Origin: a virus
Lineage: Duplodnaviria; Caudoviricetes
Virus record (IMG/VR): IMGVR_UViG_3300020576_004352
Location: 23,857-87,856 of that record
Reading direction: 5' to 3' (one strand)
DNA: 64,000 nt
Numbering within the stretch: position 1 is the first letter of the stretch; every line of letters begins with the position of its first letter. This document shows, piece by piece, positions 1 through 64,000 of this stretch. Both the position numbers and the translations under genes were made by a program. Below the pieces are notes generated by a model. It was given only the letters and a program-made list of their open reading frames with translations, did not search any database and was not told where the DNA came from.

Positions 1-1
1 T

Positions 2-406
2 AGAAACTGGCTAAGAAAAAATACTGGTACACATGCCATAAATAAGCGACTGCCTAATGAAGTTATGCACCTGCCGAATGGCCAGATGCGTGTACTCTTT
101 GACGCGCTTATGGCGGGAGACGGAACCTATGATATTCGTCAAGGCCGTACCAGCATGTCTTACTCAACACAGTCAGAGGTACTGGCTGGGCAGGTGCAGG
201 AAATCGCGCTACGCTTGGGTTACACTGCTAAGATAATTGAAGGGACACGTTGCTTACGTGTTCAAATGAGTGAAGGCAGAGACCGTGTTCGCGTTCTTAA
301 GACAGATATAACGCGGGAACCTTACACGGGTAAGGTATGGTGTTTCCGGGTATCGACAGGATTATTTGTCACCCGCCGTAACGGGTATGTGGCTATCCAA
401 GGAAAC
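2..406 (+). other. C-terminal part of a LAGLIDADG-type intein in the portal gene
   Basis: LFDALMAGDG endonuclease-like block, then YTGKVWCFRVSTGLFVTRRNGYVAIQGN splice-end blocks; Asn codon 404-406, +1 Thr at 407-409. Confidence 0.85.
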
Positions 407-922
407 ACGGCGGAGGCGTCGCTCACTATGGCAGAGGCGCAGGTGTTCGGCCCGGAGCGTAATAAAATTGATGACCTGTTCAATCAGGTGGTTCTCTCGG
501 ACGTTGAAGGCCGGATGCCGATCTACTGGAAATTCCGGTCTAACCCGCCCCGCGTATCAAATCCCAAGGACGTGCTCGATGCCCTTAAAACGCTGGATGC
601 GCTGGGTGCCCTGACGCCCAATGTGGCGATTGGCATCGCTAACGAGATGTTTGATCTCAACATCGAGACGGTCAAAGAGGACTGGGGCGATTTCCCATTC
701 GAGATCGTGAAGATGCTGGCGCAGAAGGGGCAGCTCAAGGGGCTCGATAGCCTTATCGCAGCCTCCACAGACGCGCTGGACGCGCAGGGGGACACTGCTC
801 CTGCAGACACACAGGTTGACCCGGCCACGGGTGAGGAGATCAAAGGTCTTGTGAAGCAGGCATTGAACGGGCTGAAGGGGAAGAATAACAATGTGCGTAA
901 AGTGTCAAAAACTCGCAAGTGA
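2..922 (+). CDS. Portal protein, C-terminal part (5' truncated by window edge), containing the end of an intein
   Basis: Frame open from base 2. After the intein end (IQGN/T) the sequence reads TAEASLTMAEAQVFGPERNKIDDLFN, PBSX-type portal-like; lies directly before the head morphogenesis gene. Confidence 0.75.
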   Translation, partial: RNWLRKNTGTHAINKRLPNEVMHLPNGQMRVLFDALMAGDGTYDIRQGRTSMSYSTQSEVLAGQVQEIALRLGYTAKIIEGTRCLRVQMSEGRDRVRVLKTDITREPYTGKVWCFRVSTGLFVTRRNGYVAIQGNTAEASLTMAEAQVFGPERNKIDDLFNQVVLSDVEGRMPIYWKFRSNPPRVSNPKDVLDALKTLDALGALTPNVAIGIANEMFDLNIETVKEDWGDFPFEIVKMLAQKGQLKGLDSLIAASTDALDAQGDTAPADTQVDPATGEEIKGLVKQALNGLKGKNNNVRKVSKTRK

Positions 923-1853
923 CCTGCCGCAGCATGCTGATGCCCCGGATGCTTTTCAGCAGCTCATAGACAAAGGCAATCAGCTTCAGCAGCTATCTCC
1001 TGAGGCTCTCAGGAAGGCCGTGGCCAACGACCCGCAGGAAGAGAGTGGAGGCGAGGACTTTCTTCCCTACGAGCTGCTGCTGGCTGGGCTCTTGGGGCTG
1101 GCCTTCAAGAATGTGGGAGAAGAGGTCTTGCCGCAGATGTATGCGGAGCTTGATGCTCGTGGTATTCGCGGCCTTGGTAAGGCTATTGAAGAAGTCACTC
1201 CTGAATTCAGCAATGTGTTTACCCACGCGGATACTGAAGCCAAGGTCACCAGTGCGATTGAAGGTTCCATCGTTGCGGGATCAGCAATGGCAGGAGACGC
1301 AAAACTGGCAGGGGAGCTTTTCCGTGCCAAGGCCATTCTTGAGGACATGGTGCAGGCATCCAAGTATTACACCAACACCTACTTTAACCGGATGGTGGTG
1401 CCCCAGCTTCAATCCATTGTGCAGGAAGCACTCCTGACCGGCCAGTTGGATAGCACCACGTATCAGGCAATCCGCGAAGCAATGTCAAACCGCCTAAAGA
1501 GCGTGCCCTACTGGCGCGTAGTGGCCAACGCGGCAGCCAGCCGTGGATATCACTACGGAGCTATCCGGGCCGGGCAGGCACTGGGCAGGAGGGGTTATCA
1601 AATCTTGGCTGTGCTGGATAGCCGGACTTCCGATATATGCCTCTTTATGAACGGGAAGCAGTTCTGGGTGGCGGATGCTGCTATACAGGTCACTCGAGCT
1701 GCTGAGGCGGAAGGCGAAGACATAAAAAGTGTCGCACCGTGGCTGCCCATAGAGGACATTCAAGACTTAACAAATGATGAGCTGCGGCAGCGAGGATTTA
1801 TAATCCCTCCTCTGCATCCTAACTGCCGCTCGACTATCAAATTCATAGACTGA
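891..1853 (+). CDS. Head morphogenesis protein (Mu gpF / SPP1 gp7-like)
   Basis: AVLDSRTSDICLFMNGK and C-terminal PPLHPNCRSTI motifs; follows portal. Confidence 0.85.
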   Translation: MCVKCQKLASDLPQHADAPDAFQQLIDKGNQLQQLSPEALRKAVANDPQEESGGEDFLPYELLLAGLLGLAFKNVGEEVLPQMYAELDARGIRGLGKAIEEVTPEFSNVFTHADTEAKVTSAIEGSIVAGSAMAGDAKLAGELFRAKAILEDMVQASKYYTNTYFNRMVVPQLQSIVQEALLTGQLDSTTYQAIREAMSNRLKSVPYWRVVANAAASRGYHYGAIRAGQALGRRGYQILAVLDSRTSDICLFMNGKQFWVADAAIQVTRAAEAEGEDIKSVAPWLPIEDIQDLTNDELRQRGFIIPPLHPNCRSTIKFID

Positions 1854-1867
1854 CCGGGGACAGAAGA

Positions 1868-2260
1868 ATGGGCGTTAAGCTTAGGGAATATCGCAACGAT
1901 AACGGCTCCGAGGTTGGGTACAGCTTCAAGTGCCCCGGCTGTAAGCATACGCATGTAGTGCCCGTGGTGCGGCCTTATCCTGCCTCAGGCTGGCAGTTTA
2001 ATGGGAACATGGAAGCTCCTACTTTTAGCCCGAGCATTCTTGCCCGCAGCGGGCATTACTGCACAGGTAAGAAGGCAGAGGGCTGTTACAACTGCGCGGA
2101 GAACGCAGCACACCCGGAAGAGGCAGAAGGGTTTGACTGCATGATCTGTCATTCGTTTGTAACGGATGGGCGGATACAGTTCTTGAGCGACTGCACTCAC
2201 GCTCTTGCAGGACAGACAGTCGATCTGCTGGACATGGCCCCCGAGGCGTCGAATGAATAA
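1868..2260 (+). CDS. DUF6527-like Cys/His-rich protein
   Basis: FKCPGCKHTH, WQFNGNMEAPTFSPSIL and CHSFVTDGRIQFLSDCTHALAGQTV match my recollection of the DUF6527 signature. Confidence 0.7.
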   Translation: MGVKLREYRNDNGSEVGYSFKCPGCKHTHVVPVVRPYPASGWQFNGNMEAPTFSPSILARSGHYCTGKKAEGCYNCAENAAHPEEAEGFDCMICHSFVTDGRIQFLSDCTHALAGQTVDLLDMAPEASNE

Positions 2261-2301
2261 CTCTTGTTGTTTCTGTAAAACGAGTTTATTTTAGTAGAAA
2301 A

Positions 2302-2315
2302 TGAACCGGGGTTCA
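2302..2315. promoter_or_regulatory. Palindromic site TGAACCGGGGTTCA
   Basis: Upstream of the protease gene. Confidence 0.7.
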
Positions 2316-2323
2316 AACCGACC

Positions 2324-2926
2324 ATGAAGCGCATTCACAAAGAAGATCAAAATCAGCACTTTGTCCGCATCAAGAAACTTGATGACGAGAAGCGCATCTG
2401 CTTTGGGGAAGTCTATGCGCCTTATGTGCTGGACAGCCACGGTGATTTCATGGCCCCCGAAGACATTGAGGCAATGGCGCATCGCTTTATGCAGCTGAGC
2501 AATGTCAGTCGATCCATTGATACCAATCACAACAACCAGAGCAATGGCAGCTATCCAATCGAGAGCTTTGTTGCCCGTGAAGGTGACCCCGATTACACGC
2601 CCGGTGCGTGGGTGCTGGGTGTAAAGGTTCCCGATGATGCCGTGTGGCAGGCCATTAAAAGAGGCGATCTGAACGGCTATTCCTTTGAGGCTCTGGTTTA
2701 CAAGGTGGCCGTTATTGTCAGCGTGGACACGACGCCCGACTGCGTGGGCCAGACCGAGGATAACGAAGGACACAGCCACTTCTTTTATGTTAAGCTTGCG
2801 CTGGATGGGAAAGTTGAGGGCGGCATGACTTCGGAAGACGAAGGTCACTCCCATTTAATCAAGCGGGGCACGGCCACTGAGAAGAGCAATAATCACTCGC
2901 ACCGTATAATCATCACAGGAGAATAA
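2324..2926 (+). CDS. XkdF-like prohead serine protease
   Basis: ICFGEVYAP..DSHGD, IDTNHN, IESFVAR, GAWVLGVKV..DAVW..IK.GDLNGYSFE: PBSX XkdF pattern. Confidence 0.85.
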   Translation: MKRIHKEDQNQHFVRIKKLDDEKRICFGEVYAPYVLDSHGDFMAPEDIEAMAHRFMQLSNVSRSIDTNHNNQSNGSYPIESFVAREGDPDYTPGAWVLGVKVPDDAVWQAIKRGDLNGYSFEALVYKVAVIVSVDTTPDCVGQTEDNEGHSHFFYVKLALDGKVEGGMTSEDEGHSHLIKRGTATEKSNNHSHRIIITGE

Positions 2927-2927
2927 C

Positions 2928-4259
2928 ATGAAGCGTGTTGTCACTTCCGTTTCTCGTATCGCAAATCAACTCATCGACCCTACCCCTGAGTTCGTATCGC
3001 TGGTGGGACATGGCGCGAACCAGACACCCTTCAACGTGGTGAAAAGTGAAATTTGTGACTTCCGTAGTATTGACAACGACGGCAAACGAGGTCAGACAGA
3101 CCTTAAGAGCGTCGCCAAGGCGCGTGCATTAAACGAGGAAGATATGCCGTCACAGGCCGAAATCCATAAGGTTACACTCAGCAAATCTCGCTTTGCCAGT
3201 GATACGGACGCCAAGGCATATCTTGAAGTCAAGGGCTACACGGACTTTACTCTGGAAGCCTCGGACACTGAATTTACGGTTGCCGCCAAATCAGCAGACA
3301 GCTTTGCGGGCGAGATTAAGCCCATTGCTATTGAAGAGGGTGTAACCTTCTATGTTGGTCAACTTGCAGAAAGCGCAGAAGGACTTGAAATGAGCAAAAC
3401 CACAAAAGCCGCCAAAACCGAGGCCGTGTCTGTTTTCAAGTGCGGCGATCTGACTGCCGATGCGCTGGTAAAGAAGTACGACTACTGGGCTTCCAGTCTG
3501 TCGAGCGGAAAAACCATTCAGGAAGTCATGGCTGATGCAGCCGATGGCGGCTTCCCCGGTATGTACGAGCTGAATGATGCGTTCTGGTATGCGCTTTACA
3601 ACTGTGTGCGTGATGGCGACAAGGCAGGTATCACCACGCTTTGCGCTGAGTTCGGCCAGCTTATCGTGAAAGTCCTCGCGGCGTTTGAGAGCGCAGGCAC
3701 TAGCTCAACTGCCATGAAGGAGGCATTTATGACCAAGCCAAAGACTGAAGACACCAAGAAGTCTGATACTCCCGAAGCCGTAGTTCCTGCCGCTGAGGCG
3801 GCTGCTACCGATGTATCCCCCGCTGCTGCGGAAGGGGATGCTTCGGCTGCTGTAGAGGCTCCTGTTGAAGCCGCAGCCCCGGTAGAAGCTGGGCAGGCCG
3901 ACACCAAACAGAAGGGCGCTGATAAAGTTGCACCGCCCGTAACAGATATTGCTGCTCTGATCGCCAAGGCGGTCACTGACGCAGTTAGTCCCCTGAACGA
4001 CAGCATCAAGGCAGTTACTGCCCAAGTTGCCGAAATTCAGAAGGGCACAAGCGAAGGCTTGGCAGACCTCACTGCGAAGGTCAGCAAGGCCGGTGAGAGG
4101 GTAGCAGAGCTGGAAACGGCGCGGCAGACCCGTAAGAGCGCGGATGACGAAGGCGTCGTACCCGGAACTCAGGTGACTGAAAAGAAGAGCGAAGATCGCA
4201 TCCGCAAGGTCGACGATCACCTCTTCCAGATGTCGCTTGGTATGCGCGGCACGCTGTAG
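2928..4259 (+). CDS. Putative capsid scaffolding protein
   Basis: N-terminal FVSLVGHGANQTPF motif, Ala/Pro-rich linker, C-terminal coiled coil; between protease and capsid genes. Confidence 0.6.
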   Translation: MKRVVTSVSRIANQLIDPTPEFVSLVGHGANQTPFNVVKSEICDFRSIDNDGKRGQTDLKSVAKARALNEEDMPSQAEIHKVTLSKSRFASDTDAKAYLEVKGYTDFTLEASDTEFTVAAKSADSFAGEIKPIAIEEGVTFYVGQLAESAEGLEMSKTTKAAKTEAVSVFKCGDLTADALVKKYDYWASSLSSGKTIQEVMADAADGGFPGMYELNDAFWYALYNCVRDGDKAGITTLCAEFGQLIVKVLAAFESAGTSSTAMKEAFMTKPKTEDTKKSDTPEAVVPAAEAAATDVSPAAAEGDASAAVEAPVEAAAPVEAGQADTKQKGADKVAPPVTDIAALIAKAVTDAVSPLNDSIKAVTAQVAEIQKGTSEGLADLTAKVSKAGERVAELETARQTRKSADDEGVVPGTQVTEKKSEDRIRKVDDHLFQMSLGMRGTL

Positions 4260-4322
4260 TAGCGGCACTCAAAACACGGGGTATCCCGGAAACCAACCAA
4301 CTGTCCTTAAAGGGGTAATAAA

Positions 4323-5297
4323 ATGTCTAAGCAAGAACTCGGTCTTCCCGAAAACCTGAAGAAAGCTGATATGATCATCAGCGACCTGTCCAGTGGTGGC
4401 CTCCTGACTGTTGAGCAGTCGGACACCTTTATCCGTAACCTGATTGACCAGCCCACGCTGCTCCGCCAGATGCGTGTTCAGACGATGAACAGTCCCAGCA
4501 TGGAAATCAACAAGATGGGCTTCGGCAAGCGTATCCTTCGCTCTGCCACTGAAGCGACTGCTCTTGCGGATGCCGCTGTGGATGGCACCAGCTTTGATGC
4601 CTCGACCTCTGGTGAATACCGGGCCCGCGCTAAGCCGCAGACCTCGAAGGTCACGCTGACCACCAAGGAAGTTATCGCGGAAGTTCGCCTGTCCTACTCG
4701 ACGCTGGAAGACAGCATTGAGCGCGGTAACCTTGAGAACACCATCCTCGCCATGATCGCTGAGCGTGCTGCTCTCGATCTTGAAGAGCTGGTCATCAACG
4801 GTGATACCTCGCTCAACAACACTGATCCATATCTCGATCTGATGGACGGTGTGCTGAAGCTCTCGACTGCTCACGTGGTTGATGCGGACGGTGCGGCCCT
4901 TAACCCCACCCTGTTCAACACCACGTTGAAGGCTCTGCCGAACAAGTATCGCCGGAACCGCAATCTGATGCGCTTCTTCTCGACCCCGGATGCTGAGCAG
5001 GATTACCGTCTTGCTCTGGCCAGCCGTGGTACGGGTCTTGGTGACGCGATCCTGACCGGCAATACTCCGGTTCCCGTGTTCGGTGTTCCGCTGGTAGGTG
5101 TGGCTCTGATGCCCTCCACCTCCCTGCTCTTCACTGACCCGAAGAACCTGATTTTCGGCATCCAGCGCAATGTTCGCATTGAAAGCGAGCGCCTGATCTC
5201 CGAGCGTCAGGTCAAGATCGTCCTGACCGCCCGTATCGCTACCGCTATCGAAGAGACGGATGCGGTTGTGAAGGTCAGCAATATTGGCTCGCTGTAA
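4323..5297 (+). CDS. Major capsid protein (HK97 fold, XkdG-like)
   Basis: GGLLTVEQSDTFI, AALDLEELVINGD, LLFTDPKNLIFGIQRNVRIE; strong RBS and highly biased codon use. Confidence 0.9.
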   Translation: MSKQELGLPENLKKADMIISDLSSGGLLTVEQSDTFIRNLIDQPTLLRQMRVQTMNSPSMEINKMGFGKRILRSATEATALADAAVDGTSFDASTSGEYRARAKPQTSKVTLTTKEVIAEVRLSYSTLEDSIERGNLENTILAMIAERAALDLEELVINGDTSLNNTDPYLDLMDGVLKLSTAHVVDADGAALNPTLFNTTLKALPNKYRRNRNLMRFFSTPDAEQDYRLALASRGTGLGDAILTGNTPVPVFGVPLVGVALMPSTSLLFTDPKNLIFGIQRNVRIESERLISERQVKIVLTARIATAIEETDAVVKVSNIGSL

Positions 5298-5320
5298 TAG
5301 CGAATTGAGTTAGGGATAAA

Positions 5321-5343
5321 GCAGGGGGCCACAAACCCCCTGC
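5321..5343 (+). terminator. GC-rich hairpin after the capsid gene (terminator/processing site)
   Basis: GCAGGGGG-CCACAAA-CCCCCTGC, 8-bp stem; no clear U tract. Confidence 0.4.
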
Positions 5344-5383
5344 AATCCTGAAGTGAGTAACCAGCCATATAGGGAGAAAGAAC

Positions 5384-6118
5384 ATGGCACGTCGTATCTC
5401 GAAAATTAACCGTCACGATCTTACCTACGCCAACGCTACCAGTCACAGCCGCGTTATCGCTGATCTCGCGCTTTCGCTGGGCAAGGTGAAAGTTGAAGCG
5501 ATCACTGCGCTCACCAATAGCTCTGGCGGTAACGCTGCCTTGGCCGGTGGTGTGCAGGGTGTTGCGGCCTTCACCAACGTGGCCAACGCCGCTACCAATT
5601 TGGCGACAAAGGCCGCAGCTGACACTGCCATTGGCAAGATCAAAGACGCGATCACTGAGTTGGCTGCCAAAGCGAATGCGATGGCGACCGTGCTTTCTCT
5701 GCCGACCATCACTGATAGCTCAGGCGGTGCGGCAGCGGACGGTACCATTGCTGCGCTTGACCTTTCAGTAGCTGCGGCTACCACGGGTTCGCAGGCAACT
5801 GAAACCAATGCAATTCGTTTGGTGTTGAACGATGCGTTCTATGAGCTGGCAAGCCTTGTTAACAAGATTTGCTTGGCCACGGACGTTGACCCGCTCACGA
5901 TCACCAAGACGAATTTTGCACAGAACAGTGATGGTCTTGTTACCAAAAACTCGACCATTGCAGCCATTTCCACCAACACTGGCACTGCCGCCGACCCCGG
6001 CATTACCAAGGTTGCGATGGATGCCGCCCTTGTCGTATGGGGCGCTAACGTCGCTTATATTGCTACCAAGCTGAATACAATCCGCACGGTAGCACCTATT
6101 AAGACCGTTGTAGTCTAA
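5384..6118 (+). CDS. Ala/Thr-rich virion protein, probable head decoration or fibre
   Basis: Repeated [LI]T[ND]SSGG.AA motif; directly after major capsid gene. Confidence 0.5.
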   Translation: MARRISKINRHDLTYANATSHSRVIADLALSLGKVKVEAITALTNSSGGNAALAGGVQGVAAFTNVANAATNLATKAAADTAIGKIKDAITELAAKANAMATVLSLPTITDSSGGAAADGTIAALDLSVAAATTGSQATETNAIRLVLNDAFYELASLVNKICLATDVDPLTITKTNFAQNSDGLVTKNSTIAAISTNTGTAADPGITKVAMDAALVVWGANVAYIATKLNTIRTVAPIKTVVV

Positions 6119-6161
6119 TCGTGGACAATACGGCAGCACTTGATTAAACAGGAGCAGCAAA

Positions 6162-6575
6162 ATGTCAAAGATGTATGAAGCAACTCTGGTACGCGGTGAA
6201 ACCTACTATCTCGGCTCGAAGCGTTTTGAACGCGGCAAGCCGGTACTGGTAACTCTGGAAGAGAAGGCGAAGCTTAACCGCAACGCTATCGACCGTGTGA
6301 CCGTGCAGGAGAGTGGTGGCACCAGCGGAGAAGATCGTCAGAAGTTCGTCTTTAAGGAAGTGGCCGTAAAGGCCGCAGACAAGAGCGACAAGCTGGCAGA
6401 CCTTGATGCGATGCAAGGCGACGGCGGAGTGTCCTTTGATGAGGACACCGAGGGTAAAGAGGGAAGCGGCACTGGGGATGAAGAGGATCAGAATGATCCG
6501 CCCATTGCCGCTGCCAAGCCGGTAGCGAAAGCCACTGACAAGGCTCCTGCCCCGGCAAGAAGCCGTAGCCGGTAA
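6162..6575 (+). CDS. YqbF-like small head-associated protein with acidic tail
   Basis: N-terminal YEATLVRGETYYLGSKRFERGKPVLVT resembles the skin-element YqbF domain, in the same post-capsid position. Confidence 0.5.
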   Translation: MSKMYEATLVRGETYYLGSKRFERGKPVLVTLEEKAKLNRNAIDRVTVQESGGTSGEDRQKFVFKEVAVKAADKSDKLADLDAMQGDGGVSFDEDTEGKEGSGTGDEEDQNDPPIAAAKPVAKATDKAPAPARSRSR

Positions 6576-6584
6576 TAGGGGATC

Positions 6585-6608
6585 GGGGGCGTGAAGCCCC
6601 CTTTCTCT
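6585..6608 (+). terminator. Intrinsic terminator
   Basis: GGGGGC-GTGAA-GCCCCC followed by TTTCTCT. Confidence 0.6.
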
Positions 6609-6627
6609 ACTTTGAGAGGCTAGGCAA

Positions 6628-7341
6628 ATGACCATTTCAACTCTTGTGAGCCTTGATGATCTGAAAGCCTATATCAAGCTGGCCGACGACAGCCAAGAGT
6701 TTGACCGGCAGCTCGTGGAGCTAGGTGGCGCAGCCACGGCTCTGCTTGAGGTGTTCTGCCGGGCCACATTCGCCCGGAAAGCTTTTTCTGAAAAGTTCTC
6801 CACCATTCGCAGCACCGATTTTCAGTATGATTTAACCGGCAATACAGTGAGTGATTTTGGTCTGCTCGAGCAGAACCGCGTGCAGCGTTTCCCCTTGCGG
6901 GGCTATCCGGTTGACGCGAGCTTGGCCGTGACCGTGAAGTATGACCCGGATCGCGTGTTTGGCACGGACACTGTGAAAGCAGCCACTGGTTATTATCTGA
7001 ACCCAAATACCAATGCACTGTACCTGCTTGATGGCACGGCACAGACCACCTTTGGCCTTCAGGTTGATTACACGGCAGGATACGCAGTCGAGAATGCCAC
7101 GTATGGTGAGGGTGACCAAGAGGTGACCTACCAGTATATATCTGGTGCTCCGCCTACTCTGCGCATGGCCTGCATCCAGCAGGTTATCTACATGTTCAAT
7201 AAGGTGCAGGAGAGCAACGTGGGAGTGGTGGGCCGAGGCAGCGACAACAGCCCCGAGTACGCCTCAAATGCCCTTCTGCTGTGCCCCGAGGCGCAGGCAC
7301 TGGCTTCTTCCTTTAAGCGCGTACTGGTAGGACGGCGATGA
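6628..7341 (+). CDS. Head-tail adaptor (gp6/gp15-like)
   Basis: LVSLDDLKAYIK, VDYTAGY, P.TLRMACIQQV motifs. Confidence 0.75.
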   Translation: MTISTLVSLDDLKAYIKLADDSQEFDRQLVELGGAATALLEVFCRATFARKAFSEKFSTIRSTDFQYDLTGNTVSDFGLLEQNRVQRFPLRGYPVDASLAVTVKYDPDRVFGTDTVKAATGYYLNPNTNALYLLDGTAQTTFGLQVDYTAGYAVENATYGEGDQEVTYQYISGAPPTLRMACIQQVIYMFNKVQESNVGVVGRGSDNSPEYASNALLLCPEAQALASSFKRVLVGRR

Positions 7342-7976
7342 TCTCTGGCCAAATCGTATCAGCCTATGGAGGCAAGACCTACGGCAGCCCTGACGGGGCA
7401 TTGCAGGCGGTTATCCGTGGCCTCAAGACGTATGAGCAGCAGGTCATTCCCCGTGCCATGCGCAGGGCCATGCAGCGATACCTGAAGTATGTGGCTGACA
7501 CGATCATAAAGCGCAACAGTAAGCCGTGGCCGGGCGGGACAACGGCCAACAGTCTGTCAAAGCGTTCCGGGCAAGCCCTGCGCAGCATCTCGCAGAGCCT
7601 GAAGGTGGAAAGCACAGGCAGCGAAGTGCTGGGCTATATCGGCGGAATTTATTACCTGCAAACGCATGAAGATGGCGCGGTTATCCGGGCCCGCAGATCG
7701 AAATACCTCACCATTCCTTTGCCTGCGGCGCTGGATCAGCGGGGTGTTCCCAAGAAGCGCAGTGCTCGTGAGTGGACAAATACGTTCATCATCCGATCAA
7801 AGAACAACAACCTGCTGATCGTGCAGCGCACAGCCACGGGTATTCTGCCTCTTTATGTGCTTAAAAAGCAGGTTCGCATTCCTAAGCGGCTGGGTATGGG
7901 GGACGCACTTAATAAGTTCTTACCCACGCTGGGCAGTTACCTTCAAGACGAGTTGAAGGGAGAGTTCAATATATGA
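7338..7976 (+). CDS. Neck / tail completion protein
   Basis: RSGQALRSI, YLQTHEDGAVI, YLTIPLPAA, LYVLKKQVRIPKR; ATGA overlap with upstream gene. Confidence 0.65.
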   Translation: MISGQIVSAYGGKTYGSPDGALQAVIRGLKTYEQQVIPRAMRRAMQRYLKYVADTIIKRNSKPWPGGTTANSLSKRSGQALRSISQSLKVESTGSEVLGYIGGIYYLQTHEDGAVIRARRSKYLTIPLPAALDQRGVPKKRSAREWTNTFIIRSKNNNLLIVQRTATGILPLYVLKKQVRIPKRLGMGDALNKFLPTLGSYLQDELKGEFNI

Positions 7977-8452
7977 GCAATGAAGTCCCGGTGCGCGAGC
8001 GCGTGGTACAGCAGCTTGAACGGAAGCTCCAGAGCATGACGCTTGAGGGTAACAATGGGGTATCTTTCAAGCATGTAGTGCGCGGTGAGCTTAACCGGTC
8101 ACAGAAATTTCAGGGCAACTCCATCGCAATTCAGGATATGGAGGAGTTCTACACTTACCAGACCTGCTATCTGCAATGTAACCTCCGGGTGGGTCTTGAG
8201 TTCTGGTTTTCCACTGCCGTTAACTCGGTGCCGAGCGCGGAGCTGGGTAAAGTGCTGGCCGAGCTAAAACGTGTTCTTATGACAGACATAAACCTTATCG
8301 AGCAGACCACGGCACTTCAGCTCGCTGAAAATGTACGTATCCTCGAAGTGGATTATGACATTGAAGGCCCGTTTGACCGGGTAGTTTCAGGCTATCTTCA
8401 GCTTGAGGTCATATACCGCGAGAGCAAAGAAAACCCGTACCAATTGATGTGA
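7973..8452 (+). CDS. Putative tail terminator protein
   Basis: Size, position before tube gene, VRERVVQQL N-terminus. Confidence 0.55.
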   Translation: MSNEVPVRERVVQQLERKLQSMTLEGNNGVSFKHVVRGELNRSQKFQGNSIAIQDMEEFYTYQTCYLQCNLRVGLEFWFSTAVNSVPSAELGKVLAELKRVLMTDINLIEQTTALQLAENVRILEVDYDIEGPFDRVVSGYLQLEVIYRESKENPYQLM

Positions 8453-8462
8453 GGAGAAAACC

Positions 8463-8663
8463 ATGAGCAAGACTAAGTTAGAAGACATGATCCTTGGTGA
8501 CAATTCCCCTGTTGACGCAGCATCGCCAGAAAGCGATACTGTAGAAATAGCGGCGGCACCCGAACAGGAAGCAGGCCCGGTTGACGAGAAGGCCAAATTG
8601 AACCCAGGTTCAGGTGGCTGCTATCGTTTCGAGGATGGCCAGTATAAAAAGATTGAGGAGTAA
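8463..8663 (+). CDS. Small acidic hypothetical protein preceding the tail tube gene
   Basis: GAGGAG RBS; ends GGCYRFEDGQYKKIEE. Confidence 0.5.
   Translation: MSKTKLEDMILGDNSPVDAASPESDTVEIAAAPEQEAGPVDEKAKLNPGSGGCYRFEDGQYKKIEE
8599..8612. promoter_or_regulatory. Palindromic site TGAACCCAGGTTCA
   Basis: Intragenic copy. Confidence 0.6.
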
Positions 8664-8669
8664 CCCGCC

Positions 8670-9914
8670 ATGACTATGTTAGTTGATCGTGCCGTCCTTT
8701 TGGCAAAAATTGAGACCACCTTTCGCACGGATGCCAGCCCCTCCGCCAGCACCGACGCTTTGCTGATCGGTGCCCCGGAATTTAACCTCGACATTAACCA
8801 GCTCTCCCGCGACAATGTGCGAGGTGATCTCTCTCCCCTCGCCACCTCTGCCGGACGTAAGACCGCCAGTGTCACCTTCACCCACGAGGTGCGCGGCTCT
8901 GGCAATGCAGACGGCACAGTGCCTCCGCGTATTGGTGCCCTGCTCCGCGCCTGTGGCATGGCCCAGACGCAGGTGACCGGTGCAGCCGGGACTATCGGCA
9001 CTCCCGTGGCCGGTGGCTCCAACGTAGGCACTCTGTCTTTCGCCAAGACTACAGCATATACGGGTTACATGCAGCGCACAGTCACCCTGACCTGCACGAC
9101 TGCCGGTGCCTCTGGTACTGCAAAGGTCACGGTGTCGGCCCCTGCATTGGGCGAGTTGCCCGCCGTCAATACCACGCTGGTGACGGTGACCACAGGCACC
9201 GCGATCACTCTTACGGATGGCGCACAGATCACCCCCACCCTTTCTGGTTCGCTCACTCTGGGTGACACATGGACAGTGGTGCTTACCCCCGCAGGGTATG
9301 AATACAGCCCTGTGTCCTCTGCCTTCGAGAGCGTCACGCTCTACTTGTACCGCGATGGTTTACTGCATAAGCTGACCGGCTGCCGGGGCACTTTCAGTGC
9401 GCAGAACACTGGTGGCGAGTACGGCATGTTCAGCTTCACCTTCACGGGCGACTATAACGCGGTGACGGACACTTCGATGGTCAGCCCGACTTATGAGACG
9501 CAGAAGCCTGTGCAGGTCGAACTGGCGCAGCTCACAGTGGGTGCATATACCAACTTTGCGGCAGCCGAGTTCACATTCGACATGGCCAATGATGTGCAAA
9601 TCCGTGAGGACGTGAATGCGGCTGAAGCATATGCAGGTGCGATCATCGTGGGGCGTGCTCCGGTAATCACCTTCAATCCTGAAGTTGTGCTTGAGGCCAC
9701 TCATCCGGTTTGGGGTGATCTGTCTGCCGGTACAGAGAAGGCATTCTCTGCCAAGGTGGGCAAGGTGAAGGGTAACGTGGTGCAGTTCAAGGCACCCAAT
9801 GTGCAATTCACGGGCGTTCAGTATGGGGATCGTAACAGCATCCTCACCTACGACATTACCATGAACTGCGCCCGCACCACGGGCAATGACGAAATCGCTT
9901 TGGCTTTCCGGTAA
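8670..9914 (+). CDS. Major tail tube protein with an internal extra beta domain
   Basis: LLAKIETT, ALLRACGM, SVTLYLYRDGLLHKLTGCRGTF, YGDRNSILTY tube motifs. Confidence 0.8.
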   Translation: MTMLVDRAVLLAKIETTFRTDASPSASTDALLIGAPEFNLDINQLSRDNVRGDLSPLATSAGRKTASVTFTHEVRGSGNADGTVPPRIGALLRACGMAQTQVTGAAGTIGTPVAGGSNVGTLSFAKTTAYTGYMQRTVTLTCTTAGASGTAKVTVSAPALGELPAVNTTLVTVTTGTAITLTDGAQITPTLSGSLTLGDTWTVVLTPAGYEYSPVSSAFESVTLYLYRDGLLHKLTGCRGTFSAQNTGGEYGMFSFTFTGDYNAVTDTSMVSPTYETQKPVQVELAQLTVGAYTNFAAAEFTFDMANDVQIREDVNAAEAYAGAIIVGRAPVITFNPEVVLEATHPVWGDLSAGTEKAFSAKVGKVKGNVVQFKAPNVQFTGVQYGDRNSILTYDITMNCARTTGNDEIALAFR

Positions 9915-9925
9915 GGAGATGTGCT

Positions 9926-10120
9926 GTGGGAAAAGGAAAATCCCCTGATAGGGGGGGTATCCGCGTGAAGGTTTATTTAGTCCTGCGGCGCGAGAATACC
10001 GTTAAAGACACACAGGCGCATGAGCGCATTGTTGCCGCTGCCTTGACCCGTGCAAGTGCGGAGGTTATACAAGGGGATCATGTGGGCTCTTATATCCACA
10101 AACTGATCGCAACCAAGTAG
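9926..10120 (+). CDS. Small hypothetical protein (start uncertain)
   Basis: ORF between tube and chaperone genes; AGGAG upstream of GTG 9926. Confidence 0.35.
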   Translation: MGKGKSPDRGGIRVKVYLVLRRENTVKDTQAHERIVAAALTRASAEVIQGDHVGSYIHKLIATK

Positions 10121-10141
10121 CAGCCTAGGAGGGCAGCAACC

Positions 10142-10567
10142 ATGTTACAAGCAATCAATCTCGCCAAGACCATTGAGTATCAGAGCGACCGTGATCCAGC
10201 CAAGGGCACGGAAAACGCCACGGTCTTTGTGCTCGGCGCTTTGTCGTCTCGGGTAGCGTCTACCATCCGCGACAAGTCCACCCGCTTCAGCGGTGACTTG
10301 GGTAAGGTAGAAGGCATGACCACAGAGCTCCGCATGAACGAGACTGCCTTTGAGCTTGTCCGGTTTGGCCTTCGCGGCTTCCGCAATTATCAAGCAGCTG
10401 ATGGCACCTTGGTGGAGTTCAAGACCGAGGAAGTGCAGATCGGCACGACTATCATGAAGGTGGTCGCCAAGGAAATCATGGACGTGATTGATCTTGAAAC
10501 GATCCGTGAACTGGCCGAGGCCGTTGGCAAGGTCAGTGGCTTTGAGGAAGCCGACACAAAAAAATAA
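10142..10567 (+). CDS. Tail assembly chaperone (gpG equivalent)
   Basis: Position between tube and tape measure; ends in slippery ACA AAA AAA TAA. Confidence 0.75.
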   Translation: MLQAINLAKTIEYQSDRDPAKGTENATVFVLGALSSRVASTIRDKSTRFSGDLGKVEGMTTELRMNETAFELVRFGLRGFRNYQAADGTLVEFKTEEVQIGTTIMKVVAKEIMDVIDLETIRELAEAVGKVSGFEEADTKK

Positions 10568-10935
10568 GACAGGTAGTCCTTTCTCTCATACTTCTTCCGA
10601 AGTGGGATTGCGCTACCTGCACCGACAGTCACAAGATAGAGCGCGGCTGCACCACGGACGCGCTTATTCCTCAGGAGATAGATGGGCGGCAGCTGACGCG
10701 CTGCCCCCGTCGCCCTCTGATCGACGACCCTGCTTTATTTGACGAGGCTTTTGAAGTATACTCGTGGTATAAAAAGGGGCACCTGCCGGAGAGTGGTGGG
10801 TGGGAGGAGCAATCCGCAGCATTCGTGCAGCTTGTCAGGACTATGGATTTGGCGACAAACGACGCCAATAAACTAGCCGAAAAGCGCAGAGAGCAGATGG
10901 AGAAAACCAAGATCAATAAACCGAGGGTGCGGTAA
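10558..10935 (+). CDS. -1 frameshift extension of the tail chaperone (gpGT equivalent); absent from the ORF track
   Basis: A-AAA-AAA heptamer at 10558-10564; -1 frame reads KKIRQVVLSLILLPKWDCATC...RCPRRPL...INKPRVR, stop 10933-10935 overlaps tape-measure ATG; no early start codon of its own. Confidence 0.8.
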   Translation, partial: KKIRQVVLSLILLPKWDCATCTDSHKIERGCTTDALIPQEIDGRQLTRCPRRPLIDDPALFDEAFEVYSWYKKGHLPESGGWEEQSAAFVQLVRTMDLATNDANKLAEKRREQMEKTKINKPRVR

Positions 10936-13637
10936 TGGGCAATAGAGACCTTCAGTTCGTTCTTCGCTTCAAAAGTGAAGCAACAGGGGTTCTGACTGCC
11001 GCTCGGCAAGAGATGCAGAAGCTGGCGCAGCAGGCCGTTGCCGCTAGTGCAGCCCTTCAAAAGCTAAATGCCTCTGCCGGTACCTTCAAATCAAATATTG
11101 CGACTTCAGCCAATGCAGCCTCACAGGCAGCTATGGCACAGCAGAAGCTGGCAAATCAGTCGCAGCGCCTTGCTCTTGATACACAGAAGCTGGCACAGCA
11201 GCAGCAAGCCCTTGTTCTAAACGAGCAGCGCCTTGAGTTGCAGTCGCAGCGGCTTGCTCTAGCTGAAGAGCGTTTGACTAATCAGCGCACGCGCATGGTG
11301 CAGTCAAACCGCAATCTGGCCACGTCTTTCCTCGGCCTCGGCCGATCCATGTTCCCGGTACTGTCCACACTGAGCGCCGGTGTGGTGGTAGGCGGTATCA
11401 TTCAAATGTCAGACACATGGAAGCAGCTCACGGGCCGCTTGCAGATCGTATCAAGCAGCATGGCGGAAGTAACTCTACGCCAAAACCAGCTCTTTGAGAT
11501 TGCGCAGCGCACCGGGCAGCCTCTGGCCAATATCACTGACCTGTACACGCGCTTGAATAACTCCATTGATCCGGCTAAGCGTGCGCAGTATGACTTGCTT
11601 GGCGTAACTGAGACGGTAGCAAAGGCCTTGGCCATTACCGGTGAAGGCTCGGCGCAGGCCGCGAGTGCTATCCTTCAGTTCTCACAGGCCGTAGGCAGCG
11701 ACTTCAAAGCCTCTTCACAGGAAATCAACTCGCTGTTGGATAGCGCCCCGCGTTTGGCGCAGGCTATTCAGCGGTCAATAGGCGACGGCACAAAGAGCTT
11801 GAAGCAGCTTGCGGAGGCAGGCCAGCTTTCGCGCAAGAATGTGCTTGAAGCTCTTTCCTCTATCGGTTCACAGGGGCAGCAGATCGCCCGTGAATTTGAG
11901 AAAATTCCCATGACGGTGGGCCGCGCCTTCACTGAGCTGCGCAATAGCCTGATTAAGTTCATTGGCGAGAATGGCAAGGTGTTGGCAGTTACCAATGCCC
12001 TCGCTTCAGCCATTATCTTTTTGGCGGATAACTTGGATACGATCACGACTGCCATAGCGGCGGTGGCGGCGGTTATCACTGCCCGTCTGGTATCTGCCCT
12101 TGTAGCCAGTGCAGCGGGCTGGATTGCTAATACTGCACAGATTGTTCTTTATCAGATCGCTCTCGGACGCATGGCGGGCTACTCTACCGCAGCGGCCACG
12201 GGGCTTGTCGCTCTAGGGGGTGCCGCTACTATTCTTGGCCGAGCACTTGCTCTAGTCGGCGGGCCTATTGGCCTTGCCGCTTTGCTCGTGGTGGCCTCCT
12301 ATGGTGCTCACGCCAGCCAAGCAGCAGGGAGACAAGCAGCCCTTAACAAGATCGTTGGTGAGTATGCCAGCAAGGCACAGTCTATGACTAATGCCAGCGC
12401 CGCGCAGCGCCGGGCTTTCCTTGAGGATAGTCGCGCCAAGATCAATGCCATGATTGGTGAGGTTAATGCGCTGGCTGGGCTGATCCAAAGCTATGAAGCC
12501 CTTGGCGGTGTTGGAAAGTTTTTCAACAGCCTTGGCCAGCAACTAGGGTTAAGTCCTGACATTATCACAGCAAAAGAGCAGTATATCCAGCTCACGTCCG
12601 CGATTGAGAAGATGATGGCTGTGCGTGAGGGTATCAAGAATAGCTCAGGCGGTGATAACGGCGCTGCTGAGCTTAGCAAGAAGCAGGCGGATACGATCAA
12701 GCAGGTGATTGAGGGCTTGCAGGATGAAAGCATGGCTCTTGACCTGCAAATTAAATACTATGGCCAGAAAGAAGATGCCGTGCGCCGGGCACGCAAAGAG
12801 CAGGAGATTGCCACTGCCTTTATGCGCAATGGTGTTCAATGGACAGCCGCCCTTTCAAAAGAGATTGGTGGTTACCTTGATATGCTGGATTTGCAGCACG
12901 AGCGGTTTAAGAAGCTGGAGGATTTGGCCCATAACGATTTTTGGGCGGGCCTACAGAAAGCTGCAAAAGACATGCAGGAGAACATGAAGGGCGCTGGTGA
13001 CCTTGCTGCGGACGTGTTCAATAAAGGCACTGAGAGCATTTCAAGTGTACTGTCTGACTTTGTTAGCGGCAGCCTGAATAGCTTTGATGACCTTCGCAAA
13101 GGCATTGGTAGTATCTTGACTGATATTGCCGGGCAGATTGCTCAGTTTGTTATCCAGCAGCAGATCATAAAGCCGCTATTGAATAGTATCTTTGGGGCTT
13201 TTGGTGTTTCAACACCCGCGTCAACCGGAAGCGTGACAGTGGCCAATGCTCACGGCAATGCCTTTGCCAATGGCCGAGTGGCCATGTTCGCCAAGGGCGG
13301 TGTAGTTAATCAGGCGACCGCGTTCCCCATGCGTGGCGGTACCGGCGTGATGGGTGAGGCCGGGCCGGAGGCTGTGATGCCTCTGCGTCGTCTCTCCAAT
13401 GGTGACCTTGGGGTGCAGTCTGCCAGTGGCGGGGGCGGAAACACACAGCTCAATTACAGCCCGAACTTCAGCTTTCAGATCGACGGGGGCAACAGACAGG
13501 GTGGCACAGACCGAACCGCCTCTGATGCTCTGTATAAGCAGCTCGACAATGAAGTGCAGAAAACCGTACTCGCGGTGATCCAGCGTGAGCAGCGTCCCGG
13601 TGGTTCTCTGGCTGGTGGCAAAGGGAGGACTGTCTGA
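10935..13637 (+). CDS. Tail tape measure protein
   Basis: DTWKQLTGRL, AILQFSQA, EINSLLDSAPRL N-terminal domain; lambda-type C-terminal FAKGGVV...GEAGPEAVMPL. Confidence 0.92.
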   Translation: MGNRDLQFVLRFKSEATGVLTAARQEMQKLAQQAVAASAALQKLNASAGTFKSNIATSANAASQAAMAQQKLANQSQRLALDTQKLAQQQQALVLNEQRLELQSQRLALAEERLTNQRTRMVQSNRNLATSFLGLGRSMFPVLSTLSAGVVVGGIIQMSDTWKQLTGRLQIVSSSMAEVTLRQNQLFEIAQRTGQPLANITDLYTRLNNSIDPAKRAQYDLLGVTETVAKALAITGEGSAQAASAILQFSQAVGSDFKASSQEINSLLDSAPRLAQAIQRSIGDGTKSLKQLAEAGQLSRKNVLEALSSIGSQGQQIAREFEKIPMTVGRAFTELRNSLIKFIGENGKVLAVTNALASAIIFLADNLDTITTAIAAVAAVITARLVSALVASAAGWIANTAQIVLYQIALGRMAGYSTAAATGLVALGGAATILGRALALVGGPIGLAALLVVASYGAHASQAAGRQAALNKIVGEYASKAQSMTNASAAQRRAFLEDSRAKINAMIGEVNALAGLIQSYEALGGVGKFFNSLGQQLGLSPDIITAKEQYIQLTSAIEKMMAVREGIKNSSGGDNGAAELSKKQADTIKQVIEGLQDESMALDLQIKYYGQKEDAVRRARKEQEIATAFMRNGVQWTAALSKEIGGYLDMLDLQHERFKKLEDLAHNDFWAGLQKAAKDMQENMKGAGDLAADVFNKGTESISSVLSDFVSGSLNSFDDLRKGIGSILTDIAGQIAQFVIQQQIIKPLLNSIFGAFGVSTPASTGSVTVANAHGNAFANGRVAMFAKGGVVNQATAFPMRGGTGVMGEAGPEAVMPLRRLSNGDLGVQSASGGGGNTQLNYSPNFSFQIDGGNRQGGTDRTASDALYKQLDNEVQKTVLAVIQREQRPGGSLAGGKGRTV

Positions 13638-13981
13638 TGGATATTTTACCCGCGTACCCATCCCCCGATACGGGCATTGATCGCACCAGTAAGCCGAACA
13701 TCAAAGAGGTCAAGTACGGGGACGGCTATTCGCAGCGGCTGGCCATTGGTATCAATCAGGCTCCGGTAGCAATCAATCTGTCCTACAGCAATATCAGCAC
13801 CGCAGAAAAGTTGACGCTCGAGAACTTTATAAAAGCGCATTCATCCGGCCAAGCCATTCTCTGGGCAATGCCGGATGAGTACCTGCAACGGAAGTGGTTC
13901 ATAAGCGACTGGACGATAACGTATGTGAAGTACGGCATCTTCAGCGTTAAGATCGGCCTGCAAGAGGTATTTGACGTATGA
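13637..13981 (+). CDS. Distal tail protein (lambda gpM-like)
   Basis: VKYGDGYSQR..GIN motif. Confidence 0.85.
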   Translation: MDILPAYPSPDTGIDRTSKPNIKEVKYGDGYSQRLAIGINQAPVAINLSYSNISTAEKLTLENFIKAHSSGQAILWAMPDEYLQRKWFISDWTITYVKYGIFSVKIGLQEVFDV

Positions 13982-14778
13982 CACTAAACCCAAAGGTGAT
14001 GCAGGAGGCCCTCAAGTTCACGCCTGACAAGGTGGTGACCTTGTTTGACCTTGACCTTACTGAACTCGGAGGCCCTGTATTCCACTTCACCCCTAATATT
14101 TTGTCAGGCGGCGAGCCGGTTTTGAATGAAGACGGCAGCCCGGTTTTAGATGAGAACGGGCACGCGGTATCCACAGAGGGTGAGGGCGTTGAGTTTGTCA
14201 CTTGGCGCGGTAACCCGTATTTCCCTCTGCCGATAGAGGCCAGTGGATTTGAGATGAACAGCAGCGGGCAGCTCCCCCGGCCAAAGCTCACAGTGGCCAA
14301 TGTGCTGAACCTGATTAAGCCGGAGATGATCGCCTACAACAACTTCGTAGGGGCCACGGTCACCCGGTGGCGCACGTTTGCGAAACACCTCGACAGCGGA
14401 AGTGACCCGGACAGTGAGGTCTATTTTCCTCTCGACGTATACAAGGTTGACCGCAAGTCCGGCGAGAACAATGTAATGGTCGAGTTTGAGCTGGCCACGT
14501 CTCTTGACCAAGAGGGTATGCAGCTACCGCGACGCCAGATCATCCGCTCGGCCTGCACACACAGGTATCGGGTCTGGGATGAGGCCACGGGCACTTTTGA
14601 TTATAGCCGTGCCACCTGCCCCTATGTGGGCACCAATTATTTCAACACCAACGGGGAGCCGGTGGGTACACCACAAGAGGACATGCCGTCAAAGCAGGTC
14701 AACACCTGCTGCAAGTTACGCTTCCCCAATCAGGCGCTGCCCACTCGTGCCTTCCCCGGCGTAGGGAGGTTCAGATAA
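13978..14778 (+). CDS. Tail tip protein (lambda gpL-like, Cys cluster for Fe-S)
   Basis: LFDLDLTELGG..FHF, PIEASGFE, PRPKLTVAN, LPRRQI...C..RY...CPY...CC. Confidence 0.9.
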   Translation: MTLNPKVMQEALKFTPDKVVTLFDLDLTELGGPVFHFTPNILSGGEPVLNEDGSPVLDENGHAVSTEGEGVEFVTWRGNPYFPLPIEASGFEMNSSGQLPRPKLTVANVLNLIKPEMIAYNNFVGATVTRWRTFAKHLDSGSDPDSEVYFPLDVYKVDRKSGENNVMVEFELATSLDQEGMQLPRRQIIRSACTHRYRVWDEATGTFDYSRATCPYVGTNYFNTNGEPVGTPQEDMPSKQVNTCCKLRFPNQALPTRAFPGVGRFR

Positions 14779-15500
14779 TGATACCGGTTGAAGTTGCACA
14801 GGCTGCCGTACAGCACGCACTCGCAGAGTATCCGCGTGAGGCGTGTGGTCTTGTGCTGAATAACAACGAGTATGTGCCCATGAGAAACGTGCATGAGCAT
14901 CCGAAGAATAACTTTCGGATGGCTATGGACGCCTTCAAAACACACTATCTCACGGGCAATGTAACTGCACTGATCCACTCGCATACCGGGCCTGATAATC
15001 CGTACCCCTCACAACAGGATATGACCGCACAGCAGAGTATGGGACTGCCTTGGGGCATCATCCATATTAATGAGGTCAAGGACATTGATGGCCCGTTCTT
15101 CTTCGGGGACAGCCTGCCTATAGCGCCCTTCGTGGGTCGCAGTTTCCGCCCGAATGTGCATGACTGCTACACGCTGCTTCGGGATGTTTACCGCCAAGAG
15201 CTGGGGGTAGTTCTTCCCATAGCCCCTCGCGAAGCTGAGTGGTGGCGGAACAAACAGGACTTGCTGAGCCAGAACTTTGCCAAGGCAGGATTTGTGCGGG
15301 TCGACGCCAGCCAGATAATTAAAAACGATGTGATGCTGTGCCGGGTGAACTCGCCACGAGATAATCCTGTCGCAAATCATGTGGTCATTATCAGGGACAA
15401 TGGGTTGGTACTCCACCACCTATCAAACCGACTTTCCCGGCACGACCCTTATATACAATGGCGCAATACCGCGATAAGTTATATTCGGTATAAGGGGTGA
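14778..15500 (+). CDS. Tail assembly protein K (JAB/MPN + NlpC/P60)
   Basis: EYPREACG, IHSHT..NPYPSQQD JAB motif; DCYTLLRD and NHVVI...LHH NlpC motifs. Confidence 0.9.
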   Translation: MIPVEVAQAAVQHALAEYPREACGLVLNNNEYVPMRNVHEHPKNNFRMAMDAFKTHYLTGNVTALIHSHTGPDNPYPSQQDMTAQQSMGLPWGIIHINEVKDIDGPFFFGDSLPIAPFVGRSFRPNVHDCYTLLRDVYRQELGVVLPIAPREAEWWRNKQDLLSQNFAKAGFVRVDASQIIKNDVMLCRVNSPRDNPVANHVVIIRDNGLVLHHLSNRLSRHDPYIQWRNTAISYIRYKG

Positions 15501-15503
15501 ACC

Positions 15504-16154
15504 ATGCGGCAGCTTTTTTTATATGGCGAACTTGCTGAGCAGTACGGCCCGAGCTTCACTGTGCGGGCCAATACTGTTGTGGCCGCTGTGCGGCTCATGG
15601 AAGCGAATTTCAAGGGCAAGTTCATGCGGGGCATCATTGACGGCACCTATAGGGTTGTCGCCGGTAACTCCATTGATGACGAACACGCCATTCACTTTGA
15701 TAACGAGCTGGTGCGCAAAGGATTGAACCTCGGTTCAAAAGACCTCCACATCATTCCGGTTCCCGCAGGATCGGGGGGCAGCTTTCGTATTGTTCTCGGC
15801 ATAGCTCTGATAGCAGCAGCCTTCGCGTTTGCTCCGGCAGCGGTGATGAGTGCAGCAGGTACTGCCAGCACGACTGCCACCTTCGGGGTGGAATTAGGTA
15901 CGGGCTTTCTGTCTTTTCAGACGATGGCCATGTTCGGTGCGTCTCTTGCCCTTGGCGGCATCGCCTCACTGCTCACGCCTGTGGCCAAGGTGGGAGATTA
16001 CTCGAGCCGGGAGACTTCGGACGAGCGAGCCTCCTACCTGTTCAACGGCGCTGTAAACCGGGTTGAGCAGGGCGGGCCAGTGCCCCTTATCTACGGGCGG
16101 ATGCGGACAGGCAGCGTGGTTATATCTGGTGGTATCAAGAATGAGGATATTTAA
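15504..16154 (+). CDS. Tail assembly protein I (N-terminal ubiquitin-like fold)
   Basis: LYGELAEQYG, LHIIPVPAGSGG, SYLFNGAVN...QGGPVPLIYG. Confidence 0.88.
   Translation: MRQLFLYGELAEQYGPSFTVRANTVVAAVRLMEANFKGKFMRGIIDGTYRVVAGNSIDDEHAIHFDNELVRKGLNLGSKDLHIIPVPAGSGGSFRIVLGIALIAAAFAFAPAAVMSAAGTASTTATFGVELGTGFLSFQTMAMFGASLALGGIASLLTPVAKVGDYSSRETSDERASYLFNGAVNRVEQGGPVPLIYGRMRTGSVVISGGIKNEDI
15724..15737. promoter_or_regulatory. Palindromic site TGAACCTCGGTTCA
   Basis: Inside gene I. Confidence 0.6.
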
Positions 16155-16157
16155 GGA

Positions 16158-19100
16158 ATGGATGGATCGTCTAGCCCTATGATACCTCGCCCTCAAGGCT
16201 CCGGTGGTGGCTGCTTCCGGGCGGGCACTCGCGTATCCACACTGGATGGCAGCAAGCCTATCGAGAGCCTGAAGGTAGGCGATCAGGTCTATGCCTATGA
16301 CCAACAGGGGCGGATGCGTACAGGCGAGATTTCTGAAGTCCACCAGCACGAGAATGAAGCCCTGCTGCGCATGGAGTTCTGGGGCGGTGTAATTTTCGTT
16401 ACGCCTAATCACTGGATGCAAAATTCAGCGGGCAGCTTCACTGAGGCGGGCACGCTCACCACACATGATGCGCTGGTAGACATTAGAGGCCACCTGCGCC
16501 CGATCCACAGCATCACCCCTATTGAGCCCGAGACAGTCTATAACCTAACTGTCTTGCCGCACCACACGTTCATCGCGGACGGTATTCGCGTGCATAATGG
16601 AGGCGGCGGTAAAGGCGGGGGAAGCGCCCGCGCTGCGGTAGAGGCCCCGAATACATTACGCTCGAATGCCACGGCCCGTGTGCTTGATCTGATCGGTGAA
16701 GGCCCAATTGGTGGATTGGTGAATGGTGCGCAGTCAATTTTCTTTGACGATACACCTCTCGAAAATGCTGATGGCAGCTACAATTTTAAGGGAGTAGTTT
16801 GGGATATCCGCCACGGGTATCCTGACCAAGACCCCATGTCCGGCTTTGATGAGGTGGAGGCAGAGACTACCGTTGAAACTGCCGTGACCCGTCAGCTCGG
16901 CTCCATTGTGCGGCAGGTGAGCGAGGCGGACGCAGATGCCTGCCGTATCCGTATCCGTATCCCCTCGCTTACTTTGCAGGACACCACTACGGGCGACATG
17001 AAGCCCACGAGTGTGGAGATCAAGATCGAGGTGAAACCCTCCAATGGAGAGTACCGAGATGTGACCTTCGTCTATAACGAGGTGGAGCGCACAGGACAGA
17101 CTACCACAGTCAACAATGCAGTGGGCTTCCGGCTGGTGGTGAAAAAGCGTGTGCTGGTCAAACTTAACAGCCCTTCCTCTGTGACACTGGAGGCTCGCTA
17201 CCGGAAGTCGGGTGCCGCCAGCTGGATCAGTCTGGGTGCCCGCACAGTGAGCGCGATCATTGGCAGCGTGGCCGACATTGCCACGGCTGACGGGTATATT
17301 GATGGGCAGCCTGCCTATTATCACACCTTCACCACAACATACTCGTTGCTTGATCTGGGGGCCAACTCTTATGAGATCGGACTGGTGCAGGGAGACGAGA
17401 TCGTTTCGTTTGTCGCGTATACCCGTAGCAACTTGCTGGTTGAGGGCAAGAATACCGCACCCACTGAAAAGTCATACCGGTTTGACCTTCCCGGAACCGG
17501 CCCGTGGCTGGTACGGCTTAGCCGCATAACGCCTGACAGCGACAGTGCCACCTTACAAAACCAAACCGTATGGGTGTCCTACACCACTATCATTGCTGAC
17601 AAGTTCATCTACCCGGACAGCGCATATATTGGCCTATCTGTTAATGCCTCCCTGTTCGGCAACAGCATTCCCGCCCGCGCATATGACGTATATGGGCGTG
17701 AGGTTCTGGTGCCTCTGAATTATGATCCGTTGCTGCGCATCTATACCGGCTTCTGGGATGGCACGTTCAAGCAGGCGTGGACTGATAACCCAGCATGGTG
17801 CTTTCTCGATATGCTGACCAATGACCGGTTCGGGTTGGGTGATCGTATTGATCTTGATGCAGTCGACACCGCCAAGCTCTATGAGATATCGCAGTACTGT
17901 GATGAGCTGGTGCCGGACGGCTACGGCGGATTTGAACCCCGGTTCACCTTGAACTGTGTGATTAACACACAGGCGGATGCCTACCAAGTATTGAACAGCA
18001 TGGTGTCAAACTTCTGGGGCATGGTCTACCAGTCTGCTGGGGCAGTGGCCTTCGGCATTGACGCCCCTCGTGAGGCGGACGTGATCGTGGGCCGGGCCAA
18101 CGTGGTTGATGGTGAGTTCAATTACTCGAGCTCGGGTGACCGGGCACGGCACAACTCTGTGCTGGTGACATGGAATAACCCCAACGACGGTGACCGTACC
18201 GATATCGAAGTGGTTGAGGATAACGCGGACATTTCTGCCCGTGGTCTGCGCCAGACAGACGTTTACGCCTTCGGATGTAAATCCCGTGGGCAGGCAAGCC
18301 GGTACGGAAAGCGGCTCTTGTACACTGAGAAATATGAGCAGGAGACGGTCACTTATCGCTGCGGCCTTGATCATCTGAATGTGGTGCCGGGCATGGTGAT
18401 TGGTCTTGTCGATCCCAAGGTAGCGGGAGCCGAATTTGCAGGCCGCACACTAGTTGTCGGAGGCAGCCCTATCGCATCTGAAGATGGCGGTGATATTCTG
18501 CTGGAGAATGAAAACCCGCTTCTGATGAACGATCCCACAGTGGTGACACTTGATCGGCCTGTCACTCTGGCAACGGGGCATACCTATGAACTGAATGTGG
18601 TGGACGACACAGGTGCTCTCCAGACCCGTGCTATTACCACCACGTCCGGTCAGACAGTGTCCACCTTGCAGATCAACACAGCCTTCGACCCGCAGCCCAC
18701 AGAGGGCCGCATGTGGAGCATCAGTGGCACGGATGTTGAGCCGCGCCTGTTCCGCATTACGACCATCGTTGAGGTTGAGGGTTATATGTTTGAGGTGACC
18801 GGCGTAGAGTATAACCCGGCAAAGCATGATTATATTGATCGTGACTTCAAGCTGAGCCCGGTCAATTTCAGTCGCCTGTTCTCGGGTAAGGTGCTCCCTC
18901 CCGAGAACCTTGATATTGTAGAGACGTTATTCAAAACCAACGGCGTGCTGCGCACCCGCGTAAATGTGGGCTGGAGCACGCCAACTGATACCCGAGTGAC
19001 CATATTCCGGGTACAGTACGGCCTCAGTAATGGTGGGCTCTCGCGGGAGCTGCTGACACGAGATACCTCTGTTGAGCTGGACGATCTTGAGCCGGGAACC

Positions 19101-20654
19101 TATGACTTCTATGTGTCTTCAATCGCTGCTGCGGGCGAGAGCGAGGCGGTGAGCAGTGAAGCACATGTGATCCTTGGTAAGACTGCCCCGCCCGGTGATG
19201 TTGGCAATCTGCGTGCTGATCGTCGCGTGAATGGCGTCATGCTACAGTGGGATACAGTGCCCGATCTTGATCTGGTTGGTTATGAAGTCAGGCAGGGAAC
19301 CAACTGGGACACCTCCATATACGTGGGCGACGTGACCGGCACCACCATGTATATCGCGCTTGATAACAGCGCAGAGATCACTTTTCTTGTGCGGGCAAAA
19401 GACCAGCTCAACATCCTGTCACAGAACGTGAGCACGATAACCACCTCGGTTATATCTCCCACCTGCCCGCCTGTATTCACAGCCGTGGCGCAGGCTGACT
19501 ATGTGCTATTCCGGTGGACGCGCACAGACGGGCTGGATAACAAGTATGAAATTCGCCGGGGCACAAGCTGGTCGTCGTCGGAGCTTATCGCAGAGAGTTC
19601 GAGCGATGAACTGCTTGTGTTAGACCCTCAGCGGGATGCATCCTATTATTGGATACGTGCCAAATCAACGGCAGGGCTCTATAGCGGAGATGCCCGCGTG
19701 GCGATGGCGCAGCGTGCTTTGATCCAAGACCGCAATGTTATCCTTGAGTATGACAATCAGAATGATGGCGGGGCAGGCCTCTATCCCGGCTACACCTTTG
19801 ATATGGAACAAGGGCTTGACGATACCCTGCTGATCTCGAATGGGAGCACGGATCATATTCTGCTGGAGAATGGCACAGACGAGATCAGCCTTGAAAGTAC
19901 CGATCCGGTTTTGCTGGAGGGCACTCGTGCAGTTATGTATGGTGAGCATTACTTCACGGTTGATCTTGGTCAGACCCTGCGGGCTCGTAACTGGCTCGAG
20001 ACAACTCCTGTAAATGTCGTTGGGGGCGGGCTGACATGGGAGGAGTGGCTTGCGTCGTGGGAAGCCCCTGAAAGTCAGATTACGTGGCTGCCCTTGGGCG
20101 ACCTGTCAACAGTGCAGCTGCAAAAGGTGATCGCTTGGAAGAGGGCTCCTCTGACTGAGGAAGCATACGCTTTCACGATGAACAGCACGCTGGTTGATGT
20201 GCGAGGAGTTACCCCCGGAGAAAGTGTGAAAGTCACGTATGGCCCCGCCAAGTTTGAGCAGGGTCTGGTGATTAATGACCTGACGAAGGTGTCCTATACG
20301 GTAACTCTGGGCAGCTCTTTCAGTCTCATGTTTAAGTTTCGCCTCCGGGAAATATTGAACGGCAAGCGTATTTTTACAGTGCTCAAGAACAACACCAATG
20401 GTGAGCGACTGGAGATCGGATACGATGAGGCCTATGGATCACTTTACTATATGGATAACACAGGCAACACTCTGGACTTGCCTATTGCGGTACAGGACAA
20501 CGATGACTTTATCTTTATCGGTTTTGTGCAGGCGGACAGTTCGCGGATGCTTTACTATAAATCCGAAAAACTATATACAGAGGGTAGTGCCGCTGCCAGT
20601 CACGCCCCGATGGCACACACGTTTGACCGCCTATACCTCTATGACCGGGCATAA
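16158..20654 (+). CDS. Central tail fibre / tip attachment protein J with N-terminal Hint domain, FN3 repeats and C-terminal LamG-like domain
   Basis: VLDLIGEGPIGGL, WTDNPAWCFLD, YCDELVPDG...EPRF, GC.SRGQA.R; FN3-like repeats; Hint at residues 19-147. Confidence 0.92.
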   Translation: MDGSSSPMIPRPQGSGGGCFRAGTRVSTLDGSKPIESLKVGDQVYAYDQQGRMRTGEISEVHQHENEALLRMEFWGGVIFVTPNHWMQNSAGSFTEAGTLTTHDALVDIRGHLRPIHSITPIEPETVYNLTVLPHHTFIADGIRVHNGGGGKGGGSARAAVEAPNTLRSNATARVLDLIGEGPIGGLVNGAQSIFFDDTPLENADGSYNFKGVVWDIRHGYPDQDPMSGFDEVEAETTVETAVTRQLGSIVRQVSEADADACRIRIRIPSLTLQDTTTGDMKPTSVEIKIEVKPSNGEYRDVTFVYNEVERTGQTTTVNNAVGFRLVVKKRVLVKLNSPSSVTLEARYRKSGAASWISLGARTVSAIIGSVADIATADGYIDGQPAYYHTFTTTYSLLDLGANSYEIGLVQGDEIVSFVAYTRSNLLVEGKNTAPTEKSYRFDLPGTGPWLVRLSRITPDSDSATLQNQTVWVSYTTIIADKFIYPDSAYIGLSVNASLFGNSIPARAYDVYGREVLVPLNYDPLLRIYTGFWDGTFKQAWTDNPAWCFLDMLTNDRFGLGDRIDLDAVDTAKLYEISQYCDELVPDGYGGFEPRFTLNCVINTQADAYQVLNSMVSNFWGMVYQSAGAVAFGIDAPREADVIVGRANVVDGEFNYSSSGDRARHNSVLVTWNNPNDGDRTDIEVVEDNADISARGLRQTDVYAFGCKSRGQASRYGKRLLYTEKYEQETVTYRCGLDHLNVVPGMVIGLVDPKVAGAEFAGRTLVVGGSPIASEDGGDILLENENPLLMNDPTVVTLDRPVTLATGHTYELNVVDDTGALQTRAITTTSGQTVSTLQINTAFDPQPTEGRMWSISGTDVEPRLFRITTIVEVEGYMFEVTGVEYNPAKHDYIDRDFKLSPVNFSRLFSGKVLPPENLDIVETLFKTNGVLRTRVNVGWSTPTDTRVTIFRVQYGLSNGGLSRELLTRDTSVELDDLEPGTYDFYVSSIAAAGESEAVSSEAHVILGKTAPPGDVGNLRADRRVNGVMLQWDTVPDLDLVGYEVRQGTNWDTSIYVGDVTGTTMYIALDNSAEITFLVRAKDQLNILSQNVSTITTSVISPTCPPVFTAVAQADYVLFRWTRTDGLDNKYEIRRGTSWSSSELIAESSSDELLVLDPQRDASYYWIRAKSTAGLYSGDARVAMAQRALIQDRNVILEYDNQNDGGAGLYPGYTFDMEQGLDDTLLISNGSTDHILLENGTDEISLESTDPVLLEGTRAVMYGEHYFTVDLGQTLRARNWLETTPVNVVGGGLTWEEWLASWEAPESQITWLPLGDLSTVQLQKVIAWKRAPLTEEAYAFTMNSTLVDVRGVTPGESVKVTYGPAKFEQGLVINDLTKVSYTVTLGSSFSLMFKFRLREILNGKRIFTVLKNNTNGERLEIGYDEAYGSLYYMDNTGNTLDLPIAVQDNDDFIFIGFVQADSSRMLYYKSEKLYTEGSAAASHAPMAHTFDRLYLYDRA
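16212..16598 (+). other. 129-aa endonuclease-free Hint (intein-like) domain with +1 Gly
   Basis: CFRAGTRV start, VTPNH block B, VYNLTVLPHHTFIADGIRVHN end, followed by GGGGKGGG. Confidence 0.9.
17933..17946. promoter_or_regulatory. Palindromic site TGAACCCCGGTTCA
   Basis: Inside gene J. Confidence 0.6.
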
Positions 20655-20672
20655 CCAACTAGGGAGACTGTA

Positions 20673-21125
20673 ATGAAGCTCGAAAAGATGCACCTCAAAG
20701 GCGAGATGAAGGCCACTCTGCGGAAGCCTGATGGCCGTGTCCGTGATTTTCACGAGAAGAACCTTGTTGTCGATGGAGGCATTGATTTTCTGGCTGCCGC
20801 GCTGGCCAACAGTGCAAGCCGTCCGAACGTGCTTTCTCATATCGCGGTTGGTAACGGCGGCACCGCTGTGGATGCTGGGGACACTGCTCTTGATAATGAG
20901 TTGGCCCGGCAGGCTGCCACATATGGGCACAGTGTCGGGGACAGCAATTTCACGATGGCTGCTACCTTCGGAACGGGTGTCGGTACGGGTGATATCGTGG
21001 AGGCGGGTGTGTTGAATGCTGCCTCGAGCGGCACCCTCTTCAATCGCGTAACCTTCAGTGCCATTCCAAAAGAGGCCGCTGATACCCTTGAGATCACGTT
21101 TACGTTTACCTTCACACCTACTTGA
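20673..21125 (+). CDS. Virion structural protein (fibre-attachment type)
   Basis: NLVVDGG, HIAVGNG.T, EAGVLNA..GTLFNRVTF pattern common in fibre modules. Confidence 0.6.
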   Translation: MKLEKMHLKGEMKATLRKPDGRVRDFHEKNLVVDGGIDFLAAALANSASRPNVLSHIAVGNGGTAVDAGDTALDNELARQAATYGHSVGDSNFTMAATFGTGVGTGDIVEAGVLNAASSGTLFNRVTFSAIPKEAADTLEITFTFTFTPT

Positions 21126-21140
21126 TAGCGTGAAAGGCAG

Positions 21141-21836
21141 ATGGCTACTCATGTCAAGGATATCACTGAAGGTATCAGTGTAGCAGAGACCGATGCGCGA
21201 CCTGCGGATTACTCCCGCAGTGAGGCGGATGCAGTCGATGCGCAGGACGTGGCCACTCGTGCGGTCTTCAAGGTCTTGAGTGCTGAATTTACTCTTGCGG
21301 ATGATCTTCTCCGGGTTATTCATAAGAGCTTCATAGAGGGGATGGCAGTCAAGGATACGCGGCGCAGCCCGGCCAAGGGAACCTTGTTTGATCTCGTGTT
21401 GCGATCAGACGCTTTAAGCCTCGCTGACCTCAAGGTCGTGGCGGACAGCCCCCCGGTCGGATACACGCCTTTTCAGAATTTCTACCCCGGCGACTATGAG
21501 TACGAAGAGGCTATGGTTGGGGTGCGCGTGCGCACGGCAGACACCAGTAATCAGGTGGGTATCCTTGGGCTCACCCTGAACATTGATGTACCGGATGTGA
21601 ATGATCGAGGCAGCGCAGAGGTGCTGATAGGGGATATCGCTGGAAAGACTGTAACTTTTGCCAAGCAGTTCACCATTCCGCCCGAAGTCACTGTGGTATT
21701 TGCGGGCGGAGCCACGGCAGCTGTAGCCGAAATAACCGGAGTGACAACGGCTAATTTTACTTTTATACTTCGAGATGTAAGCAGCCCCGCGACGTTAGTG
21801 ACTGGTGAAGTCACATGGGCAGCACTCGGCAGGTAG
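21141..21836 (+). CDS. Tail-associated protein with C-terminal H-type-lectin-like domain
   Basis: VTFAKQFTIPPEVTV...GVTTANFTF...VTWAALG. Confidence 0.5.
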   Translation: MATHVKDITEGISVAETDARPADYSRSEADAVDAQDVATRAVFKVLSAEFTLADDLLRVIHKSFIEGMAVKDTRRSPAKGTLFDLVLRSDALSLADLKVVADSPPVGYTPFQNFYPGDYEYEEAMVGVRVRTADTSNQVGILGLTLNIDVPDVNDRGSAEVLIGDIAGKTVTFAKQFTIPPEVTVVFAGGATAAVAEITGVTTANFTFILRDVSSPATLVTGEVTWAALGR

Positions 21837-21854
21837 CAGGAAGGATGCTTACAA

Positions 21855-23222
21855 TTGCAGGACTACCCAGATATCGTAGCAACAGACAGCGTTGGGGGCA
21901 GCCGAGTAAATCTGCTCGCCCGCGATAACGCGCTTAAATCCTGTTTTGCAGGAACGGCTTACCCCACCTCTGGCCTCTTACAGGGCATGGTGTGCTATCG
22001 CAGTGACCTGAATAAATTATATGTCCTCGAACAGGTCAGCCCGGCCATATGGCGTGAGATCATTTTATCCTCTGCGATTGGTACGGCTGCTCCGAAGAAC
22101 ATAGGAACTTCGGGTGACACCATTCCAAAGAACGACACGGCCAATACGTTCTCAGAACGCCAGACCTTAGCGGGCGGAGGTGCCCTTGGCACCCAGAGTA
22201 TCACAGGCAGCTCTGGGTACTTCAAGATGGACACCGAGGTACGTCTGGACGCCAACAGCACAAAGAAGATCAACTTCCTGATTAACAGCACGAGTGCCAT
22301 GTCGGTGGAAAGTAATCGCGGCATAGTGGTGGGCTCGGCCACGGGGGGCAGCAAGGGCGCAGGCACTTTGAATGCTGTGGGTCTCTACAACGGGGGCAAT
22401 CAGATTAAGACAGCTGCCTATAAGGACGCTGGAACTTCCGGCGACACCGTCCCGACATGGAATGACCTCGGAGATGGTGCAGCTTATGATATCGCATCTC
22501 AGGCCGAGGCCGAGGCGGGGACTGTCACCAACAAGGCGATGACACCTCAACGTACTGCGCAGGCTATCGCGGCCCTTGCTACCGGTAACAGTGGCAGGTG
22601 GATTAAAACCACAGTGCTCACGAGTAGCGGAAATTTTGTAAAAGACGGAGCTGCCAACACTGTCCATGTTCGTCTGGTTGGTGGAGGTGGAGGTGGCGGG
22701 GCATCAGGGCAGACGGGCTCCAATTATTTAGCGGGTGGTGGTGGTGGCGCGGGGGGCTATTCTGAAAAGTATATCAGTGCGGCAGCCTTGTCGGGCAGTG
22801 AAACCGTCACGATTGGGGCAGGAGGAAGCGGAGGTGCTGGTGGATCAGGATCAGCAGGTGCAGCAGGTGGAACTACCTCATTTGGGGCCCACCTGAGTGC
22901 CACAGGAGGGGCCGGAGGCGCTAAGGGCACTGCAAATGGCACCGTGGGGGGGATTGGTGGGCTAGGGTCAGGCGGGCAAATCAATGTCAGAGGCGAGGCA
23001 GGTAAATCCGCGATTGAAGTCTCAACTCAATATGCCTTATCCGGGAATGGGGCCTCCACCAGATTTGGAGCAGGGGCTCTTGGAGTAGTAGACAGCTCTG
23101 TTGGTAATGCTGCTGCGGCCAATAGTGGTGCAGGCGGCTCAGGAGGCTCTTCAGGAACCACTTCTTCTTATAACGGAGGAGCAGGTGGCTCAGGTATTGT
23201 TATAGTGGAAGAATATGCATAA
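21855..23222 (+). CDS. Tail fibre protein with Gly-rich C-terminal domain (TTG start)
   Basis: ASQAEAEAGTVTNKAMTPQRTAQAI fibre motif, two [GK]TAA...GTSGDT.P repeats, GGGGGGG-rich C-terminus. Confidence 0.75.
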   Translation: MQDYPDIVATDSVGGSRVNLLARDNALKSCFAGTAYPTSGLLQGMVCYRSDLNKLYVLEQVSPAIWREIILSSAIGTAAPKNIGTSGDTIPKNDTANTFSERQTLAGGGALGTQSITGSSGYFKMDTEVRLDANSTKKINFLINSTSAMSVESNRGIVVGSATGGSKGAGTLNAVGLYNGGNQIKTAAYKDAGTSGDTVPTWNDLGDGAAYDIASQAEAEAGTVTNKAMTPQRTAQAIAALATGNSGRWIKTTVLTSSGNFVKDGAANTVHVRLVGGGGGGGASGQTGSNYLAGGGGGAGGYSEKYISAAALSGSETVTIGAGGSGGAGGSGSAGAAGGTTSFGAHLSATGGAGGAKGTANGTVGGIGGLGSGGQINVRGEAGKSAIEVSTQYALSGNGASTRFGAGALGVVDSSVGNAAAANSGAGGSGGSSGTTSSYNGGAGGSGIVIVEEYA

Positions 23223-23236
23223 CCGACAGGTGCTTA

Positions 23237-23491
23237 ATGGACATACTTATCAGTCTGGCTAAAGAACTTGGATCGGCTTTACTGGGGCAGGCCGGGATAG
23301 TTGCTTTTACTTTTTTCTGGTGGAATATTTACCTTGTAATAGATAATCGTTCTCTGCGAAAAGAGAACAGGGAGCTCAACAAAACCATTTTTAATCTTGG
23401 CACTGGCATGACTGCCGCGATGGTGGAAAATAACAGTGTCTTGGATAAAATTGGTGATTTTGTGGCAACACACACTGAGAGGAAGCCATGA
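23237..23491 (+). CDS. Putative holin (single TM plus coiled coil)
   Basis: Hydrophobic GIVAFTFFWWNIYLVI segment; upstream of endolysin. Confidence 0.5.
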   Translation: MDILISLAKELGSALLGQAGIVAFTFFWWNIYLVIDNRSLRKENRELNKTIFNLGTGMTAAMVENNSVLDKIGDFVATHTERKP

Positions 23492-23685
23492 ACGTATCTG
23501 AAAAACTACGGATCACAGTTCGCAAGCCCGGAGAAGACGGGCCGAAGTGTGTCTCGGATGCCGTGCCTATCATGGGCTCAGCAAAGATGGTAGAGGCACA
23601 GGTCACTGATCGGATAGAGGCTGCCATTCGTAAAGCCCGTCGTCTCACTGAAACGCTTGACCGCGTCATACCGCGAGGTGCCTGA
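23488..23685 (+). CDS. Small hypothetical protein in lysis cassette
   Basis: Translationally coupled at both ends. Confidence 0.5.
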   Translation: MNVSEKLRITVRKPGEDGPKCVSDAVPIMGSAKMVEAQVTDRIEAAIRKARRLTETLDRVIPRGA

Positions 23686-24131
23686 TGTTCACAAAACCAA
23701 AGCGCCCGGTCAGCCGGGTATTCATTCACTGCTCTGCCTCGGACGCGCTTGGCCCTGCATACAAAGGCGTGGAGCTGGTAAAGACCATAGACAGCTGGCA
23801 CAGGGCACGAGGCTTCAACGATATTGGGTATCACTATGTGATCGACAAGGCCGGTACTCTCATGATCGGGCGCGGTTTAGAGAGAGCCCCTGCTGCACAG
23901 GAAGGGCACAACTCCGGCACCATTGCTATCTGCGTGCATGGCCTTGATGTTTCGAGGTTTACGGTGGAGGCCCTTACAAGCCTTTTGTCCCTGTGCAAAG
24001 AAATCAATACCGCGTATAATGGCAGCATCACCTTTCACGGCCACAGAGAGGTTGCACCTAAGACGTGCCCCGTATTCCCGTATGACAAAGTTCTTGGGTT
24101 AGATAAGTTTGGTAGGATGCCTTTAAAATGA
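23685..24131 (+). CDS. Endolysin, N-acetylmuramoyl-L-alanine amidase (T7 lysozyme / Amidase_2 type)
   Basis: FIHCSA, WHRARGFNDIGYHYVID, GHNSGTIAIC, HGHREV.PKTCP. Confidence 0.93.
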   Translation: MFTKPKRPVSRVFIHCSASDALGPAYKGVELVKTIDSWHRARGFNDIGYHYVIDKAGTLMIGRGLERAPAAQEGHNSGTIAICVHGLDVSRFTVEALTSLLSLCKEINTAYNGSITFHGHREVAPKTCPVFPYDKVLGLDKFGRMPLK

Positions 24132-24285
24132 AGCGGTGTAGTGACTGTAGAACTGTAAAGCCTTTCTCTGAGTTTTATGCTCGAAATGACGCAGTATCAC
24201 CTACGTACCGGAGCCAGTGTAAGAAGTGTTGTTATACATATAGTTATAGATACAATAAGAATAATAAAGAAGAAAATAATGCTAG
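24128..24285 (+). pseudogene. 5' half of an interrupted HNH-like endonuclease gene
   Basis: KRCSDCRTVKPFSEFY...CKKC zinc finger; joins in frame to 28259-28577 when the insert is removed. Confidence 0.8.
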
Positions 24286-24704
24286 AGAACGATTGCTGCG
24301 GGCTTTCCGGTGGCTCTGACGATGACCAAAGTGGAAACCATCGCGTCGAGGTCGAAGGTGGCGGGGCGACATGGGATGAGAACAGCGTCGGCGCTCTGCA
24401 CGGCTAAGGCGGCTTCCCTGTTGGCATGGGGGGCGGTGTCAAGGATGAGCAGATCAATCCCGTTCTCGATGCCTAGCTTCTTGAGGTGTTCGAGCTTGTC
24501 GGCGGTCGCTTGGGTTGCGTCGAGTTTCGGGCTCAGCTCGTTGCCTTCCGCACGGCGAGCATTCCACTTGTAGGCGCTGGCCTGCTGGTCTAAATCGACG
24601 ATGGCAGGGTGCAAGCCTTGTTGTCGAGCATATGCGGCCAAGTGAACGGCGAGGGTTGTCTTGCCGCAACCGCCTTTCTGGCTGACTATCGCTAGGGTGC
24701 GCAT
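24282..24704 (-). pseudogene. parA: Plasmid-type ParA ATPase truncated at the insertion junction
   Basis: MRTLAIVSQKGGCGKTT, VDLDQQAS, LILDTAP, ADAVLIPCRP; stop TAG supplied by the junction after only 140 aa. Confidence 0.85.
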
Positions 24705-24727
24705 GGTTGTACCCTCTTGTTTGTGGT

Positions 24728-24751
24728 ATTGTGATATTGCGTGATTGCGAT
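24728..24751. repeat. Three tandem 8-bp repeats upstream of parA (operator/centromere-like)
   Basis: ATTGTGAT ATTGCGTG ATTGCGAT. Confidence 0.55.
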
Positions 24752-25114
24752 ATAACAATGCGGTTTGTAGCATAACAAGTGTATAGGCGTCAATGTCTCC
24801 CCGCGCACTTCTGGCCCCCGGTATGTGTGTACCGATGTCGCAAGCTGGCTGTTGCGTCAGGGAGCGCGTTACCGCATGGCCTAGACTTCACAGGCCCGGT
24901 GCGCGTCGCACATAGTGCCCGCCCCCCCGCTGGCGCTGGCGTGAGCTGGGATGCAGCACCAAGGCAACGAGATTGCTCAAGGTTGGCGTGTTGAATCGGA
25001 CTAGACTGCGGGAATTTTATCGTCTGTGCCTGTCGCCGGTCGCGCCGCTAGATGCCTAGCCGGGAAAAGGCGGGTGTGTTAGACAATGAATGGCTCTGAC
25101 GAAGGAACTTTTGA

Positions 25115-25930
25115 ATGACAAGAACAACGTGCTTCGACGTTTTTGAACAATGCGTGTTGGCCGTCCAGGCTGGCGAGTTGATTGAGTCCTTGAGCGTGAA
25201 AGACAAGGAATTCCATTTTCAGAACTGGTTTCAGGAGCGATTGCGAACGCTGGCGCTGCATTTCGAGGGTTCCGGTCGAAACACCTATCCTGACTTCTGC
25301 TTGGTTGAATTCACCGAAGGCTATGAGGTCAAGGGGCTTGCATGGCCTGGGCGCGAACGCGACTATGACTCCAACAGCCAAGTGCCAACCGGGTATCACA
25401 ATGGGCGACAAATCTATTATGCGTTTGGTCGCTACCCAGCCGACCTTAGGCCGTTTGCCGACCAAGGCAACGGGCGGCGGCAATATCCGGTGGTTGATCT
25501 GGTGGTATGTCACGGCGACTTTCTGAACGCGGATCACAACTATGTGCATAAAAACAAGAGCGTCAAGGGGTTTGGCACTTACGGCGACATTATGATCCGT
25601 GATCGGAAGATGTACGTTGCGCCAACACCATTTGCGCTTACCGAAGGCACGACCGGCCTGATGACTTTGATCCTGCCTGAACACATCGAAGCTGATGAGC
25701 GTTACCGGGAAGTTGGGCGGCTCACGCGGGTTGAGTCAGAAAGTTTGGTGGTGGGCTACACATTCGATTTGCGGACAAATGAACTCACGGCTGAACGCAT
25801 ATCCAACCCGCAGGCGGGCACAGAACACCACTTCGTCGCATACCGCCTAGCAGAGCAAGCGATGAGACCCGTTTCGATGGTAGCGCGGCTACCAATTCTC
25901 GAAGAGAGCAATGGAGCCGACGACGAATGA
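25115..25930 (+). CDS. Putative type II restriction endonuclease (PD-(D/E)xK)
   Basis: YPDF...GYEVK catalytic motif; ATGA-coupled to a methyltransferase gene. Confidence 0.65.
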   Translation: MTRTTCFDVFEQCVLAVQAGELIESLSVKDKEFHFQNWFQERLRTLALHFEGSGRNTYPDFCLVEFTEGYEVKGLAWPGRERDYDSNSQVPTGYHNGRQIYYAFGRYPADLRPFADQGNGRRQYPVVDLVVCHGDFLNADHNYVHKNKSVKGFGTYGDIMIRDRKMYVAPTPFALTEGTTGLMTLILPEHIEADERYREVGRLTRVESESLVVGYTFDLRTNELTAERISNPQAGTEHHFVAYRLAEQAMRPVSMVARLPILEESNGADDE

Positions 25931-28113
25931 AGTCTGTTGTCAAGACCGTCACGTTCGCAAGGCCCATAACAACGGACACATCGACCGCGCTGGAAGGCGA
26001 CTTCCCAATTGTGGAAGTGAGCCAGGTCGCAGAGCAAGAAAGCTGGCGCAAAGAAATTAATCGCCCGATTTACCACATACACAAGTGGTGGGCGACACGG
26101 CTCGGCTCGGTGTTCCGCGCCATCACGCTTGCCGCCTTGAGTCGCCCGGCGGCTAATATTTGGCAGGGGTTCTACGAGCAACATCGGTTAGCAGGGAAGG
26201 TGGTGCTTGACCCTTTTATGGGAAGCGGTACGACACTCGGCGAAGCGATCAAGCTAGGCGCTAAAGCCGTCGGGTGCGACATCAATCCAGTGAGCAGCTT
26301 CCTGGTGCGCCAAGCATTCACGCGTGTGCCTGAGGCCACGTTACGCGCCGCATTCGTGCGCCTCGAAAGGGAAGTTGCCCCCAAAATTCGCCACTACTAC
26401 CAAACCCGTGATCCACAGTCGGGGAATCACATTCCTGTTCTGTATTTCTTCTGGGTAAAAACCTTGACCACACCGGACGGTGAAACCGTGCCGCTGCTGT
26501 CGCGCTACGTTTTCGCGCAGGACGCTTACCCGAAAAAGAAGCCGAGGGCGCAAATCGTGTGTCCGAAGTGCTGGGGTCTTATTGAAGATCGGTACGATAC
26601 GACTGCGGTGACCTGCCCGCACTGTACCAACGCCTTTAATCCGCAGGAAGGCACGGCGGTTGGGCAGTATGTGACGACGAGGGCAGGAAATCGGTATCGC
26701 ATCAAGGAGCTTTTGCCCGCTGATGGAACGCCCCCGGCGCACCGCCTTTACGCCATGCTCGCGCTGCGGCCTGACGGCGAGAAGGTATATCTACCTGTGC
26801 GTGACGAAGATCGGGTTTTATTCGCGGAGGCCGAAGCGCGGCTTCAAACGGAAACCTTGCCACTGCCAAGATCGGCCGTCCGTCCCGGCCATAACACCGA
26901 CCAGGCACGAGGCTACAATTACACGCATTGGCGCGACTTTTTCAACGCCAGACAGTTGCTCTGCCTTGGCTTGCTGCTGAACGCCATTGTTGAGATAGAA
27001 GACGAAGCGGTTCAAGAACAAATGCTGTGCTTGTTTTCGAGTACGCTTGAATTCAACAACCTGTTTTGCAGCTACAAAGGCGAGGGGACAGGCGCAGTCC
27101 GACATATGTTCTCGCATCACATCTTGAAGCCGGAGCGCACACCGCTGGAAAATTCGGTGTGGGGAACAGACAAGAGTAGCGGGACATTCAGCACATTGTT
27201 CGAGTCACGCTTGATCCGGGCGAAACGCTACCTCGATGATCCTTTCGAGGTGGGGTTGGCACATGACCTTCTAGGTGCGCGTATCGGCGCACAAAAAGTC
27301 AGCGCCAGCGCACCGATTGACGTGCCGTGTTCCGGATCGTGGCAAGAGCTAACGACCAGTGCCAAGGGCGTGTTGATCCTGAACGGCGACAGTGCGCGAC
27401 TGCCTCTCCCGAATGGGACTGTGGACGCGGTCGTCACCGATCCGCCGTATTTCGACTTCGTGCATTACAGCGAGCTAAGCGATTTCTTCTTCGCGTGGCT
27501 CGCGCCGGTGCTGAAAGACCGCTACCCGTGGTTCAACAAGGCGGACTCGTCGGATGCCGGGGAAGTGCAGCAGAAAGACCCGCGAGCCTTCGCCCGCCAA
27601 CTTTCCTATGTGTTCGCTGAAAGCCGTCGTGTGCTGAAGGAGGAAGGTGTTCTCGCTTTCAGTTTCCATCACTCTAGGGCAGATGGATGGGCGGCAATTT
27701 ATGAGGCGGTGGCTAACGCTGGCCTGTTCGTCGTTGCGGCGCATCCGGTTCATGCCGAGCTACGCGCTGCCAGCCCAAAATCAGCGGCCAAAGACCCCAT
27801 TAGCTTAGACGCAATCCTCGTGTGTCGCAAACGGCCACGTGCAGCGAAACACGCATTCTCTGAAGATGATGTGATCCGGCACACCGGCGCACTGGTGCGT
27901 AAGCTCGAAGGAGGGGGAATGACCATATCATCCACTGACCGTTTCGTGATTGGCGCAGCGCAAATGCTTATCGTCGCTTCGGGCGACCTGCTGTCGTTCG
28001 AGGAAATCAGGGATCGGCTGGAAGCGTTGCGCCTGCGGCTGGGACGGAACGAGCAGACACCTGGCATAGATAGTTTCTGGCAACCAGTCGCTGACCGCGT
28101 TGCCGTGCAATAG
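25927..28113 (+). CDS. Amino (probably N6-adenine) DNA methyltransferase, DUF1156-like
   Basis: IHKWWATR, VLDPFMGSGT (motif I), CPKC/CPHC zinc ribbon, VVTDPPYFD (motif IV). Confidence 0.88.
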   Translation: MKSVVKTVTFARPITTDTSTALEGDFPIVEVSQVAEQESWRKEINRPIYHIHKWWATRLGSVFRAITLAALSRPAANIWQGFYEQHRLAGKVVLDPFMGSGTTLGEAIKLGAKAVGCDINPVSSFLVRQAFTRVPEATLRAAFVRLEREVAPKIRHYYQTRDPQSGNHIPVLYFFWVKTLTTPDGETVPLLSRYVFAQDAYPKKKPRAQIVCPKCWGLIEDRYDTTAVTCPHCTNAFNPQEGTAVGQYVTTRAGNRYRIKELLPADGTPPAHRLYAMLALRPDGEKVYLPVRDEDRVLFAEAEARLQTETLPLPRSAVRPGHNTDQARGYNYTHWRDFFNARQLLCLGLLLNAIVEIEDEAVQEQMLCLFSSTLEFNNLFCSYKGEGTGAVRHMFSHHILKPERTPLENSVWGTDKSSGTFSTLFESRLIRAKRYLDDPFEVGLAHDLLGARIGAQKVSASAPIDVPCSGSWQELTTSAKGVLILNGDSARLPLPNGTVDAVVTDPPYFDFVHYSELSDFFFAWLAPVLKDRYPWFNKADSSDAGEVQQKDPRAFARQLSYVFAESRRVLKEEGVLAFSFHHSRADGWAAIYEAVANAGLFVVAAHPVHAELRAASPKSAAKDPISLDAILVCRKRPRAAKHAFSEDDVIRHTGALVRKLEGGGMTISSTDRFVIGAAQMLIVASGDLLSFEEIRDRLEALRLRLGRNEQTPGIDSFWQPVADRVAVQ

Positions 28114-28254
28114 AGCGGTGGTCTGTTCAATCCGCTAAACCTACGACGCAGGCGCGGCATTGCAACCCGCTACGCCAAGAACTCCGCCTCTTTCCTCGCC
28201 GCCGTCCAGATCAGGTGTATGTTCCTTTGGGCAACCATCTCGTGACTACACTGT
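28114..28254 (+). mobile_element. 3' remnant of an IS5-family element (transposase C-terminus plus right end)
   Basis: RRGIATRYAKNSASFLAAVQIRCMFLWATIS*, stop 28243-28245, then CTACACTGT and the CTAG. Confidence 0.8.
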
Positions 28255-28258
28255 CTAG

Positions 28259-28577
28259 GGCAAAAGCATGGAGAGACGCTAATCCCATAAACACCATGTT
28301 AAAGACAGCAAGAAATAGGGCTATTAAACGCAGTCTGCTTTTTGGTATTACTATAGCTGATATACACATACCTAAGAAATGCCCGATACTTGGAATACCC
28401 TTGGTACGGTCTAGTGGGAAGGCCACTGATAACTCTCCTTCGCTTGATAGGATAGACAGCAATAAAGGATATTTACCTGACAATATTCAGGTGATTAGTA
28501 ATCGTGCAAATCTCCTGAAAAGTAACGCCACATTACAAGAGATAAAGGCGCTGTACACATGGATGAAGAAACGATAA
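28259..28577 (+). pseudogene. 3' half of the interrupted HNH-like endonuclease gene
   Basis: CPILGIPL...NSPSLDRIDSNKGYLPDNIQVISNRANLLK. Confidence 0.8.
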
Positions 28578-28613
28578 CATGGGACGTGTGTCCATCTAAG
28601 AAAGGAAACTAAC

Positions 28614-29216
28614 ATGAAGAAGCTCCTATCCGCATTCTTTGTCGCCCTTCTGATGTTCGGGGCTACCGCGCAGGCTGAAGAGACTTTTACCGTTGCGGCG
28701 GAAACCCCTGTGGCCACAGCAGATGCACCCGCAGTCACTGCTGGCGAGAGCGATATCGCAGTAGTGAACCCCGGTTCAAAACCGGACGTGGACACTGTGA
28801 CGGTGATCCACGGATCAAAACTGTTTGAGAGTTTGGGCGGTCTGCTCTATGCAGCTCTCGCCGGTATCGCGCTGTGGCTCTACAGCATGCTCTCGAAGAT
28901 CGCTATTTTCAACAAATTGGTGACCCGTGAACAGTATCAGAAGCTTGTTGATCCCCTGCTGGATGAGGCGGTAGCCTTTGGGGTGGGTCGCCTGAATAAG
29001 GCCGACTGGGCAGATATTGAAACCAAGAATGAAGCCCTCGGTACTGCGGTCAACTATGTGATCGATCACGGCCCTGACCTTCTCAAGAAGTTCGGCATTG
29101 GCCGTGAAGCCCTGATCCAGAAGCTCGAGGCAAAGCTGGTTGCGAATGGCTGGGATACCAAACCGGGCCAGTGGAATACGCCTACCTCCGAAACGGCACC
29201 CAAGACGAAGGTGTGA
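28614..29216 (+). CDS. Membrane protein with signal peptide, LL-H holin-like C-terminal domain
   Basis: MKKLLSAFFVALLMFGATAQA signal, TM LLYAALAGIALWLY, LDEAVAFG...AVNYV...LEAKL. Confidence 0.5.
   Translation: MKKLLSAFFVALLMFGATAQAEETFTVAAETPVATADAPAVTAGESDIAVVNPGSKPDVDTVTVIHGSKLFESLGGLLYAALAGIALWLYSMLSKIAIFNKLVTREQYQKLVDPLLDEAVAFGVGRLNKADWADIETKNEALGTAVNYVIDHGPDLLKKFGIGREALIQKLEAKLVANGWDTKPGQWNTPTSETAPKTKV
28765..28778. promoter_or_regulatory. Palindromic site TGAACCCCGGTTCA
   Basis: Inside the holin-like gene. Confidence 0.65.
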
Positions 29217-29217
29217 C

Positions 29218-29475
29218 ATGGTAAAGTGGCTGACGCTTCTCGCAGAATTCTTGGCGGCTCTCCTGAGTGCTTGGCTTGGTGAAAAGAGCCGAGACAACGC
29301 CAATAAGGAAGCGGGGGCGTCGGCTGCTCGTCAAGCAGGTGCCGAGGCCGCATTAGAGAGGGCAAAAAATGCACAAGATACTCGTGAAAATCTGTCTGGT
29401 CTTAGTGACGATGAGCTGCTTGCCCGGATGCGCAGTAATCGAGAGAGCAAGCGGAGAGGCACAGACGCAGGTTGA
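29218..29475 (+). CDS. Inner-membrane spanin (Rz-like)
   Basis: N-terminal TM WLTLLAEFLAALLSAWLG then Ala-rich coiled coil; ATG at 29218. Confidence 0.7.
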   Translation: MVKWLTLLAEFLAALLSAWLGEKSRDNANKEAGASAARQAGAEAALERAKNAQDTRENLSGLSDDELLARMRSNRESKRRGTDAG

Positions 29476-29707
29476 GATACACAAGCCGGATTTTCGAGAC
29501 GGGTGCGAGTGGTCGTCATTCATTGGGCTTTCTGATCCATCCTTGAATGCCTTAATCACGGCCAAGCGTGACCCGGAAACAACCTCCGCAGACGCACAGC
29601 TTATCCGAGATGATCTGGAGCGCGTGGCCGCGCAGGATAAAAACTGGCTGGACAACTGTGGCGAAACAACCGACAAAGATACTAAGGTAGAAGGAGCTGC
29701 ACCATGA
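29369..29707 (+). CDS. Outer-membrane spanin lipoprotein (Rz1-like), overlapping the i-spanin
   Basis: Lipobox LPGC after hydrophobic leader; overlaps upstream gene in another frame. Confidence 0.7.
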   Translation: MHKILVKICLVLVTMSCLPGCAVIERASGEAQTQVEIHKPDFRDGCEWSSFIGLSDPSLNALITAKRDPETTSADAQLIRDDLERVAAQDKNWLDNCGETTDKDTKVEGAAP

Positions 29708-30024
29708 GCATGAACGGCGTACCCACAATGAACGCGCAAGAGCTGGGCCTGCTGCCCATGCCTACCGAAATTGACTGGGTAATCAATGAAACAAAACTGC
29801 TTTCCCGGCCCGCTGGCAAAACTGTGCTGGTGCTTCAGGCGCTGGTAGGTGATTGGCAGATAAAGCCCGGAGATAGCGCAGCTTCATTCCCTACCGCTCC
29901 CGGCGCTACAACGTCAAATGGATCGGCTTATTGGCCTCTTAAAGAGGGCCGTGAGATTGCACTTGCTGGCCCTAACAAGATGACTGTCAAGGGCACGGGT
30001 ACACTGGTTTACTACTGGGCATAA
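29704..30024 (+). CDS. Hypothetical protein
   Basis: Coupled ORF, 106 aa. Confidence 0.5.
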   Translation: MSMNGVPTMNAQELGLLPMPTEIDWVINETKLLSRPAGKTVLVLQALVGDWQIKPGDSAASFPTAPGATTSNGSAYWPLKEGREIALAGPNKMTVKGTGTLVYYWA

Positions 30025-30026
30025 TC

Positions 30027-30200
30027 ATGCGGCATGGCTTCACTAACCCTCTGGCTTCAGCACTCGGAAAGAAGTTTCTGAGCGTAACGCCTCTCGCGGT
30101 CAGTGTGCGCAATGACTTGATTGATGCCGCAGACGGCATTTTGCTGGAGAACGGAAATCGTGTCCTGACTGAGGACGGCAAACCCATCGTGAAGGAGTAA
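30027..30200 (+). CDS. 57-aa protein ending in ILLENGNRVLTEDGKPIVKE; absent from the ORF track
   Basis: ATG 30027 to TAA 30200, fills the gap between neighbours; motif shared with gpL and gpJ. Confidence 0.7.
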   Translation: MRHGFTNPLASALGKKFLSVTPLAVSVRNDLIDAADGILLENGNRVLTEDGKPIVKE

Positions 30201-30203
30201 AAA

Positions 30204-31169
30204 ATGATCAAGCGTATGTTTACCAAGTTCGGCGTAGTTCCTACCCTTCTCGGCCTTGTGCTGTTTTCGGCGGTGGCCTATGCCGCTGGCACGAAAATCT
30301 CTGACCTTGTTAGCGGTTCTCCGCTTCAGGGCACTGATGCTTTCCCGATCCAGCGCGGCAGCTCAAACTACAAGGGCACCATTGCTAATATCAACACCTA
30401 TGTGCAGGCCAATCAGGACGCGGAGCTTCAGGCTATCGCGGGGCTAACCTCTGCCGCTGATCGTCTGGCGTACTACACAGGCAGCGGAACGGCCTCTTTG
30501 GCCACGTTCACCTCGTATGGCAGGTCACTGGTGGATGATGCCGATGCTGCGGCAGCCCGGCAGACCCTCGAGATGGTGCAGACGGTCTACCCACTGGCCA
30601 GTAGGTATTATTTGGCTGGCCCGCCTGCTGCCAGCACCACCAATACCAATCCAAATCTGCTCGTGACCAACACCATGTACGGCATCCTCGTGCCGCTACC
30701 CAAAGGCACGATCCAGTCACTCCACACCCGTACCGGCACATCCAACAACAGCGTCGGCGCAAAGATACGCATGTGCCTCTATAGCGTTAACTCTGACCTA
30801 TCCCCTAACGCACTATTGGCCTCAAGCAATGAGGTAAACATCCCGGACGCCATTGGCGCGGCCACGTTTGACGCGACCATCGCGATCCCGGTAGCAATCA
30901 ATGCCGGTGTCTACCTTATCGCGGTCTGGGGCACCGCCACCACCACGCAGATGACCCCCGCTGTCTACTCCACAGTGAGTCCTTGGGCGACGTGGTTAGG
31001 GGCTGCCACCAATACGGCGGCCCTCACCAATACGGTCACTACAGGCTACACCTCCACAGTGACTTATACCACGGCCTGCCCGGCGTCCTTTGGCACCACA
31101 ACTGCCATAACCTCGTCAAACACCAGCACCACTAACCAGATGCCTGTGGTGGGCTACCGTTTGCAGTAA
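30204..31169 (+). CDS. Fibre-like protein with Sec signal peptide and KISDL-type N-terminal domain
   Basis: MIKRMFTKFGVVPTLLGLVLFSAVAYA/A; TKISDL...GTDAFPIQRG; DAELQAIAGLTSAADRLAYYTGSGTASLA fibre repeat. Confidence 0.6.
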   Translation: MIKRMFTKFGVVPTLLGLVLFSAVAYAAGTKISDLVSGSPLQGTDAFPIQRGSSNYKGTIANINTYVQANQDAELQAIAGLTSAADRLAYYTGSGTASLATFTSYGRSLVDDADAAAARQTLEMVQTVYPLASRYYLAGPPAASTTNTNPNLLVTNTMYGILVPLPKGTIQSLHTRTGTSNNSVGAKIRMCLYSVNSDLSPNALLASSNEVNIPDAIGAATFDATIAIPVAINAGVYLIAVWGTATTTQMTPAVYSTVSPWATWLGAATNTAALTNTVTTGYTSTVTYTTACPASFGTTTAITSSNTSTTNQMPVVGYRLQ

Positions 31170-31220
31170 ATAGGGCCTCTTGGGGCACATTTGAGATATT
31201 AACCATTTAAGAGCCCCGGA

Positions 31221-31234
31221 TGAACCGGGGTTCA
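31221..31234. promoter_or_regulatory. Palindromic site TGAACCGGGGTTCA
   Basis: 19 bp upstream of P1. Confidence 0.75.
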
Positions 31235-31253
31235 CTTTTTTTTGTTTTTATCG

Positions 31254-31283
31254 CTTGACTAAGAAAGTGTAATGGTCTATATA
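31254..31283 (+). promoter_or_regulatory. Sigma70-type promoter P1
   Basis: CTTGAC-N17-CTATAT, exact rhizobial RpoD consensus. Confidence 0.8.
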
Positions 31284-31332
31284 TAAAAGCACAACGAGGG
31301 GCTGCTGCCCCGCCAACCTTAGGAGAAATAAG

Positions 31333-31731
31333 ATGATGAACGCAGGAACGGATACCGGGTCGCTTACGAACCACCTCATGAGCCGCCAAGTAATTGGTGA
31401 GCCCGCTCCACATATCGGCATGGGCTGCACCCTGCTGTCTTGGACAGACCGGTACGCGGGCACCATCGTCGAGATATTCAAGCAGGGCAAGACGCAGTAC
31501 ATTGTGGTGCAAGAAGACAAGGCGACCCGCACCGACAAGGGAGGCATGAGCGAGGCGCAGGAATACTCATACGAGCCGGATACCAAGGGCCCGAAATACA
31601 CCTTCCGCAAGGACGGTAAAGGCTTCTGGGCACAGGTCACGCTCAATAAGGAAACGGGCCTCTACAATATGTATCGCGGCTACGGGCTCAAGATAGGCCA
31701 CAGGAACGCATATCATGACTACAGCTTCTAA
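31333..31731 (+). CDS. Conserved phage early hypothetical protein
   Basis: P.IGMGCT...TDRYAGTIVE...QEDKA motif; promoter, hairpin and AGGAG RBS upstream. Confidence 0.65.
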   Translation: MMNAGTDTGSLTNHLMSRQVIGEPAPHIGMGCTLLSWTDRYAGTIVEIFKQGKTQYIVVQEDKATRTDKGGMSEAQEYSYEPDTKGPKYTFRKDGKGFWAQVTLNKETGLYNMYRGYGLKIGHRNAYHDYSF

Positions 31732-31735
31732 GGAG

Positions 31736-31782
31736 GGGCCCCGCAAGGGGCCTCTACTCTTGGCTCGCAGCCTTCGCTGCGG
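31736..31782 (+). terminator. Two tandem hairpins after the gene
   Basis: GGCCCC-GCAA-GGGGCC and CGCAGC-CTTC-GCTGCG. Confidence 0.4.
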
Positions 31783-31803
31783 GTCGAGGGGCTCACAAGT
31801 GAT

Positions 31804-32151
31804 TTGGTTGCCCGTGAAGCCGCCCGGATGGGTGCCAAGGAGCGCATGAGGGCGCAGGCGGAGGCTGCTAGTATACCGGTGGGGCGGCAGACTATTCAAG
31901 GCACTGTCAGAAGCCTTAGGGAAGGTTACTATCGTATACCGAGCGCGTGGAATAGGCAAGTCATGAAGATGACGTTGGTACGCGAGGACGGAGTGACCTA
32001 CTATGGCAGCGTGCCGAGGGCCCTGCATCCGAGGGTGGGGGACATAGTGGCACTGTGCGCCACGGTCACCTTTAAAAGACCGGGCTTCGCCTATTTTTCA
32101 AGGCCCACTAAACCCACGATTGTGCAGGAGGTTGAGCGGAATATAACTTGA
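31804..32151 (+). CDS. Hypothetical OB-fold-like protein (start uncertain)
   Basis: IQGTVRS...KMTLVREDG..YYGSVP...VGDIVALCATV. Confidence 0.45.
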   Translation: MVAREAARMGAKERMRAQAEAASIPVGRQTIQGTVRSLREGYYRIPSAWNRQVMKMTLVREDGVTYYGSVPRALHPRVGDIVALCATVTFKRPGFAYFSRPTKPTIVQEVERNIT

Positions 32152-32176
32152 CAAAAAAACTGTTATATAGTAGGGG
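32147..32176 (+). promoter_or_regulatory. Promoter P2
   Basis: CTTGACAAAAAAACTGTTA...TAGGGG. Confidence 0.6.
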
Positions 32177-32211
32177 TTACACCCTTGGCGAAACTTAACT
32201 GGAGACTGAAC

Positions 32212-33870
32212 ATGACCAATGCTGAGCTGACAAGCAAAGAAAAGTTTATTGAGGATATTTCCACACTGGTGAACGCCGCCATTGGCGTTATCATTGTGCG
32301 CACCCGTGAGCCTTATGAGGTTATGACGGTGCTGCGAGAATACTCCCTGAGCACCAAGTGGCAGTTCAATCGCTGGAGCATTACTTCAGGCTTCCTGAAG
32401 TTTCCGTTGACCGATGCGACTGCGGAGCCGGTTAAGGTTGATAATACACAGCCTCCCGGTGCCGCGATTAAATACGTTGGCGACAATCAGGACGGCAACA
32501 ACTCAAGACAGATTTACGCGATGATGTGGAGCCACTTTTATAGCAAGCGCGACAATCCCATGCCTGAGTTTATTCAGCACATGGCAGACTACACAAAGCT
32601 CTTTGCCAATAAGCCAAAGCGCCTGATTATGGTGGTGCCGCCAGAATACCAAGTGCCTCCCGAGCTGCAGGACAGCGTGGTCATTGTTGACACTGACCTG
32701 CCGACGCAGCCTGAGCTGCGGGAGCTGTACGACGATGTGATGGAGCAGATTAACACGATGGGGAAGAAGGCCCTCACCTACACAGAGGAAGAGGTTGACC
32801 GCATCACTGCCGCAGGCGCTGGCATGACGCTCACGGAGTTCGATAACACACTGAGCCGGGCCCTGCGCAAATTCCGCAAAGAGCTGCCAGATATCGCAGT
32901 TGATACCTTCGTGCGCGAAATCAGCAAAACGAAAGCGGAGATTGTAAAGCGCAGTGAGGTGCTCGAGCTTATGCCTCTCGGCAACATGGACGAGGTGGGT
33001 GGGCTTGAAAACCTGAAGGAGTGGATCAGCCTGAGACGGCACGCTTACGATAAGGAGGCCCGTGATTTTGGGGTAGATCGTCCGCGAGGCGTGGCACTGC
33101 TTGGAGCCCCCGGAACGGGTAAGAGCTTGTGCGCGAAGGCCATTGCTCACGAGCTTGGCCTCCCTCTCATCCGCTTTGATATCAGCCGTATCTTCGGCAG
33201 CCTTGTCGGACAGTCAGAAGGTCGGGTGCGGGAAGCCCTCAAGCTGTGCGATGCCCTTGCGCCCTGCACGGTTCTCCTAGACGAGATCGACAAAGCCTTC
33301 GACGTGAACAGCGGGGGCGGAGACAGTGGAGTGGGCAAGCGGGTGCTTGGCGCGGTGCTCACGCACATGCAGGAGAGCGACAAGGATATCTTCTGGGTGA
33401 TGACTGCAAACCGTGTCGGTGGCCTTCCGCCAGAGCTCCTGCGCAAGGGTCGGCTGGACGAGGTGTTCTCGGTAACCACTCCCTCCGAGAAGGAGCGTGA
33501 GGCTATCTTCAAAATCCATTTGAAGAAGCGCAAGCAGGCTCCCGACCTGAAGGGGCTGGATAAGGCTGTGGAGGCGTCTAACCGCTTTGTGGGTGCTGAG
33601 ATTGAGGCGGCAGTGGCCGAGGCGGTGCTGCATGCCTACTCGAAGAACAAGGCATTGACCGCCGAGATGCTGGTGGAGCAGTTCAGGGATACCAAACCTC
33701 TCTCCGAAGCACACAAAGAGCAGTTCAGAATGATGGAGGATTGGGCTGCCGATAACGCGAGAGCCTCCAGCAAAGAGACGAGGACGCGCACTCGTGAGCG
33801 TAACCGGGTCGCGGATACCAGCTCCCGCAGCAGTGCCAGCGCGGCGCTTACTGACGATCTGGACGGGTGA
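32212..33870 (+). CDS. Ycf46/SpoVK-like AAA+ ATPase
   Basis: VGGLENLKEW, GAPGTGKS (Walker A), LLDEIDK (Walker B), TAN, PPELLRKGRLDE; ATG 32212 has GGAGA RBS. Confidence 0.92.
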   Translation: MTNAELTSKEKFIEDISTLVNAAIGVIIVRTREPYEVMTVLREYSLSTKWQFNRWSITSGFLKFPLTDATAEPVKVDNTQPPGAAIKYVGDNQDGNNSRQIYAMMWSHFYSKRDNPMPEFIQHMADYTKLFANKPKRLIMVVPPEYQVPPELQDSVVIVDTDLPTQPELRELYDDVMEQINTMGKKALTYTEEEVDRITAAGAGMTLTEFDNTLSRALRKFRKELPDIAVDTFVREISKTKAEIVKRSEVLELMPLGNMDEVGGLENLKEWISLRRHAYDKEARDFGVDRPRGVALLGAPGTGKSLCAKAIAHELGLPLIRFDISRIFGSLVGQSEGRVREALKLCDALAPCTVLLDEIDKAFDVNSGGGDSGVGKRVLGAVLTHMQESDKDIFWVMTANRVGGLPPELLRKGRLDEVFSVTTPSEKEREAIFKIHLKKRKQAPDLKGLDKAVEASNRFVGAEIEAAVAEAVLHAYSKNKALTAEMLVEQFRDTKPLSEAHKEQFRMMEDWAADNARASSKETRTRTRERNRVADTSSRSSASAALTDDLDG

Positions 33871-33881
33871 ACCCCGGTTCA
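33868..33881. promoter_or_regulatory. Palindromic site TGAACCCCGGTTCA
   Basis: Its TGA is the AAA gene stop; upstream of P3. Confidence 0.75.
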
Positions 33882-33921
33882 CTGGTGGGGTGCCTCCGTT
33901 GCAAAAAATGTGACGGAGGCA

Positions 33922-33951
33922 CTTGACAAATAAACTGTTAGGGTATAGGGT
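33922..33951 (+). promoter_or_regulatory. Promoter P3
   Basis: CTTGACA-N17-TAGGGT. Confidence 0.7.
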
Positions 33952-33978
33952 ACAGGCGTTGGAATTTGGAGACGCATC

Positions 33979-34632
33979 ATGAGCATCATGTTAGAGGCAA
34001 TGTTTGGAGAAGAGACGTTTGACACTGGCCATGCCAAGGTGCAGCTCTTCGCCGTGCCCTCGGCCATTTATAACAAGTTTGACCGCGAATTTTTCATTGA
34101 CCAAGCGGCACGAGACAGCAAGACCAGCGTGCGTCGCATCAGCATGGAGGGGCCTTTCTCTTCCCGGTCAGACCAGTACGCCTTCCGGGACGACGTGGGG
34201 CGGTGGTGGCGGGCCGTGTATGAGCTGCCCGAGGGCATGATGATTAAAGTCTACGCCCACAAGACGCCTCCTTTCGGCGGACGGGTTATCAAGACCACGT
34301 TCATCATCCGCATGAGAGCCAATGCGGCCTACAGGCAGCTGGACATTGCCCTGACGAGGCACGAGAAGGCCCGTTTCACCTCGGCTGTCGTGAAGGGCCG
34401 CTTTGACGTTCTGCCGCTGGCTGAGGCCAAGCGCAGGGGCTACAAGCCTAACCCGGCCTTTGAGCAAATGTTTAATGAGGCCGAAATGAACAGAATTGTC
34501 TCCGTTTCAGAGATTGAGCCGGAGATTGAGGCCGAGGCCCGTGTACGGGAAAGAACCCTGAAGCGGTCAGACGGCGAGAAGCTAACTGTGCAGACCGTCA
34601 AGACGCGACGCATGATACAGTTGGATGATTAA
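33979..34632 (+). CDS. Hypothetical protein with RVRERT and C-terminal RRMIQLDD tags
   Basis: ORF after P3; GGAGA RBS. Confidence 0.6.
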   Translation: MSIMLEAMFGEETFDTGHAKVQLFAVPSAIYNKFDREFFIDQAARDSKTSVRRISMEGPFSSRSDQYAFRDDVGRWWRAVYELPEGMMIKVYAHKTPPFGGRVIKTTFIIRMRANAAYRQLDIALTRHEKARFTSAVVKGRFDVLPLAEAKRRGYKPNPAFEQMFNEAEMNRIVSVSEIEPEIEAEARVRERTLKRSDGEKLTVQTVKTRRMIQLDD

Positions 34633-34653
34633 CCAGAAGAGGAGAATGATAAT

Positions 34654-35109
34654 ATGTCACATACTACAACTATCCGGGCAGTGCCAATCCGCGACACCCG
34701 CGCCCTGAAGTCTGCCGTCGCAGACCTGCGGGCACAAGGCGTTAAATGCGAGCTGGTTGAAAACCAGAAGCCCCGCCTGTATTCCCAAGGGCAGGCAAAC
34801 GACCTCGGTAACTGCGAGTACGTCCTGCGCTTGCAAGAGAGCCGCTACGACGTTGGCTTCAAGAAGCAGGCAGACGGCTCCTACGCAGCGGTGACCGACC
34901 TGTGGGGCGGCGACGTGGGCAAGAACATCGGTGCCCGATGCCCGATGCCCACCACAGAAGAGGGCCGCGCACAGCACGGCATTGGCCGTCTGATGCAGGA
35001 GTACACCAAGCACGCCACACTGAATTACGCCAGTGACCACGGCATGATGGTGGAGAACACCACGATGGATGCGGCTGGCCAGCTGGTACTTACCCTCGGC
35101 GGTTTCTGA
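34654..35109 (+). CDS. DUF1257 (Ycf35)-like protein
   Basis: MSHTTTI...IRD...LKSA, YDVGFKKQADGSY, L.QEYTKHA. Confidence 0.75.
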   Translation: MSHTTTIRAVPIRDTRALKSAVADLRAQGVKCELVENQKPRLYSQGQANDLGNCEYVLRLQESRYDVGFKKQADGSYAAVTDLWGGDVGKNIGARCPMPTTEEGRAQHGIGRLMQEYTKHATLNYASDHGMMVENTTMDAAGQLVLTLGGF

Positions 35110-35130
35110 AAACAGAGAAGGAGAAAGCAC

Positions 35131-35334
35131 ATGGACAAGAAAGTAACCATCACGATTGATGCGCTGGGCAATCCCAAGGTTGAAGCGCACAATTTCCAAG
35201 GCCAGAGCTGCGCAGCTGCTACCGGTGGCCTTGAAAAGATGCTTTCAGGTGGTGGCGGGGTGACCACTGAGTACAAGCCTGAGTGGACACAAGAAGACAG
35301 CTCCACAAATCAGGAAGTGACACAGAGCTGGTAA
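35131..35334 (+). CDS. DUF2997-like protein
   Basis: KVTITIDALGNPKVEAHNFQGQSC...TEYKPEW. Confidence 0.75.
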   Translation: MDKKVTITIDALGNPKVEAHNFQGQSCAAATGGLEKMLSGGGGVTTEYKPEWTQEDSSTNQEVTQSW

Positions 35335-35341
35335 GGGTTAT

Positions 35342-35411
35342 GGGGAGGTAGTTAAACGGATATAACGTAGGCCGGAAAGCCTAGTTGCGGGTTCAAACCC
35401 CGCCCGCCCCA
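35342..35411 (+). ncRNA. 70-nt tRNA-like RNA with a 6-nt anticodon loop
   Basis: Cloverleaf: acceptor GGGGAGG/CCGCCCC (one mismatch), U8, D arm GTTA-AACGGATA-TAAC, stem TAGGC-CGGAAA-GCCTA, T arm GCGGG-TTCAAAC-CCCGC, discriminator A; no encoded CCA. Confidence 0.75.
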
Positions 35412-35440
35412 ACACCCAACGCATACAAGGGAGACTGGAC

Positions 35441-35797
35441 ATGGGTACTCAAGTTATAACGATTGGTACGGACGGCAGCCTGCAAGGCCTGATGCGCAAG
35501 AAGGGCGAGGGCGTTGACCTCCGGGAGTTTGGCCCAGCACATATCGAGCGCACTTCACTGATCCAGTTTGATGAGGGTAAGCAGAAGTTCTACGTGGAGT
35601 TTATTGCCGGGCCGCTGGCCGGGAAGCTGCTGACCTATCCATTATTTGCGGCCTGCACACGCCTCCCGGTACGGTTCAACAACAGCGACCACGTCATGCG
35701 ATTTGAAACCTATGAGGAGGCAGTAAAGTGTGAGATCATGGTGCTTGATGGTTATCGCGCCAGACCGCTCTGGGCATCGGCTGTGGAGGTTCTCTGA
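35441..35797 (+). CDS. Hypothetical protein, probable member of the AAA-DUF1257-DUF2997 module
   Basis: ITIGTDGSL, IERTSLIQFD, FETYEEAVKCE. Confidence 0.55.
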   Translation: MGTQVITIGTDGSLQGLMRKKGEGVDLREFGPAHIERTSLIQFDEGKQKFYVEFIAGPLAGKLLTYPLFAACTRLPVRFNNSDHVMRFETYEEAVKCEIMVLDGYRARPLWASAVEVL

Positions 35798-36172
35798 ATG
35801 TCTGCGACTGTTCTGAAGTTCAAGCCGCGTGAGGAAGCCCCGCTCAGCCCGGAGGTCATACAAAGCCGCATGGAACGCCTGCTTTACGGGCCGCTGCAAG
35901 CGAGGCTTCCCACATCAGCGTACCGGGTAATGTCCTATATCTTGGAGAATGGGGCCTTCATAGGTAACCCCCAGCCCCGGATGAAGTTCAAGGACATGGC
36001 AGCCGGGAAGAAGATCAAAGTCACACAGGTAATTTGGGCCATTGACCATCTGCATAAGGAGAGCCTGCTTGCGTTTACGGACGTAACGGAAGATCAATTC
36101 AGGGTTCAAACCTCTCTGGGTTTGATGCAGCGATATGTGGATCGCACCGCCAGACCGGGCCGCGTTGACTAA
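35798..36172 (+). CDS. Putative winged-helix DNA-binding protein
   Basis: LPTSAYRVMSYIL...DMAAGKKIKVTQVIWAIDHLHKESLL. Confidence 0.45.
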   Translation: MSATVLKFKPREEAPLSPEVIQSRMERLLYGPLQARLPTSAYRVMSYILENGAFIGNPQPRMKFKDMAAGKKIKVTQVIWAIDHLHKESLLAFTDVTEDQFRVQTSLGLMQRYVDRTARPGRVD

Positions 36173-36253
36173 TCCAGACAATCGACTATAAAGACGAAAC
36201 CGCCAAGCTGCTTTCGGAGGAGCTTGGCGGCTTCTAACCACTAACGCAAGGAC

Positions 36254-37561
36254 ATGCGAATGGCCAAAAGTTATCTACCCGAAAATAATAACGCTGTAAA
36301 GCACCTACCTATGCAACAGAAGATGGAGGCGCTTGAGATTTTATACCAGAAAATACATCCGCACCTGAGCCCTGCCGAGAGCATGGTTCTCAACTTCATT
36401 TATATGCGGACGTATAAGTGGGGCAAGGTCAGCGAACACATTAGTTTCAAGCACTTCCTAGAGGGCATATTCACCCATGAGGGAGAGTCGCTGCTAGCTG
36501 GGCTTAATATGTCCCGGAGAACACTGGGCACGTGCCTGAACTCCCTGAAGGACAAAGGGGTGATTTTCGCCACAGAGCACAAGAAAAATAACGGGCAGGA
36601 CGATATGTCCGAATACCGGATGAACATGGAGTGGACTTCTATGCTGAAAATGCCGAAAAGACTAAAAACTAGCGGAAATCCTGAGAAAAATGGGGGGTGC
36701 AAATCTTGCCAAGGGGGGGTGCAAAATTTGCCAGAGGGGGGTGCAAAATTTGCACCCCTTAAGTACATAAATAAAATACATAAAGATAAACAAGTAGAGC
36801 GACAGGCGGAGCCTGCGCATACCGAAGAGGATATTTTATCAGCGATAAGCACTGCCAAAGGCAGAGCGACGGCTTCCCGGTTAAAGAAGGTTGAGCGTGC
36901 CCGGAGTAATCCGCAGAGCGTGGCCAGCCTTTTCACGGTTTGGGAACACGCCTTGCGGACACACTTCCCGGATTACCCGGTGGTGCAGCCTTGGACACGC
37001 AAGCAGCTGGGCCAGATGGCGGACTTCCGCACCGCCTTCGGCAAGAGCAACACGGGGGCAAGCGTCGCGGCTTTTGTGGAGTTTTGTGTCCAGCATTGGC
37101 GGCGCATAGGCGTGCTGCAATTCGCAAATCTGAAAAATGGAAGTTTCCCACTTTACCCGGATATTGGTTTCCTGATGGGCATGAAGCGGGGCTTTCTCAC
37201 CAGCTTCGCGGATAATGATTTTGCAGGCCGCACCGCCAAGTTTACCGAGGCGGATCGCAAGACCGCCAAGCTGCTCCGGCAAGGGTACACGCAGGCCGAG
37301 GCCGAGCGGGCCGTGCAGCAGGATACGGGCAGCAGGCGGGCTCTTGACCAGCAGCTGGCAGAGAATGACCGCGCCCGGCTCGATAACATTGCCCTGAAGC
37401 GAAAGCTGGAGGATGCCAAGCGTGATAATCGCGACCTGCGGGAGCTGGCTGCGGTGGGGGCCAAGGAGCGGGTACTCGCCAAATTTGAGAAGGCAAAGAT
37501 GAAAATAAATATCCGGGACGGGGACGCAGAGCTTCAGCCTTTGCCCGGCTGGTGCGAATAA
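36254..37561 (+). CDS. Replication initiator protein (lambda O-like)
   Basis: N-terminal wHTH (LSPAESMVLNFIYMRTYKW...MSRRTLGTCLNSLKDKGVI); internal iterons; upstream of loader and helicase. Confidence 0.75.
   Translation: MRMAKSYLPENNNAVKHLPMQQKMEALEILYQKIHPHLSPAESMVLNFIYMRTYKWGKVSEHISFKHFLEGIFTHEGESLLAGLNMSRRTLGTCLNSLKDKGVIFATEHKKNNGQDDMSEYRMNMEWTSMLKMPKRLKTSGNPEKNGGCKSCQGGVQNLPEGGAKFAPLKYINKIHKDKQVERQAEPAHTEEDILSAISTAKGRATASRLKKVERARSNPQSVASLFTVWEHALRTHFPDYPVVQPWTRKQLGQMADFRTAFGKSNTGASVAAFVEFCVQHWRRIGVLQFANLKNGSFPLYPDIGFLMGMKRGFLTSFADNDFAGRTAKFTEADRKTAKLLRQGYTQAEAERAVQQDTGSRRALDQQLAENDRARLDNIALKRKLEDAKRDNRDLRELAAVGAKERVLAKFEKAKMKINIRDGDAELQPLPGWCE
36692..36790. repeat. Probable replication origin: three GGGGGGTGCAAA iterons plus A-rich tract
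   Basis: Third copy is the inverted repeat GGGGTGCAAA-A-TTTGCACCCC; followed by TTAAGTACATAAATAAAATACATAAAGATAAA. Confidence 0.75.
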
Positions 37562-38118
37562 TGACTGTCGAGCAGAAGAAGGACGAGATCGCCCGCAGCA
37601 TGGTGAGCGCAGGGATAGGGAACTTTTATCACGGGGTTACGTTAGCGTCCTTCGGCTCAGCAGGTGAGCAGGTGAAATCGCGCATGAATGAACCGGGGTT
37701 CAAATCAGCGGTACTATCAGGCAGCGGATTTAACATACTCAGTACCGATCTCAAGGAATGCACCTTCCCATTTGTGGTGGCGCGGGCCTTACGTCTCGCC
37801 CGCATTGATGCGCGAGCTGTCCGCCTGATGCCCCTGCTGCGGTTTATCGAGGCCGGGCATACGGAAGACTTTGACGATATCCGGTTTGCTGAGTTTAACC
37901 GTGCACAGGCGTTGGTCATTCCGGGATTTTTTGAGCAGCTTGATGAGAAACCTTTCACGCGCAGAGAGCTGTACCGAATTGAAAACTTCCTGACCGAGAT
38001 GATGGATAACGGGTTCTCGGTCAGCGTGCAGCACTACGGCAGCCTTGACAGACAGGACTGGTTTTCGCCCCGCCTTATTGCCCGGCTGCGAGAGTGTAAT
38101 ATGGAGGTCACGATATGA
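37561..38118 (+). CDS. DnaC/IstB-like helicase loader with degenerate P-loop
   Basis: TAATG coupling; position between initiator and DnaB; overall layout DnaC-like, no GxxGxGKT. Confidence 0.5.
   Translation: MTVEQKKDEIARSMVSAGIGNFYHGVTLASFGSAGEQVKSRMNEPGFKSAVLSGSGFNILSTDLKECTFPFVVARALRLARIDARAVRLMPLLRFIEAGHTEDFDDIRFAEFNRAQALVIPGFFEQLDEKPFTRRELYRIENFLTEMMDNGFSVSVQHYGSLDRQDWFSPRLIARLRECNMEVTI
37689..37702. promoter_or_regulatory. Palindromic site TGAACCGGGGTTCA
   Basis: Inside the loader gene. Confidence 0.65.
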
Positions 38119-39428
38119 GCCTAGGACTTAATGCCGTTCGGGCAATCGTCGATAATGGCTCCCTCGAGCTTTTCCGCACACTGAAGCCTGAATGGTTCGT
38201 GGACACGGAAGAGCCTATCTATGCGTTTGTGCAGGGCCACGTGCGCAGGTACGGCACTCTTCCGGGTATAGAGACGCTGCGGGAGAATGGGCACCGTCTC
38301 GCCGCTGTGCGCGAGCCAGCAGCCTATTACGTTGAGCGGCTGGCCCAGCGGGCTGTCTATGCTGCGGTGAGTGACCGCCATGCTGAATTCATTGAGGCTA
38401 TGAAGAGCCGTGACACCGAGCAGATTAAACAGCACCTTGCTGAAATGCTCGTGGCCACAAGGCAGGTGGATTACCGGCAGGACTACTCAACTCTCATGGA
38501 GCAGCTGCAAGGTGTCATAAGCGACTATCAGGAGGCGAAGCGATGCCCCGGCCTTCAAGGTGTCACGCTGGGAAACCCTGTGCTGGATGCGGTAACCAAC
38601 GGGGGGCAGGCAGGTGATCTGATCGTGATCGCTGGACGCCCCAATATCGGCAAGAGCTGGGCACTGCTATCAATGCTGCGCGGCGCTTGGAAGGCCGGGC
38701 ATAGTGCGGCAGTGGTATCGATGGAGATGCCTTCACGTCAGCTGTCCCGCCGTCTTCTGGGCATGGAGAGCGGCCTTAACCCCGATATGCTGCGGCGAGG
38801 TGAGCTGTCCTCAAATTATGGGGAGAGTGCCTTCTACCAGACGATTGAGCGGATCGGAAACCTGCCGCCTATAAGTTTCCTAGAGGGCAGTTTCAGAAAG
38901 ACTGTCGCGGATATTGATAACCTCGTGCAGCAGCGTGCCCCGGATATCTTACTGGTGGATGCCGCCTATCTTGTCTCGCCAACCAGTGCCCAGCGTAACG
39001 CTTCTGTTCGGGACTTAAAGAACACGGTACTTGAGGAGCTGAAGAGCTTGGCAATTGATCGTCGCATACCGGTGGTGCTGAGCTGGCAGTTGAACCGGGA
39101 GGCCAAGCGCAATGGGAAGAACGGACTTGACCTCAGCCATATCGCAGAGACTGATGGGCTGGGACAGATCGCGTCGGTAGTGATTGGGATGGTCAAGGGC
39201 AAGGTGCCACTTGAGGCCAGCACTCGTGAATATCAGATCATCAAAAACCGTGAAGGTCAGTTATTATCATATCATACCAACTTCTCTTTTAACCCCATGA
39301 ACTTTGACTATATCGAGGGTAGCGAGTTCGAGGACGGGGTTAGACCAGAGGGCTCTGGTGATACTGATGAGGGCGTGAGTGAGACAGATCGTAATATGGA
39401 TATGGAAAACAGCGGCTGGGAGATTTAG
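38115..39428 (+). CDS. dnaB: DnaB-like replicative helicase
   Basis: AGRPNIGKS, SMEM, LVDAAYL, LSWQLNRE, IIKNREG. Confidence 0.92.
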   Translation: MSLGLNAVRAIVDNGSLELFRTLKPEWFVDTEEPIYAFVQGHVRRYGTLPGIETLRENGHRLAAVREPAAYYVERLAQRAVYAAVSDRHAEFIEAMKSRDTEQIKQHLAEMLVATRQVDYRQDYSTLMEQLQGVISDYQEAKRCPGLQGVTLGNPVLDAVTNGGQAGDLIVIAGRPNIGKSWALLSMLRGAWKAGHSAAVVSMEMPSRQLSRRLLGMESGLNPDMLRRGELSSNYGESAFYQTIERIGNLPPISFLEGSFRKTVADIDNLVQQRAPDILLVDAAYLVSPTSAQRNASVRDLKNTVLEELKSLAIDRRIPVVLSWQLNREAKRNGKNGLDLSHIAETDGLGQIASVVIGMVKGKVPLEASTREYQIIKNREGQLLSYHTNFSFNPMNFDYIEGSEFEDGVRPEGSGDTDEGVSETDRNMDMENSGWEI

Positions 39429-39430
39429 AA

Positions 39431-42400
39431 ATGGCGCGTAAGCTAAGTGCTCCGGTAGAGGAAGATACGATTGCCCCGGTCAAACTGAAGAGGCTGCCCA
39501 CTCTCGGTGATATGGAGCGGGCGCGTATTGCTGTGGTGTGCGATGCGCCAAGCCAGAAGAGTTGGGATAAGTGTCTGCCGATCAGTGACGGTGCCTTGAA
39601 CCTCTTTGCCAGCACGGCTACTGAGTGTGACTTCAAGAAAGATGATTTTTTCTTTATTGCGCCGTGCCCTCCGATCCCTGAGGAGATTGAGAAAAACGAG
39701 CGCCGCATTGCGGCCCATGCGCTGCCTTACCAAGAGCAGGTCAAGTCCATTATTGAGGACATGCAGCCCGACCTGATTATTTTCATGGGCAAGTGGGGCG
39801 GGCGTGTTCTTACCGGGAAGTCAGTAAAGATTACGAAAGCCCGTGGCACCTTTATCAGCGTGAATGTGGCTGGTACTGATTATCCTGTGCTGCCCATGCT
39901 GTCGCCCGGCCATGTGTATCATCGCCCGGAGCTAAAAGATATTTTCGTTACTGATTTTATGATGGCCATGCGTTTGCGTGACCGCAAGTATAACCTTGCC
40001 GCTGTACAGGCTGACATAAGCGACACCAAGGACTACCGGTGGTGTACTGACCTTTCGGAGTTATTAGCTAACCCGCCTAAGATGATCTCAGTGGATACTG
40101 AAACCACTGGTCTTAAATGGTGGACGGCAGGCACCGATGACCCGGACGCTGTAAAGATTTTGACGGTGCAGATTGGCTTGGGTAAGGGCCGTGCGCTGGT
40201 AGTGCCCATGGACTGCGACTACTACCCTGAGCTTACTCCAAAGAAGCGGGCGAAGCTGTTAGGGCAGTTGCGCAAACTTCTCGAAAATCCAAAGATTAGA
40301 AAGGCTGGGCATAATTTCAAATACGATACCCACGTGCTTCGTGAGGATTTGAATATCTATATCGACTATGACTGCGACACACAGTTGCTGGCCTTTATCG
40401 TTGACGAAAACATGCAGGAAAAGAGCTTGGACGAATGTGTGCGCCGTTGGGTGCCTCGCCTTGCTGGATACAATGACGAGCTGAATAAGAAGCTGGATAA
40501 AGAGAACATGCGCTCCACCTCCCATGAGGACATGCTGGAGTATGGTGGTGGCGACGTTGACGCTACATTTGACTTGGCGCTGATCCTCACCAAGCTGGGC
40601 AAGAAGGATGCCCGGCAATGGAATTGCTACCAGCGGATTATTCTCCCTGCGATTAAGGCATTCTGCGATCCCGTGGAGCTATATGGTGTTCGCGTGAATA
40701 CCAAAGTTTTGACTGACCTTGAACGTGAGCTGGCCATAGCGGAGCGTGAGCAATACGACATTCTGATTGATCAGGTACCTGCCGCCATTAAGCGCAAGCA
40801 CGCTGACAAAGGCCTGAAGTTTAGCCGTGCCGCTTTTTTAGTGGACATTCTTTTCACCAAGCAGGGGCTTAACCTGAAGCCGCGTGTGTTCACAGCTAGC
40901 ACAGCGAAGCTGCCTGAGGATCAGCGCATACCCTCCGTATCCGCGAAGCAGCACCTGCCCTTCTTTATCGAGAACCCCTTTGTGGCGCAACTATCCGAAT
41001 ACGTGAAGCTGGAGAAGTTGCGCAGCACCTATGTGGGCGTGCCCTATGATGAGAAGAAGAAAGGCCCGACTGGTTTCTGGCAGTACATCCATAACAATGA
41101 AATCCACCCATCCTTTATCCTGCACCGTACTGTCACAGGACGTGCTGCTTGTTTAACAGGTGATACTTTAATATCTGTTTTGGATGAGCGCGGGCTTGTT
41201 CCGATGCGAGATATTAAAGAGGGTGATTGGGTTTGGTCATTTAATGACCAGCTTAAACCGCAAGCGGCAAAAGTAAGCTGGTCAGGCAAAACGAAGAAAA
41301 AAACGAAAATAGTTAGGGTAAGCTACTTAACGCAGGGAACGCGAGAAGTTAAAAGCATCCGTTGCACCCCCGATCATCTTTTTAGATTGCGGGATGGTTC
41401 TTATGTCCGCGCCGATCAGCTAAGCGCGGGCCACCGCCTTCTTTCCATAGAACGGCAAGAAAATGAACGTGGCTACCGCAGAGTACATTTTACCGGATGC
41501 GAAGGCCGTTCATGGCCAGAACACCGATTAGTATACCAGTCTATGCATAGCGAGCTTACAGAGCATGTCCACCATGTGGATGAATGTAAACTAAATAATT
41601 GCCCTGATAATCTCGAAGGGCTTACGAATGAAGAGCATGGAACCCGTCATCGCTGGACACCTAAACGTACTGCACAGATGAAGGCGTATCGTGCAAAACT
41701 TAAAAAAGAAAATCGCCTTCCTGCTATCAAAAGGCGCACAGGCAAAAACCATCCTATGTACTACGAGCTAGATGTAGAATGGGCTAAAAAGGTTCTTTGG
41801 GATAACGGTGGAAAGCCGAGTGTATTCAGAGACGTATATGACCTAGATTACACGGCGATAATGACCAAACTCAAAGCAGCCGGGGTTGACTGGCGTGCCA
41901 TAAGAAGCAGCTTTAATTCCCGTGGTGAGCGTATTGATGATGCCTTACTAGCCAAGGCGAAAAAAGCCAATACCCTTCATGAAGCTGCTAAAACCTTAGG
42001 TGTAAACTTTTATCGCGCTAAAGAGCTTTTAGCAGACGATCATAATCATGCGGTTGTAGGGGTTGAGTATTTAAACCAGCGCGAAGATGTGTACGACATA
42101 ACCGTTCCCGGCACTCATAATTTCATTGCGAATGGGGTGTGTGTTCATAACAGTGTAAATCCAAATGGCCAAAACTTCCCCAAGCGAGGCAAGCTGGCCA
42201 AGACCTACCGTAAAATCTTTGTGGCGCGTAAGGGTTACAAATTATTGGAATGTGACCTCTCGCAGGCGGAGATCAGAATTGCCGCATGGATGGCAAATGA
42301 AAAGAACATGATCCGTATCTACAAGGCCGGGGGCGACATTCACGCCGCCACTGCGGCTCACACAATGGGCCTCACGTTAGAGCAATTTAACGCGCTGGAT

Positions 42401-43030
42401 AAGGACACAAAGAAGGCAAAACGCCAGCAGGCTAAGGCTGTGGTTTTCGGTTATATCTACGGAATGTGGTGGAAGAAGTTTAAGATATATGCAAAGACAG
42501 ATTATAACTTAGATTTTACTGATGAACAAGCAGCCAAACTAAGAGAAGATTTTTTCAGTGCGTATCCCGGCCTTGTAGAATGGCATGAAGCCATGCGAGA
42601 TCAGGTGAACAAGTATGGGTATGTTCGGGCTTTACACGGGGCTAAGCGTAACCTGCCCTCAGTGTATTCCCCGGAAGACTATATCAAACAGGAAGCGCAG
42701 CGGCAGGCGATTAACTCCCCAGTGCAGCGGTTTGCCTCTGATCTTGGTTTGATGGCCATGGTACGCCTTACCCGCGATGCCGACCCGGAGGTTATCCGCC
42801 CGTTATTGTTCATTCACGATGCGCTTGTGGTTGAGGTGAAGGAAGAATTTGCTGAGCAGGCGCAGGGCTGGATTAAGTATTATTTTGAGAGCGCCCCTCT
42901 TGAAAAATGGTTTGATATTGTTCCACCTTTACCAATCGTGGCAGACGTTTCTACCGGCTACAATCTTGGTGAGATGGAAGAATGTGAAGGTGTCAAAGCG
43001 GTTAAGCCTCCCTTTGCAGGTGTTGATTAA
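39431..43030 (+). CDS. polA: Family A DNA polymerase with UDG-like N-terminus, 3'-5' exonuclease and intein
   Basis: SVDTETTG, GHNFKYD, YGGGDVD; TVTGRAA/intein/SVNPNGQNFP; DLSQAEIR, AKAVVFGYIYG, IHDAL. Confidence 0.95.
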   Translation: MARKLSAPVEEDTIAPVKLKRLPTLGDMERARIAVVCDAPSQKSWDKCLPISDGALNLFASTATECDFKKDDFFFIAPCPPIPEEIEKNERRIAAHALPYQEQVKSIIEDMQPDLIIFMGKWGGRVLTGKSVKITKARGTFISVNVAGTDYPVLPMLSPGHVYHRPELKDIFVTDFMMAMRLRDRKYNLAAVQADISDTKDYRWCTDLSELLANPPKMISVDTETTGLKWWTAGTDDPDAVKILTVQIGLGKGRALVVPMDCDYYPELTPKKRAKLLGQLRKLLENPKIRKAGHNFKYDTHVLREDLNIYIDYDCDTQLLAFIVDENMQEKSLDECVRRWVPRLAGYNDELNKKLDKENMRSTSHEDMLEYGGGDVDATFDLALILTKLGKKDARQWNCYQRIILPAIKAFCDPVELYGVRVNTKVLTDLERELAIAEREQYDILIDQVPAAIKRKHADKGLKFSRAAFLVDILFTKQGLNLKPRVFTASTAKLPEDQRIPSVSAKQHLPFFIENPFVAQLSEYVKLEKLRSTYVGVPYDEKKKGPTGFWQYIHNNEIHPSFILHRTVTGRAACLTGDTLISVLDERGLVPMRDIKEGDWVWSFNDQLKPQAAKVSWSGKTKKKTKIVRVSYLTQGTREVKSIRCTPDHLFRLRDGSYVRADQLSAGHRLLSIERQENERGYRRVHFTGCEGRSWPEHRLVYQSMHSELTEHVHHVDECKLNNCPDNLEGLTNEEHGTRHRWTPKRTAQMKAYRAKLKKENRLPAIKRRTGKNHPMYYELDVEWAKKVLWDNGGKPSVFRDVYDLDYTAIMTKLKAAGVDWRAIRSSFNSRGERIDDALLAKAKKANTLHEAAKTLGVNFYRAKELLADDHNHAVVGVEYLNQREDVYDITVPGTHNFIANGVCVHNSVNPNGQNFPKRGKLAKTYRKIFVARKGYKLLECDLSQAEIRIAAWMANEKNMIRIYKAGGDIHAATAAHTMGLTLEQFNALDKDTKKAKRQQAKAVVFGYIYGMWWKKFKIYAKTDYNLDFTDEQAAKLREDFFSAYPGLVEWHEAMRDQVNKYGYVRALHGAKRNLPSVYSPEDYIKQEAQRQAINSPVQRFASDLGLMAMVRLTRDADPEVIRPLLFIHDALVVEVKEEFAEQAQGWIKYYFESAPLEKWFDIVPPLPIVADVSTGYNLGEMEECEGVKAVKPPFAGVD
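41150..42151 (+). other. 334-aa intein with HNH endonuclease
   Basis: CLTGDT start, CTPDH block B, EHRLVY...HVHHVDECKLNNCPDNLE, VYDITVPGTHNFIANGVCVHN end, +1 Ser. Confidence 0.92.
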
Positions 43031-43037
43031 AAAAGCA

Positions 43038-43067
43038 CTTGACAAAAAAAATGTAATGGGTTAGGGT
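43038..43067 (+). promoter_or_regulatory. Promoter P4
   Basis: CTTGACA-N17-TAGGGT. Confidence 0.7.
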
Positions 43068-43104
43068 ATGCGTGTTGGTAAACCCTAACTTACTGGAGAC
43101 GACC

Positions 43105-43554
43105 ATGACCCGCATTACAAAGACCGCTGTTGCCCGTGAGCGCACCCGCACGATTGACCTGACTGTTGAGGTTACGCCGGAGGAAGAGCTGCGCAAGCTG
43201 ACGGTGGCTACCTACAAGACAAACAAAGAGGCCAATGCTGCGAAGAATACCTACGAGAAAACCCGCAGCTCCCTTTTGGCAGCTATGGGAAAGCACAGCC
43301 GCAAGCATTTTGTGACCGGCGCTGTTGACCTTGGCGGTGGCGCTGTAAGCAGCCTCAAGGCTGAGGTTAAAGCCCCTGAGGGTAATGACGTTGACGTTTC
43401 CAAGCTGCGCACACTGGTGACGGATGACGTGTTTATGAAAATCATTAAGGCTACCCAATCCAGTGTTGAAGCCCATGCGGGTAAGACGGTGCTGGCGCAG
43501 TGCCTTATCCCCACAAAGGGCGAACCCAATGTTAGCGTGAAGGTGCAGAAGTGA
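43105..43554 (+). CDS. Hypothetical basic protein with N-terminal RERTRTIDL
   Basis: ATG 43105 with GGAGA RBS. Confidence 0.6.
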   Translation: MTRITKTAVARERTRTIDLTVEVTPEEELRKLTVATYKTNKEANAAKNTYEKTRSSLLAAMGKHSRKHFVTGAVDLGGGAVSSLKAEVKAPEGNDVDVSKLRTLVTDDVFMKIIKATQSSVEAHAGKTVLAQCLIPTKGEPNVSVKVQK

Positions 43555-44042
43555 GCGAGGAGGCCGACATGAAAACCAATGTTGTTATGCCCGCCGCCTT
43601 TGCCGGCCGGGCAGATGCCGAGACGCTTTCCCGTCTTCGTGAGCACGGCGTGGTGACTGGAGTTCTCGTACTCGATGATAGCGAGCTTAAAGAGCCCGAC
43701 TATGGCGAGGACACTCTCGGCATCCTGACCGAAGACGAGGCCCAGATGTACGCTGCCTATTGGGAGGCACACAAGGCCCTGAGGGACATGCAGCGGAAGG
43801 TCGGGGCGGAACTGCTGCATAGGTTGGGGGATGCTGTGGCATCACAGAAGGAGAAGGAGGGGTTTGATAAAGAGCCTCCTCTCACTGAAGGCGAGGCGCA
43901 GGAATTTCACAGAGCCCTGCGCAAGGTTGATTACCTCAAGAACCTTTTCTTCTGGGTGATTGGTGAGAAATATAACACACACGATTTTACACTTGGCGTG
44001 CGTACCAAGCGTCGCATTATTAAGGGCCGCAGAAAATGGTGA
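43551..44042 (+). CDS. Hypothetical protein
   Basis: GTGA-coupled ORF; stop codon is the TGA of a palindromic site. Confidence 0.55.
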   Translation: MSEEADMKTNVVMPAAFAGRADAETLSRLREHGVVTGVLVLDDSELKEPDYGEDTLGILTEDEAQMYAAYWEAHKALRDMQRKVGAELLHRLGDAVASQKEKEGFDKEPPLTEGEAQEFHRALRKVDYLKNLFFWVIGEKYNTHDFTLGVRTKRRIIKGRRKW

Positions 44043-44053
44043 ACCCCGGTTCA
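44040..44053. promoter_or_regulatory. Palindromic site TGAACCCCGGTTCA
   Basis: Its TGA is a stop codon; upstream of primase. Confidence 0.75.
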
Positions 44054-44080
44054 AACCGGGTATGTGTGTGAGGTGTAACC

Positions 44081-45142
44081 ATGGATGAGCCGTCACTGCG
44101 ACATGTCTTGCGGCAGCTTGGCATAAAGGTTGCGAACAAATCAGGCAAATGGTTAGAGTTTTCTTGCCCCTTCGCGGAATTTACGCATGGATCAGGCAAG
44201 GATAATAGACCGTCTGCCGGTGCTGTCATTGACCTAAATAAGCCCTCTAACTACAAGTGCCACTCATGCAAGAAGCATGGCCGTATCTCCAGCCTTGTGC
44301 GGTCACTTGAATTTTACCGGGAAGAGACTTACCCCGGCCTTTCTCTTGAGGCCGACTTGGCAGACGCCAGCGTGGCTATTGGCGACTTTGAGCATACCGA
44401 GGAAGAGCCTGAGATGCTGCCCCCGCCCCTGAATGAGGCAGCCTACGGTAACTTATACGGGTCTGCCTACGATGACCCCGAGGCCCGCGCCTATCTCAAG
44501 GGGCGAGGCATATCGCGCATGACCGCCGAGTTTCTTGAGTTGGGGTTTGACCCCGGTGAAGAGCGCGTTATATTTCCTGTGCGCCACACTGACGGAAGGC
44601 TCTATGGGTTTACAGGGCGATCCATATTGACGCCTGACGAGTACCCGACGCATTACAATTATCCGAAGGTCAGGGACTTTCAAGACCTTCCAAAAAAGAT
44701 GCTGCTGCTGGGGGCGGACTTGGTGGAGGAGGACGGCCTCCCTATCTTCGTGGTCGAGGGCCTGTTTGGTTACGCGCACCTGATGGAAATTCGCGCTAAC
44801 GAGTATTGTCACCCTGTCGCGCTGCTGGGGTCGGAGCTGACCGAGTATAAAGCGGATATTTTGCGGGAGTGGAACCGAACAACCATCCTACTCCCGGACA
44901 ACGATGCAGCAGGGGATGCCTGCTTGTTCGGTCACTTTGATAAGAAGGCGCAGCGTCACGAGGGCGACGGGGCAATAGCGAAACTGGAAGGGCATATCCC
45001 GCTGCTGGTTCCCCGGTGGCCGAAGGGAAAAGACGACCCGGACATGTTAACCTTATCGGAGGTTGTGGATATGATAAATCATACTCCCCTGCACAATTTA
45101 CGCTTGACAAAAAATATGAAAAAGGATAAGAGGCATGACTGA
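44081..45142 (+). CDS. DNA primase (zinc-binding domain plus TOPRIM)
   Basis: CPF...H...D..PS...CHSC; FVVEGLFG; LLPDNDAAG; KDDPD. Confidence 0.88.
   Translation: MDEPSLRHVLRQLGIKVANKSGKWLEFSCPFAEFTHGSGKDNRPSAGAVIDLNKPSNYKCHSCKKHGRISSLVRSLEFYREETYPGLSLEADLADASVAIGDFEHTEEEPEMLPPPLNEAAYGNLYGSAYDDPEARAYLKGRGISRMTAEFLELGFDPGEERVIFPVRHTDGRLYGFTGRSILTPDEYPTHYNYPKVRDFQDLPKKMLLLGADLVEEDGLPIFVVEGLFGYAHLMEIRANEYCHPVALLGSELTEYKADILREWNRTTILLPDNDAAGDACLFGHFDKKAQRHEGDGAIAKLEGHIPLLVPRWPKGKDDPDMLTLSEVVDMINHTPLHNLRLTKNMKKDKRHD
45103..45132 (+). promoter_or_regulatory. Possible weak promoter P5
   Basis: CTTGACAAAAAAT with poor -10 (TAAGAG). Confidence 0.35.
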
Positions 45143-45479
45143 AGATCAGGGTATCTTCATTGAGCAATGTATGGCCTGCTTTAAGGCGGGACGGGGTATA
45201 ACACTGCGGCTGGCTCGAAGAGCGAAACGGCTGTTTATAATACCAGAATGCCTAGCCTCCGATGGGGGACGTGGACTGATACTGATATACGAAGGTGGTG
45301 GATCGTACATCCACGATGGAGATAAACCCCTATCACAGTGGAAGCTGGTTAGCGCCAGCTTCCCGCTCATGGTGGCAGAGAAGGTTGCTCCACTGGTGAA
45401 TGAGCTGGTGGAGCGGATACGGGCAGAGGGCCCTACGCAAGCGGTGGCAGTACCGCAATTGACAAAGAGGAGTGGTTAA
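45135..45479 (+). CDS. Hypothetical protein
   Basis: Coupled ORF, 114 aa. Confidence 0.5.
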   Translation: MTEDQGIFIEQCMACFKAGRGITLRLARRAKRLFIIPECLASDGGRGLILIYEGGGSYIHDGDKPLSQWKLVSASFPLMVAEKVAPLVNELVERIRAEGPTQAVAVPQLTKRSG

Positions 45480-45481
45480 AT

Positions 45482-46765
45482 ATGACACGTATGACTTCCG
45501 GCACTCGAAGCCGTAATGAAGATGAGGTTGAGGAAAAGCCCGATGTTTCGGCAGGTTACCGAGGCCGGGCAGCACTTGACCGTTATGCGGATGAAGAGCG
45601 CAAAGCCAAAGAGCGGCGCAATACTCCGTTGATGCCTTTCCGTTTCCGTGCGGAGTATGGGCCGGACGCCCAGCCATGCCCGATCATAATTCTCGATAAG
45701 AAGATCGATGATATTTTTTTCCTGTACGAGCACTCTGTGCAGGACGATCAGGGCCGCTGGGGTAAAACCGAAGTATGCATCAAAGAACATGATGTGGGCT
45801 GCCCCCTCTGCCAGCTCGAGGGTGGGAAGAACTCGAAGGTTGGCAGGTCGACGTATGTCATGCTGCTGACCATTCTTGACCTCCGCCCTTACAAGAACAA
45901 AGACGGTAAGAAAATCCCGTACAGTAAGCGCATCTTTGCTGTCAAGGGCAGTCAGATTGGCGACTGGATGAAGATTTTTGACCGGGCCGAGCAGAAGTTC
46001 GGCACCCTGCGTGGTCTTTATCTTGAGGTCATGCGTAATGACAAACAGGACGCCAGCACAGGTAAGCCTCAGCTTCTGGACAACGATATGCTGTTTGACC
46101 ATATCAAGGAAAAAGAGCTGCTTGCGGACTATGGCCACGATGCTGTGGTTGGCGACAATAACAAGGTCATCAAGAAAGCGGACGAGGATGTCACCCCGTT
46201 TAGCTTTGATGCCTTGTTCAAGCGTCCCTCCTATGATGAGCTGGCCCGGCGTTACGGCGTTAAATCGAACCGTGCCGGATCAGCATCTGATGTGAATGAC
46301 GCGGAGTGGGAACGCCCGTCTCGCCGTCGTGCTGTCGCGGAGGAAGCCGAGGAGGACGCACCACGTCCGAGCCGCTCCCGCCGTGTGACGCAGGCTGATA
46401 TTCCCGAAGCTGAAGAGCATGAGGAGGATAACGCCCCGCCCCCGCCTCGCCGTACCCGGCAGGAGCCTGCCGAGGCTGAGGAGGAGGCCCCGGCCCGGAG
46501 CACTCGGTCGCGTGCAGTAGTGGCCGAGAAGGATGAACCGGCATCTCGTACCCGCCGTCGTGTGGCTGAGCCAGAGCCGGAGGAAGTGGAAGAGGAGGTG
46601 GAGCCAGCTCCCCGCCGTACTCGCACCGCAGCCCCCGCAGCAGCCCCGGCCCGCAAGCGCCAGCCGGAGCCTGAGGAGGCCGAAGAAGAAGCGCCACGTC
46701 GTGTGTCGGCTCGGAGCCGTAGCCGGGTGGCGTCAACGGATACTGATGAGAATGACGTGTTCTAA
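45482..46765 (+). CDS. Putative gp32-like single-stranded DNA-binding protein with long disordered Arg/Glu tail
   Basis: H...C...CPLC zinc site, aromatic-rich core, acidic-aromatic C-terminus DENDVF. Confidence 0.6.
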   Translation: MTRMTSGTRSRNEDEVEEKPDVSAGYRGRAALDRYADEERKAKERRNTPLMPFRFRAEYGPDAQPCPIIILDKKIDDIFFLYEHSVQDDQGRWGKTEVCIKEHDVGCPLCQLEGGKNSKVGRSTYVMLLTILDLRPYKNKDGKKIPYSKRIFAVKGSQIGDWMKIFDRAEQKFGTLRGLYLEVMRNDKQDASTGKPQLLDNDMLFDHIKEKELLADYGHDAVVGDNNKVIKKADEDVTPFSFDALFKRPSYDELARRYGVKSNRAGSASDVNDAEWERPSRRRAVAEEAEEDAPRPSRSRRVTQADIPEAEEHEEDNAPPPPRRTRQEPAEAEEEAPARSTRSRAVVAEKDEPASRTRRRVAEPEPEEVEEEVEPAPRRTRTAAPAAAPARKRQPEPEEAEEEAPRRVSARSRSRVASTDTDENDVF

Positions 46766-46778
46766 TCGGTGAGGTGGC

Positions 46779-46810
46779 AGCCCTGCTGTGGGAGTTTCTC
46801 ATGGCGGGGC
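46779..46810 (+). terminator. Long hairpin after the SSB gene
   Basis: GCCCTGCTGTGGGAG-TTT-CTCATGGCGGGGC with G-U pairs. Confidence 0.35.
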
Positions 46811-46855
46811 AGTCACTGTCCTTTATCAAATAGAGTAGTGTGACAAGGAATTAGT

Positions 46856-48280
46856 ATGGCGCGTAAGTGTATTTTATCCAGCATGTACTATGTTCCCGTG
46901 GAGGTCATTCCCGACCTTGCCGCGCTGAAAAAGCGTCTGACCATTAATCCCATTTGGTTTAATCGTAACGAGGCTCGCCCTCGACCCATATTGCAGTACG
47001 TTTTAACAGACGATGATTATGTGGGTGTCCCGGTGTGGTTTGGGCTCGAGAATTATCACCATCTCCCTCTCATCATTCGTACCTCTAAGGGAGGTGAGTT
47101 GCACGCTCCGAAGCGTCCTGACCCGAACCACGAGAAGGTGCATAACAAGGCTGCGCAGGCCAAATTCTTTGCGGATACGATCAAGCATTTTGAGACGTTT
47201 CCTGCCGGGCTTGCAGTAGCGGGTACAGGTACGGGCAAGACGATCTGTGCTCTGAACCTAGCGGCAGAGCGTGGCCGCAGCACACTGGTTATTACTGATC
47301 GGGAGTTTCTTGGTTTTGAGCAGTGGATACCCGAGGCAAAAGAGAAGCTGGGTCTTGTGGACGCACAGATTGGTATTGTGCAGGGAAATATCTGCCAGTA
47401 TGATCGAGAGTTTGTGGTGGGCATGGCCGCCAGCATCATTAAGAACATATATCCCGATGAGTTTTACTCTGCTTTTGGTACTCTGATACTGGACGAGCTG
47501 CACAAGTTTGCGGCTCCGGGTATGTCAACTATTCTATCCATGTTTTCGGCGGAGGTTAAGCTGGGCCAGACTGCCACGCCAAAGCGCAGTGATGGCACGC
47601 AGCAAATATTTCTTGATTACTTTGGCCCCTGCCAGATCAAGGCCGAGGGCAGTGCGCTGCACTGTCAGGTCAAGGTGGTAGATTATGAGGACGAGGACGG
47701 AAGGCCCATGCCCGGCTCCCACGGTGCTCGTATGCAGCGGCTGGCTCGTGACGATAATCGTAGCAGGGTGTTGGTCAAAGAGATCATGGAAATGTATAAC
47801 GAGGGTCGACAAATTCTGGTTATAGGCGATGACATTAAGCACTTGCAGAGGCTCGAGCAGATGTGCTGGGCAAAGGGTGTTCCGAAAGACCGCACTGGTC
47901 AGTTCTCCCGCGAGCGGTATATCATGACCAACGAGCCGGGCGAGCATCACGGGCAGAAGGTTGTTATCAAGCGGCAGAAAAAAGCGCGTGTTACAAACGA
48001 TTATCTGAACTGGTGTAAGCACCATGCCCGTTTGATCTTCAGCACCTACGGGATGATGAAGGAGGGGGTCGATATCCCCCGTCTCGATGGCGGCATTGAC
48101 GTGACCCCTCGCCGTGAAGCTGTGCAGGTGATTGGCCGTATCCGCAGGCCATTACCGGGAAAGAGAGTACCTAAGTGGGTGACAGTGCGGGACACCGCAC
48201 ATAAGAGCTTGATGGGGTATTTCGAGGAGCGGATGCGCGACTATAAAAGTTCAAACGTGGAGGTAATAGACAATGACTAA
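46856..48280 (+). CDS. Superfamily 2 helicase (UvsW/XPB-like)
   Basis: AGTGTGKT, ILDELH, GQTATPKRSDG, EGVDIPRLD, QVIGRIRR. Confidence 0.88.
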   Translation: MARKCILSSMYYVPVEVIPDLAALKKRLTINPIWFNRNEARPRPILQYVLTDDDYVGVPVWFGLENYHHLPLIIRTSKGGELHAPKRPDPNHEKVHNKAAQAKFFADTIKHFETFPAGLAVAGTGTGKTICALNLAAERGRSTLVITDREFLGFEQWIPEAKEKLGLVDAQIGIVQGNICQYDREFVVGMAASIIKNIYPDEFYSAFGTLILDELHKFAAPGMSTILSMFSAEVKLGQTATPKRSDGTQQIFLDYFGPCQIKAEGSALHCQVKVVDYEDEDGRPMPGSHGARMQRLARDDNRSRVLVKEIMEMYNEGRQILVIGDDIKHLQRLEQMCWAKGVPKDRTGQFSRERYIMTNEPGEHHGQKVVIKRQKKARVTNDYLNWCKHHARLIFSTYGMMKEGVDIPRLDGGIDVTPRREAVQVIGRIRRPLPGKRVPKWVTVRDTAHKSLMGYFEERMRDYKSSNVEVIDND

Positions 48281-48827
48281 GCCAGTTAAGAAAAAAGAAA
48301 AGGCGAAGGTGCTGCAAGCTGACAAGGATAGACCTTGGTATAGGGGATACCTTAAGCGGCTCAACACAGCCCGCCGTACCGAGTACCGGGCCAATTCTAA
48401 GGTACGGGAGACCAAGATTGAGAAGTCGCGGCAGGCTTACCGGGACAAGGTCGGGCTGGTGCTCACGGACTGCCGTGAAAACCTTGGCCGGTTGGCAGAG
48501 ATCGGCACGGTCAGACTGGTGCACGGTCGCGGAGCTCGGGCACTACTTACCTTCACTCTGCCCGAGCTGGCCGAGGCGCTGATGGTGTCTCCCCTGTCGA
48601 TCTACCGGTGGAAGAAATCAGGGATATTCCCTGCACCATATTTCAGGATGCACTACGCCCCCAGAACGTGCGTTTACGTCGAGAAAGAGGTGCGTCTCTA
48701 CCTGAAGATTTTGGGCCCGCACCAGACCAAGGTTGCGCAGTATGGTTCGCGGCACACAGACGTGCAGCTGGCCTTATTTGCTGCCGCTGAAAAGGCGAGG
48801 TTAGCCATGAAGGGAGAAAAAGGATGA
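48273..48827 (+). CDS. MerR/excisionase-type HTH protein
   Basis: FTLPELAEALMVSPLSIYRWKKSGIFPAP. Confidence 0.6.
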   Translation: MTKPVKKKEKAKVLQADKDRPWYRGYLKRLNTARRTEYRANSKVRETKIEKSRQAYRDKVGLVLTDCRENLGRLAEIGTVRLVHGRGARALLTFTLPELAEALMVSPLSIYRWKKSGIFPAPYFRMHYAPRTCVYVEKEVRLYLKILGPHQTKVAQYGSRHTDVQLALFAAAEKARLAMKGEKG

Positions 48828-49165
48828 TTACAAAACCCAAGGCAGCCGTGAGAGATCGGCATCGTCATGAGGGCACAGAAGCGCAGCATACCGTTCGCCG
48901 CGTATCCGGCAGAGATCAGGTCGAGCGTGACGACGTGCGCAAGATACCGATTGACCATGTGCAGGAGCTCGCGCATGTGGCCAAGGTGCGGGTCGAGGGC
49001 AGCGTCACCAAGAACCTCGGTGACTTTAACAGTGTGCGTATCGGCGTGGCGGTTGAGTGGCCCTGCGCACCTACCGAGAAGGCGGTAGCGGACACCTATA
49101 AGTTCCTGAGCGACAAGGTGGACACCATGATTAGTGAGGAGTTACGGATCGCTGTTGGTGAGTGA
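48824..49165 (+). CDS. Conserved phage hypothetical protein
   Basis: VTKNLGDFNSVRIGV motif. Confidence 0.55.
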   Translation: MITKPKAAVRDRHRHEGTEAQHTVRRVSGRDQVERDDVRKIPIDHVQELAHVAKVRVEGSVTKNLGDFNSVRIGVAVEWPCAPTEKAVADTYKFLSDKVDTMISEELRIAVGE

Positions 49166-49172
49166 TATTTTT

Positions 49173-49186
49173 TGAACCCCGGTTCA
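49173..49186. promoter_or_regulatory. Palindromic site TGAACCCCGGTTCA
   Basis: Just upstream of the recA RBS. Confidence 0.75.
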
Positions 49187-49198
49187 CTGGAGACAAAT

Positions 49199-50371
49199 AT
49201 GGTCAAAGAAGTAGCCCCGCGCACTCGTGAGCGCACCCGGTCTAATCCCGGTGGTGAGGGTAGCGAAATCGGTAAAATGATGGACGATGTTAAAAAGCGC
49301 ATGGGCGAGGGGGTGGTCAGTCTCGGTATGGCAGATGTTGCCACCACCTTTATCGAGACGGGGGTTTTCCTGCTTGATATGGGATTGCTGGGCGGGGTGG
49401 CAGAGAGCCGCATTACGCAAATCTACGGGCACAGTGCAGCAGGGAAGACGACCATATCTTCACGTCTGGTGGCGGCAGCCCAGAGAAAGCATCCCGACAA
49501 GGTGGCCGTGCTGCTCGATGTGGAGGGCACATTTGACCGGCAATGGGGCGAGCGTGCCGGTATCGACAGTGATCGCCTTGTGTACGTGCAGCCAGAGACA
49601 GGCGAGCAGGCTGTGGATATTCTTGAGGCGTCTATCCGATCAGTGGAGAGCTGCATCATTGTTCTGGACAGCCTTCCCGCACTGGTGCCTCAGACCATTA
49701 TTGAGCGTAGCGCAGAGGATAAGACAATGGCGGCACGGGCTGCTTTGATCGGAGTGGCCTGCTCGAAGATGCTTGCCTCTCTGGCGGCAGAGCGCAAACG
49801 CAAGCACTACCCCGCAATCATCATGACCAACCAGTGGCGCAGCAAGGTCGGCTTTGTCATGGGTAACCCGAATATCCTACCGGGCGGGCAGCAGCCTCGA
49901 TATGCCAGCAGTGCCATGATCGAGATCAAGAAACGCAAAGAGGAGATGGGTAAAGACCGGTACGATAACGACGTGTCCCTGTATAACGAGCACGCTTTTG
50001 ATATCGACAAGAGCAAGGCCGGGGCCAGTGTAAGGCAGGGCGAGTTCCGGCTTGTCACAGCAGACGAGTACGAGTGCCTTGACGCTCCCGGTCTGCGCCT
50101 GCCTGCGGGGTCTGTTGACGACTACAAAGTGGTGGCGACCTACGCAAAGCGTATGGGTTTTATCACAGGTGGAGGGGCCAGCTGGACTATTGATGGGATT
50201 GACCGCAAGTTTAATAAGGTCGAGACGATTGTGCGGTTCTTGGCGGAGAGCCCGGAAGAATTCATTCTTCTGAAACGCAAGATGATCGCACTGAGGAGAT
50301 CGGATATTGGATTGCCTCCCATCCCCCGTGACGGGTATTTGCTTGGTTATGTACCCAAGGGGAGGAAGTGA
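49199..50371 (+). CDS. recA: RecA/UvsX-like recombinase
   Basis: IYGHSAAGKT, LDVEGTFD, QPETGEQA, VLDSLPAL, TNQWRSKVG...GNP; ATG 49199 with GGAGA RBS. Confidence 0.92.
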   Translation: MVKEVAPRTRERTRSNPGGEGSEIGKMMDDVKKRMGEGVVSLGMADVATTFIETGVFLLDMGLLGGVAESRITQIYGHSAAGKTTISSRLVAAAQRKHPDKVAVLLDVEGTFDRQWGERAGIDSDRLVYVQPETGEQAVDILEASIRSVESCIIVLDSLPALVPQTIIERSAEDKTMAARAALIGVACSKMLASLAAERKRKHYPAIIMTNQWRSKVGFVMGNPNILPGGQQPRYASSAMIEIKKRKEEMGKDRYDNDVSLYNEHAFDIDKSKAGASVRQGEFRLVTADEYECLDAPGLRLPAGSVDDYKVVATYAKRMGFITGGGASWTIDGIDRKFNKVETIVRFLAESPEEFILLKRKMIALRRSDIGLPPIPRDGYLLGYVPKGRK

Positions 50372-50736
50372 TGCTGGCCGTCCCTAAGAGCCTTGCGGGC
50401 GTCAAGAAGGCCGCGCATGTGCGCAGCAGTAAGCAGGAGACTGAGTTGGCTTCCCGGCTGGGAGGGAAGCGCGTTAAAGGATCGGGGTGCGGATTTGATA
50501 AAGGAGATGTGCGCATTAGAGGCTTGGCACTTATTGAGGCAAAGACTACCGAGAGAAAGTCGTACACGCTCACCCGTGAGGTGGCGCGGAAGATCGAAGA
50601 TGCCGCCACGAGTGGAGGAGAGGTGCCCATGATCGCTATCGAGTTCATTGATAGTAAAGGTAAACCGGAACACAGACTAGTCGTGATGCCAATGTGGGCA
50701 TTAGAAATGCTGCTGGGCACAAATGTTACTTCGTAA
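50371..50736 (+). CDS. Hjc-like PD-(D/E)xK nuclease
   Basis: QETELA..LGG..V.GSG...KGDV...LIEAKTT. Confidence 0.7.
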   Translation: MLAVPKSLAGVKKAAHVRSSKQETELASRLGGKRVKGSGCGFDKGDVRIRGLALIEAKTTERKSYTLTREVARKIEDAATSGGEVPMIAIEFIDSKGKPEHRLVVMPMWALEMLLGTNVTS

Positions 50737-51682
50737 TTTATCGCACACGGCCCGCACACGGGTCGACAGGGCAAACCTGGAAGCGCAGGAAGCTCCGCGT
50801 CAACGGCCCGCTCCTGATGTGCTGGCACCTGTGGGGCAGGATGCCTTTGATCCCACCACCTTGGAGGAGCTCCCTCCTAACCTCATAAGCCGAGTGGTAG
50901 GTACGCAGGACAGCCTGCCGGAGCGCACTCGGCATAATGTTGGGTACATGCACCTATCAGCTCTGCTTAAGGAGGTGTGCCCTCGGCAGATGCGCTTGAG
51001 CGACCTCAACGCTGATCGTGCCGTGTATCAGGACGCTACAGGTGGACACCGCGTCATGTGGAAACTTGGCCGGGCAGTTGAAGCGCATGTTCGTGAAAGT
51101 TTTATCAAGGGCGTGCAGGGCAAGGGGGTTTATGGGGCATGGTCATGCCAATGCGGCCGAACCCGTGAAGAGGGGTTGTTCTCTTCGGAATGGCCTCGCT
51201 GCCCTCGCTGCGGAGAGCCTCCTATGAAGTACAGCGAGCTGACCATCTTTGACCACGAGGCTGGGATAAGTGGCAGCCCTGACTTCCCTCTGGTGATTAA
51301 TCGCTTGCTGCATGTGGGGGAGATCAAATCCATGAACGGGGATGAATTTGACGGGCTGACCGCACCGCTCCCGGATCACATATTTCAGGCCGCAGGGTAT
51401 CGCAGGTTATTCGCGTTGAATGGGAGGCCCGTAGCCGACAAGGTGATCATTCATTACACCACCAAGAAGTTCAAGTTTGGCTCACCCTATAAAGAGTTTC
51501 ATGTGAACGTCAACACGACAGAGATCAACAGAGTACTTGATGGAGTGTGGGCACGAGCTCTCGAGATCAAGCAGCATCGGCTTAATAATACCCTGCCGCC
51601 CCGTGTGATGTGCCAGACCACCAATGCTACTAAGGCGCGGAAGTGTCCGCATGTAACAGACTGTTTTTCTAGGAGCTGTTGA
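50723..51682 (+). CDS. Cas4-like PD-(D/E)xK exonuclease
   Basis: HLSALL..VCPRQ, SGSPDF, GEIKS, HIFQ...Y, C-terminal C..C..CP..C cluster. Confidence 0.7.
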   Translation: MLLRNLSHTARTRVDRANLEAQEAPRQRPAPDVLAPVGQDAFDPTTLEELPPNLISRVVGTQDSLPERTRHNVGYMHLSALLKEVCPRQMRLSDLNADRAVYQDATGGHRVMWKLGRAVEAHVRESFIKGVQGKGVYGAWSCQCGRTREEGLFSSEWPRCPRCGEPPMKYSELTIFDHEAGISGSPDFPLVINRLLHVGEIKSMNGDEFDGLTAPLPDHIFQAAGYRRLFALNGRPVADKVIIHYTTKKFKFGSPYKEFHVNVNTTEINRVLDGVWARALEIKQHRLNNTLPPRVMCQTTNATKARKCPHVTDCFSRSC

Positions 51683-52263
51683 TGAGCAAAGTATTCATTG
51701 GCATTGATGCCAGCCTATCTCGCACAGGGTTATCCTTTACTGATGGTCTTGGTCACTTTGTAAAGAGCATGACAGTATCTGCGCCAAAGGACATGCGCGG
51801 CATGCCACGGCTCGATAACCTTCTGGCTCAGCTGACCAAGATAATGGACGAGTGCCCCAATCTTGCAGGGGCGGCCATAGAGGGTTATGCCTTCGGCGTG
51901 CGTGGGGGAAGGCTTGCCGATCTGGCGGAGTGGGGCGGGCTTATCCGCATACTGCTTTATAGGCTGCGCATCCCCACTATTGTAGTACCACCAATGACCC
52001 TGAAGAAATTCCTGCACGATGGGAAGTTGGAGAAAAATCAGGTGTTGTTGCAGGTCTATAAACAATACGGACACTCTTTTGACACAGACGATGAGGCGGA
52101 TGCTTTTGTGTTGTCCGAAATGGCCCGTAGCTGGGTGCTTAGCTCTGATGATTTGCCCACCCGTAAAAAAGAGGCCTTGCAAAAAAGTTCTGTGTTGGTA
52201 TCTAAAAAACCTGTGAGAGAGCGTGAGCGCAACACAAAAAGTTTGAACCCCGGTTCAAACTAG
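51682..52263 (+). CDS. ruvC: RuvC-like Holliday junction resolvase
   Basis: IGIDASLSRTG, AIEGY, PMTLKKF, DDEADA. Confidence 0.85.
   Translation: MSKVFIGIDASLSRTGLSFTDGLGHFVKSMTVSAPKDMRGMPRLDNLLAQLTKIMDECPNLAGAAIEGYAFGVRGGRLADLAEWGGLIRILLYRLRIPTIVVPPMTLKKFLHDGKLEKNQVLLQVYKQYGHSFDTDDEADAFVLSEMARSWVLSSDDLPTRKKEALQKSSVLVSKKPVRERERNTKSLNPGSN
52244..52257. promoter_or_regulatory. Palindromic site TGAACCCCGGTTCA
   Basis: 8 bp upstream of P6. Confidence 0.75.
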
Positions 52264-52265
52264 CA

Positions 52266-52295
52266 CTTGACAAAAAAACTGTTATGCACTATGTT
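52266..52295 (+). promoter_or_regulatory. Promoter P6
   Basis: CTTGACA-N17-TATGTT. Confidence 0.75.
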
Positions 52296-52338
52296 GTGCG
52301 TATCAAATGTTGATTTTAACTGGAGAGAGGAACCTAAA

Positions 52339-53559
52339 ATGACGAAGAACACGGTAGCAATCAAGAAGGGCGACCGGCTTACGTTTAAGGGGTACACCGA
52401 CCTTGGAGACGGCATGGAGCCGCTCTTCGAGGAAGGCGACACCCTTATCGCTGCCGAGGTCACCAAGGACAAGAATGGTGATGTGAAGGTTAAGGCCTAT
52501 AAGGAAGGCGGCGATAAGGATGAGATTGATACTCTCTTCTACCCTGATGAGGTGGATTTGGCCTCTGACGACGCTGACGAAGAGGCCGAGGAAACCGATG
52601 AGGTTGAGGCTGACGAGGAAGAGGCCGATGAGGCTGAAGCCGATGAAGCGGAGGAAGAGGTTGAGGAGGTAAAGCCTGTCAAGACCAAGGCCAAAGCGGT
52701 AGCCAAGACCAAGGAAGAGGCTCCGGCGAAAGCCAAGGCCAAGCCTGCCCCGGCACCTGCTCGCACACAGGAAGAGGCTGAACAGCAGCCCATCCACCAC
52801 ACCAAGACCGTGGCCAAACTGCTCAAGAAGGCAGACAGCGGAGACGGCATTCTCGAGGCAGCCAAGGCCCTGCGTGTGCAGGGTGAGCAGACCAAGTTCA
52901 ATCTTGGTGGCGTGTTGGCTGAAATCCAGAGCAAGAAGTCCTACGTTGCTGCTGGATACACGGGCGAGAGTGGCTGGCAGGATTATCTGCGCGACGAGCT
53001 CAATGTAGAGTATCGCAGTGCGATGTACTACATCGAGATTTACAAGACGTGCAGCGAGCTCGGGATTGATGAAGAGCGCATTGCGCATATCGGGTGGACG
53101 AAGCTGCGCAGTGTGGTGAAGGTCGCCCGTAAAATCACGGATAAGCAGCTCGACAAGTTGCTTGAGCGTGCCGGTAAGCTGACCCGTGATGAGCTCGATG
53201 CCTATATCGACAAGAATTTTGTCGGTAGCGGGGCTTCCCCGGAGCGCATCGCCAAGGTCACCTACAAGTTCACGGCGATGGGTGATGAGGCAGAGTACAT
53301 CAACAACTCCATCGCCCGTGCGCAGGAGCTCGTTGAAGGTGGCGACGTTAACTCGGCCATGAAGCACATTATTCGCGAGTGGGCTATGCTTGCGGACGGT
53401 GTCGAGATGAAGCTCGAGGACGGCCTGAAGGCCCTTGAAACCCGGTTCGGTGTCAAGCTGGTGGTGGCTGGAGAGCCCGAAGTCGAGGCAGAGGAAGAGG
53501 TCGAGGAGACTGAAGAGGCTCCTGCCAAGGCCAAAAAGGCTGCCGCGAAGCGCAAGTAA
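52339..53559 (+). CDS. Putative abundant DNA-binding protein: SH3-like N-terminus, acidic/Lys linker, DUF3102/ParB-HTH-like domain
   Basis: GGVLAEIQ...WQDYL..ELNVEYRSAMYYIEIY...IGWTKLR; histone-like AKKAAAKRK tail. Confidence 0.55.
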   Translation: MTKNTVAIKKGDRLTFKGYTDLGDGMEPLFEEGDTLIAAEVTKDKNGDVKVKAYKEGGDKDEIDTLFYPDEVDLASDDADEEAEETDEVEADEEEADEAEADEAEEEVEEVKPVKTKAKAVAKTKEEAPAKAKAKPAPAPARTQEEAEQQPIHHTKTVAKLLKKADSGDGILEAAKALRVQGEQTKFNLGGVLAEIQSKKSYVAAGYTGESGWQDYLRDELNVEYRSAMYYIEIYKTCSELGIDEERIAHIGWTKLRSVVKVARKITDKQLDKLLERAGKLTRDELDAYIDKNFVGSGASPERIAKVTYKFTAMGDEAEYINNSIARAQELVEGGDVNSAMKHIIREWAMLADGVEMKLEDGLKALETRFGVKLVVAGEPEVEAEEEVEETEEAPAKAKKAAAKRK

Positions 53560-53579
53560 CGAGGCGTGATTTGAAAAGC

Positions 53580-53620
53580 AAGGGCAGTAGGCTATAGTAA
53601 ACCTACTGCCCTTTTTTCTT
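53580..53620 (+). terminator. Intrinsic terminator
   Basis: AAGGGCAGTAGG-N10-CCTACTGCCCTT then TTTTCTT. Confidence 0.8.
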
Positions 53621-53631
53621 GAGAGTGTCTT

Positions 53632-54075
53632 ATGACTGCCCAGTTAAAAAATATCCTGCTGAAACTCACGCTCTTAGTCGGACTTGGCTTTGGCAGAGTT
53701 GAGCAGTATGCGAGGACGGAGGTAAGGCGGTTACTGATCCACAGGATCGTATTTCCGCTATGCCCAGAGCCTCCTCAAGAGCCAGCAGATGATGCTGGCC
53801 CCGCTTGGAGTGACCGCGTCGTACTGCATCGTTTCCGCCCGGTCACACGCTCTTGGGAGCCTATAACCTTGGCAGAACGAAACAGGCTCCGGGTTAACGA
53901 CCTTGTGCGGTTACCCCTGCACGGGTTTATCGCGGCCACAAAAGAGCAAATATTCCACACAGACGAGGATAATTTTATCTTCTGGCGCGTAGCGGATATG
54001 CGTGATGTTGATGGGGATGGTATCCCCCAGCTAATAGTTAAACCGATACAATGGATTAGCAGACGATCTCACTGA
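53632..54075 (+). CDS. Hypothetical protein
   Basis: 147-aa ORF with DVDGDG motif. Confidence 0.45.
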   Translation: MTAQLKNILLKLTLLVGLGFGRVEQYARTEVRRLLIHRIVFPLCPEPPQEPADDAGPAWSDRVVLHRFRPVTRSWEPITLAERNRLRVNDLVRLPLHGFIAATKEQIFHTDEDNFIFWRVADMRDVDGDGIPQLIVKPIQWISRRSH

Positions 54076-54093
54076 CTAACGGGAGTATGTCCT

Positions 54094-54528
54094 ATGGCAA
54101 GGGTTAGAGAACGGTCACGTCCTGCCGCTGTTGTCGCTGTGCTGCCTAAAGAAAACAAGGCAGGATACCGCAGATATATTGAACTGACTTACCGCATCAT
54201 CGAATGTAAAATCATGTACTACTACCCTGACCTGATTAAGGAAGGGTATCACCCCGGCCTTGAGATTTCAGACGATGACTATGATGCTATGGAGATCGAA
54301 TACCTGAAACTCTGCAAAGAGTTAGGCCAAAAGAACACCTTGGTTCACAAAAGGTATCCGGGCTTGGAAGTTGACGGGCCGGGGATGTTCGAGGTGGATT
54401 TCACCCGTCCCATTGTTCACCTAGTCATGCGTAAATTCGGTGTTACGAATTGGCAGCAGAAGTGCGGTATGGCTAACAATGAGGCTCCCGATAAGAAATA
54501 TTTTGCTCACCTGCAAGAAAGCACTTGA
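54094..54528 (+). CDS. Stand-alone NAD-dependent ligase domain Ia-like protein
   Basis: MYYYPD...ISDDDYDAMEIEYLKL; no KxDG adenylation motif. Confidence 0.65.
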   Translation: MARVRERSRPAAVVAVLPKENKAGYRRYIELTYRIIECKIMYYYPDLIKEGYHPGLEISDDDYDAMEIEYLKLCKELGQKNTLVHKRYPGLEVDGPGMFEVDFTRPIVHLVMRKFGVTNWQQKCGMANNEAPDKKYFAHLQEST

Positions 54529-54553
54529 CCAAAAAACTGTTATGGACTATATA
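54524..54553 (+). promoter_or_regulatory. Promoter P7
   Basis: CTTGAC-N17-CTATAT. Confidence 0.8.
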
Positions 54554-54601
54554 TTCAGGTGTTGGAGGGGCACTGGTGCCCGACATAGCTGGAGAGCCAA
54601 A

Positions 54602-55033
54602 ATGACCTACTTAGTTAAAGTTGATAATGAGCGCAGCAGTGCATGGGTGTCGGTTGTAGAGGTTGCCAAGTACGTGCGCAGCCTGCTGAAGCGGAGCTTC
54701 CCGGCTGTGAAATTCTCAGTGACCAGCGACAAATATGCAGGCGGCTCAAGTATCCGCGTGTGTTTTGACGTGCCGGAAGGCTTTGATAAGAAGGCAGTCA
54801 GTGAGGCTATCGGCCACCTGCATGGCCACGGCTTTGATGGGTCTATTGATATGGGGTATTACCGCGAACATTACCTGCTGCCTGACGGCACGATTGTTTA
54901 TGCAGGCACGGGCGGAACCACTGGCAGCGGCGGATACGTTGAGCCGGTCAAGGTGGAGCAGCCAGAAGGCGCTATCAAGGTGAGCCTGAGCAATAGCTTC
55001 ATTTTCTGCACAGCCAATGGTCGCACCATCTAA
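54602..55033 (+). CDS. LPD29-like protein (large polyvalent protein domain)
   Basis: EVAKYVRSLLKRSFPAVKFSV...SSIRV...GFDGSIDM; ATG 54602. Confidence 0.65.
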   Translation: MTYLVKVDNERSSAWVSVVEVAKYVRSLLKRSFPAVKFSVTSDKYAGGSSIRVCFDVPEGFDKKAVSEAIGHLHGHGFDGSIDMGYYREHYLLPDGTIVYAGTGGTTGSGGYVEPVKVEQPEGAIKVSLSNSFIFCTANGRTI

Positions 55034-55048
55034 GGGAGGGCTGACAAG

Positions 55049-55525
55049 ATGCCCGCAATTTTGAACCCCGGTTCACTGGCGTGTCCTATTGACGCAAACA
55101 CCCGTGCCAGATTTGCAGGAGTTGAGAAGTTTGCCCGTATAGTTGGCTATCAGGCAAGACTGGTACTCAGCCCGGACAGGAATAATCCTGACAGAGAGCA
55201 GGTACGAGTTATTTGTGTGCCAGAGCATGGCCCATATGTGGAGTTCGACGATGTGGAGCAGGCTCGCCGGACCTTTGAGCGCATGGCTTGTATTCGCCTG
55301 TGTGGTGGTGACGCAGACGATATGCTTGGCGCATACCCAGAGCCGGGAGGCAGAGCAGTTGCCGCAGCCGAGGTGCTGGTGCAGCAGTGGAGGGACAGTT
55401 TTCCCGCCCTGACGAGCTTCTCTGAGGAGGTACGAGAAATAGTCAAAGAGATGCAGAGGAACGACAAAGTTCCTGAGGAGAACAGGCACCTCCCGCGTAG
55501 AATTATAAACCTTCAGGACGATTGA
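55049..55525 (+). CDS. Hypothetical protein, C-terminal RRIINLQDD
   Basis: GGGAGG RBS. Confidence 0.55.
   Translation: MPAILNPGSLACPIDANTRARFAGVEKFARIVGYQARLVLSPDRNNPDREQVRVICVPEHGPYVEFDDVEQARRTFERMACIRLCGGDADDMLGAYPEPGGRAVAAAEVLVQQWRDSFPALTSFSEEVREIVKEMQRNDKVPEENRHLPRRIINLQDD
55062..55075. promoter_or_regulatory. Palindromic site TGAACCCCGGTTCA
   Basis: At a gene start. Confidence 0.7.
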
Positions 55526-55527
55526 CT

Positions 55528-55935
55528 ATGGCAATCACAAGACACATCCATAGAGACCCGGCAAAGGCACGCGAGGCCGAGCGGCTGCGCGGACAATTCC
55601 AGCGGGTGCTGCGCCTGATAAAGTTTAGCCCGGTATCGCAGAACGGCTACCAAGGCGTAAGCGGGCGGGTGGCGACGTGGGATAGCTGGCTGCTGTCATA
55701 CCTCCTGCATCGCCTGAAGTTCTTGTCCAATAACCCATTTGTGGTGAATTGGCTCATGGAGTGGTCAGGTAGCCGGGCGGGATGGAGCACTCTGCATGGT
55801 AAGTTTGCTGACCCGCAGTCGCGCAGAAAGAGGATGAGAGATGATTTCTTCAGTCGCAGAGCAGGAGCCACAGACTTGAGAAGGCTGTCCGATATCTCGA
55901 CCGGGGCCCGTAGATGCATTAACTTGGAGGACTGA
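55528..55935 (+). CDS. Hypothetical protein, C-terminal RRCINLED
   Basis: Coupled ORF. Confidence 0.55.
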   Translation: MAITRHIHRDPAKAREAERLRGQFQRVLRLIKFSPVSQNGYQGVSGRVATWDSWLLSYLLHRLKFLSNNPFVVNWLMEWSGSRAGWSTLHGKFADPQSRRKRMRDDFFSRRAGATDLRRLSDISTGARRCINLED

Positions 55936-56247
55936 ATGTTTGGATTTAAAGTGAAGGCAAAGGTTGCCCCGGCACCCGCTTCTGAAACGTCCATGCCCTT
56001 TCCCGGTGATCGGGAGTTGATCTCTGTGGTGTACTGCACCTTCGGGCCCATAAAGGTCTATATGCCTACGATGCAGGATATGGAAGGGCTTGATGCCAGT
56101 CACCCCAATTTCTACAAGGTGGTGGCATCAAAGGCGACTAACATGAGTTATGCCGAATTTCAGAATATGAGCTTTATCGACGGCAGTGTCATCGTGCATA
56201 CGATTGCAGATGCCTTTGATAGGCTACACCCTTTCGCGGTAAGGTGA
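55936..56247 (+). CDS. Hypothetical protein
   Basis: GGAGG RBS within the upstream gene end. Confidence 0.5.
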   Translation: MFGFKVKAKVAPAPASETSMPFPGDRELISVVYCTFGPIKVYMPTMQDMEGLDASHPNFYKVVASKATNMSYAEFQNMSFIDGSVIVHTIADAFDRLHPFAVR

Positions 56248-56250
56248 ATT

Positions 56251-56859
56251 ATGATGAAGTTCGCAGCGCAGCAGTTCATTGCCGCATACCAGAATGTGGA
56301 GATAGAGCCTGAGAAGTATGTGCCTCCCTGCATAGCGGACGTGCGCAACTTCCTGCGTCATTTTGGGGACGTGGCCTTACTCGACCTCGAGTTCAGATAC
56401 GGACTGGCACTCGCGGGCGGGGCTCTGCCCACTGTTTCTGTGGTGATGGGTATGGGCACAGGGCTTAGTCCCTTCCAAAGGCTGCTGTGGGAGGCGTATG
56501 GGCTCTCCTTCGGTGTAATAGTGGGGCCTCAAACAGAGAGTATTCGCTGGGAGAGCCTAGAGGGCGAACACAGTATGCGTGGGTCTGACCTGACAAATAT
56601 TGCGATGGGTGGCCCGTTTCCTGTGTTCATAAACCAGATGAATAACCCCTCGCGTCGCACCCTTGATTATCAGTTAGACATAACGATGGCACATTATCTG
56701 GTGGAGGATAATACCGCTCTGCGTCAGATGATAAAGGCGAGAAAGCCCGACATGTTTTTGAAGTACTGCGGCTATCTGAACGGGGTGCAGGTAGACCAAA
56801 CACTGGTCGATGTTACACCTCCGCGCACTTTCAGGCGGCTGATTAACTTGGAGGACTAG
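56251..56859 (+). CDS. Hypothetical protein, C-terminal RRLINLED
   Basis: 202-aa ORF in tandem operon. Confidence 0.55.
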   Translation: MMKFAAQQFIAAYQNVEIEPEKYVPPCIADVRNFLRHFGDVALLDLEFRYGLALAGGALPTVSVVMGMGTGLSPFQRLLWEAYGLSFGVIVGPQTESIRWESLEGEHSMRGSDLTNIAMGGPFPVFINQMNNPSRRTLDYQLDITMAHYLVEDNTALRQMIKARKPDMFLKYCGYLNGVQVDQTLVDVTPPRTFRRLINLED

Positions 56860-56862
56860 CAG

Positions 56863-57312
56863 GTGGCCACGCACTATAAACTAGCGGAGGATGGGGCCAC
56901 GCCAGTGCCATGCAGTCTTGATGAGTGGGGCAGCATGGTGAAGGATGATCGGCGCAGATTTGTGGCCCGTGATACGTTCTCAAGACCAAGAGATATCAGC
57001 ACAGATATTATAGAGGTATCAACGGTCTTTGTGGGTATGGATATGAGCCTAGGGTATAACCCCGCTCCGGTACTGTGGGAGACGATGTTATTTGGAGACA
57101 TTGACATAGGAGAGGGTGGCAACTCGTGGCGGCATACCTCCCTACAAAATGCGCTGCTGGTGCATGCGGAAATAGTGGGGAGGGTTAGGGGCCTTCTGTT
57201 TGATCTGGCCGATCTGGAGCCACAGCAGCCTCTACAGGAGAGTGTCCCGGCTCCCGTGCCAGATACGTTACCTTGCTCTGGAAAACGCAGGATCAACTTG
57301 GATGAGGATTGA
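56863..57312 (+). CDS. Conserved phage hypothetical protein, C-terminal KRRINLDED
   Basis: VSTVFVGMD..LG..P.LWETMLFG motif. Confidence 0.6.
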   Translation: MATHYKLAEDGATPVPCSLDEWGSMVKDDRRRFVARDTFSRPRDISTDIIEVSTVFVGMDMSLGYNPAPVLWETMLFGDIDIGEGGNSWRHTSLQNALLVHAEIVGRVRGLLFDLADLEPQQPLQESVPAPVPDTLPCSGKRRINLDED

Positions 57313-57365
57313 CCTTAAGGATGTATAGTGTACCATATCAGACAAGGCGTCTTATCGGAGCACCC

Positions 57366-57764
57366 ATGAAAACCATAGCGTTTATGCTGATCCTGTTCGG
57401 GCTCTCTGCATGTACTGGATTTCCCGAGAGCGCAGCTAACTCCCAGCCCGGCTGGAGCTGCACCCCTGACGGGGCTTGCTGGCCCTCTGATTTTCCTCTG
57501 ACAAAACAATACAGGTATAAGTGGGTAGCTGACACTGATGCGGTGGCGGAGATTTGCCTGAAGACAAACAGTCCTCACCCCTACGCATGTATCCTCATGA
57601 AGGACACACCTCATCCGGTGATTGTTGTGCCGGAGCGGTTTACTCCTGCCCAGCAGGCATGTGGGTGGAATGTAGCAGATACGGTAAGGCACGAAGAAGG
57701 GCACGGTGAAGGCGTTACCGTGCATCACAAGATCAGGGCGGAGGCGTGTAATGCAGGGAGTTGA
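57366..57764 (+). CDS. Lipoprotein with HExxH motif
   Basis: MKTIAFMLILFGLSA/C lipobox; TVRHEEGHGE; several Cys. Confidence 0.65.
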   Translation: MKTIAFMLILFGLSACTGFPESAANSQPGWSCTPDGACWPSDFPLTKQYRYKWVADTDAVAEICLKTNSPHPYACILMKDTPHPVIVVPERFTPAQQACGWNVADTVRHEEGHGEGVTVHHKIRAEACNAGS

Positions 57765-58152
57765 GGGCGGTTGGACAAAGGATGAGGCCACAAAATTGCG
57801 CCAGCTCTGGGAGGGCGGCAAGACAGCCAACGAGATAGCGATAGCACTGGCCACAGGAAAGAGCCGGAATGCCGTGATCGGCAAGCTCTACCGGATGAAG
57901 TTGACCGGGAGCAATGCATCGCCCGCCCGTAAACAGAGAAAGAAGATGAAGAAGCTTCAGCCCTTCGGGGTGGAGTTGATCCGGTCTTTCGACTGCTGTC
58001 AGTGGATAGACGGGGATGGGCGCAGTCGCGTATTCTGCGACGATGCTGCGGTTAAGGGCAAGCCATACTGCGCGGCCCACAACAGCCGGGCCTACGTTAA
58101 GCTTGACCCGAAGAAAGACCCGACTAACCCACGGAGGAAGTTACCAGAATGA
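57751..58152 (+). CDS. gcrA: GcrA-like cell-cycle transcription regulator
   Basis: WTKDEATKLRQLWEGGKTANEIA...SRNAVIGKLYRMKL; C-terminal CQWIDGD...FC...KGKPYCAAHNSRAY. Confidence 0.88.
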   Translation: MQGVEGGWTKDEATKLRQLWEGGKTANEIAIALATGKSRNAVIGKLYRMKLTGSNASPARKQRKKMKKLQPFGVELIRSFDCCQWIDGDGRSRVFCDDAAVKGKPYCAAHNSRAYVKLDPKKDPTNPRRKLPE

Positions 58153-58388
58153 ATTTGATTGACGAGGTCGTGGAGTGCATCCGGTCAGCTGCTTATATAG
58201 AGGGTATCATACGACCTGATGCCCGGCTCTCTGACCTCCCTAACGTGGACAGCCTCACGTTATTTGAGATTAAGTTGCGTCTAGAGGAGCAGCTGAACGT
58301 CGAGCTAGACGACGCGGATATGGAGAATGGCACCACGGCCCGCGAGCTGGCCAGAATAATTCAGCAAAAGAGGCAAAATATCGCTTGA
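58149..58388 (+). CDS. Acyl carrier protein homologue
   Basis: 79 aa, acidic, L.DL..VDSL..FEI...LEEQLNVELDD...TT.RELA; DSL phosphopantetheine site. Confidence 0.8.
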   Translation: MNLIDEVVECIRSAAYIEGIIRPDARLSDLPNVDSLTLFEIKLRLEEQLNVELDDADMENGTTARELARIIQQKRQNIA

Positions 58389-58413
58389 CTAAGAAACTGT
58401 TACATTATATATT
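58384..58413 (+). promoter_or_regulatory. Promoter P8
   Basis: CTTGACT-N17-TATATT. Confidence 0.8.
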
Positions 58414-58466
58414 CACACCACTAACCAAGGGGCTGCTGCCCCGCCACCTTAGAGGGAGAAACGACT

Positions 58467-58856
58467 ATGGCTACAGAACTCAAATTCACAGGTATTGCTG
58501 GCGTCGGTGACATTATCCGGGGCCATGACTTCATGCCCCGCCACGGCGTAGGCCCCTGCTACATTGAGGGCAAGGTGCTGGACGATATGGATACCCGAAT
58601 GGGTTGCCTCGCCTATAAAATCGAAGTCACCAAGCGCGTGTGGGACGGCAAGGATATCGAGCCGGACGCCACCATTATGTATGTGCCGCATGAGGTGAGC
58701 CCTTTAGAGTGGGATGAGCGGGTCGAGCTTGTCCAAGTTGCTCCGGCTACCCGGATGGTCAATGGGGCTCTGCAAGAGGCGCTTACAGTGGTGGCCGATA
58801 TGACCCCGGAACGCAAGACCATCGACCTTACTGACCTCAAGAAGTGGGAGAATTGA
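58467..58856 (+). CDS. Early hypothetical protein
   Basis: After P8 and leader hairpin; GAGGGAG RBS. Confidence 0.6.
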   Translation: MATELKFTGIAGVGDIIRGHDFMPRHGVGPCYIEGKVLDDMDTRMGCLAYKIEVTKRVWDGKDIEPDATIMYVPHEVSPLEWDERVELVQVAPATRMVNGALQEALTVVADMTPERKTIDLTDLKKWEN

Positions 58857-58857
58857 T

Positions 58858-59007
58858 ATGCTGAGACTGGCAGTATTCCCGGCACTGGCTGCCGTTGGAG
58901 TTTTACACGGGGACGAGCAGGCGCGAAAGGAGGCGTGGGTTGTCCTCGGGCTCATCTCCTTTTTTGAAGTGGTGACGCTGTACGCGAAGGCGTGGGGGTA
59001 CTTATGA
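58858..59007 (+). CDS. 49-aa putative membrane protein; absent from the ORF track
   Basis: MLRLAVFPALAAVGVL...AWVVLGLISFFEVVTLY; ATGA overlap with next gene. Confidence 0.45.
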   Translation: MLRLAVFPALAAVGVLHGDEQARKEAWVVLGLISFFEVVTLYAKAWGYL

Positions 59008-59264
59008 TGGATGGGATGCCAGCGTTTGATTGGGCGGACGATAAACAGGCCGAGACGGTGCGGGCCTGCCGCCGATATCTGGGGATGAGCTACTCAGAGT
59101 TTGCCCGTGCCCTTGGCCTTGCCGGAGACGGTGCCCGCCATGTGCGGCGCTGGGAAGGCGGTGAGCGCGTGGTCAAGCCTGGTAACCAGCTGAAGATTGA
59201 AGAGATGGTCAAGGATGCCTGCCTTGAAGGTGCCCAGTCCGATTACCCTCGGCAGTATGAATGA
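59004..59264 (+). CDS. XRE-family HTH protein
   Basis: VRACRRYLGMSYSEFARALGL...HVRRWEGGER. Confidence 0.7.
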   Translation: MMDGMPAFDWADDKQAETVRACRRYLGMSYSEFARALGLAGDGARHVRRWEGGERVVKPGNQLKIEEMVKDACLEGAQSDYPRQYE

Positions 59265-59275
59265 ACCCCGGTTCA
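59262..59275. promoter_or_regulatory. Palindromic site TGAACCCCGGTTCA
   Basis: Its TGA is the XRE gene stop. Confidence 0.7.
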
Positions 59276-59294
59276 AACCAAACAGGAGCTGATT

Positions 59295-59693
59295 ATGGAT
59301 GTTAAGATACCCGAGATGGTTGGTGTGGTGGAAGGCCCTAAAGACAAGCCCGGCGGGGACTTCTGGTGCGTGGTTGCCTATATGGACTACACCAATATCC
59401 CCGACTACGGAATGCCTGCGTATACCAATTGCTGCGCTATCATGTTGCAGAGTGACCAGTGTGCCATGGTGGACTTGCTGCCCGAGCTGGATTTCAGTGA
59501 GTGTGGCGGGGATATGAGCTGGGCAAAGGGACGACCCTCCGGCCTGTATCGCTTACAGCTGTCTTCCCGTTCTCTGGCTAACCACGAAGGGGTAGTAGAC
59601 GATGTGGAGATTTGGGCCAGCCGTGTGGACTGCCTTTGCAGCACGGGGCTGCCGCTGGCCAAGATCGATCTTGAAACCGGTTTCATTCAGTAG
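59295..59693 (+). CDS. Hypothetical protein
   Basis: AGGAG RBS, 132 aa. Confidence 0.5.
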   Translation: MDVKIPEMVGVVEGPKDKPGGDFWCVVAYMDYTNIPDYGMPAYTNCCAIMLQSDQCAMVDLLPELDFSECGGDMSWAKGRPSGLYRLQLSSRSLANHEGVVDDVEIWASRVDCLCSTGLPLAKIDLETGFIQ

Positions 59694-59705
59694 GGGAGTG
59701 AACCT

Positions 59706-59987
59706 ATGCTATCCGAGAAAGAAGAAGCTTCCCGGAATAAAGCGCGGGCTCGCGCTAAAAAATGGCGTGAGGCAAACCCCGAGAAGGCTCGTAAGTCAGT
59801 CAAGGCAGCCACTAAAAAGTGGTGCAAAGCAAACCCGGAAAAAGCCAAGGCAAAGATACAGAAGTGGAGGCAGGCAAACCGGGAGAGGGTACTGAGCTAT
59901 CAACGCAAGTGGCGAGAGGCTAACCCGGACAAGCTCAAAGAGTACCGATACAGAACAAAACTCAAGCGGTGTGGGGTGACGACATGA
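59706..59987 (+). CDS. Basic helical-repeat protein (4 x KWREANPEK-like), possible endonuclease remnant
   Basis: 15-aa periodic repeats; ends RTKLKRCGVTT. Confidence 0.55.
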   Translation: MLSEKEEASRNKARARAKKWREANPEKARKSVKAATKKWCKANPEKAKAKIQKWRQANRERVLSYQRKWREANPDKLKEYRYRTKLKRCGVTT

Positions 59988-60925
59988 GTACCGAAATCAA
60001 AGCAGTGGATGCCAGTTTTATCACAAGGGCCAATGCACTCCTTGAGGAGTACGAGAGTTTCAAGAGGGAGATGCGAGTTGCTGATCGCCGCATGCAGCAG
60101 CACAGGGATCGTGCCCGCAAGGCTAAGGAGAGCCGTCCACACGATGAGCCTATTTATATGCGCATCCTTATGATGTACGAGGGAGCAAAGCGCATGATGT
60201 GCAATCGTGTGCGGCTGCTGGTCAGCATGGGAGTGGCTGTGCCGGGCTTCCCAGAGGGCGTGACCAGTCTGCCTGATACCATTATGACCGAGGGCCCGTT
60301 TGATATCACCCCCTCTGGTGATGCTGCGGAGGAGAAGCGTAGCGAGAGCAAGAGGGCGAAGCGTCGGGTACTAAACCTGTCTGAGGAGGGGGAAGGCCTG
60401 ACACCTCAGGAGGTGACTTCCTTAGACGAGATGCTGGACGATGATGTTTCCCCTGCCAATCCAGCCCGTGCGCCAAAGATGCTTGATCCAGAGGCGTTTG
60501 ATATAGGGAACTTCCTGCAAAGTCGCATCATACCATCAAGACCTCCGAACATCACACTCCCGCAGTCTGCCTCGATTGATACCCCCCTCGATAGGCAGGT
60601 CATACGCAGTCTTGCGGATGTTGTGGCCGGTCTTGATTTTTCGAGTGCTGAAGACGGCATGTCAAGATACATGGCGATGGCTATGCCCCTCAGGAACAGG
60701 GCTGAGCCGGTGGTGACTGATCCTCCTGAGATGGGAGGCATCCGTATTGTTACCGTTCCGGGTATGCCAGATGGGGATGTTGAGGTTGTTTCTTCTGCCA
60801 TAGGACGCATGGCCAGTGAAAACCCAATGGCCTCCAATACACCTAAAAAGGCACAAATAAAAAATAGTGTTGAAATGCGGAATGATGAGGAAGAGGACGA
60901 CCCTGCCCCTTATGTGTCTGAATAG
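59984..60925 (+). CDS. Hypothetical protein (coiled-coil N-terminus, disordered C-terminus)
   Basis: ATGA-coupled ORF. Confidence 0.55.
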   Translation: MSTEIKAVDASFITRANALLEEYESFKREMRVADRRMQQHRDRARKAKESRPHDEPIYMRILMMYEGAKRMMCNRVRLLVSMGVAVPGFPEGVTSLPDTIMTEGPFDITPSGDAAEEKRSESKRAKRRVLNLSEEGEGLTPQEVTSLDEMLDDDVSPANPARAPKMLDPEAFDIGNFLQSRIIPSRPPNITLPQSASIDTPLDRQVIRSLADVVAGLDFSSAEDGMSRYMAMAMPLRNRAEPVVTDPPEMGGIRIVTVPGMPDGDVEVVSSAIGRMASENPMASNTPKKAQIKNSVEMRNDEEEDDPAPYVSE

Positions 60926-60997
60926 ATCGTTTGCGGGGCTGTGCAGTGTTGCGGAGTGTGTAAATCAATGTGGTGAAACCTGTGAAGGAGTAAAAAA

Positions 60998-61498
60998 ATG
61001 GCCCGTAGAACCAAAAATTTGGGGAGCTTGAACCTGTATCTAACCCATGTGGATACAGTAGCCAGAAAGGCAGCAGCGGTTCTCCTAGAGAAGATACATG
61101 TGATGAGGGAAAAAGCTATCAAAGAGGCTATGGAGAGACGCTTCCTTTGGTTTAAACCCAAGACACGGGAAGAAGCAATAAAACACGTTGATAGAAGCCC
61201 TACTCCACATGATTGCTATATTCCTGATTGGACGGTGCAGGAAATTTGGCTGGAGGATTGTTATACCCTATTGAGCACTGCACTGAATTTGCGGGAGCTG
61301 GGATACGCCCGGATGAGCATAAGTCTCGAGGCATTTAATAACCTGCTCAATCTGGCACACCAGTATGACATTCAATACCGTGGAGAGCACCGGGAGAACA
61401 TGATGCGGAGAGTATCATTCATGTCCATGAGTGAGATACAGGTGAAACCGAAGGCCAAGAAGCCCAAGGCTGAGGGGGAGACGACAACACTTGAGTAA
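60998..61498 (+). CDS. Hypothetical protein
   Basis: AAGGAG RBS, 166 aa. Confidence 0.55.
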   Translation: MARRTKNLGSLNLYLTHVDTVARKAAAVLLEKIHVMREKAIKEAMERRFLWFKPKTREEAIKHVDRSPTPHDCYIPDWTVQEIWLEDCYTLLSTALNLRELGYARMSISLEAFNNLLNLAHQYDIQYRGEHRENMMRRVSFMSMSEIQVKPKAKKPKAEGETTTLE

Positions 61499-61520
61499 GA
61501 AAATGTAATCGCTTTTATCT

Positions 61521-61620
61521 GTCCCTACCTCGTTTGCTTCCAAGTTGCTCCGGTAGGGGCTCCTCGTTACCCTTCTCGACCCTTCTCGTTTGCCTCGGTA
61601 GGGGCTTCCAAGTTGCCTGT
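61521..61620. repeat. Non-coding mosaic of four short duplicated motifs
   Basis: CTCGTTTGC, CTTCCAAGTTGC, CGGTAGGGGCT and ACCCTTCTCG each occur twice. Confidence 0.7.
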
Positions 61621-61674
61621 ACGGTGCCAGCTGCACAGGAAAAATGTTTAACTTCGACCCGGAGGAAAGAAACT

Positions 61675-61911
61675 ATGTTGTTGACTATTTATGTGGTGGG
61701 ACTGCTTGCGACGGCCCTTATGTGCGGCATCCAGCGGAGCATAGCCGAGGAGCCCATGAAGCGGTGGGAGGCGTGGTTTGCTGCGCTGGTGTGGCCGCTG
61801 TGGTTTGTGGTGGCAGGTGTCACGGCGGTTCTGCTGGGCGCGTCTGTGCTGGCACTGATCGCGGTGCGTTGGGCTATCCGGGCGGTGAAGCATGTAGGAG
61901 GTCTGACATGA
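61675..61911 (+). CDS. Small membrane protein
   Basis: GGAGG RBS; two hydrophobic segments. Confidence 0.55.
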   Translation: MLLTIYVVGLLATALMCGIQRSIAEEPMKRWEAWFAALVWPLWFVVAGVTAVLLGASVLALIAVRWAIRAVKHVGGLT

Positions 61912-62279
61912 CCACACAGGTGCGGGCGATTGTGCTCAGCAAGAACTTCTTTTATCTGTCCGGGGCGAAGCTGGCCGGGGTTATGATCCTGCTGATCGTA
62001 ACGGGAGGCGCTGCGCTGGGTGTATCAGAGATGTGGCATGACTGGCGGAGGGTGTTCCTTTACACAAACCTTATATGCATCGCGACGACGCTGACCAGTA
62101 TTGTGGAGTGGTCGCTGCGGATGTTTCGTCTCTGGGAGTTCTGGCGAGAAGCCACGCGAAGAGCACAACGGCGTCAATTTGTGCAAACACTGCTTGAGTA
62201 CCTTAAAGAGGGGAGAATGGATGAGAATGGAGACTGTAACTGTGCAAACTACCGTGCCAGACGTGGCGAGCGTGATTGA
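61908..62279 (+). CDS. Membrane protein (2 TM)
   Basis: ATGA overlap; hydrophobic helices. Confidence 0.5.
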   Translation: MTTQVRAIVLSKNFFYLSGAKLAGVMILLIVTGGAALGVSEMWHDWRRVFLYTNLICIATTLTSIVEWSLRMFRLWEFWREATRRAQRRQFVQTLLEYLKEGRMDENGDCNCANYRARRGERD

Positions 62280-62406
62280 GGTTGGATCGGAGGCAGGGGA
62301 TACCCTGATCTCTGTGGTGGGCGTACCGTGGGGCTATATTAACCCAGCGGCCCCGGTACTGACCGAAGAGGAGCTCAGTACCTCCTATATAGAGGGAGAG
62401 TGTTAA
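62221..62406 (+). CDS. Small hypothetical protein (start uncertain)
   Basis: Fills gap to next promoter; overlaps upstream gene. Confidence 0.35.
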   Translation: MRMETVTVQTTVPDVASVIEVGSEAGDTLISVVGVPWGYINPAAPVLTEEELSTSYIEGEC

Positions 62407-62437
62407 TTTTAACCAAGAGCCGGGGCGCAATCTTTTT

Positions 62438-62451
62438 TGAACCCCGGTTCA
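62438..62451. promoter_or_regulatory. Palindromic site TGAACCCCGGTTCA
   Basis: 18 bp upstream of P9. Confidence 0.75.
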
Positions 62452-62469
62452 CTTTTTTTGTTTTTATCG

Positions 62470-62499
62470 CTTGACTAAGAAAGTGTAAGGGTATATATT
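62470..62499 (+). promoter_or_regulatory. Promoter P9
   Basis: CTTGACT-N17-TATATT; upstream block nearly identical to P1. Confidence 0.8.
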
Positions 62500-62553
62500 A
62501 GGCCTACCAAAACGAAACAGGGGCTTCTGCCCCGCCTAACCAAGGAGACTAAA

Positions 62554-62787
62554 ATGACCAAGAACGAAGCCAAATTACTCGGAGCCTACCCCCGCACGAT
62601 GCTCGAGGCGTTGCCGACCCCCAAACTCCTCAAGCTCTACCGGTCAGAGATGACGGAGGCCGAGAACGCAGTGAATGACGCGGAGCGGGAACGGCGGGAA
62701 ATTCTTGTTGAGGTACAACAGGAAGCGGAGCTCGAGGTCTTGGACTTCGACGCAGACGAAGCATATCTTTACGAAATGGAGCTTTGA
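62554..62787 (+). CDS. Small acidic early protein
   Basis: AAGGAG RBS after P9 and leader hairpin. Confidence 0.6.
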   Translation: MTKNEAKLLGAYPRTMLEALPTPKLLKLYRSEMTEAENAVNDAERERREILVEVQQEAELEVLDFDADEAYLYEMEL

Positions 62788-62789
62788 AA

Positions 62790-62894
62790 ATGGCAACAGA
62801 ACACACTCCTACCCCTTGGCAGCTCCGCGACGAGCCCATCCTTTTTCGCGGCACTGACCCCCGCAAAGTTCTCATAGACTATTTGGAGGCCTAA
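62790..62894 (+). CDS. 34-aa ORF sharing its first 15 aa with 63193-63495
   Basis: MATEHTPTPWQLRDEPILFRGTDPRKVLIDYLEA. Confidence 0.4.
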   Translation: MATEHTPTPWQLRDEPILFRGTDPRKVLIDYLEA

Positions 62895-62896
62895 AA

Positions 62897-63028
62897 ATGT
62901 ACAGCTTGCAATGCGGCCAAACAGGAAGTCTTCTTCGGCGTTTCATGAGCCGGGGTGTTGCGGAGTATTGGTGCCGGAGATTTAACGCACCGCTCCTCGG
63001 CACCGTCTGGCATGTGGTGGAGGTTTAA
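62897..63028 (+). CDS. 43-aa hypothetical protein
   Basis: GGAGG RBS; MYSLQCGQTG...WHVVEV. Confidence 0.45.
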   Translation: MYSLQCGQTGSLLRRFMSRGVAEYWCRRFNAPLLGTVWHVVEV

Positions 63029-63190
63029 ATGAAGAAACTATACCGGTCAGAGATGACGGAGGCCGAGAACGCAGTGAATGACGCGGAGCGGGAACGGCGG
63101 GAAATTCTTGTTGAGGTACAACAGGAAGCGGAGCTCGAGGTCTTGGACTTCGACGCAGACGAAGCATATCTTTACGAAATGGAGCTTTGA
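63029..63190 (+). CDS. 53-aa N-terminally shortened copy of 62554-62787
   Basis: GGAGG RBS; MKKLYRSEMTEAENAVND...YLYEMEL. Confidence 0.45.
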   Translation: MKKLYRSEMTEAENAVNDAERERREILVEVQQEAELEVLDFDADEAYLYEMEL

Positions 63191-63192
63191 AA

Positions 63193-63495
63193 ATGGCAAC
63201 AGAACACACTCCTACCCCTTGGCAGCTCCGCGACGAGTTTGAGTACGGCCCTGCTCTGATAGTAGCCAACGTGGACTACAGCGCAGACGGCACGGGCATC
63301 GACTGCACAACGGTTGTCGCGGATATGGGTGGCACTCAGGCAGACGCGGCCAACGCGGAATTTATAGTTCTCGCTGTGAATGCTCACTACGCGATGGTTG
63401 AGGCTCTCAAGGGTGTCATTCGTGTGGCCGACCGTGCTACTGTTGAGTTTGACGCGGCCAAAGCGGCCCTCAAACTAGCCGGGTGGAAGGGCTGA
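63193..63495 (+). CDS. Conserved phage hypothetical protein (HTP.PW...ANA family)
   Basis: HTPTPW, ADAANAEFIVLAVN...MVEALK. Confidence 0.6.
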   Translation: MATEHTPTPWQLRDEFEYGPALIVANVDYSADGTGIDCTTVVADMGGTQADAANAEFIVLAVNAHYAMVEALKGVIRVADRATVEFDAAKAALKLAGWKG

Positions 63496-63497
63496 CT

Positions 63498-63686
63498 ATG
63501 CAAATCCTATCGGGCTTTCTCTCTGTGGTGGTGGGTGTAGTTTTCATCTACTTTGGTGCCTTCCAAATCATAGTCAACATGGTGCCTCATGACGTAGGTA
63601 TGAAATTCGCAGAGCAGCATGGGGCATGGATGCGGGAGCACGTGTTTCACCTGCCTCCTATTGAGGAGAAGCCACATGACAAGTGA
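63498..63686 (+). CDS. Small membrane protein
   Basis: Hydrophobic ILSGFLSVVVGVVFIYFGAFQII. Confidence 0.45.
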   Translation: MQILSGFLSVVVGVVFIYFGAFQIIVNMVPHDVGMKFAEQHGAWMREHVFHLPPIEEKPHDK

Positions 63687-64000
63687 CCCGGTGCAGGTAG
63701 CGAGGAGTGCTGAGGATCAGATCAGCCAGAAATTCAGAGAGGCTTCTGCCCTTTTTATTGAGGGCATGGTGCAGTATCTTTCACAGAAGCCGTCAAAGCC
63801 TATTGGGCAGATGTTCAGCAATGTGGTGGATGCGGTGGCCGCTGACATTGTAAAGAAGGCTGCGCCAAAGTATTGCACTAAGTGCAAGGGTAGTGGCAAG
63901 GTGTTCGCCCGGCACACCTGTCCGCAGTGCAAGGGCTGTGGCATGTGGGAGTATCCTAAACCCGTCTGCAGCTTCTGTGGCCTCACTCACCCTGTGCAGA
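63676..64000 (+). CDS. Protein with DnaJ-type zinc finger, 3' truncated by window edge; absent from the ORF track
   Basis: CTKCKGSG, CPQCKGCG, CSFCG; frame open to the end. Confidence 0.65.
   Translation, partial: MTSDPVQVARSAEDQISQKFREASALFIEGMVQYLSQKPSKPIGQMFSNVVDAVAADIVKKAAPKYCTKCKGSGKVFARHTCPQCKGCGMWEYPKPVCSFCGLTHPVQ

Follow-up and report, generated by a model that had tools for sequence, protein, structure and literature searches.

A short peptide at the C-termini of five proteins with unrelated bodies from an uncultured phage was found to match the tail signature of a widespread gene module, and on balance we favour its being a short linear docking or recognition motif of that module, read by one co-evolving receptor. 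The module, which is conserved and uncharacterised in phages, consists of a p97-like tandem AAA ATPase, a beta-rich neighbour protein of ~215 residues, a DUF1257 protein and a DUF2997 protein. Its genes and the tag carriers in the window, a stretch of 64,000 nucleotides from an 87.8-kb viral contig, are given in Table 1.

Table 1. Module genes and tag-carrying genes in the window, with the positions of the tags
Feature	Position	Strand	Remarks
Tandem AAA ATPase, p97/Cdc48-like, 561 aa	32185..33870	+	Pfam AAA, E 4e-28
Neighbour protein, 217 aa	33979..34632	+	Directly after ATPase gene; tag RRMIQLDD, 34606-34629
DUF1257 (Ycf35-like) module member	34654..35109	+	Pfam PF06868, E 2e-8; position shared by relatives
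DUF2997 module member	35131..35334	+	Pfam PF11211, E 2e-6
149-aa protein, DUF7173-like	43105..43554	+	After DNA polymerase gene; N-terminal-tail tag ARERTRTIDLTVE, 43132-43170
Orphan protein, 158 aa	55049..55525	+	C-terminal RRIINLQDD, 55496-55522
Orphan protein, ~137 aa	55522..55935	+	C-terminal RRCINLED, 55909-55932
Orphan protein, 202 aa	56251..56859	+	C-terminal RRLINLED, 56833-56856
Orphan protein, 149 aa	56863..57312	+	C-terminal KRRINLDED, 57283-57309
129-aa protein	58467..58856	+	RKTIDLTD, 58812-58835, six residues short of C-terminus

Re-reading of the window bore out the five C-terminal tags that the initial annotation had listed. Five ORFs on the + strand end exactly in [RK]RxI[NQ]Lx(x)D-stop, each tag abutting its stop codon, and four of the five genes lie in tandem (55049-57312). 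A six-frame scan of the whole contig with the pattern [RK][RK].[IVL].L.{1,2}[DE] returned 11 matches, 5 of them followed directly by a stop, while a stricter pattern matched eight times on the + strand of the contig and not at all on the - strand. Among the 146 non-nested ORFs, five C-terminal matches compare with 0.016 expected, and none of 2000 shuffles reached five. The same pattern, fixed beforehand, gave three C-terminal matches against 0.017 expected in a cultured relative, Rhizobium phage vB_RleS_L338C (L338C). None of the tagged bodies fell into a Pfam or PHROG family, and no close relatives of the orphan tagged proteins were found in IMG/VR and INPHARED, the 56251..56859 protein being without any relative in IMG/VR. 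The 56863..57312 protein is probably the orthologue of L338C gp159, which it matches by BLASTP (E 0.03) across the N-terminal 73 residues; gp159 ends in RRRRHVNLDD, so that the tag is kept and the linker differs. Three further cases, described earlier as related and internal, are all present. KRRVLNLSEE (60359-60388) is truly internal in its protein and is the weakest of them, the 58467..58856 protein is a possible weaker client, and the 43105 protein carries RERTRTIDLTVE within its N-terminal tail. The latter has Atlas feature matches to DUF7173 clusters, and its orthologues begin VRTRERSIDLGD in L120 and VRARERALDLND in L121.

The signature was traced to the family of the neighbour protein, whose gene followed the ATPase gene in every locus examined (~18 loci). 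This family comprises 479 cluster representatives at E<=1e-3, and its tails have the consensus RRRRALDL(D)-COOH, that is, a basic run followed by R-A-[LI]-[DN]-L-(D)-COOH, with Arg at position -4 relative to the final hydrophobic residue in 125/126 anchored tails. As judged from these tails, nearly every member of the neighbour family bears the tag motif as its C-terminal signature. Loss of the tag at the protein level in orthologues had been named as a result that would speak against a common signal; instead, the tag is conserved in orthologues that share 25-40% identity, both in the neighbour family and between the 56863 protein and L338C gp159. The AF2 model of the neighbour protein (mean pLDDT 95) is beta-rich with an unstructured tail. 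Its fold had no match in the PDB (best Foldseek E 0.04, best VIA Z 4.3), BFVD returned only uncharacterised phage proteins, Pseudomonas phage SM1 among them, and the ESM Atlas gave nothing usable.

It could be envisaged that the tags have no common function, and that the tagged proteins are diverged paralogues, or that the tags go back to a 3' gene end copied recently or to a translated DNA or RNA signal such as a ribosome-binding site (RBS) or translational coupling. The tandem arrangement of four of the five genes would suit this, as would an identical 15-nt stretch in two of the tags, ATTAACTTGGAGGAC, which includes GGAGG. However, BLASTP among the tagged bodies found no similarity, in agreement with the initial annotation, and paralogy was thus ruled out. 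The five tags use different synonymous codons for Arg, and the alignment is confined to the tag codons, which ruled out a signal at the DNA level and sustains the earlier argument that overlap with an RBS does not explain the tag; in the fifth case the RBS lies 3' of the stop codon. Moreover, the peptide persists in genomes of 53-62% GC, both among hundreds of diverged homologues and on proteins that are not homologous, and N-terminal tails carry it too. Since the Arg codons differ and the bodies are without detectable kinship, selection acts on the peptide and not on the DNA. An origin devoid of common function is therefore largely refuted, and we hold it to be highly improbable.

In relatives of this phage the tag was found on the C-termini of DNA polymerases (in many of them), on the N-termini of portal proteins and, in all close relatives, of the post-polymerase protein, and on assorted orphan proteins. 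Together with the four orphans here, these carriers show that unrelated proteins have gained the motif independently of one another. When a PSSM derived from the tails of neighbour proteins was applied to 15 related genomes, it matched 38 times in the C-terminal zone against 4.5 expected, an enrichment of ~8-fold, and 42 times in the N-terminal zone against 23.6 expected, the latter enrichment being soft because heuristics were used to call genes and start codons in the genomes compared. Unrelated carriers within a genome vary together in the exact flavour of the tag: tails shared 2.23 identities of 6 within a genome and 1.24 of 6 between genomes (0 of 5000 shuffles), and 1.95 as against 1.25 of 6 when this phage was left out (again 0 of 5000). 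An unfoldase, an export or injection system and a common host partner had been proposed as readers of the tag, and all three are candidates only. Because the co-variation is genome-specific, a highly conserved host partner is disfavoured, while a host-specific reader is compatible with it. The tag is not restricted to this phage; it is the signature of a gene module that is widespread.

The ATPase belongs to a family with >4600 close homologues in public data. Its best PDB sequence match is the D2 domain of p97 (E 3e-56), and residues 16-525 of its AF2 model (mean pLDDT 90) align to D1-D2 residues 207-763 of p97 (Z 25.8, 472 residues, rmsd 8.4), as expected of a tandem D1-D2 fold. D2, with intact Walker A (GAPGTGKS) and Walker B (VLLDE) motifs, is the predicted active domain, and the D1-like domain is degenerate, having RTREP where Walker A is expected. 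D2 also has a Φ-V-G pore loop, which in this phage is SLVG, without an aromatic residue. The N-terminal double-psi-barrel cofactor-binding domain is absent from the AF2 model, which leaves no room for it because the model starts with the D1-like domain at residue ~16. The protein also scored far below the curated CDC48 cut-off (TIGR01243, 127.5 bits vs 802.65), with the D2 region only being matched. Its C-tail (residues ~530-561) is disordered, contains RTRTR (33781-33795) and ends in ALTDDLDG (33844-33867). A variant of the tag, with the consensus G-R-x-Φ-x-L-D-G/S, closes the tail of this ATPase family, and most of 120 homologues end in Φ-x-L-D-[GS]. Docking of this tail in cis was considered and rejected, the tail being undocked in the AF2 monomer.

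The module genes stand in the same order in relatives L120-L123, DUF2997 included, and among further relatives DUF2997 was present in 5/5 and DUF1257 in 3/5. Both this gene adjacency and the identity of the tag with the tail signature of the module itself support the link to the AAA module drawn in the initial annotation. A search of the literature on the module, on L338C and on shared C-terminal motifs of phages found no description.

Directly downstream of the module lie RepO-like, DnaB and PolA genes, a position that would accord with a replisome hub, in which the tag would be a clamp- or helicase-interacting peptide tethering its carriers (polymerase, post-polymerase protein, ATPase and accessory factors) either to the host beta clamp or to some component of the phage replisome. 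The tagged polymerases and post-polymerase proteins of relatives fit such a hub, and clamp-binding motifs typically occur at either end of unrelated proteins. Like clamp-binding peptides (bacterial QL[SD]LF, PIP box, T4 gp45-binding tails), the tag is a short terminal motif common to a polymerase and unrelated proteins. However, the beta-clamp motif (QL[SD]LF or QLxLxL, with Gln at position 1 and hydrophobic residues at 4-5) was not recovered in the neighbour tails: position -4 is the near-invariant Arg and not Gln, and what follows the last Leu is acidic or absent, not Phe/Leu. In addition, the flavour of the tag differs strongly across phages, in contrast to the highly conserved clamp pocket of hosts, a fold like that of a clamp was not found, the PDB having no match to the neighbour protein, and the DNA polymerase of this phage has no tag. 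It is thus unlikely that the tag serves a replisome hub of this kind. Since the module sits beside replication genes and the polymerase is a frequent carrier, the reader could all the same be a replisome component, for instance DnaB or a processivity factor, and not the ATPase.

The portal proteins bear on a different alternative, namely that tagged proteins are loaded by the ATPase into the procapsid or tail and co-injected, for which Pvc15 and its eCIS payloads offer a precedent (PMC11495950) and which would resemble the use of encapsulin or T4 capsid-targeting peptides. Portal N-termini are tag-like in this phage (RTRKINLSDEE), in L338C (TRAVRLDDGQED) and in HJ05 (RRTLQLVEG), five tagged genes of L338C (gp004, gp005, gp009, gp012 and gp015) sit between its terminase and portal genes, and the tagged orphans of this phage may be anti-defence proteins that are injected. 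In contrast, the module is found in the replication region and not in the morphogenesis region, and the carriers include the ATPase, the polymerase and the 149-aa post-polymerase protein. Portal-flanking DNA of 80 relatives in the wider family (1.1 Mb in all) contained a single strict tag; in that family, basic beta-strand portal N-termini are common and may be structural. Loading into the virion therefore seems to us quite improbable.

Given that the tag is the conserved tail signature of the module, it would most likely address the five proteins to one docking site. The docking motif we favour would have the core R-x-Φ-x-L-D, preceded by at least one extra basic residue, in a disordered terminal tail. 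A single co-evolving receptor would read all carriers, and a site on the AAA ring or on a small partner would be the most economical candidate for it. A tagged protein may be recruited to the machine as a client, as an adaptor or as a competitor of the ATPase's own tail, and recruitment may serve ATP-driven remodelling, in the manner of Pvc15 or of HbYX/GQYL tails. The tag statistics, the enrichment, selection at the protein level, the link to the module, the non-homologous carriers and the co-variation all count for docking, as do the disordered tails in the AF2 models of the neighbour protein and the ATPase and the intact Walker motifs of D2. Counting against it are the undocked tail of the ATPase monomer, the presence of the tag on the ATPase itself, which sits uneasily with the tag being a simple degron for this unfoldase, the SLVG pore loop lacking an aromatic residue, and the fact that a host-specific reader would also give co-variation.

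A broader proposal, which we advance tentatively and regard as doubtful, is that the peptide is the address code of a widespread phage protein-remodelling machine made up of the p97-like ATPase, which lacks an N domain, the neighbour protein, DUF1257 and DUF2997. Any phage protein acquiring a 6-9-residue tail would be delivered to this machine, and phages would thereby time when replication, portal and anti-host proteins are unfolded, assembled or loaded into the virion, with tag and reader co-evolving as a private code in each lineage. A short transferable peptide that marks the partners of a machine is a direct experimental handle, and allows clients to be listed in any genome from sequence alone. 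Should recruitment to an unfoldase or loader be the role of the tag, phages would offer a new instance of modular addressing, and the peptide could become a portable engineering tag.

Several known systems invite comparison. An end like that of ssrA/ClpX-type degrons (non-polar LAA-COOH, or RRKKAI-type) was not seen on the tags, whose last residue is D, E, G or S and of which copies are also found in N-terminal tails. In p97/VCP, the C-terminal DDLYG tail is read by PUB/PUL domains and the Arg-rich VBM/VIM by the N domain. The phage ATPase likewise ends in a disordered acidic tail, ...DDLDG, and the Arg run followed by Leu in the tag recalls the VBM; unlike p97/VCP, it lacks an N domain and a Walker A motif in D1, and it is not accompanied by PUB/PUL or UBX proteins. 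HbYX tails (PAN/Rpt/Cdc48/Blm10) and the GQYL tails of mycobacterial Mpa and Bpa also represent a C-terminal peptide common to an AAA ATPase and unrelated proteins, the tails of which compete for shared pockets of the 20S proteasome. The phage tag differs in its basic-Φ-x-L-acidic make-up without a penultimate Tyr, and in its occurrence in N-terminal tails. A hydrophobic-Tyr-X C-terminus was found in 0/126 neighbour tails and 0/120 ATPase tails, and the phage encodes no proteasome-like partner.

Similar in gene content are the sets of Ycf46 (AAA), Ycf35 (DUF1257) and DUF2997 of cyanobacteria and plastids, in which the same three families are adjacent (DUF2997-ycf35 gene cluster, PMC4284462). 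The ATPase family thereby shares its gene set with long-orphaned genes, whereas our description of the ~215-aa neighbour and of how the tag has spread is confined to phages. By description, a mechanistic parallel exists with the ATPases Pvc15 and Afp15 of extracellular contractile injection systems (eCIS) (PMC11495950; PMC9054023). No eCIS genes or locus were found in the contig, and Pvc15 has an N domain and reads N-terminal signals of ~50 aa, whereas the phage ATPase lacks that domain and the tag is 6-9 residues long, mostly C-terminal and also present on the ATPase itself. Nevertheless, Pvc15 is a tandem AAA protein in which D2 alone is active and which picks its payloads by terminal signal peptides (PMC11495950), and the sequence motifs of the phage ATPase point to the same arrangement; in both systems, a short disordered terminal peptide on unrelated proteins would select them for the machine.

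Translation of the window recovered all five C-terminal peptides claimed by the initial annotation, a short tag of the [RK]RxI[NQ]Lx(x)D type, with a stop codon directly after each. All genes of the contig, which is 87.8 kb long, an estimated ~81% complete and contains the window as bases 23857-87856, lie on the + strand. When the entire contig was scanned in six frames with a loose tag pattern, 11 matches were returned, 5 of which were directly before a stop; a stricter pattern matched eight times on the + strand and not at all on the - strand. The observation was confirmed far beyond chance, with five C-terminal matches against 0.016 expected from shuffled tails. None of the five protein bodies could be assigned to a Pfam or PHROG family, BLASTP gave no similarity among them, and DNA comparison of the five genes gave alignment confined to the tag codons. 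As the arginine codons also differ (CGA CGC, CGT AGA, AGG CGG, AAA CGC AGG), conservation resides in the peptide. The same 15 nt, ATTAACTTGGAGGAC, occur in two tags and also provide GGAGG for the next gene, so that the overlap of tag and RBS is real yet secondary; the identity reflects either recent copying of the tag end or joint selection on tag and RBS. Two small ORFs lying close together end in 15 identical residues, LDFDADEAYLYEMEL, suggestive of local duplication.

Coordinates of the tags and associated features (window positions unless marked contig)
Feature	Position	Detail
Tag	34606-34629	RRMIQLDD
Tag	55496-55522	RRIINLQDD
Tag	55909-55932	RRCINLED
Tag	56833-56856	RRLINLED
Tag	57283-57309	KRRINLDED
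Identical 15-nt stretches	55918-55932; 56842-56856	
ATPase	32185-33870	
Neighbour	33979-34632	tagged
DUF2997 protein	35131-35334	ends TQSW
DNA polymerase, family A	39431-43030	1199 aa
Protein orthologous to gp159 (probable)	56863-57312	
Small ORFs	62554-62787; 63029-63190	
Portal ORF	contig 21959-24778	window part 1-922; start 1897 b upstream of window
(V)RER[TS]R sites	33781-33795; 43135-43149; 49226-49240; 54106-54120; contig 11971; 17913; 21968	carriers: ATPase tail, post-polymerase protein, RecA N-terminus, 54094 protein, TerS-like protein, portal, one C-terminus

One of the tagged proteins, the neighbour, is encoded immediately 3' of a p97/Cdc48-like ATPase, and its orthologues occupy the same position in all relatives examined. 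Searching 1.84 billion representatives with a profile yielded 479 family members, whose C-termini are strongly conserved and run from a beta-hairpin (GExVxV) through a basic run to R-A-[LI]-[DN]-L and 0-2 acidic residues (e.g. RRRRALDL, KRRKINLED, RERRVLNLED, RPRAINLDD). Among 126 anchored tails, arginine occupied position -4 in 125, position -2 was Leu/Ile, position -1 was Asp/Glu in 75, and position 0 was Leu, Ile or Val. Since the extreme C-termini of this family are so strikingly conserved, the tag is its signature. The neighbour was predicted with high confidence (mean pLDDT 95) to fold as a beta-rich domain whose tail is unstructured, and no match to this fold was found among solved structures.

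The ATPase belongs to a family of >4600 proteins at E<=1e-60. In its AF2 model (mean pLDDT 90), which lacks an N domain, residues 16-525 aligned to p97 D1-D2 (Z 25.8, 472 residues). The D1-like half has RTREP at the expected Walker A site, and D2 carries GAPGTGKS, VLLDE and a Φ-V-G pore loop (SLVG here, F-V-G in some relatives). Residues 530-561 are disordered, and the monomer model displayed no docking of the tail onto its own body. In 120 homologues, the tail comprises an invariant R-x-R-x-R, a small-residue linker and a terminal G-[GK]-R-x-Φ-x-L-D-[GS], with DLDG, GLDG, SLDS, SLDG and NLDG the most frequent endings; because the protein of this phage ends in ALTDDLDG, the ATPase itself bears a variant of the tag. 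Genes for DUF1257 (Ycf35-like) and DUF2997 proteins follow in an order kept in relatives, and then RepO-like, DnaB, PolA and primase genes, an adjacency that fits the rival view of the tag as a replisome hub motif. The DUF2997 proteins have a conserved C-terminus of their own, [IV]KQ[GS]W-COOH in relatives.

The replisome hub would also accommodate the polymerase and post-polymerase proteins as carriers. DNA polymerases of many relatives end in tags (e.g. NPRRRLDLK, YKRRLELLDA, GLRIIKLRKAA); that of this phage has no C-terminal tag. It contains an intein splicing domain and an HNH endonuclease at residues ~584-907. The 149-aa post-polymerase protein has the motif in its N-terminal tail (ARERTRTIDLTVE here; VRTRERSIDLGD and VRARERALDLND in relatives). 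In the relative G005, a tagged client (L126:630-1376:-) gave a weak BRCT match (E 3e-4, at the Pfam cut-off), and this DNA-repair scaffold domain likewise fits a hub. Seven of this phage's proteins have a second arginine motif, (V)RER[TS]R, in their terminal tails, and this motif may represent the upstream part of a bipartite tag; RecA proteins of relatives have basic N-terminal extensions.

Searches with the ATPase retrieved Rhizobium phage L338C at 47% identity, together with Aeromonas phage HJ05, Agrobacterium phage JP1, Rhodobacter phage RcMenchie and the Pseudomonas SM1/PaMx31 group. Synteny between L338C and this contig extends from terminase through recombination genes and, independently of the window, L338C carries three strict C-terminal tags against 0.017 expected (gp004 RRKINLD, gp015 RRLIDLSD, gp159 RRRRHVNLDD), with looser copies on gp005, gp009 and gp012. 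A probable orthologue of gp159 in the window has retained the tag but not the preceding linker. That the L338C carriers sit between terminase and portal, and that tag copies occur on portals, would suit a further rival view, a virion-loading signal. Portal N-termini are tag-like (RTRKINLSDEE here, TRAVRLDDGQED in L338C, RRTLQLVEG in HJ05), but make a weaker case as carriers because portals of the wider family generally begin with a basic beta-strand. The portal of this phage has 939 aa versus ~585 aa in relatives; its ~360-aa insertion (roughly residues 411-770) contains a LAGLIDADG domain and probably represents an intein that carries a homing endonuclease.

A PSSM derived solely from neighbour tails was applied to 15 related genomes and found 1-4 C-terminal carriers per genome in 14 of them, against ~0.3 expected. 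Pooled matches numbered 38 in the C-terminal zone and 42 in the N-terminal zone, versus 4.5 and 23.6 expected from the interior rate. The subset of C-terminal carriers compared by BLASTP showed no mutual homology, and of those scanned almost all lacked a Pfam family. Each genome has its own flavour: this phage has INL[ED]D, G010 has [LMS]IE[LM], G002 has I-x-[LI] followed by a basic end, and HJ05 has RRR-I/V-x-Φ-P. Over six variable positions, tail identity was 2.23 among different proteins within a genome versus 1.24 between genomes (0/5000 label shuffles), and 1.95 versus 1.25 (0/5000) when this phage was left out, its tags having been chosen by pattern. Such co-variation is as predicted by a shared, co-evolving reader, and the genome-specific flavour speaks against a host pocket under strong conservation, for example that of the beta clamp.

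The tag is thus a motif at the level of protein that lies in disordered termini. Its anchor is the AAA-neighbour module, unrelated proteins have acquired it repeatedly, and it co-varies within genomes. The targeting signal tied to the AAA module, as first proposed, is partly supported; as to mechanism, we infer that one putative receptor, presumably a member of the module, would recognise all tags. Literature searches found no published description of a tail peptide shared by this phage AAA module. Further analogies can be drawn to the HbYX/GQYL type of shared tail and to p97, with its C-tail/PUB system. By the membership tests applied, the phage system falls into neither of these families nor that of Pvc15. 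The nearest working precedent for a terminal peptide selecting proteins for a tandem AAA is Pvc15, in which D2 alone is active and payloads are picked via terminal signal peptides (PMC11495950).

Follow-up and report, generated by a model that had tools for sequence, protein, structure and literature searches.

A tRNA-derived cloverleaf without decoding features at the site of an intercistronic hairpin in a phage gene cluster

Analysis of the phage record IMGVR_UViG_3300020576_004352 (IMG/VR) revealed, between a DUF2997 gene and the gene for a 118-aa protein (p118), a 70-nt element that we call TLS2 and that can be described with confidence as a tRNA-derived, structurally sound cloverleaf lacking the features needed for decoding. 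TLS2 lies where the closest relatives of this phage carry a plain intercistronic hairpin, and none of the relatives sampled has it. The functional reading we prefer, held tentatively and with rather less than even confidence, is that the cloverleaf replaces that hairpin as a punctuation element and is cut by host tRNA-maturing enzymes, which would split the upstream message from the replication message; a neutral relic of a tRNA gene is nearly as likely. The features are collected in Table 1, in which positions refer to the window, that is, the whole 64,000-nt stretch analysed (positions 23,857 to 87,856 of the record), unless marked as genome positions.

Table 1. TLS2 and its parts, the neighbouring genes, and the second tRNA-like element of the phage
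Feature	Position	Strand	Basis or remark
AAA+ ATPase	32185-33870	+	upstream module (32185-35109)
217-aa protein	33979-34632	+	upstream module
DUF1257 protein	34654-35109	+	upstream module
DUF2997 gene, 67 aa	35131-35334	+	Pfam PF11211, E 2.3e-06
TLS2 5' flank GGGUUAU	35335-35341	+	minimum-energy fold
TLS2, tRNA-like cloverleaf, 70 nt	35342-35411	+	RF00005, ARAGORN, minimum-energy fold
TLS2 acceptor	35342-35348/35404-35410	+	
TLS2 A5, opposite G68 (35406)	35346	+	cmscan 'v' marks; unpaired in fold
TLS2 D arm	35351-35366	+	
TLS2 anticodon arm	35368-35383	+	
TLS2 6-nt 'anticodon' loop CGGAAA	35373-35378	+	Infernal gap, ARAGORN, sequence
TLS2 variable region GUU, 3 nt	35384-35386	+	Infernal gap, sequence
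TLS2 T arm	35387-35403	+	
TLS2 discriminator A	35411	+	
TLS2 3' flank ACACCC, pairs with 5' flank	35412-35417	+	sequence, fold
RBS GGGAGACUGGAC and ATG of p118	35429-35443	+	motif listing, alignment with relatives
p118, 118 aa, phrog_38408, function unknown	35441-35797	+	opens block to RepO-like, DnaB and PolA genes
ORF-free region, about 575 nt, ending in TLS1	genome G000:C1:3911-4485 (= L082:112-686)		about 19.4 kb before window start
TLS1, tRNA-like domain	genome 4364-4459		outside window; ARAGORN, mascRNA model

When the window was searched against Rfam with Infernal, TLS2 was the sole match above threshold: the tRNA model RF00005 aligned to it over model positions 1-71 with 45.3 bits (E 1.9e-06; the cut-off is 29 bits), and no other RF00005 match was found anywhere in the 87.9-kb virus record. 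The acceptor stem (GGGGAGG/CCGCCCC) has 7 bp including an A5.G68 mismatch and is followed by U8 and A9, by a D stem GUUA/UAAC with the D loop AACGGAUA, by G26 and a 5-bp anticodon stem UAGGC/GCCUA, and by a T stem GCGGG/CCCGC. The stems thus have the 7/4/5/5-bp lengths of a tRNA, at a score over the gathering threshold, and 20 of their 21 pairs are Watson-Crick, A5.G68 being the only exception. The tertiary core of a tRNA is likewise in place, with A14, A15-U48, G18 G19, A21 and G53-C61 present besides U8, and with the T loop UUCAAAC. Since TLS2 combines this score with 20 of 21 pairs, the core bases and the T loop, we conclude that a genuine tRNA was its ancestor and that the fold did not arise by chance.

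The departures from a working tRNA are equally clear. The 'anticodon' loop has 6 nt and no U33, where a tRNA loop has 7 nt, U33 and a purine at 37, and the variable region, at 3 nt, forms no long arm and is shorter than the 4-5 nt of ordinary class I tRNAs. The discriminator A runs directly into ACACCC, so that CCA is not encoded. These defects appear in the Infernal alignment as a gap at U33, a gap in the variable region and one non-standard acceptor pair, while ARAGORN, which denotes a 6-nt loop by a 2-base anticodon, calls positions 35341-35413 'tRNA-???' with the anticodon (ga) and gives no isotype. Ordinary tRNAs score higher with the same model, as 52 of the 55 in one bacterial genome reach 52-76 bits. 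The minimum-energy fold of positions 35332-35420 is the same cloverleaf, lengthened by the pair U35341-A35411 (the base preceding G1 being a U) and then, across a 2x2 internal loop, by GGGU/ACCC, with ACCC at 35414-35417. A one-base assembly error behind the unusual loop is unlikely, since the 29-kb Logan contig L078 (run SRR32380203, which may not be independent of the IMG/VR reads) is 100% identical to window positions 33441-37797, TLS2 included.

An earlier note on this stretch, made from its letters alone, had described an intact elbow, a 6-nt loop without U33, a 3-nt variable region, an A-G acceptor mismatch, a missing CCA and flanks able to extend the stem. Every point of that structural description holds when compared with Infernal, ARAGORN, the sequence and the fold, and the tRNA match at 45.3 bits came with the defects as described. 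Its interpretation, a non-decoding tRNA-like RNA, is partly supported: it fits the anatomy as far as the 6-nt loop, the missing U33, the 3-nt variable region and the lack of an ARAGORN isotype are concerned, but TLS2 is not conserved in the sampled relatives, as shown below.

Would such a molecule still be of use to the ribosome? A working unconventional tRNA, for example one reading doublets or promoting frameshifts, which would be charged and used in translation, could account for the 2-base anticodon modelled by ARAGORN and for the tRNA-like acceptor stem and discriminator A. We nevertheless regard this as very improbable: the geometry provided by U33 and a 7-nt loop is missing, a variable region of 3 nt is unusual for a tRNA, relatives that have the same genes manage without TLS2, and neither an isotype nor a parent tRNA was found.

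The search for that parent used ARAGORN, BLAST, pattern scans and a covariance model. With BLAST, TLS2 gave only partial matches in phages (E >= 3) and no match in E. coli genomes, and exact-pattern scans of IMG/VR, either with the T arm plus acceptor or with the region from the D arm to the T loop, returned 0 matches. The covariance model R1, made from TLS2, scored 36-38 bits with ordinary tRNA-Ala and tRNA-Lys as its best hits, which represents merely generic similarity. In 185,579 species genomes the pattern combining D arm and T arm had 0 matches, and the pattern combining T arm and 3' acceptor had a single one, identical over 25/25 nt, in the chromosome of Actinokineospora sp. HUAS TT18. 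The matching sequence (L084:1651-1700, minus strand) is the 3' half of a truncated tRNA(CAU) that ends in CCA and adjoins IS110 and Mutator transposase genes. We rejected it as the parent of TLS2, because the agreement is limited to 25 nt and does not extend to the anticodon arm or the variable region, and because the host would be implausible, a phage of 54% G+C being an unlikely match for an actinomycete.

This same tRNA half, the sole genome match of the T arm and 3' acceptor, is of the kind that integrative elements leave behind and brings in the possibility that TLS2 is an attachment-site relic, namely a tRNA copy used for integration into a host tRNA gene. We consider this very improbable. 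Neither a tyrosine nor a serine recombinase (PF00589, PF00239) was found in the 87.9-kb record, which is 81% complete; TLS2 is a complete cloverleaf rather than a 3' fragment; its position is within an operon, in a phage that has replication genes of its own; and the genomic identity amounts to only 25 nt of a truncated tRNA from an unlikely host.

All listed genes around TLS2 are on the plus strand, in the order AAA+ ATPase (phrog_8638), 217-aa protein, DUF1257, DUF2997, TLS2, p118, 124-aa protein, RepO-like initiator, DnaB and PolA, with primase, helicase and RecA further downstream of PolA. The TAA stop codon of the DUF2997 gene lies 7 nt 5' of TLS2, whereas on the other side the RBS of p118, of a GGAGACU type that also precedes several other genes of the source phage, begins 18 nt past the end of TLS2 and the ATG 30 nt past it. 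The phage has a promoter family, cTTGACAAAtAAAcTGTTA-N-TAGGGT, whose spacer is unusually conserved and whose copies lie at window positions 31255, 32148, 33923 and 52267 and at genome positions 1470, 14951, 15854 and 20085. The TLS2 spacer contains no copy of this family and no terminator consensus; a promoter inside that spacer was therefore rejected, and the simplest reading makes TLS2 a segment of a polycistronic transcript, within which it would be co-transcribed with its neighbours. No description of the AAA-DUF1257-DUF2997 module or of a TLS2-like element was found in the literature.

Two other genes of this block deserve comment in their own right. The AAA+ ATPase probably starts at the ATG at 32212, directly ahead of which lies the RBS CTGGAGACU (window 32199-32214), and not at the TTG at 32185 given by the ORF finder. 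The PolA gene (window 39431-43030) encodes an N-terminal UDG-like domain and, inside the polymerase domain, an intein with an HNH endonuclease.

The gene order around TLS2 recurs in the Rhizobium phages RHph_I4 and vB_RleS_L338C and in about 20 of the 71 more distant IMG/VR loci that were recovered with the ATPase, and the DUF1257-DUF2997 pair is found in about 57 loci. No tRNA was present in the DUF2997-p118 spacer of the Rhizobium phages or of the 71 more distant loci, RF00005 had no match at E <= 0.1 anywhere in 10 related phage genomes, and R1 found only one ordinary tRNA-Ala in 56 related loci. The closest relatives, recovered through the protein database (L076 and L077; p118 79% and 83% identical, nucleotide identity about 84%), have no TLS2. 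A 57-nt spacer, as in these two, is also present in four more contigs in which DUF1257 is 90% identical, and in L079, whose DUF1257 is 83% identical, the spacer is an unrelated one of 92 nt, again without TLS2. A scan of JGI metagenomes with the DUF1257 protein returned no new close relative. All the copies of TLS2 that were found are identical and confined to one phage lineage.

These results run against two expectations of the earlier note. It had named a lack of conservation among the outcomes that would speak against it, and TLS2 is indeed missing from the relatives sampled, the closest of which share 79-90% protein and about 84% nucleotide identity. It had also proposed that the RNA could be a ligand of the surrounding module; since the AAA-DUF1257-DUF2997 module is widespread, occurring in about 57 loci that have no tRNA-like element at that spot, this role is disfavoured. 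Judged by these comparisons, TLS2 is a recent peculiarity of one lineage rather than a conserved new class of RNA.

The spacer itself is a turnover hotspot. Compared between window positions 35335-35440 and the corresponding regions of L004, L010, L019, L053, L056 and L079, the distance between DUF2997 and p118 varies from -7 to about 315 nt or more, and the content is unrelated even between loci with 83-90% protein identity. Elsewhere in the module, a GIY-YIG/NUMOD3 homing-endonuclease gene that is absent from the window phage lies between the 217-aa gene and DUF1257 in one of the closest relatives (L076:2509-3162), showing that there is mobile-element traffic in this module.

The 57-nt spacer of L076 and L077 contains a GC hairpin of 9 bp (GGGAGGGGU/GCCCCUCCC; fold z about -3) that has no U tract, and the strands of this hairpin align where the acceptor strands of TLS2 lie. 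In both cases the 5' strand begins 6-7 nt past the stop codon. The G-rich 5' strand of the relatives is followed by UA, as that of TLS2 is by U8 A9; the 3' side of loop plus stem in L077 reads CCGCCCC, with the same letters as the 3' acceptor strand of TLS2; and downstream, an A/C-rich linker and the GGAGACU RBS can be aligned between the TLS2 locus and both relatives. A GC hairpin starting 6 nt past the DUF2997 stop codon is present in the Rhizobium phages too, which makes a hairpin in this position probably ancestral and the plain hairpin probably the older state. Either the tRNA interior, of about 50 nt, was inserted into the hairpin, or the sister lineage lost all but the acceptor stem of a tRNA that the common ancestor of this small clade already had; by either route, the TLS2 cloverleaf fills the slot of an intercistronic stem-loop.

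The spacers of the Rhizobium phages (L002:7584-7715 in RHph_I4 and L003:7442-7570 in vB_RleS_L338C) have a further structure of their own. Besides the GC hairpin they contain a long-stemmed three-way junction, with fold z values of -5.7 and -4.9. Comparison of the two phages reveals 4 compensatory pairs in it, and a covarying stem carries the conserved loop UUCCUCGUG. The long stem has CUUCUCC as its 3' strand; these bases can also pair with the downstream RBS GGAGAA, which makes translational control possible in these phages.

Because TLS2 sits exactly at the place of the intercistronic hairpin of its relatives, a processing signal, which was among the roles proposed in the earlier note, is plausible and is the function we prefer. 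According to this model TLS2 took the place of the hairpin and probably also its job, that of structural punctuation inside a polycistronic mRNA. The acceptor-T stack and the elbow formed by the D and T loops, on which tRNA-like punctuation would depend, are both intact, and for that reason excision by the tRNA-maturing enzymes of the host would be expected: the cut by RNase P would fall between U35341 and G35342, and that by a 3' endonuclease (RNase Z) after A35411. These cuts would part the AAA-DUF1257-DUF2997 message from the replication message downstream and might in this way affect expression of the operon.

Also in favour of punctuation are the U that precedes G1, the 7-bp acceptor stem, the lack of a promoter or terminator consensus in the spacer, and a second mimic in the same phage, TLS1, described below, which resembles TLS2 in its flank-extended stem and in lying shortly ahead of a gene, and which is conserved. 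Against it stand the absence of TLS2 from every sampled relative and the identity of its copies, which give no comparative signal of selection. Moreover, leader-trailer pairing, an A.G mismatch and a missing CCA could all lower the efficiency of RNase P, and the cloverleaf may add nothing, as the plain hairpin evidently suffices in the relatives.

Nearly as likely as the punctuation model, and ranking just below it, is the possibility that TLS2 has no role and is the neutral relic of a tRNA gene, recently acquired or ancestral, that decayed by two 1-nt deletions and one stem mismatch. Its absence from the closest relatives, from the 71 distant loci and from the ten related genomes fits this possibility well, as do the score below that of 52 of 55 ordinary tRNAs, the three separate departures from a working tRNA, and a spacer in which unrelated sequences come and go among close relatives. 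Random decay, however, should hit the stems as well, and here 20 of 21 pairs, the elbow and the core are intact while the loop defects fall in the anticodon and variable loops. Moreover, TLS2 retains the position and the stem of the hairpin found in its relatives, and the same lineage has conserved a second mimic that lacks an anticodon loop. The two explanations also overlap, since a decaying tRNA gene would be processed too.

The second mimic, TLS1, forms the 3' end of an ORF-free region of about 575 nt and lies about 28 nt ahead of a gene start. ARAGORN with default settings calls it tRNA-Val(cac), of 92 nt, at genome positions 4366-4457, and the Rfam tRNA model gives no match there even at E <= 10. 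It is the best match in the genome to the mascRNA model RF01684, a weak one with 17.1 bits against a cut-off of 42.5, and beyond it no Rfam family was found for the 575-nt region. TLS1 has U8, A14, R15, G18 G19, A21 and G26 and, like TLS2, the T loop UUCAAAC; its acceptor stem is extended by the flanks and CCA is missing. In place of the anticodon arm it has a 36-nt irregular hairpin with a 3-nt loop, and hence no anticodon loop.

Exact-pattern scans of IMG/VR with TLS1 motifs gave 0 matches. The 575-nt region is conserved in two relatives (L085 and L086), with 89% mean column identity and long invariant blocks, whereas the downstream protein is only 76% identical. In these relatives the D and T arms of TLS1 are invariant, the outer stem carries two compensatory pairs, and the central hairpin has a different sequence that again forms a hairpin. 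This conservation and the compensatory changes show that selection in this lineage maintains a tRNA mimic that has an elbow and lacks an anticodon loop, and the whole region ending in TLS1 is a candidate for a new large structured phage RNA.

We also considered TLS2 as a paralogue of TLS1, which the data do not establish. TLS1 is the best non-self match of R1 in this phage, at 15.7 bits with an E value of 0.17, and the similarity score of the two elements over the D and T segments, 20, equals the maximum among 44 unrelated tRNAs.

A broader idea, in our view unlikely, is that this lineage employs tRNA mimics with an elbow and no anticodon loop as an RNA module, with TLS1 serving as the 3' domain of the 575-nt RNA, TLS2 being newly recruited and one factor recognising both. 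Such a factor could act in RNase P-type 3'-end formation, as in MALAT1-mascRNA, or could be a host or phage protein that binds the elbow.

The presence of two such mimics in one phage, and the fact that TLS2 keeps elbow and acceptor and not the anticodon loop, would at most be indirect signs of an anti-defence decoy or sponge; the earlier note had raised a decoy for anticodon nucleases or tRNA-sensing defences. Here the elbow and acceptor would bind a tRNA-targeting nuclease, a tRNA-sensing defence or a modifying enzyme, and the crippled loop would keep the RNA out of translation; that TLS2 is lineage-specific, as accessory counter-defence items often are, agrees with this. Anticodon nucleases, however, recognise the anticodon loop, of which the malformed loop of TLS2 is a poor mimic. 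No tRNA repair or defence-related gene was found among the scanned neighbours of TLS2, and no similar element was detected in other phages, either by the IMG/VR pattern scans or by R1 in the related loci. A decoy function thus seems improbable, although less so than a role in decoding.

Taken alone, TLS2 is an orphan, present in one phage lineage and without variation among its copies. Its value lies in showing two states of one intercistronic position, a plain hairpin in relatives of about 84% identity and a complete tRNA-shaped four-way junction in the source phage, a comparison that is rarely available. If RNase P does cut TLS2, this would be a clean natural case of phage tRNA punctuation inside an operon. 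Together, TLS1 and TLS2 hint that this phage group may reuse tRNA mimics lacking an anticodon loop as a building block, and TLS1 with its 575-nt RNA looks the more promising of the two. More generally, 'tRNA-???' calls by ARAGORN in phages are not all noise, and close relatives are needed before a function is claimed for them.

Finally we compared TLS2 with known systems. It resembles bacterial and phage tRNA genes, and phage pseudo-tRNAs, in its cloverleaf, core bases, T loop, 7-bp acceptor and above-cut-off score, and differs from canonical tRNAs in the 6-nt loop, the lack of U33, the 3-nt variable region, the lower score and the absence of an assignable anticodon or isotype. The tRNA-like domains of Y RNAs (YrlA and Yrn1) are, like TLS2, non-decoding mimics with T and D arms. 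That of Yrn1 from D. radiodurans has a 5-bp 'anticodon' stem, a 6-nt loop and no V arm, and in M. smegmatis the acceptor stem of YrlA measures 7 bp, RNase P cleaves this RNA and CCA is added to it (Chen et al. 2014, PMC4201824); we take both as precedents for the punctuation model. In contrast to these RNAs, TLS2 has neither a Ro-binding helix nor a match to an Rfam Y-RNA family, its 5' and 3' ends, like those of a genuine tRNA, lie at the acceptor stem, with no extra helix, and no Ro60/TROVE gene (PF05731) was found in the 87.9-kb phage record (81% complete).

The mascRNA / MEN-beta elements (RF01684) are tRNA-like structures within longer transcripts, and the cuts that RNase P and RNase Z make there set the ends of the flanking RNAs. 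This type is our working model for TLS2 as an analogy of mechanism and not of membership, given that the mascRNA family is eukaryotic and that TLS2 was not among the matches of a genome-wide search with RF01684. With the intercistronic stem-loops that govern mRNA stability and processing in bacterial and phage operons, TLS2 shares its place between a stop codon and the next RBS, but it elaborates the hairpin into a four-way junction with tRNA tertiary motifs. TLS2 belongs with the aberrant, non-decoding tRNA-like elements in phage transcripts.
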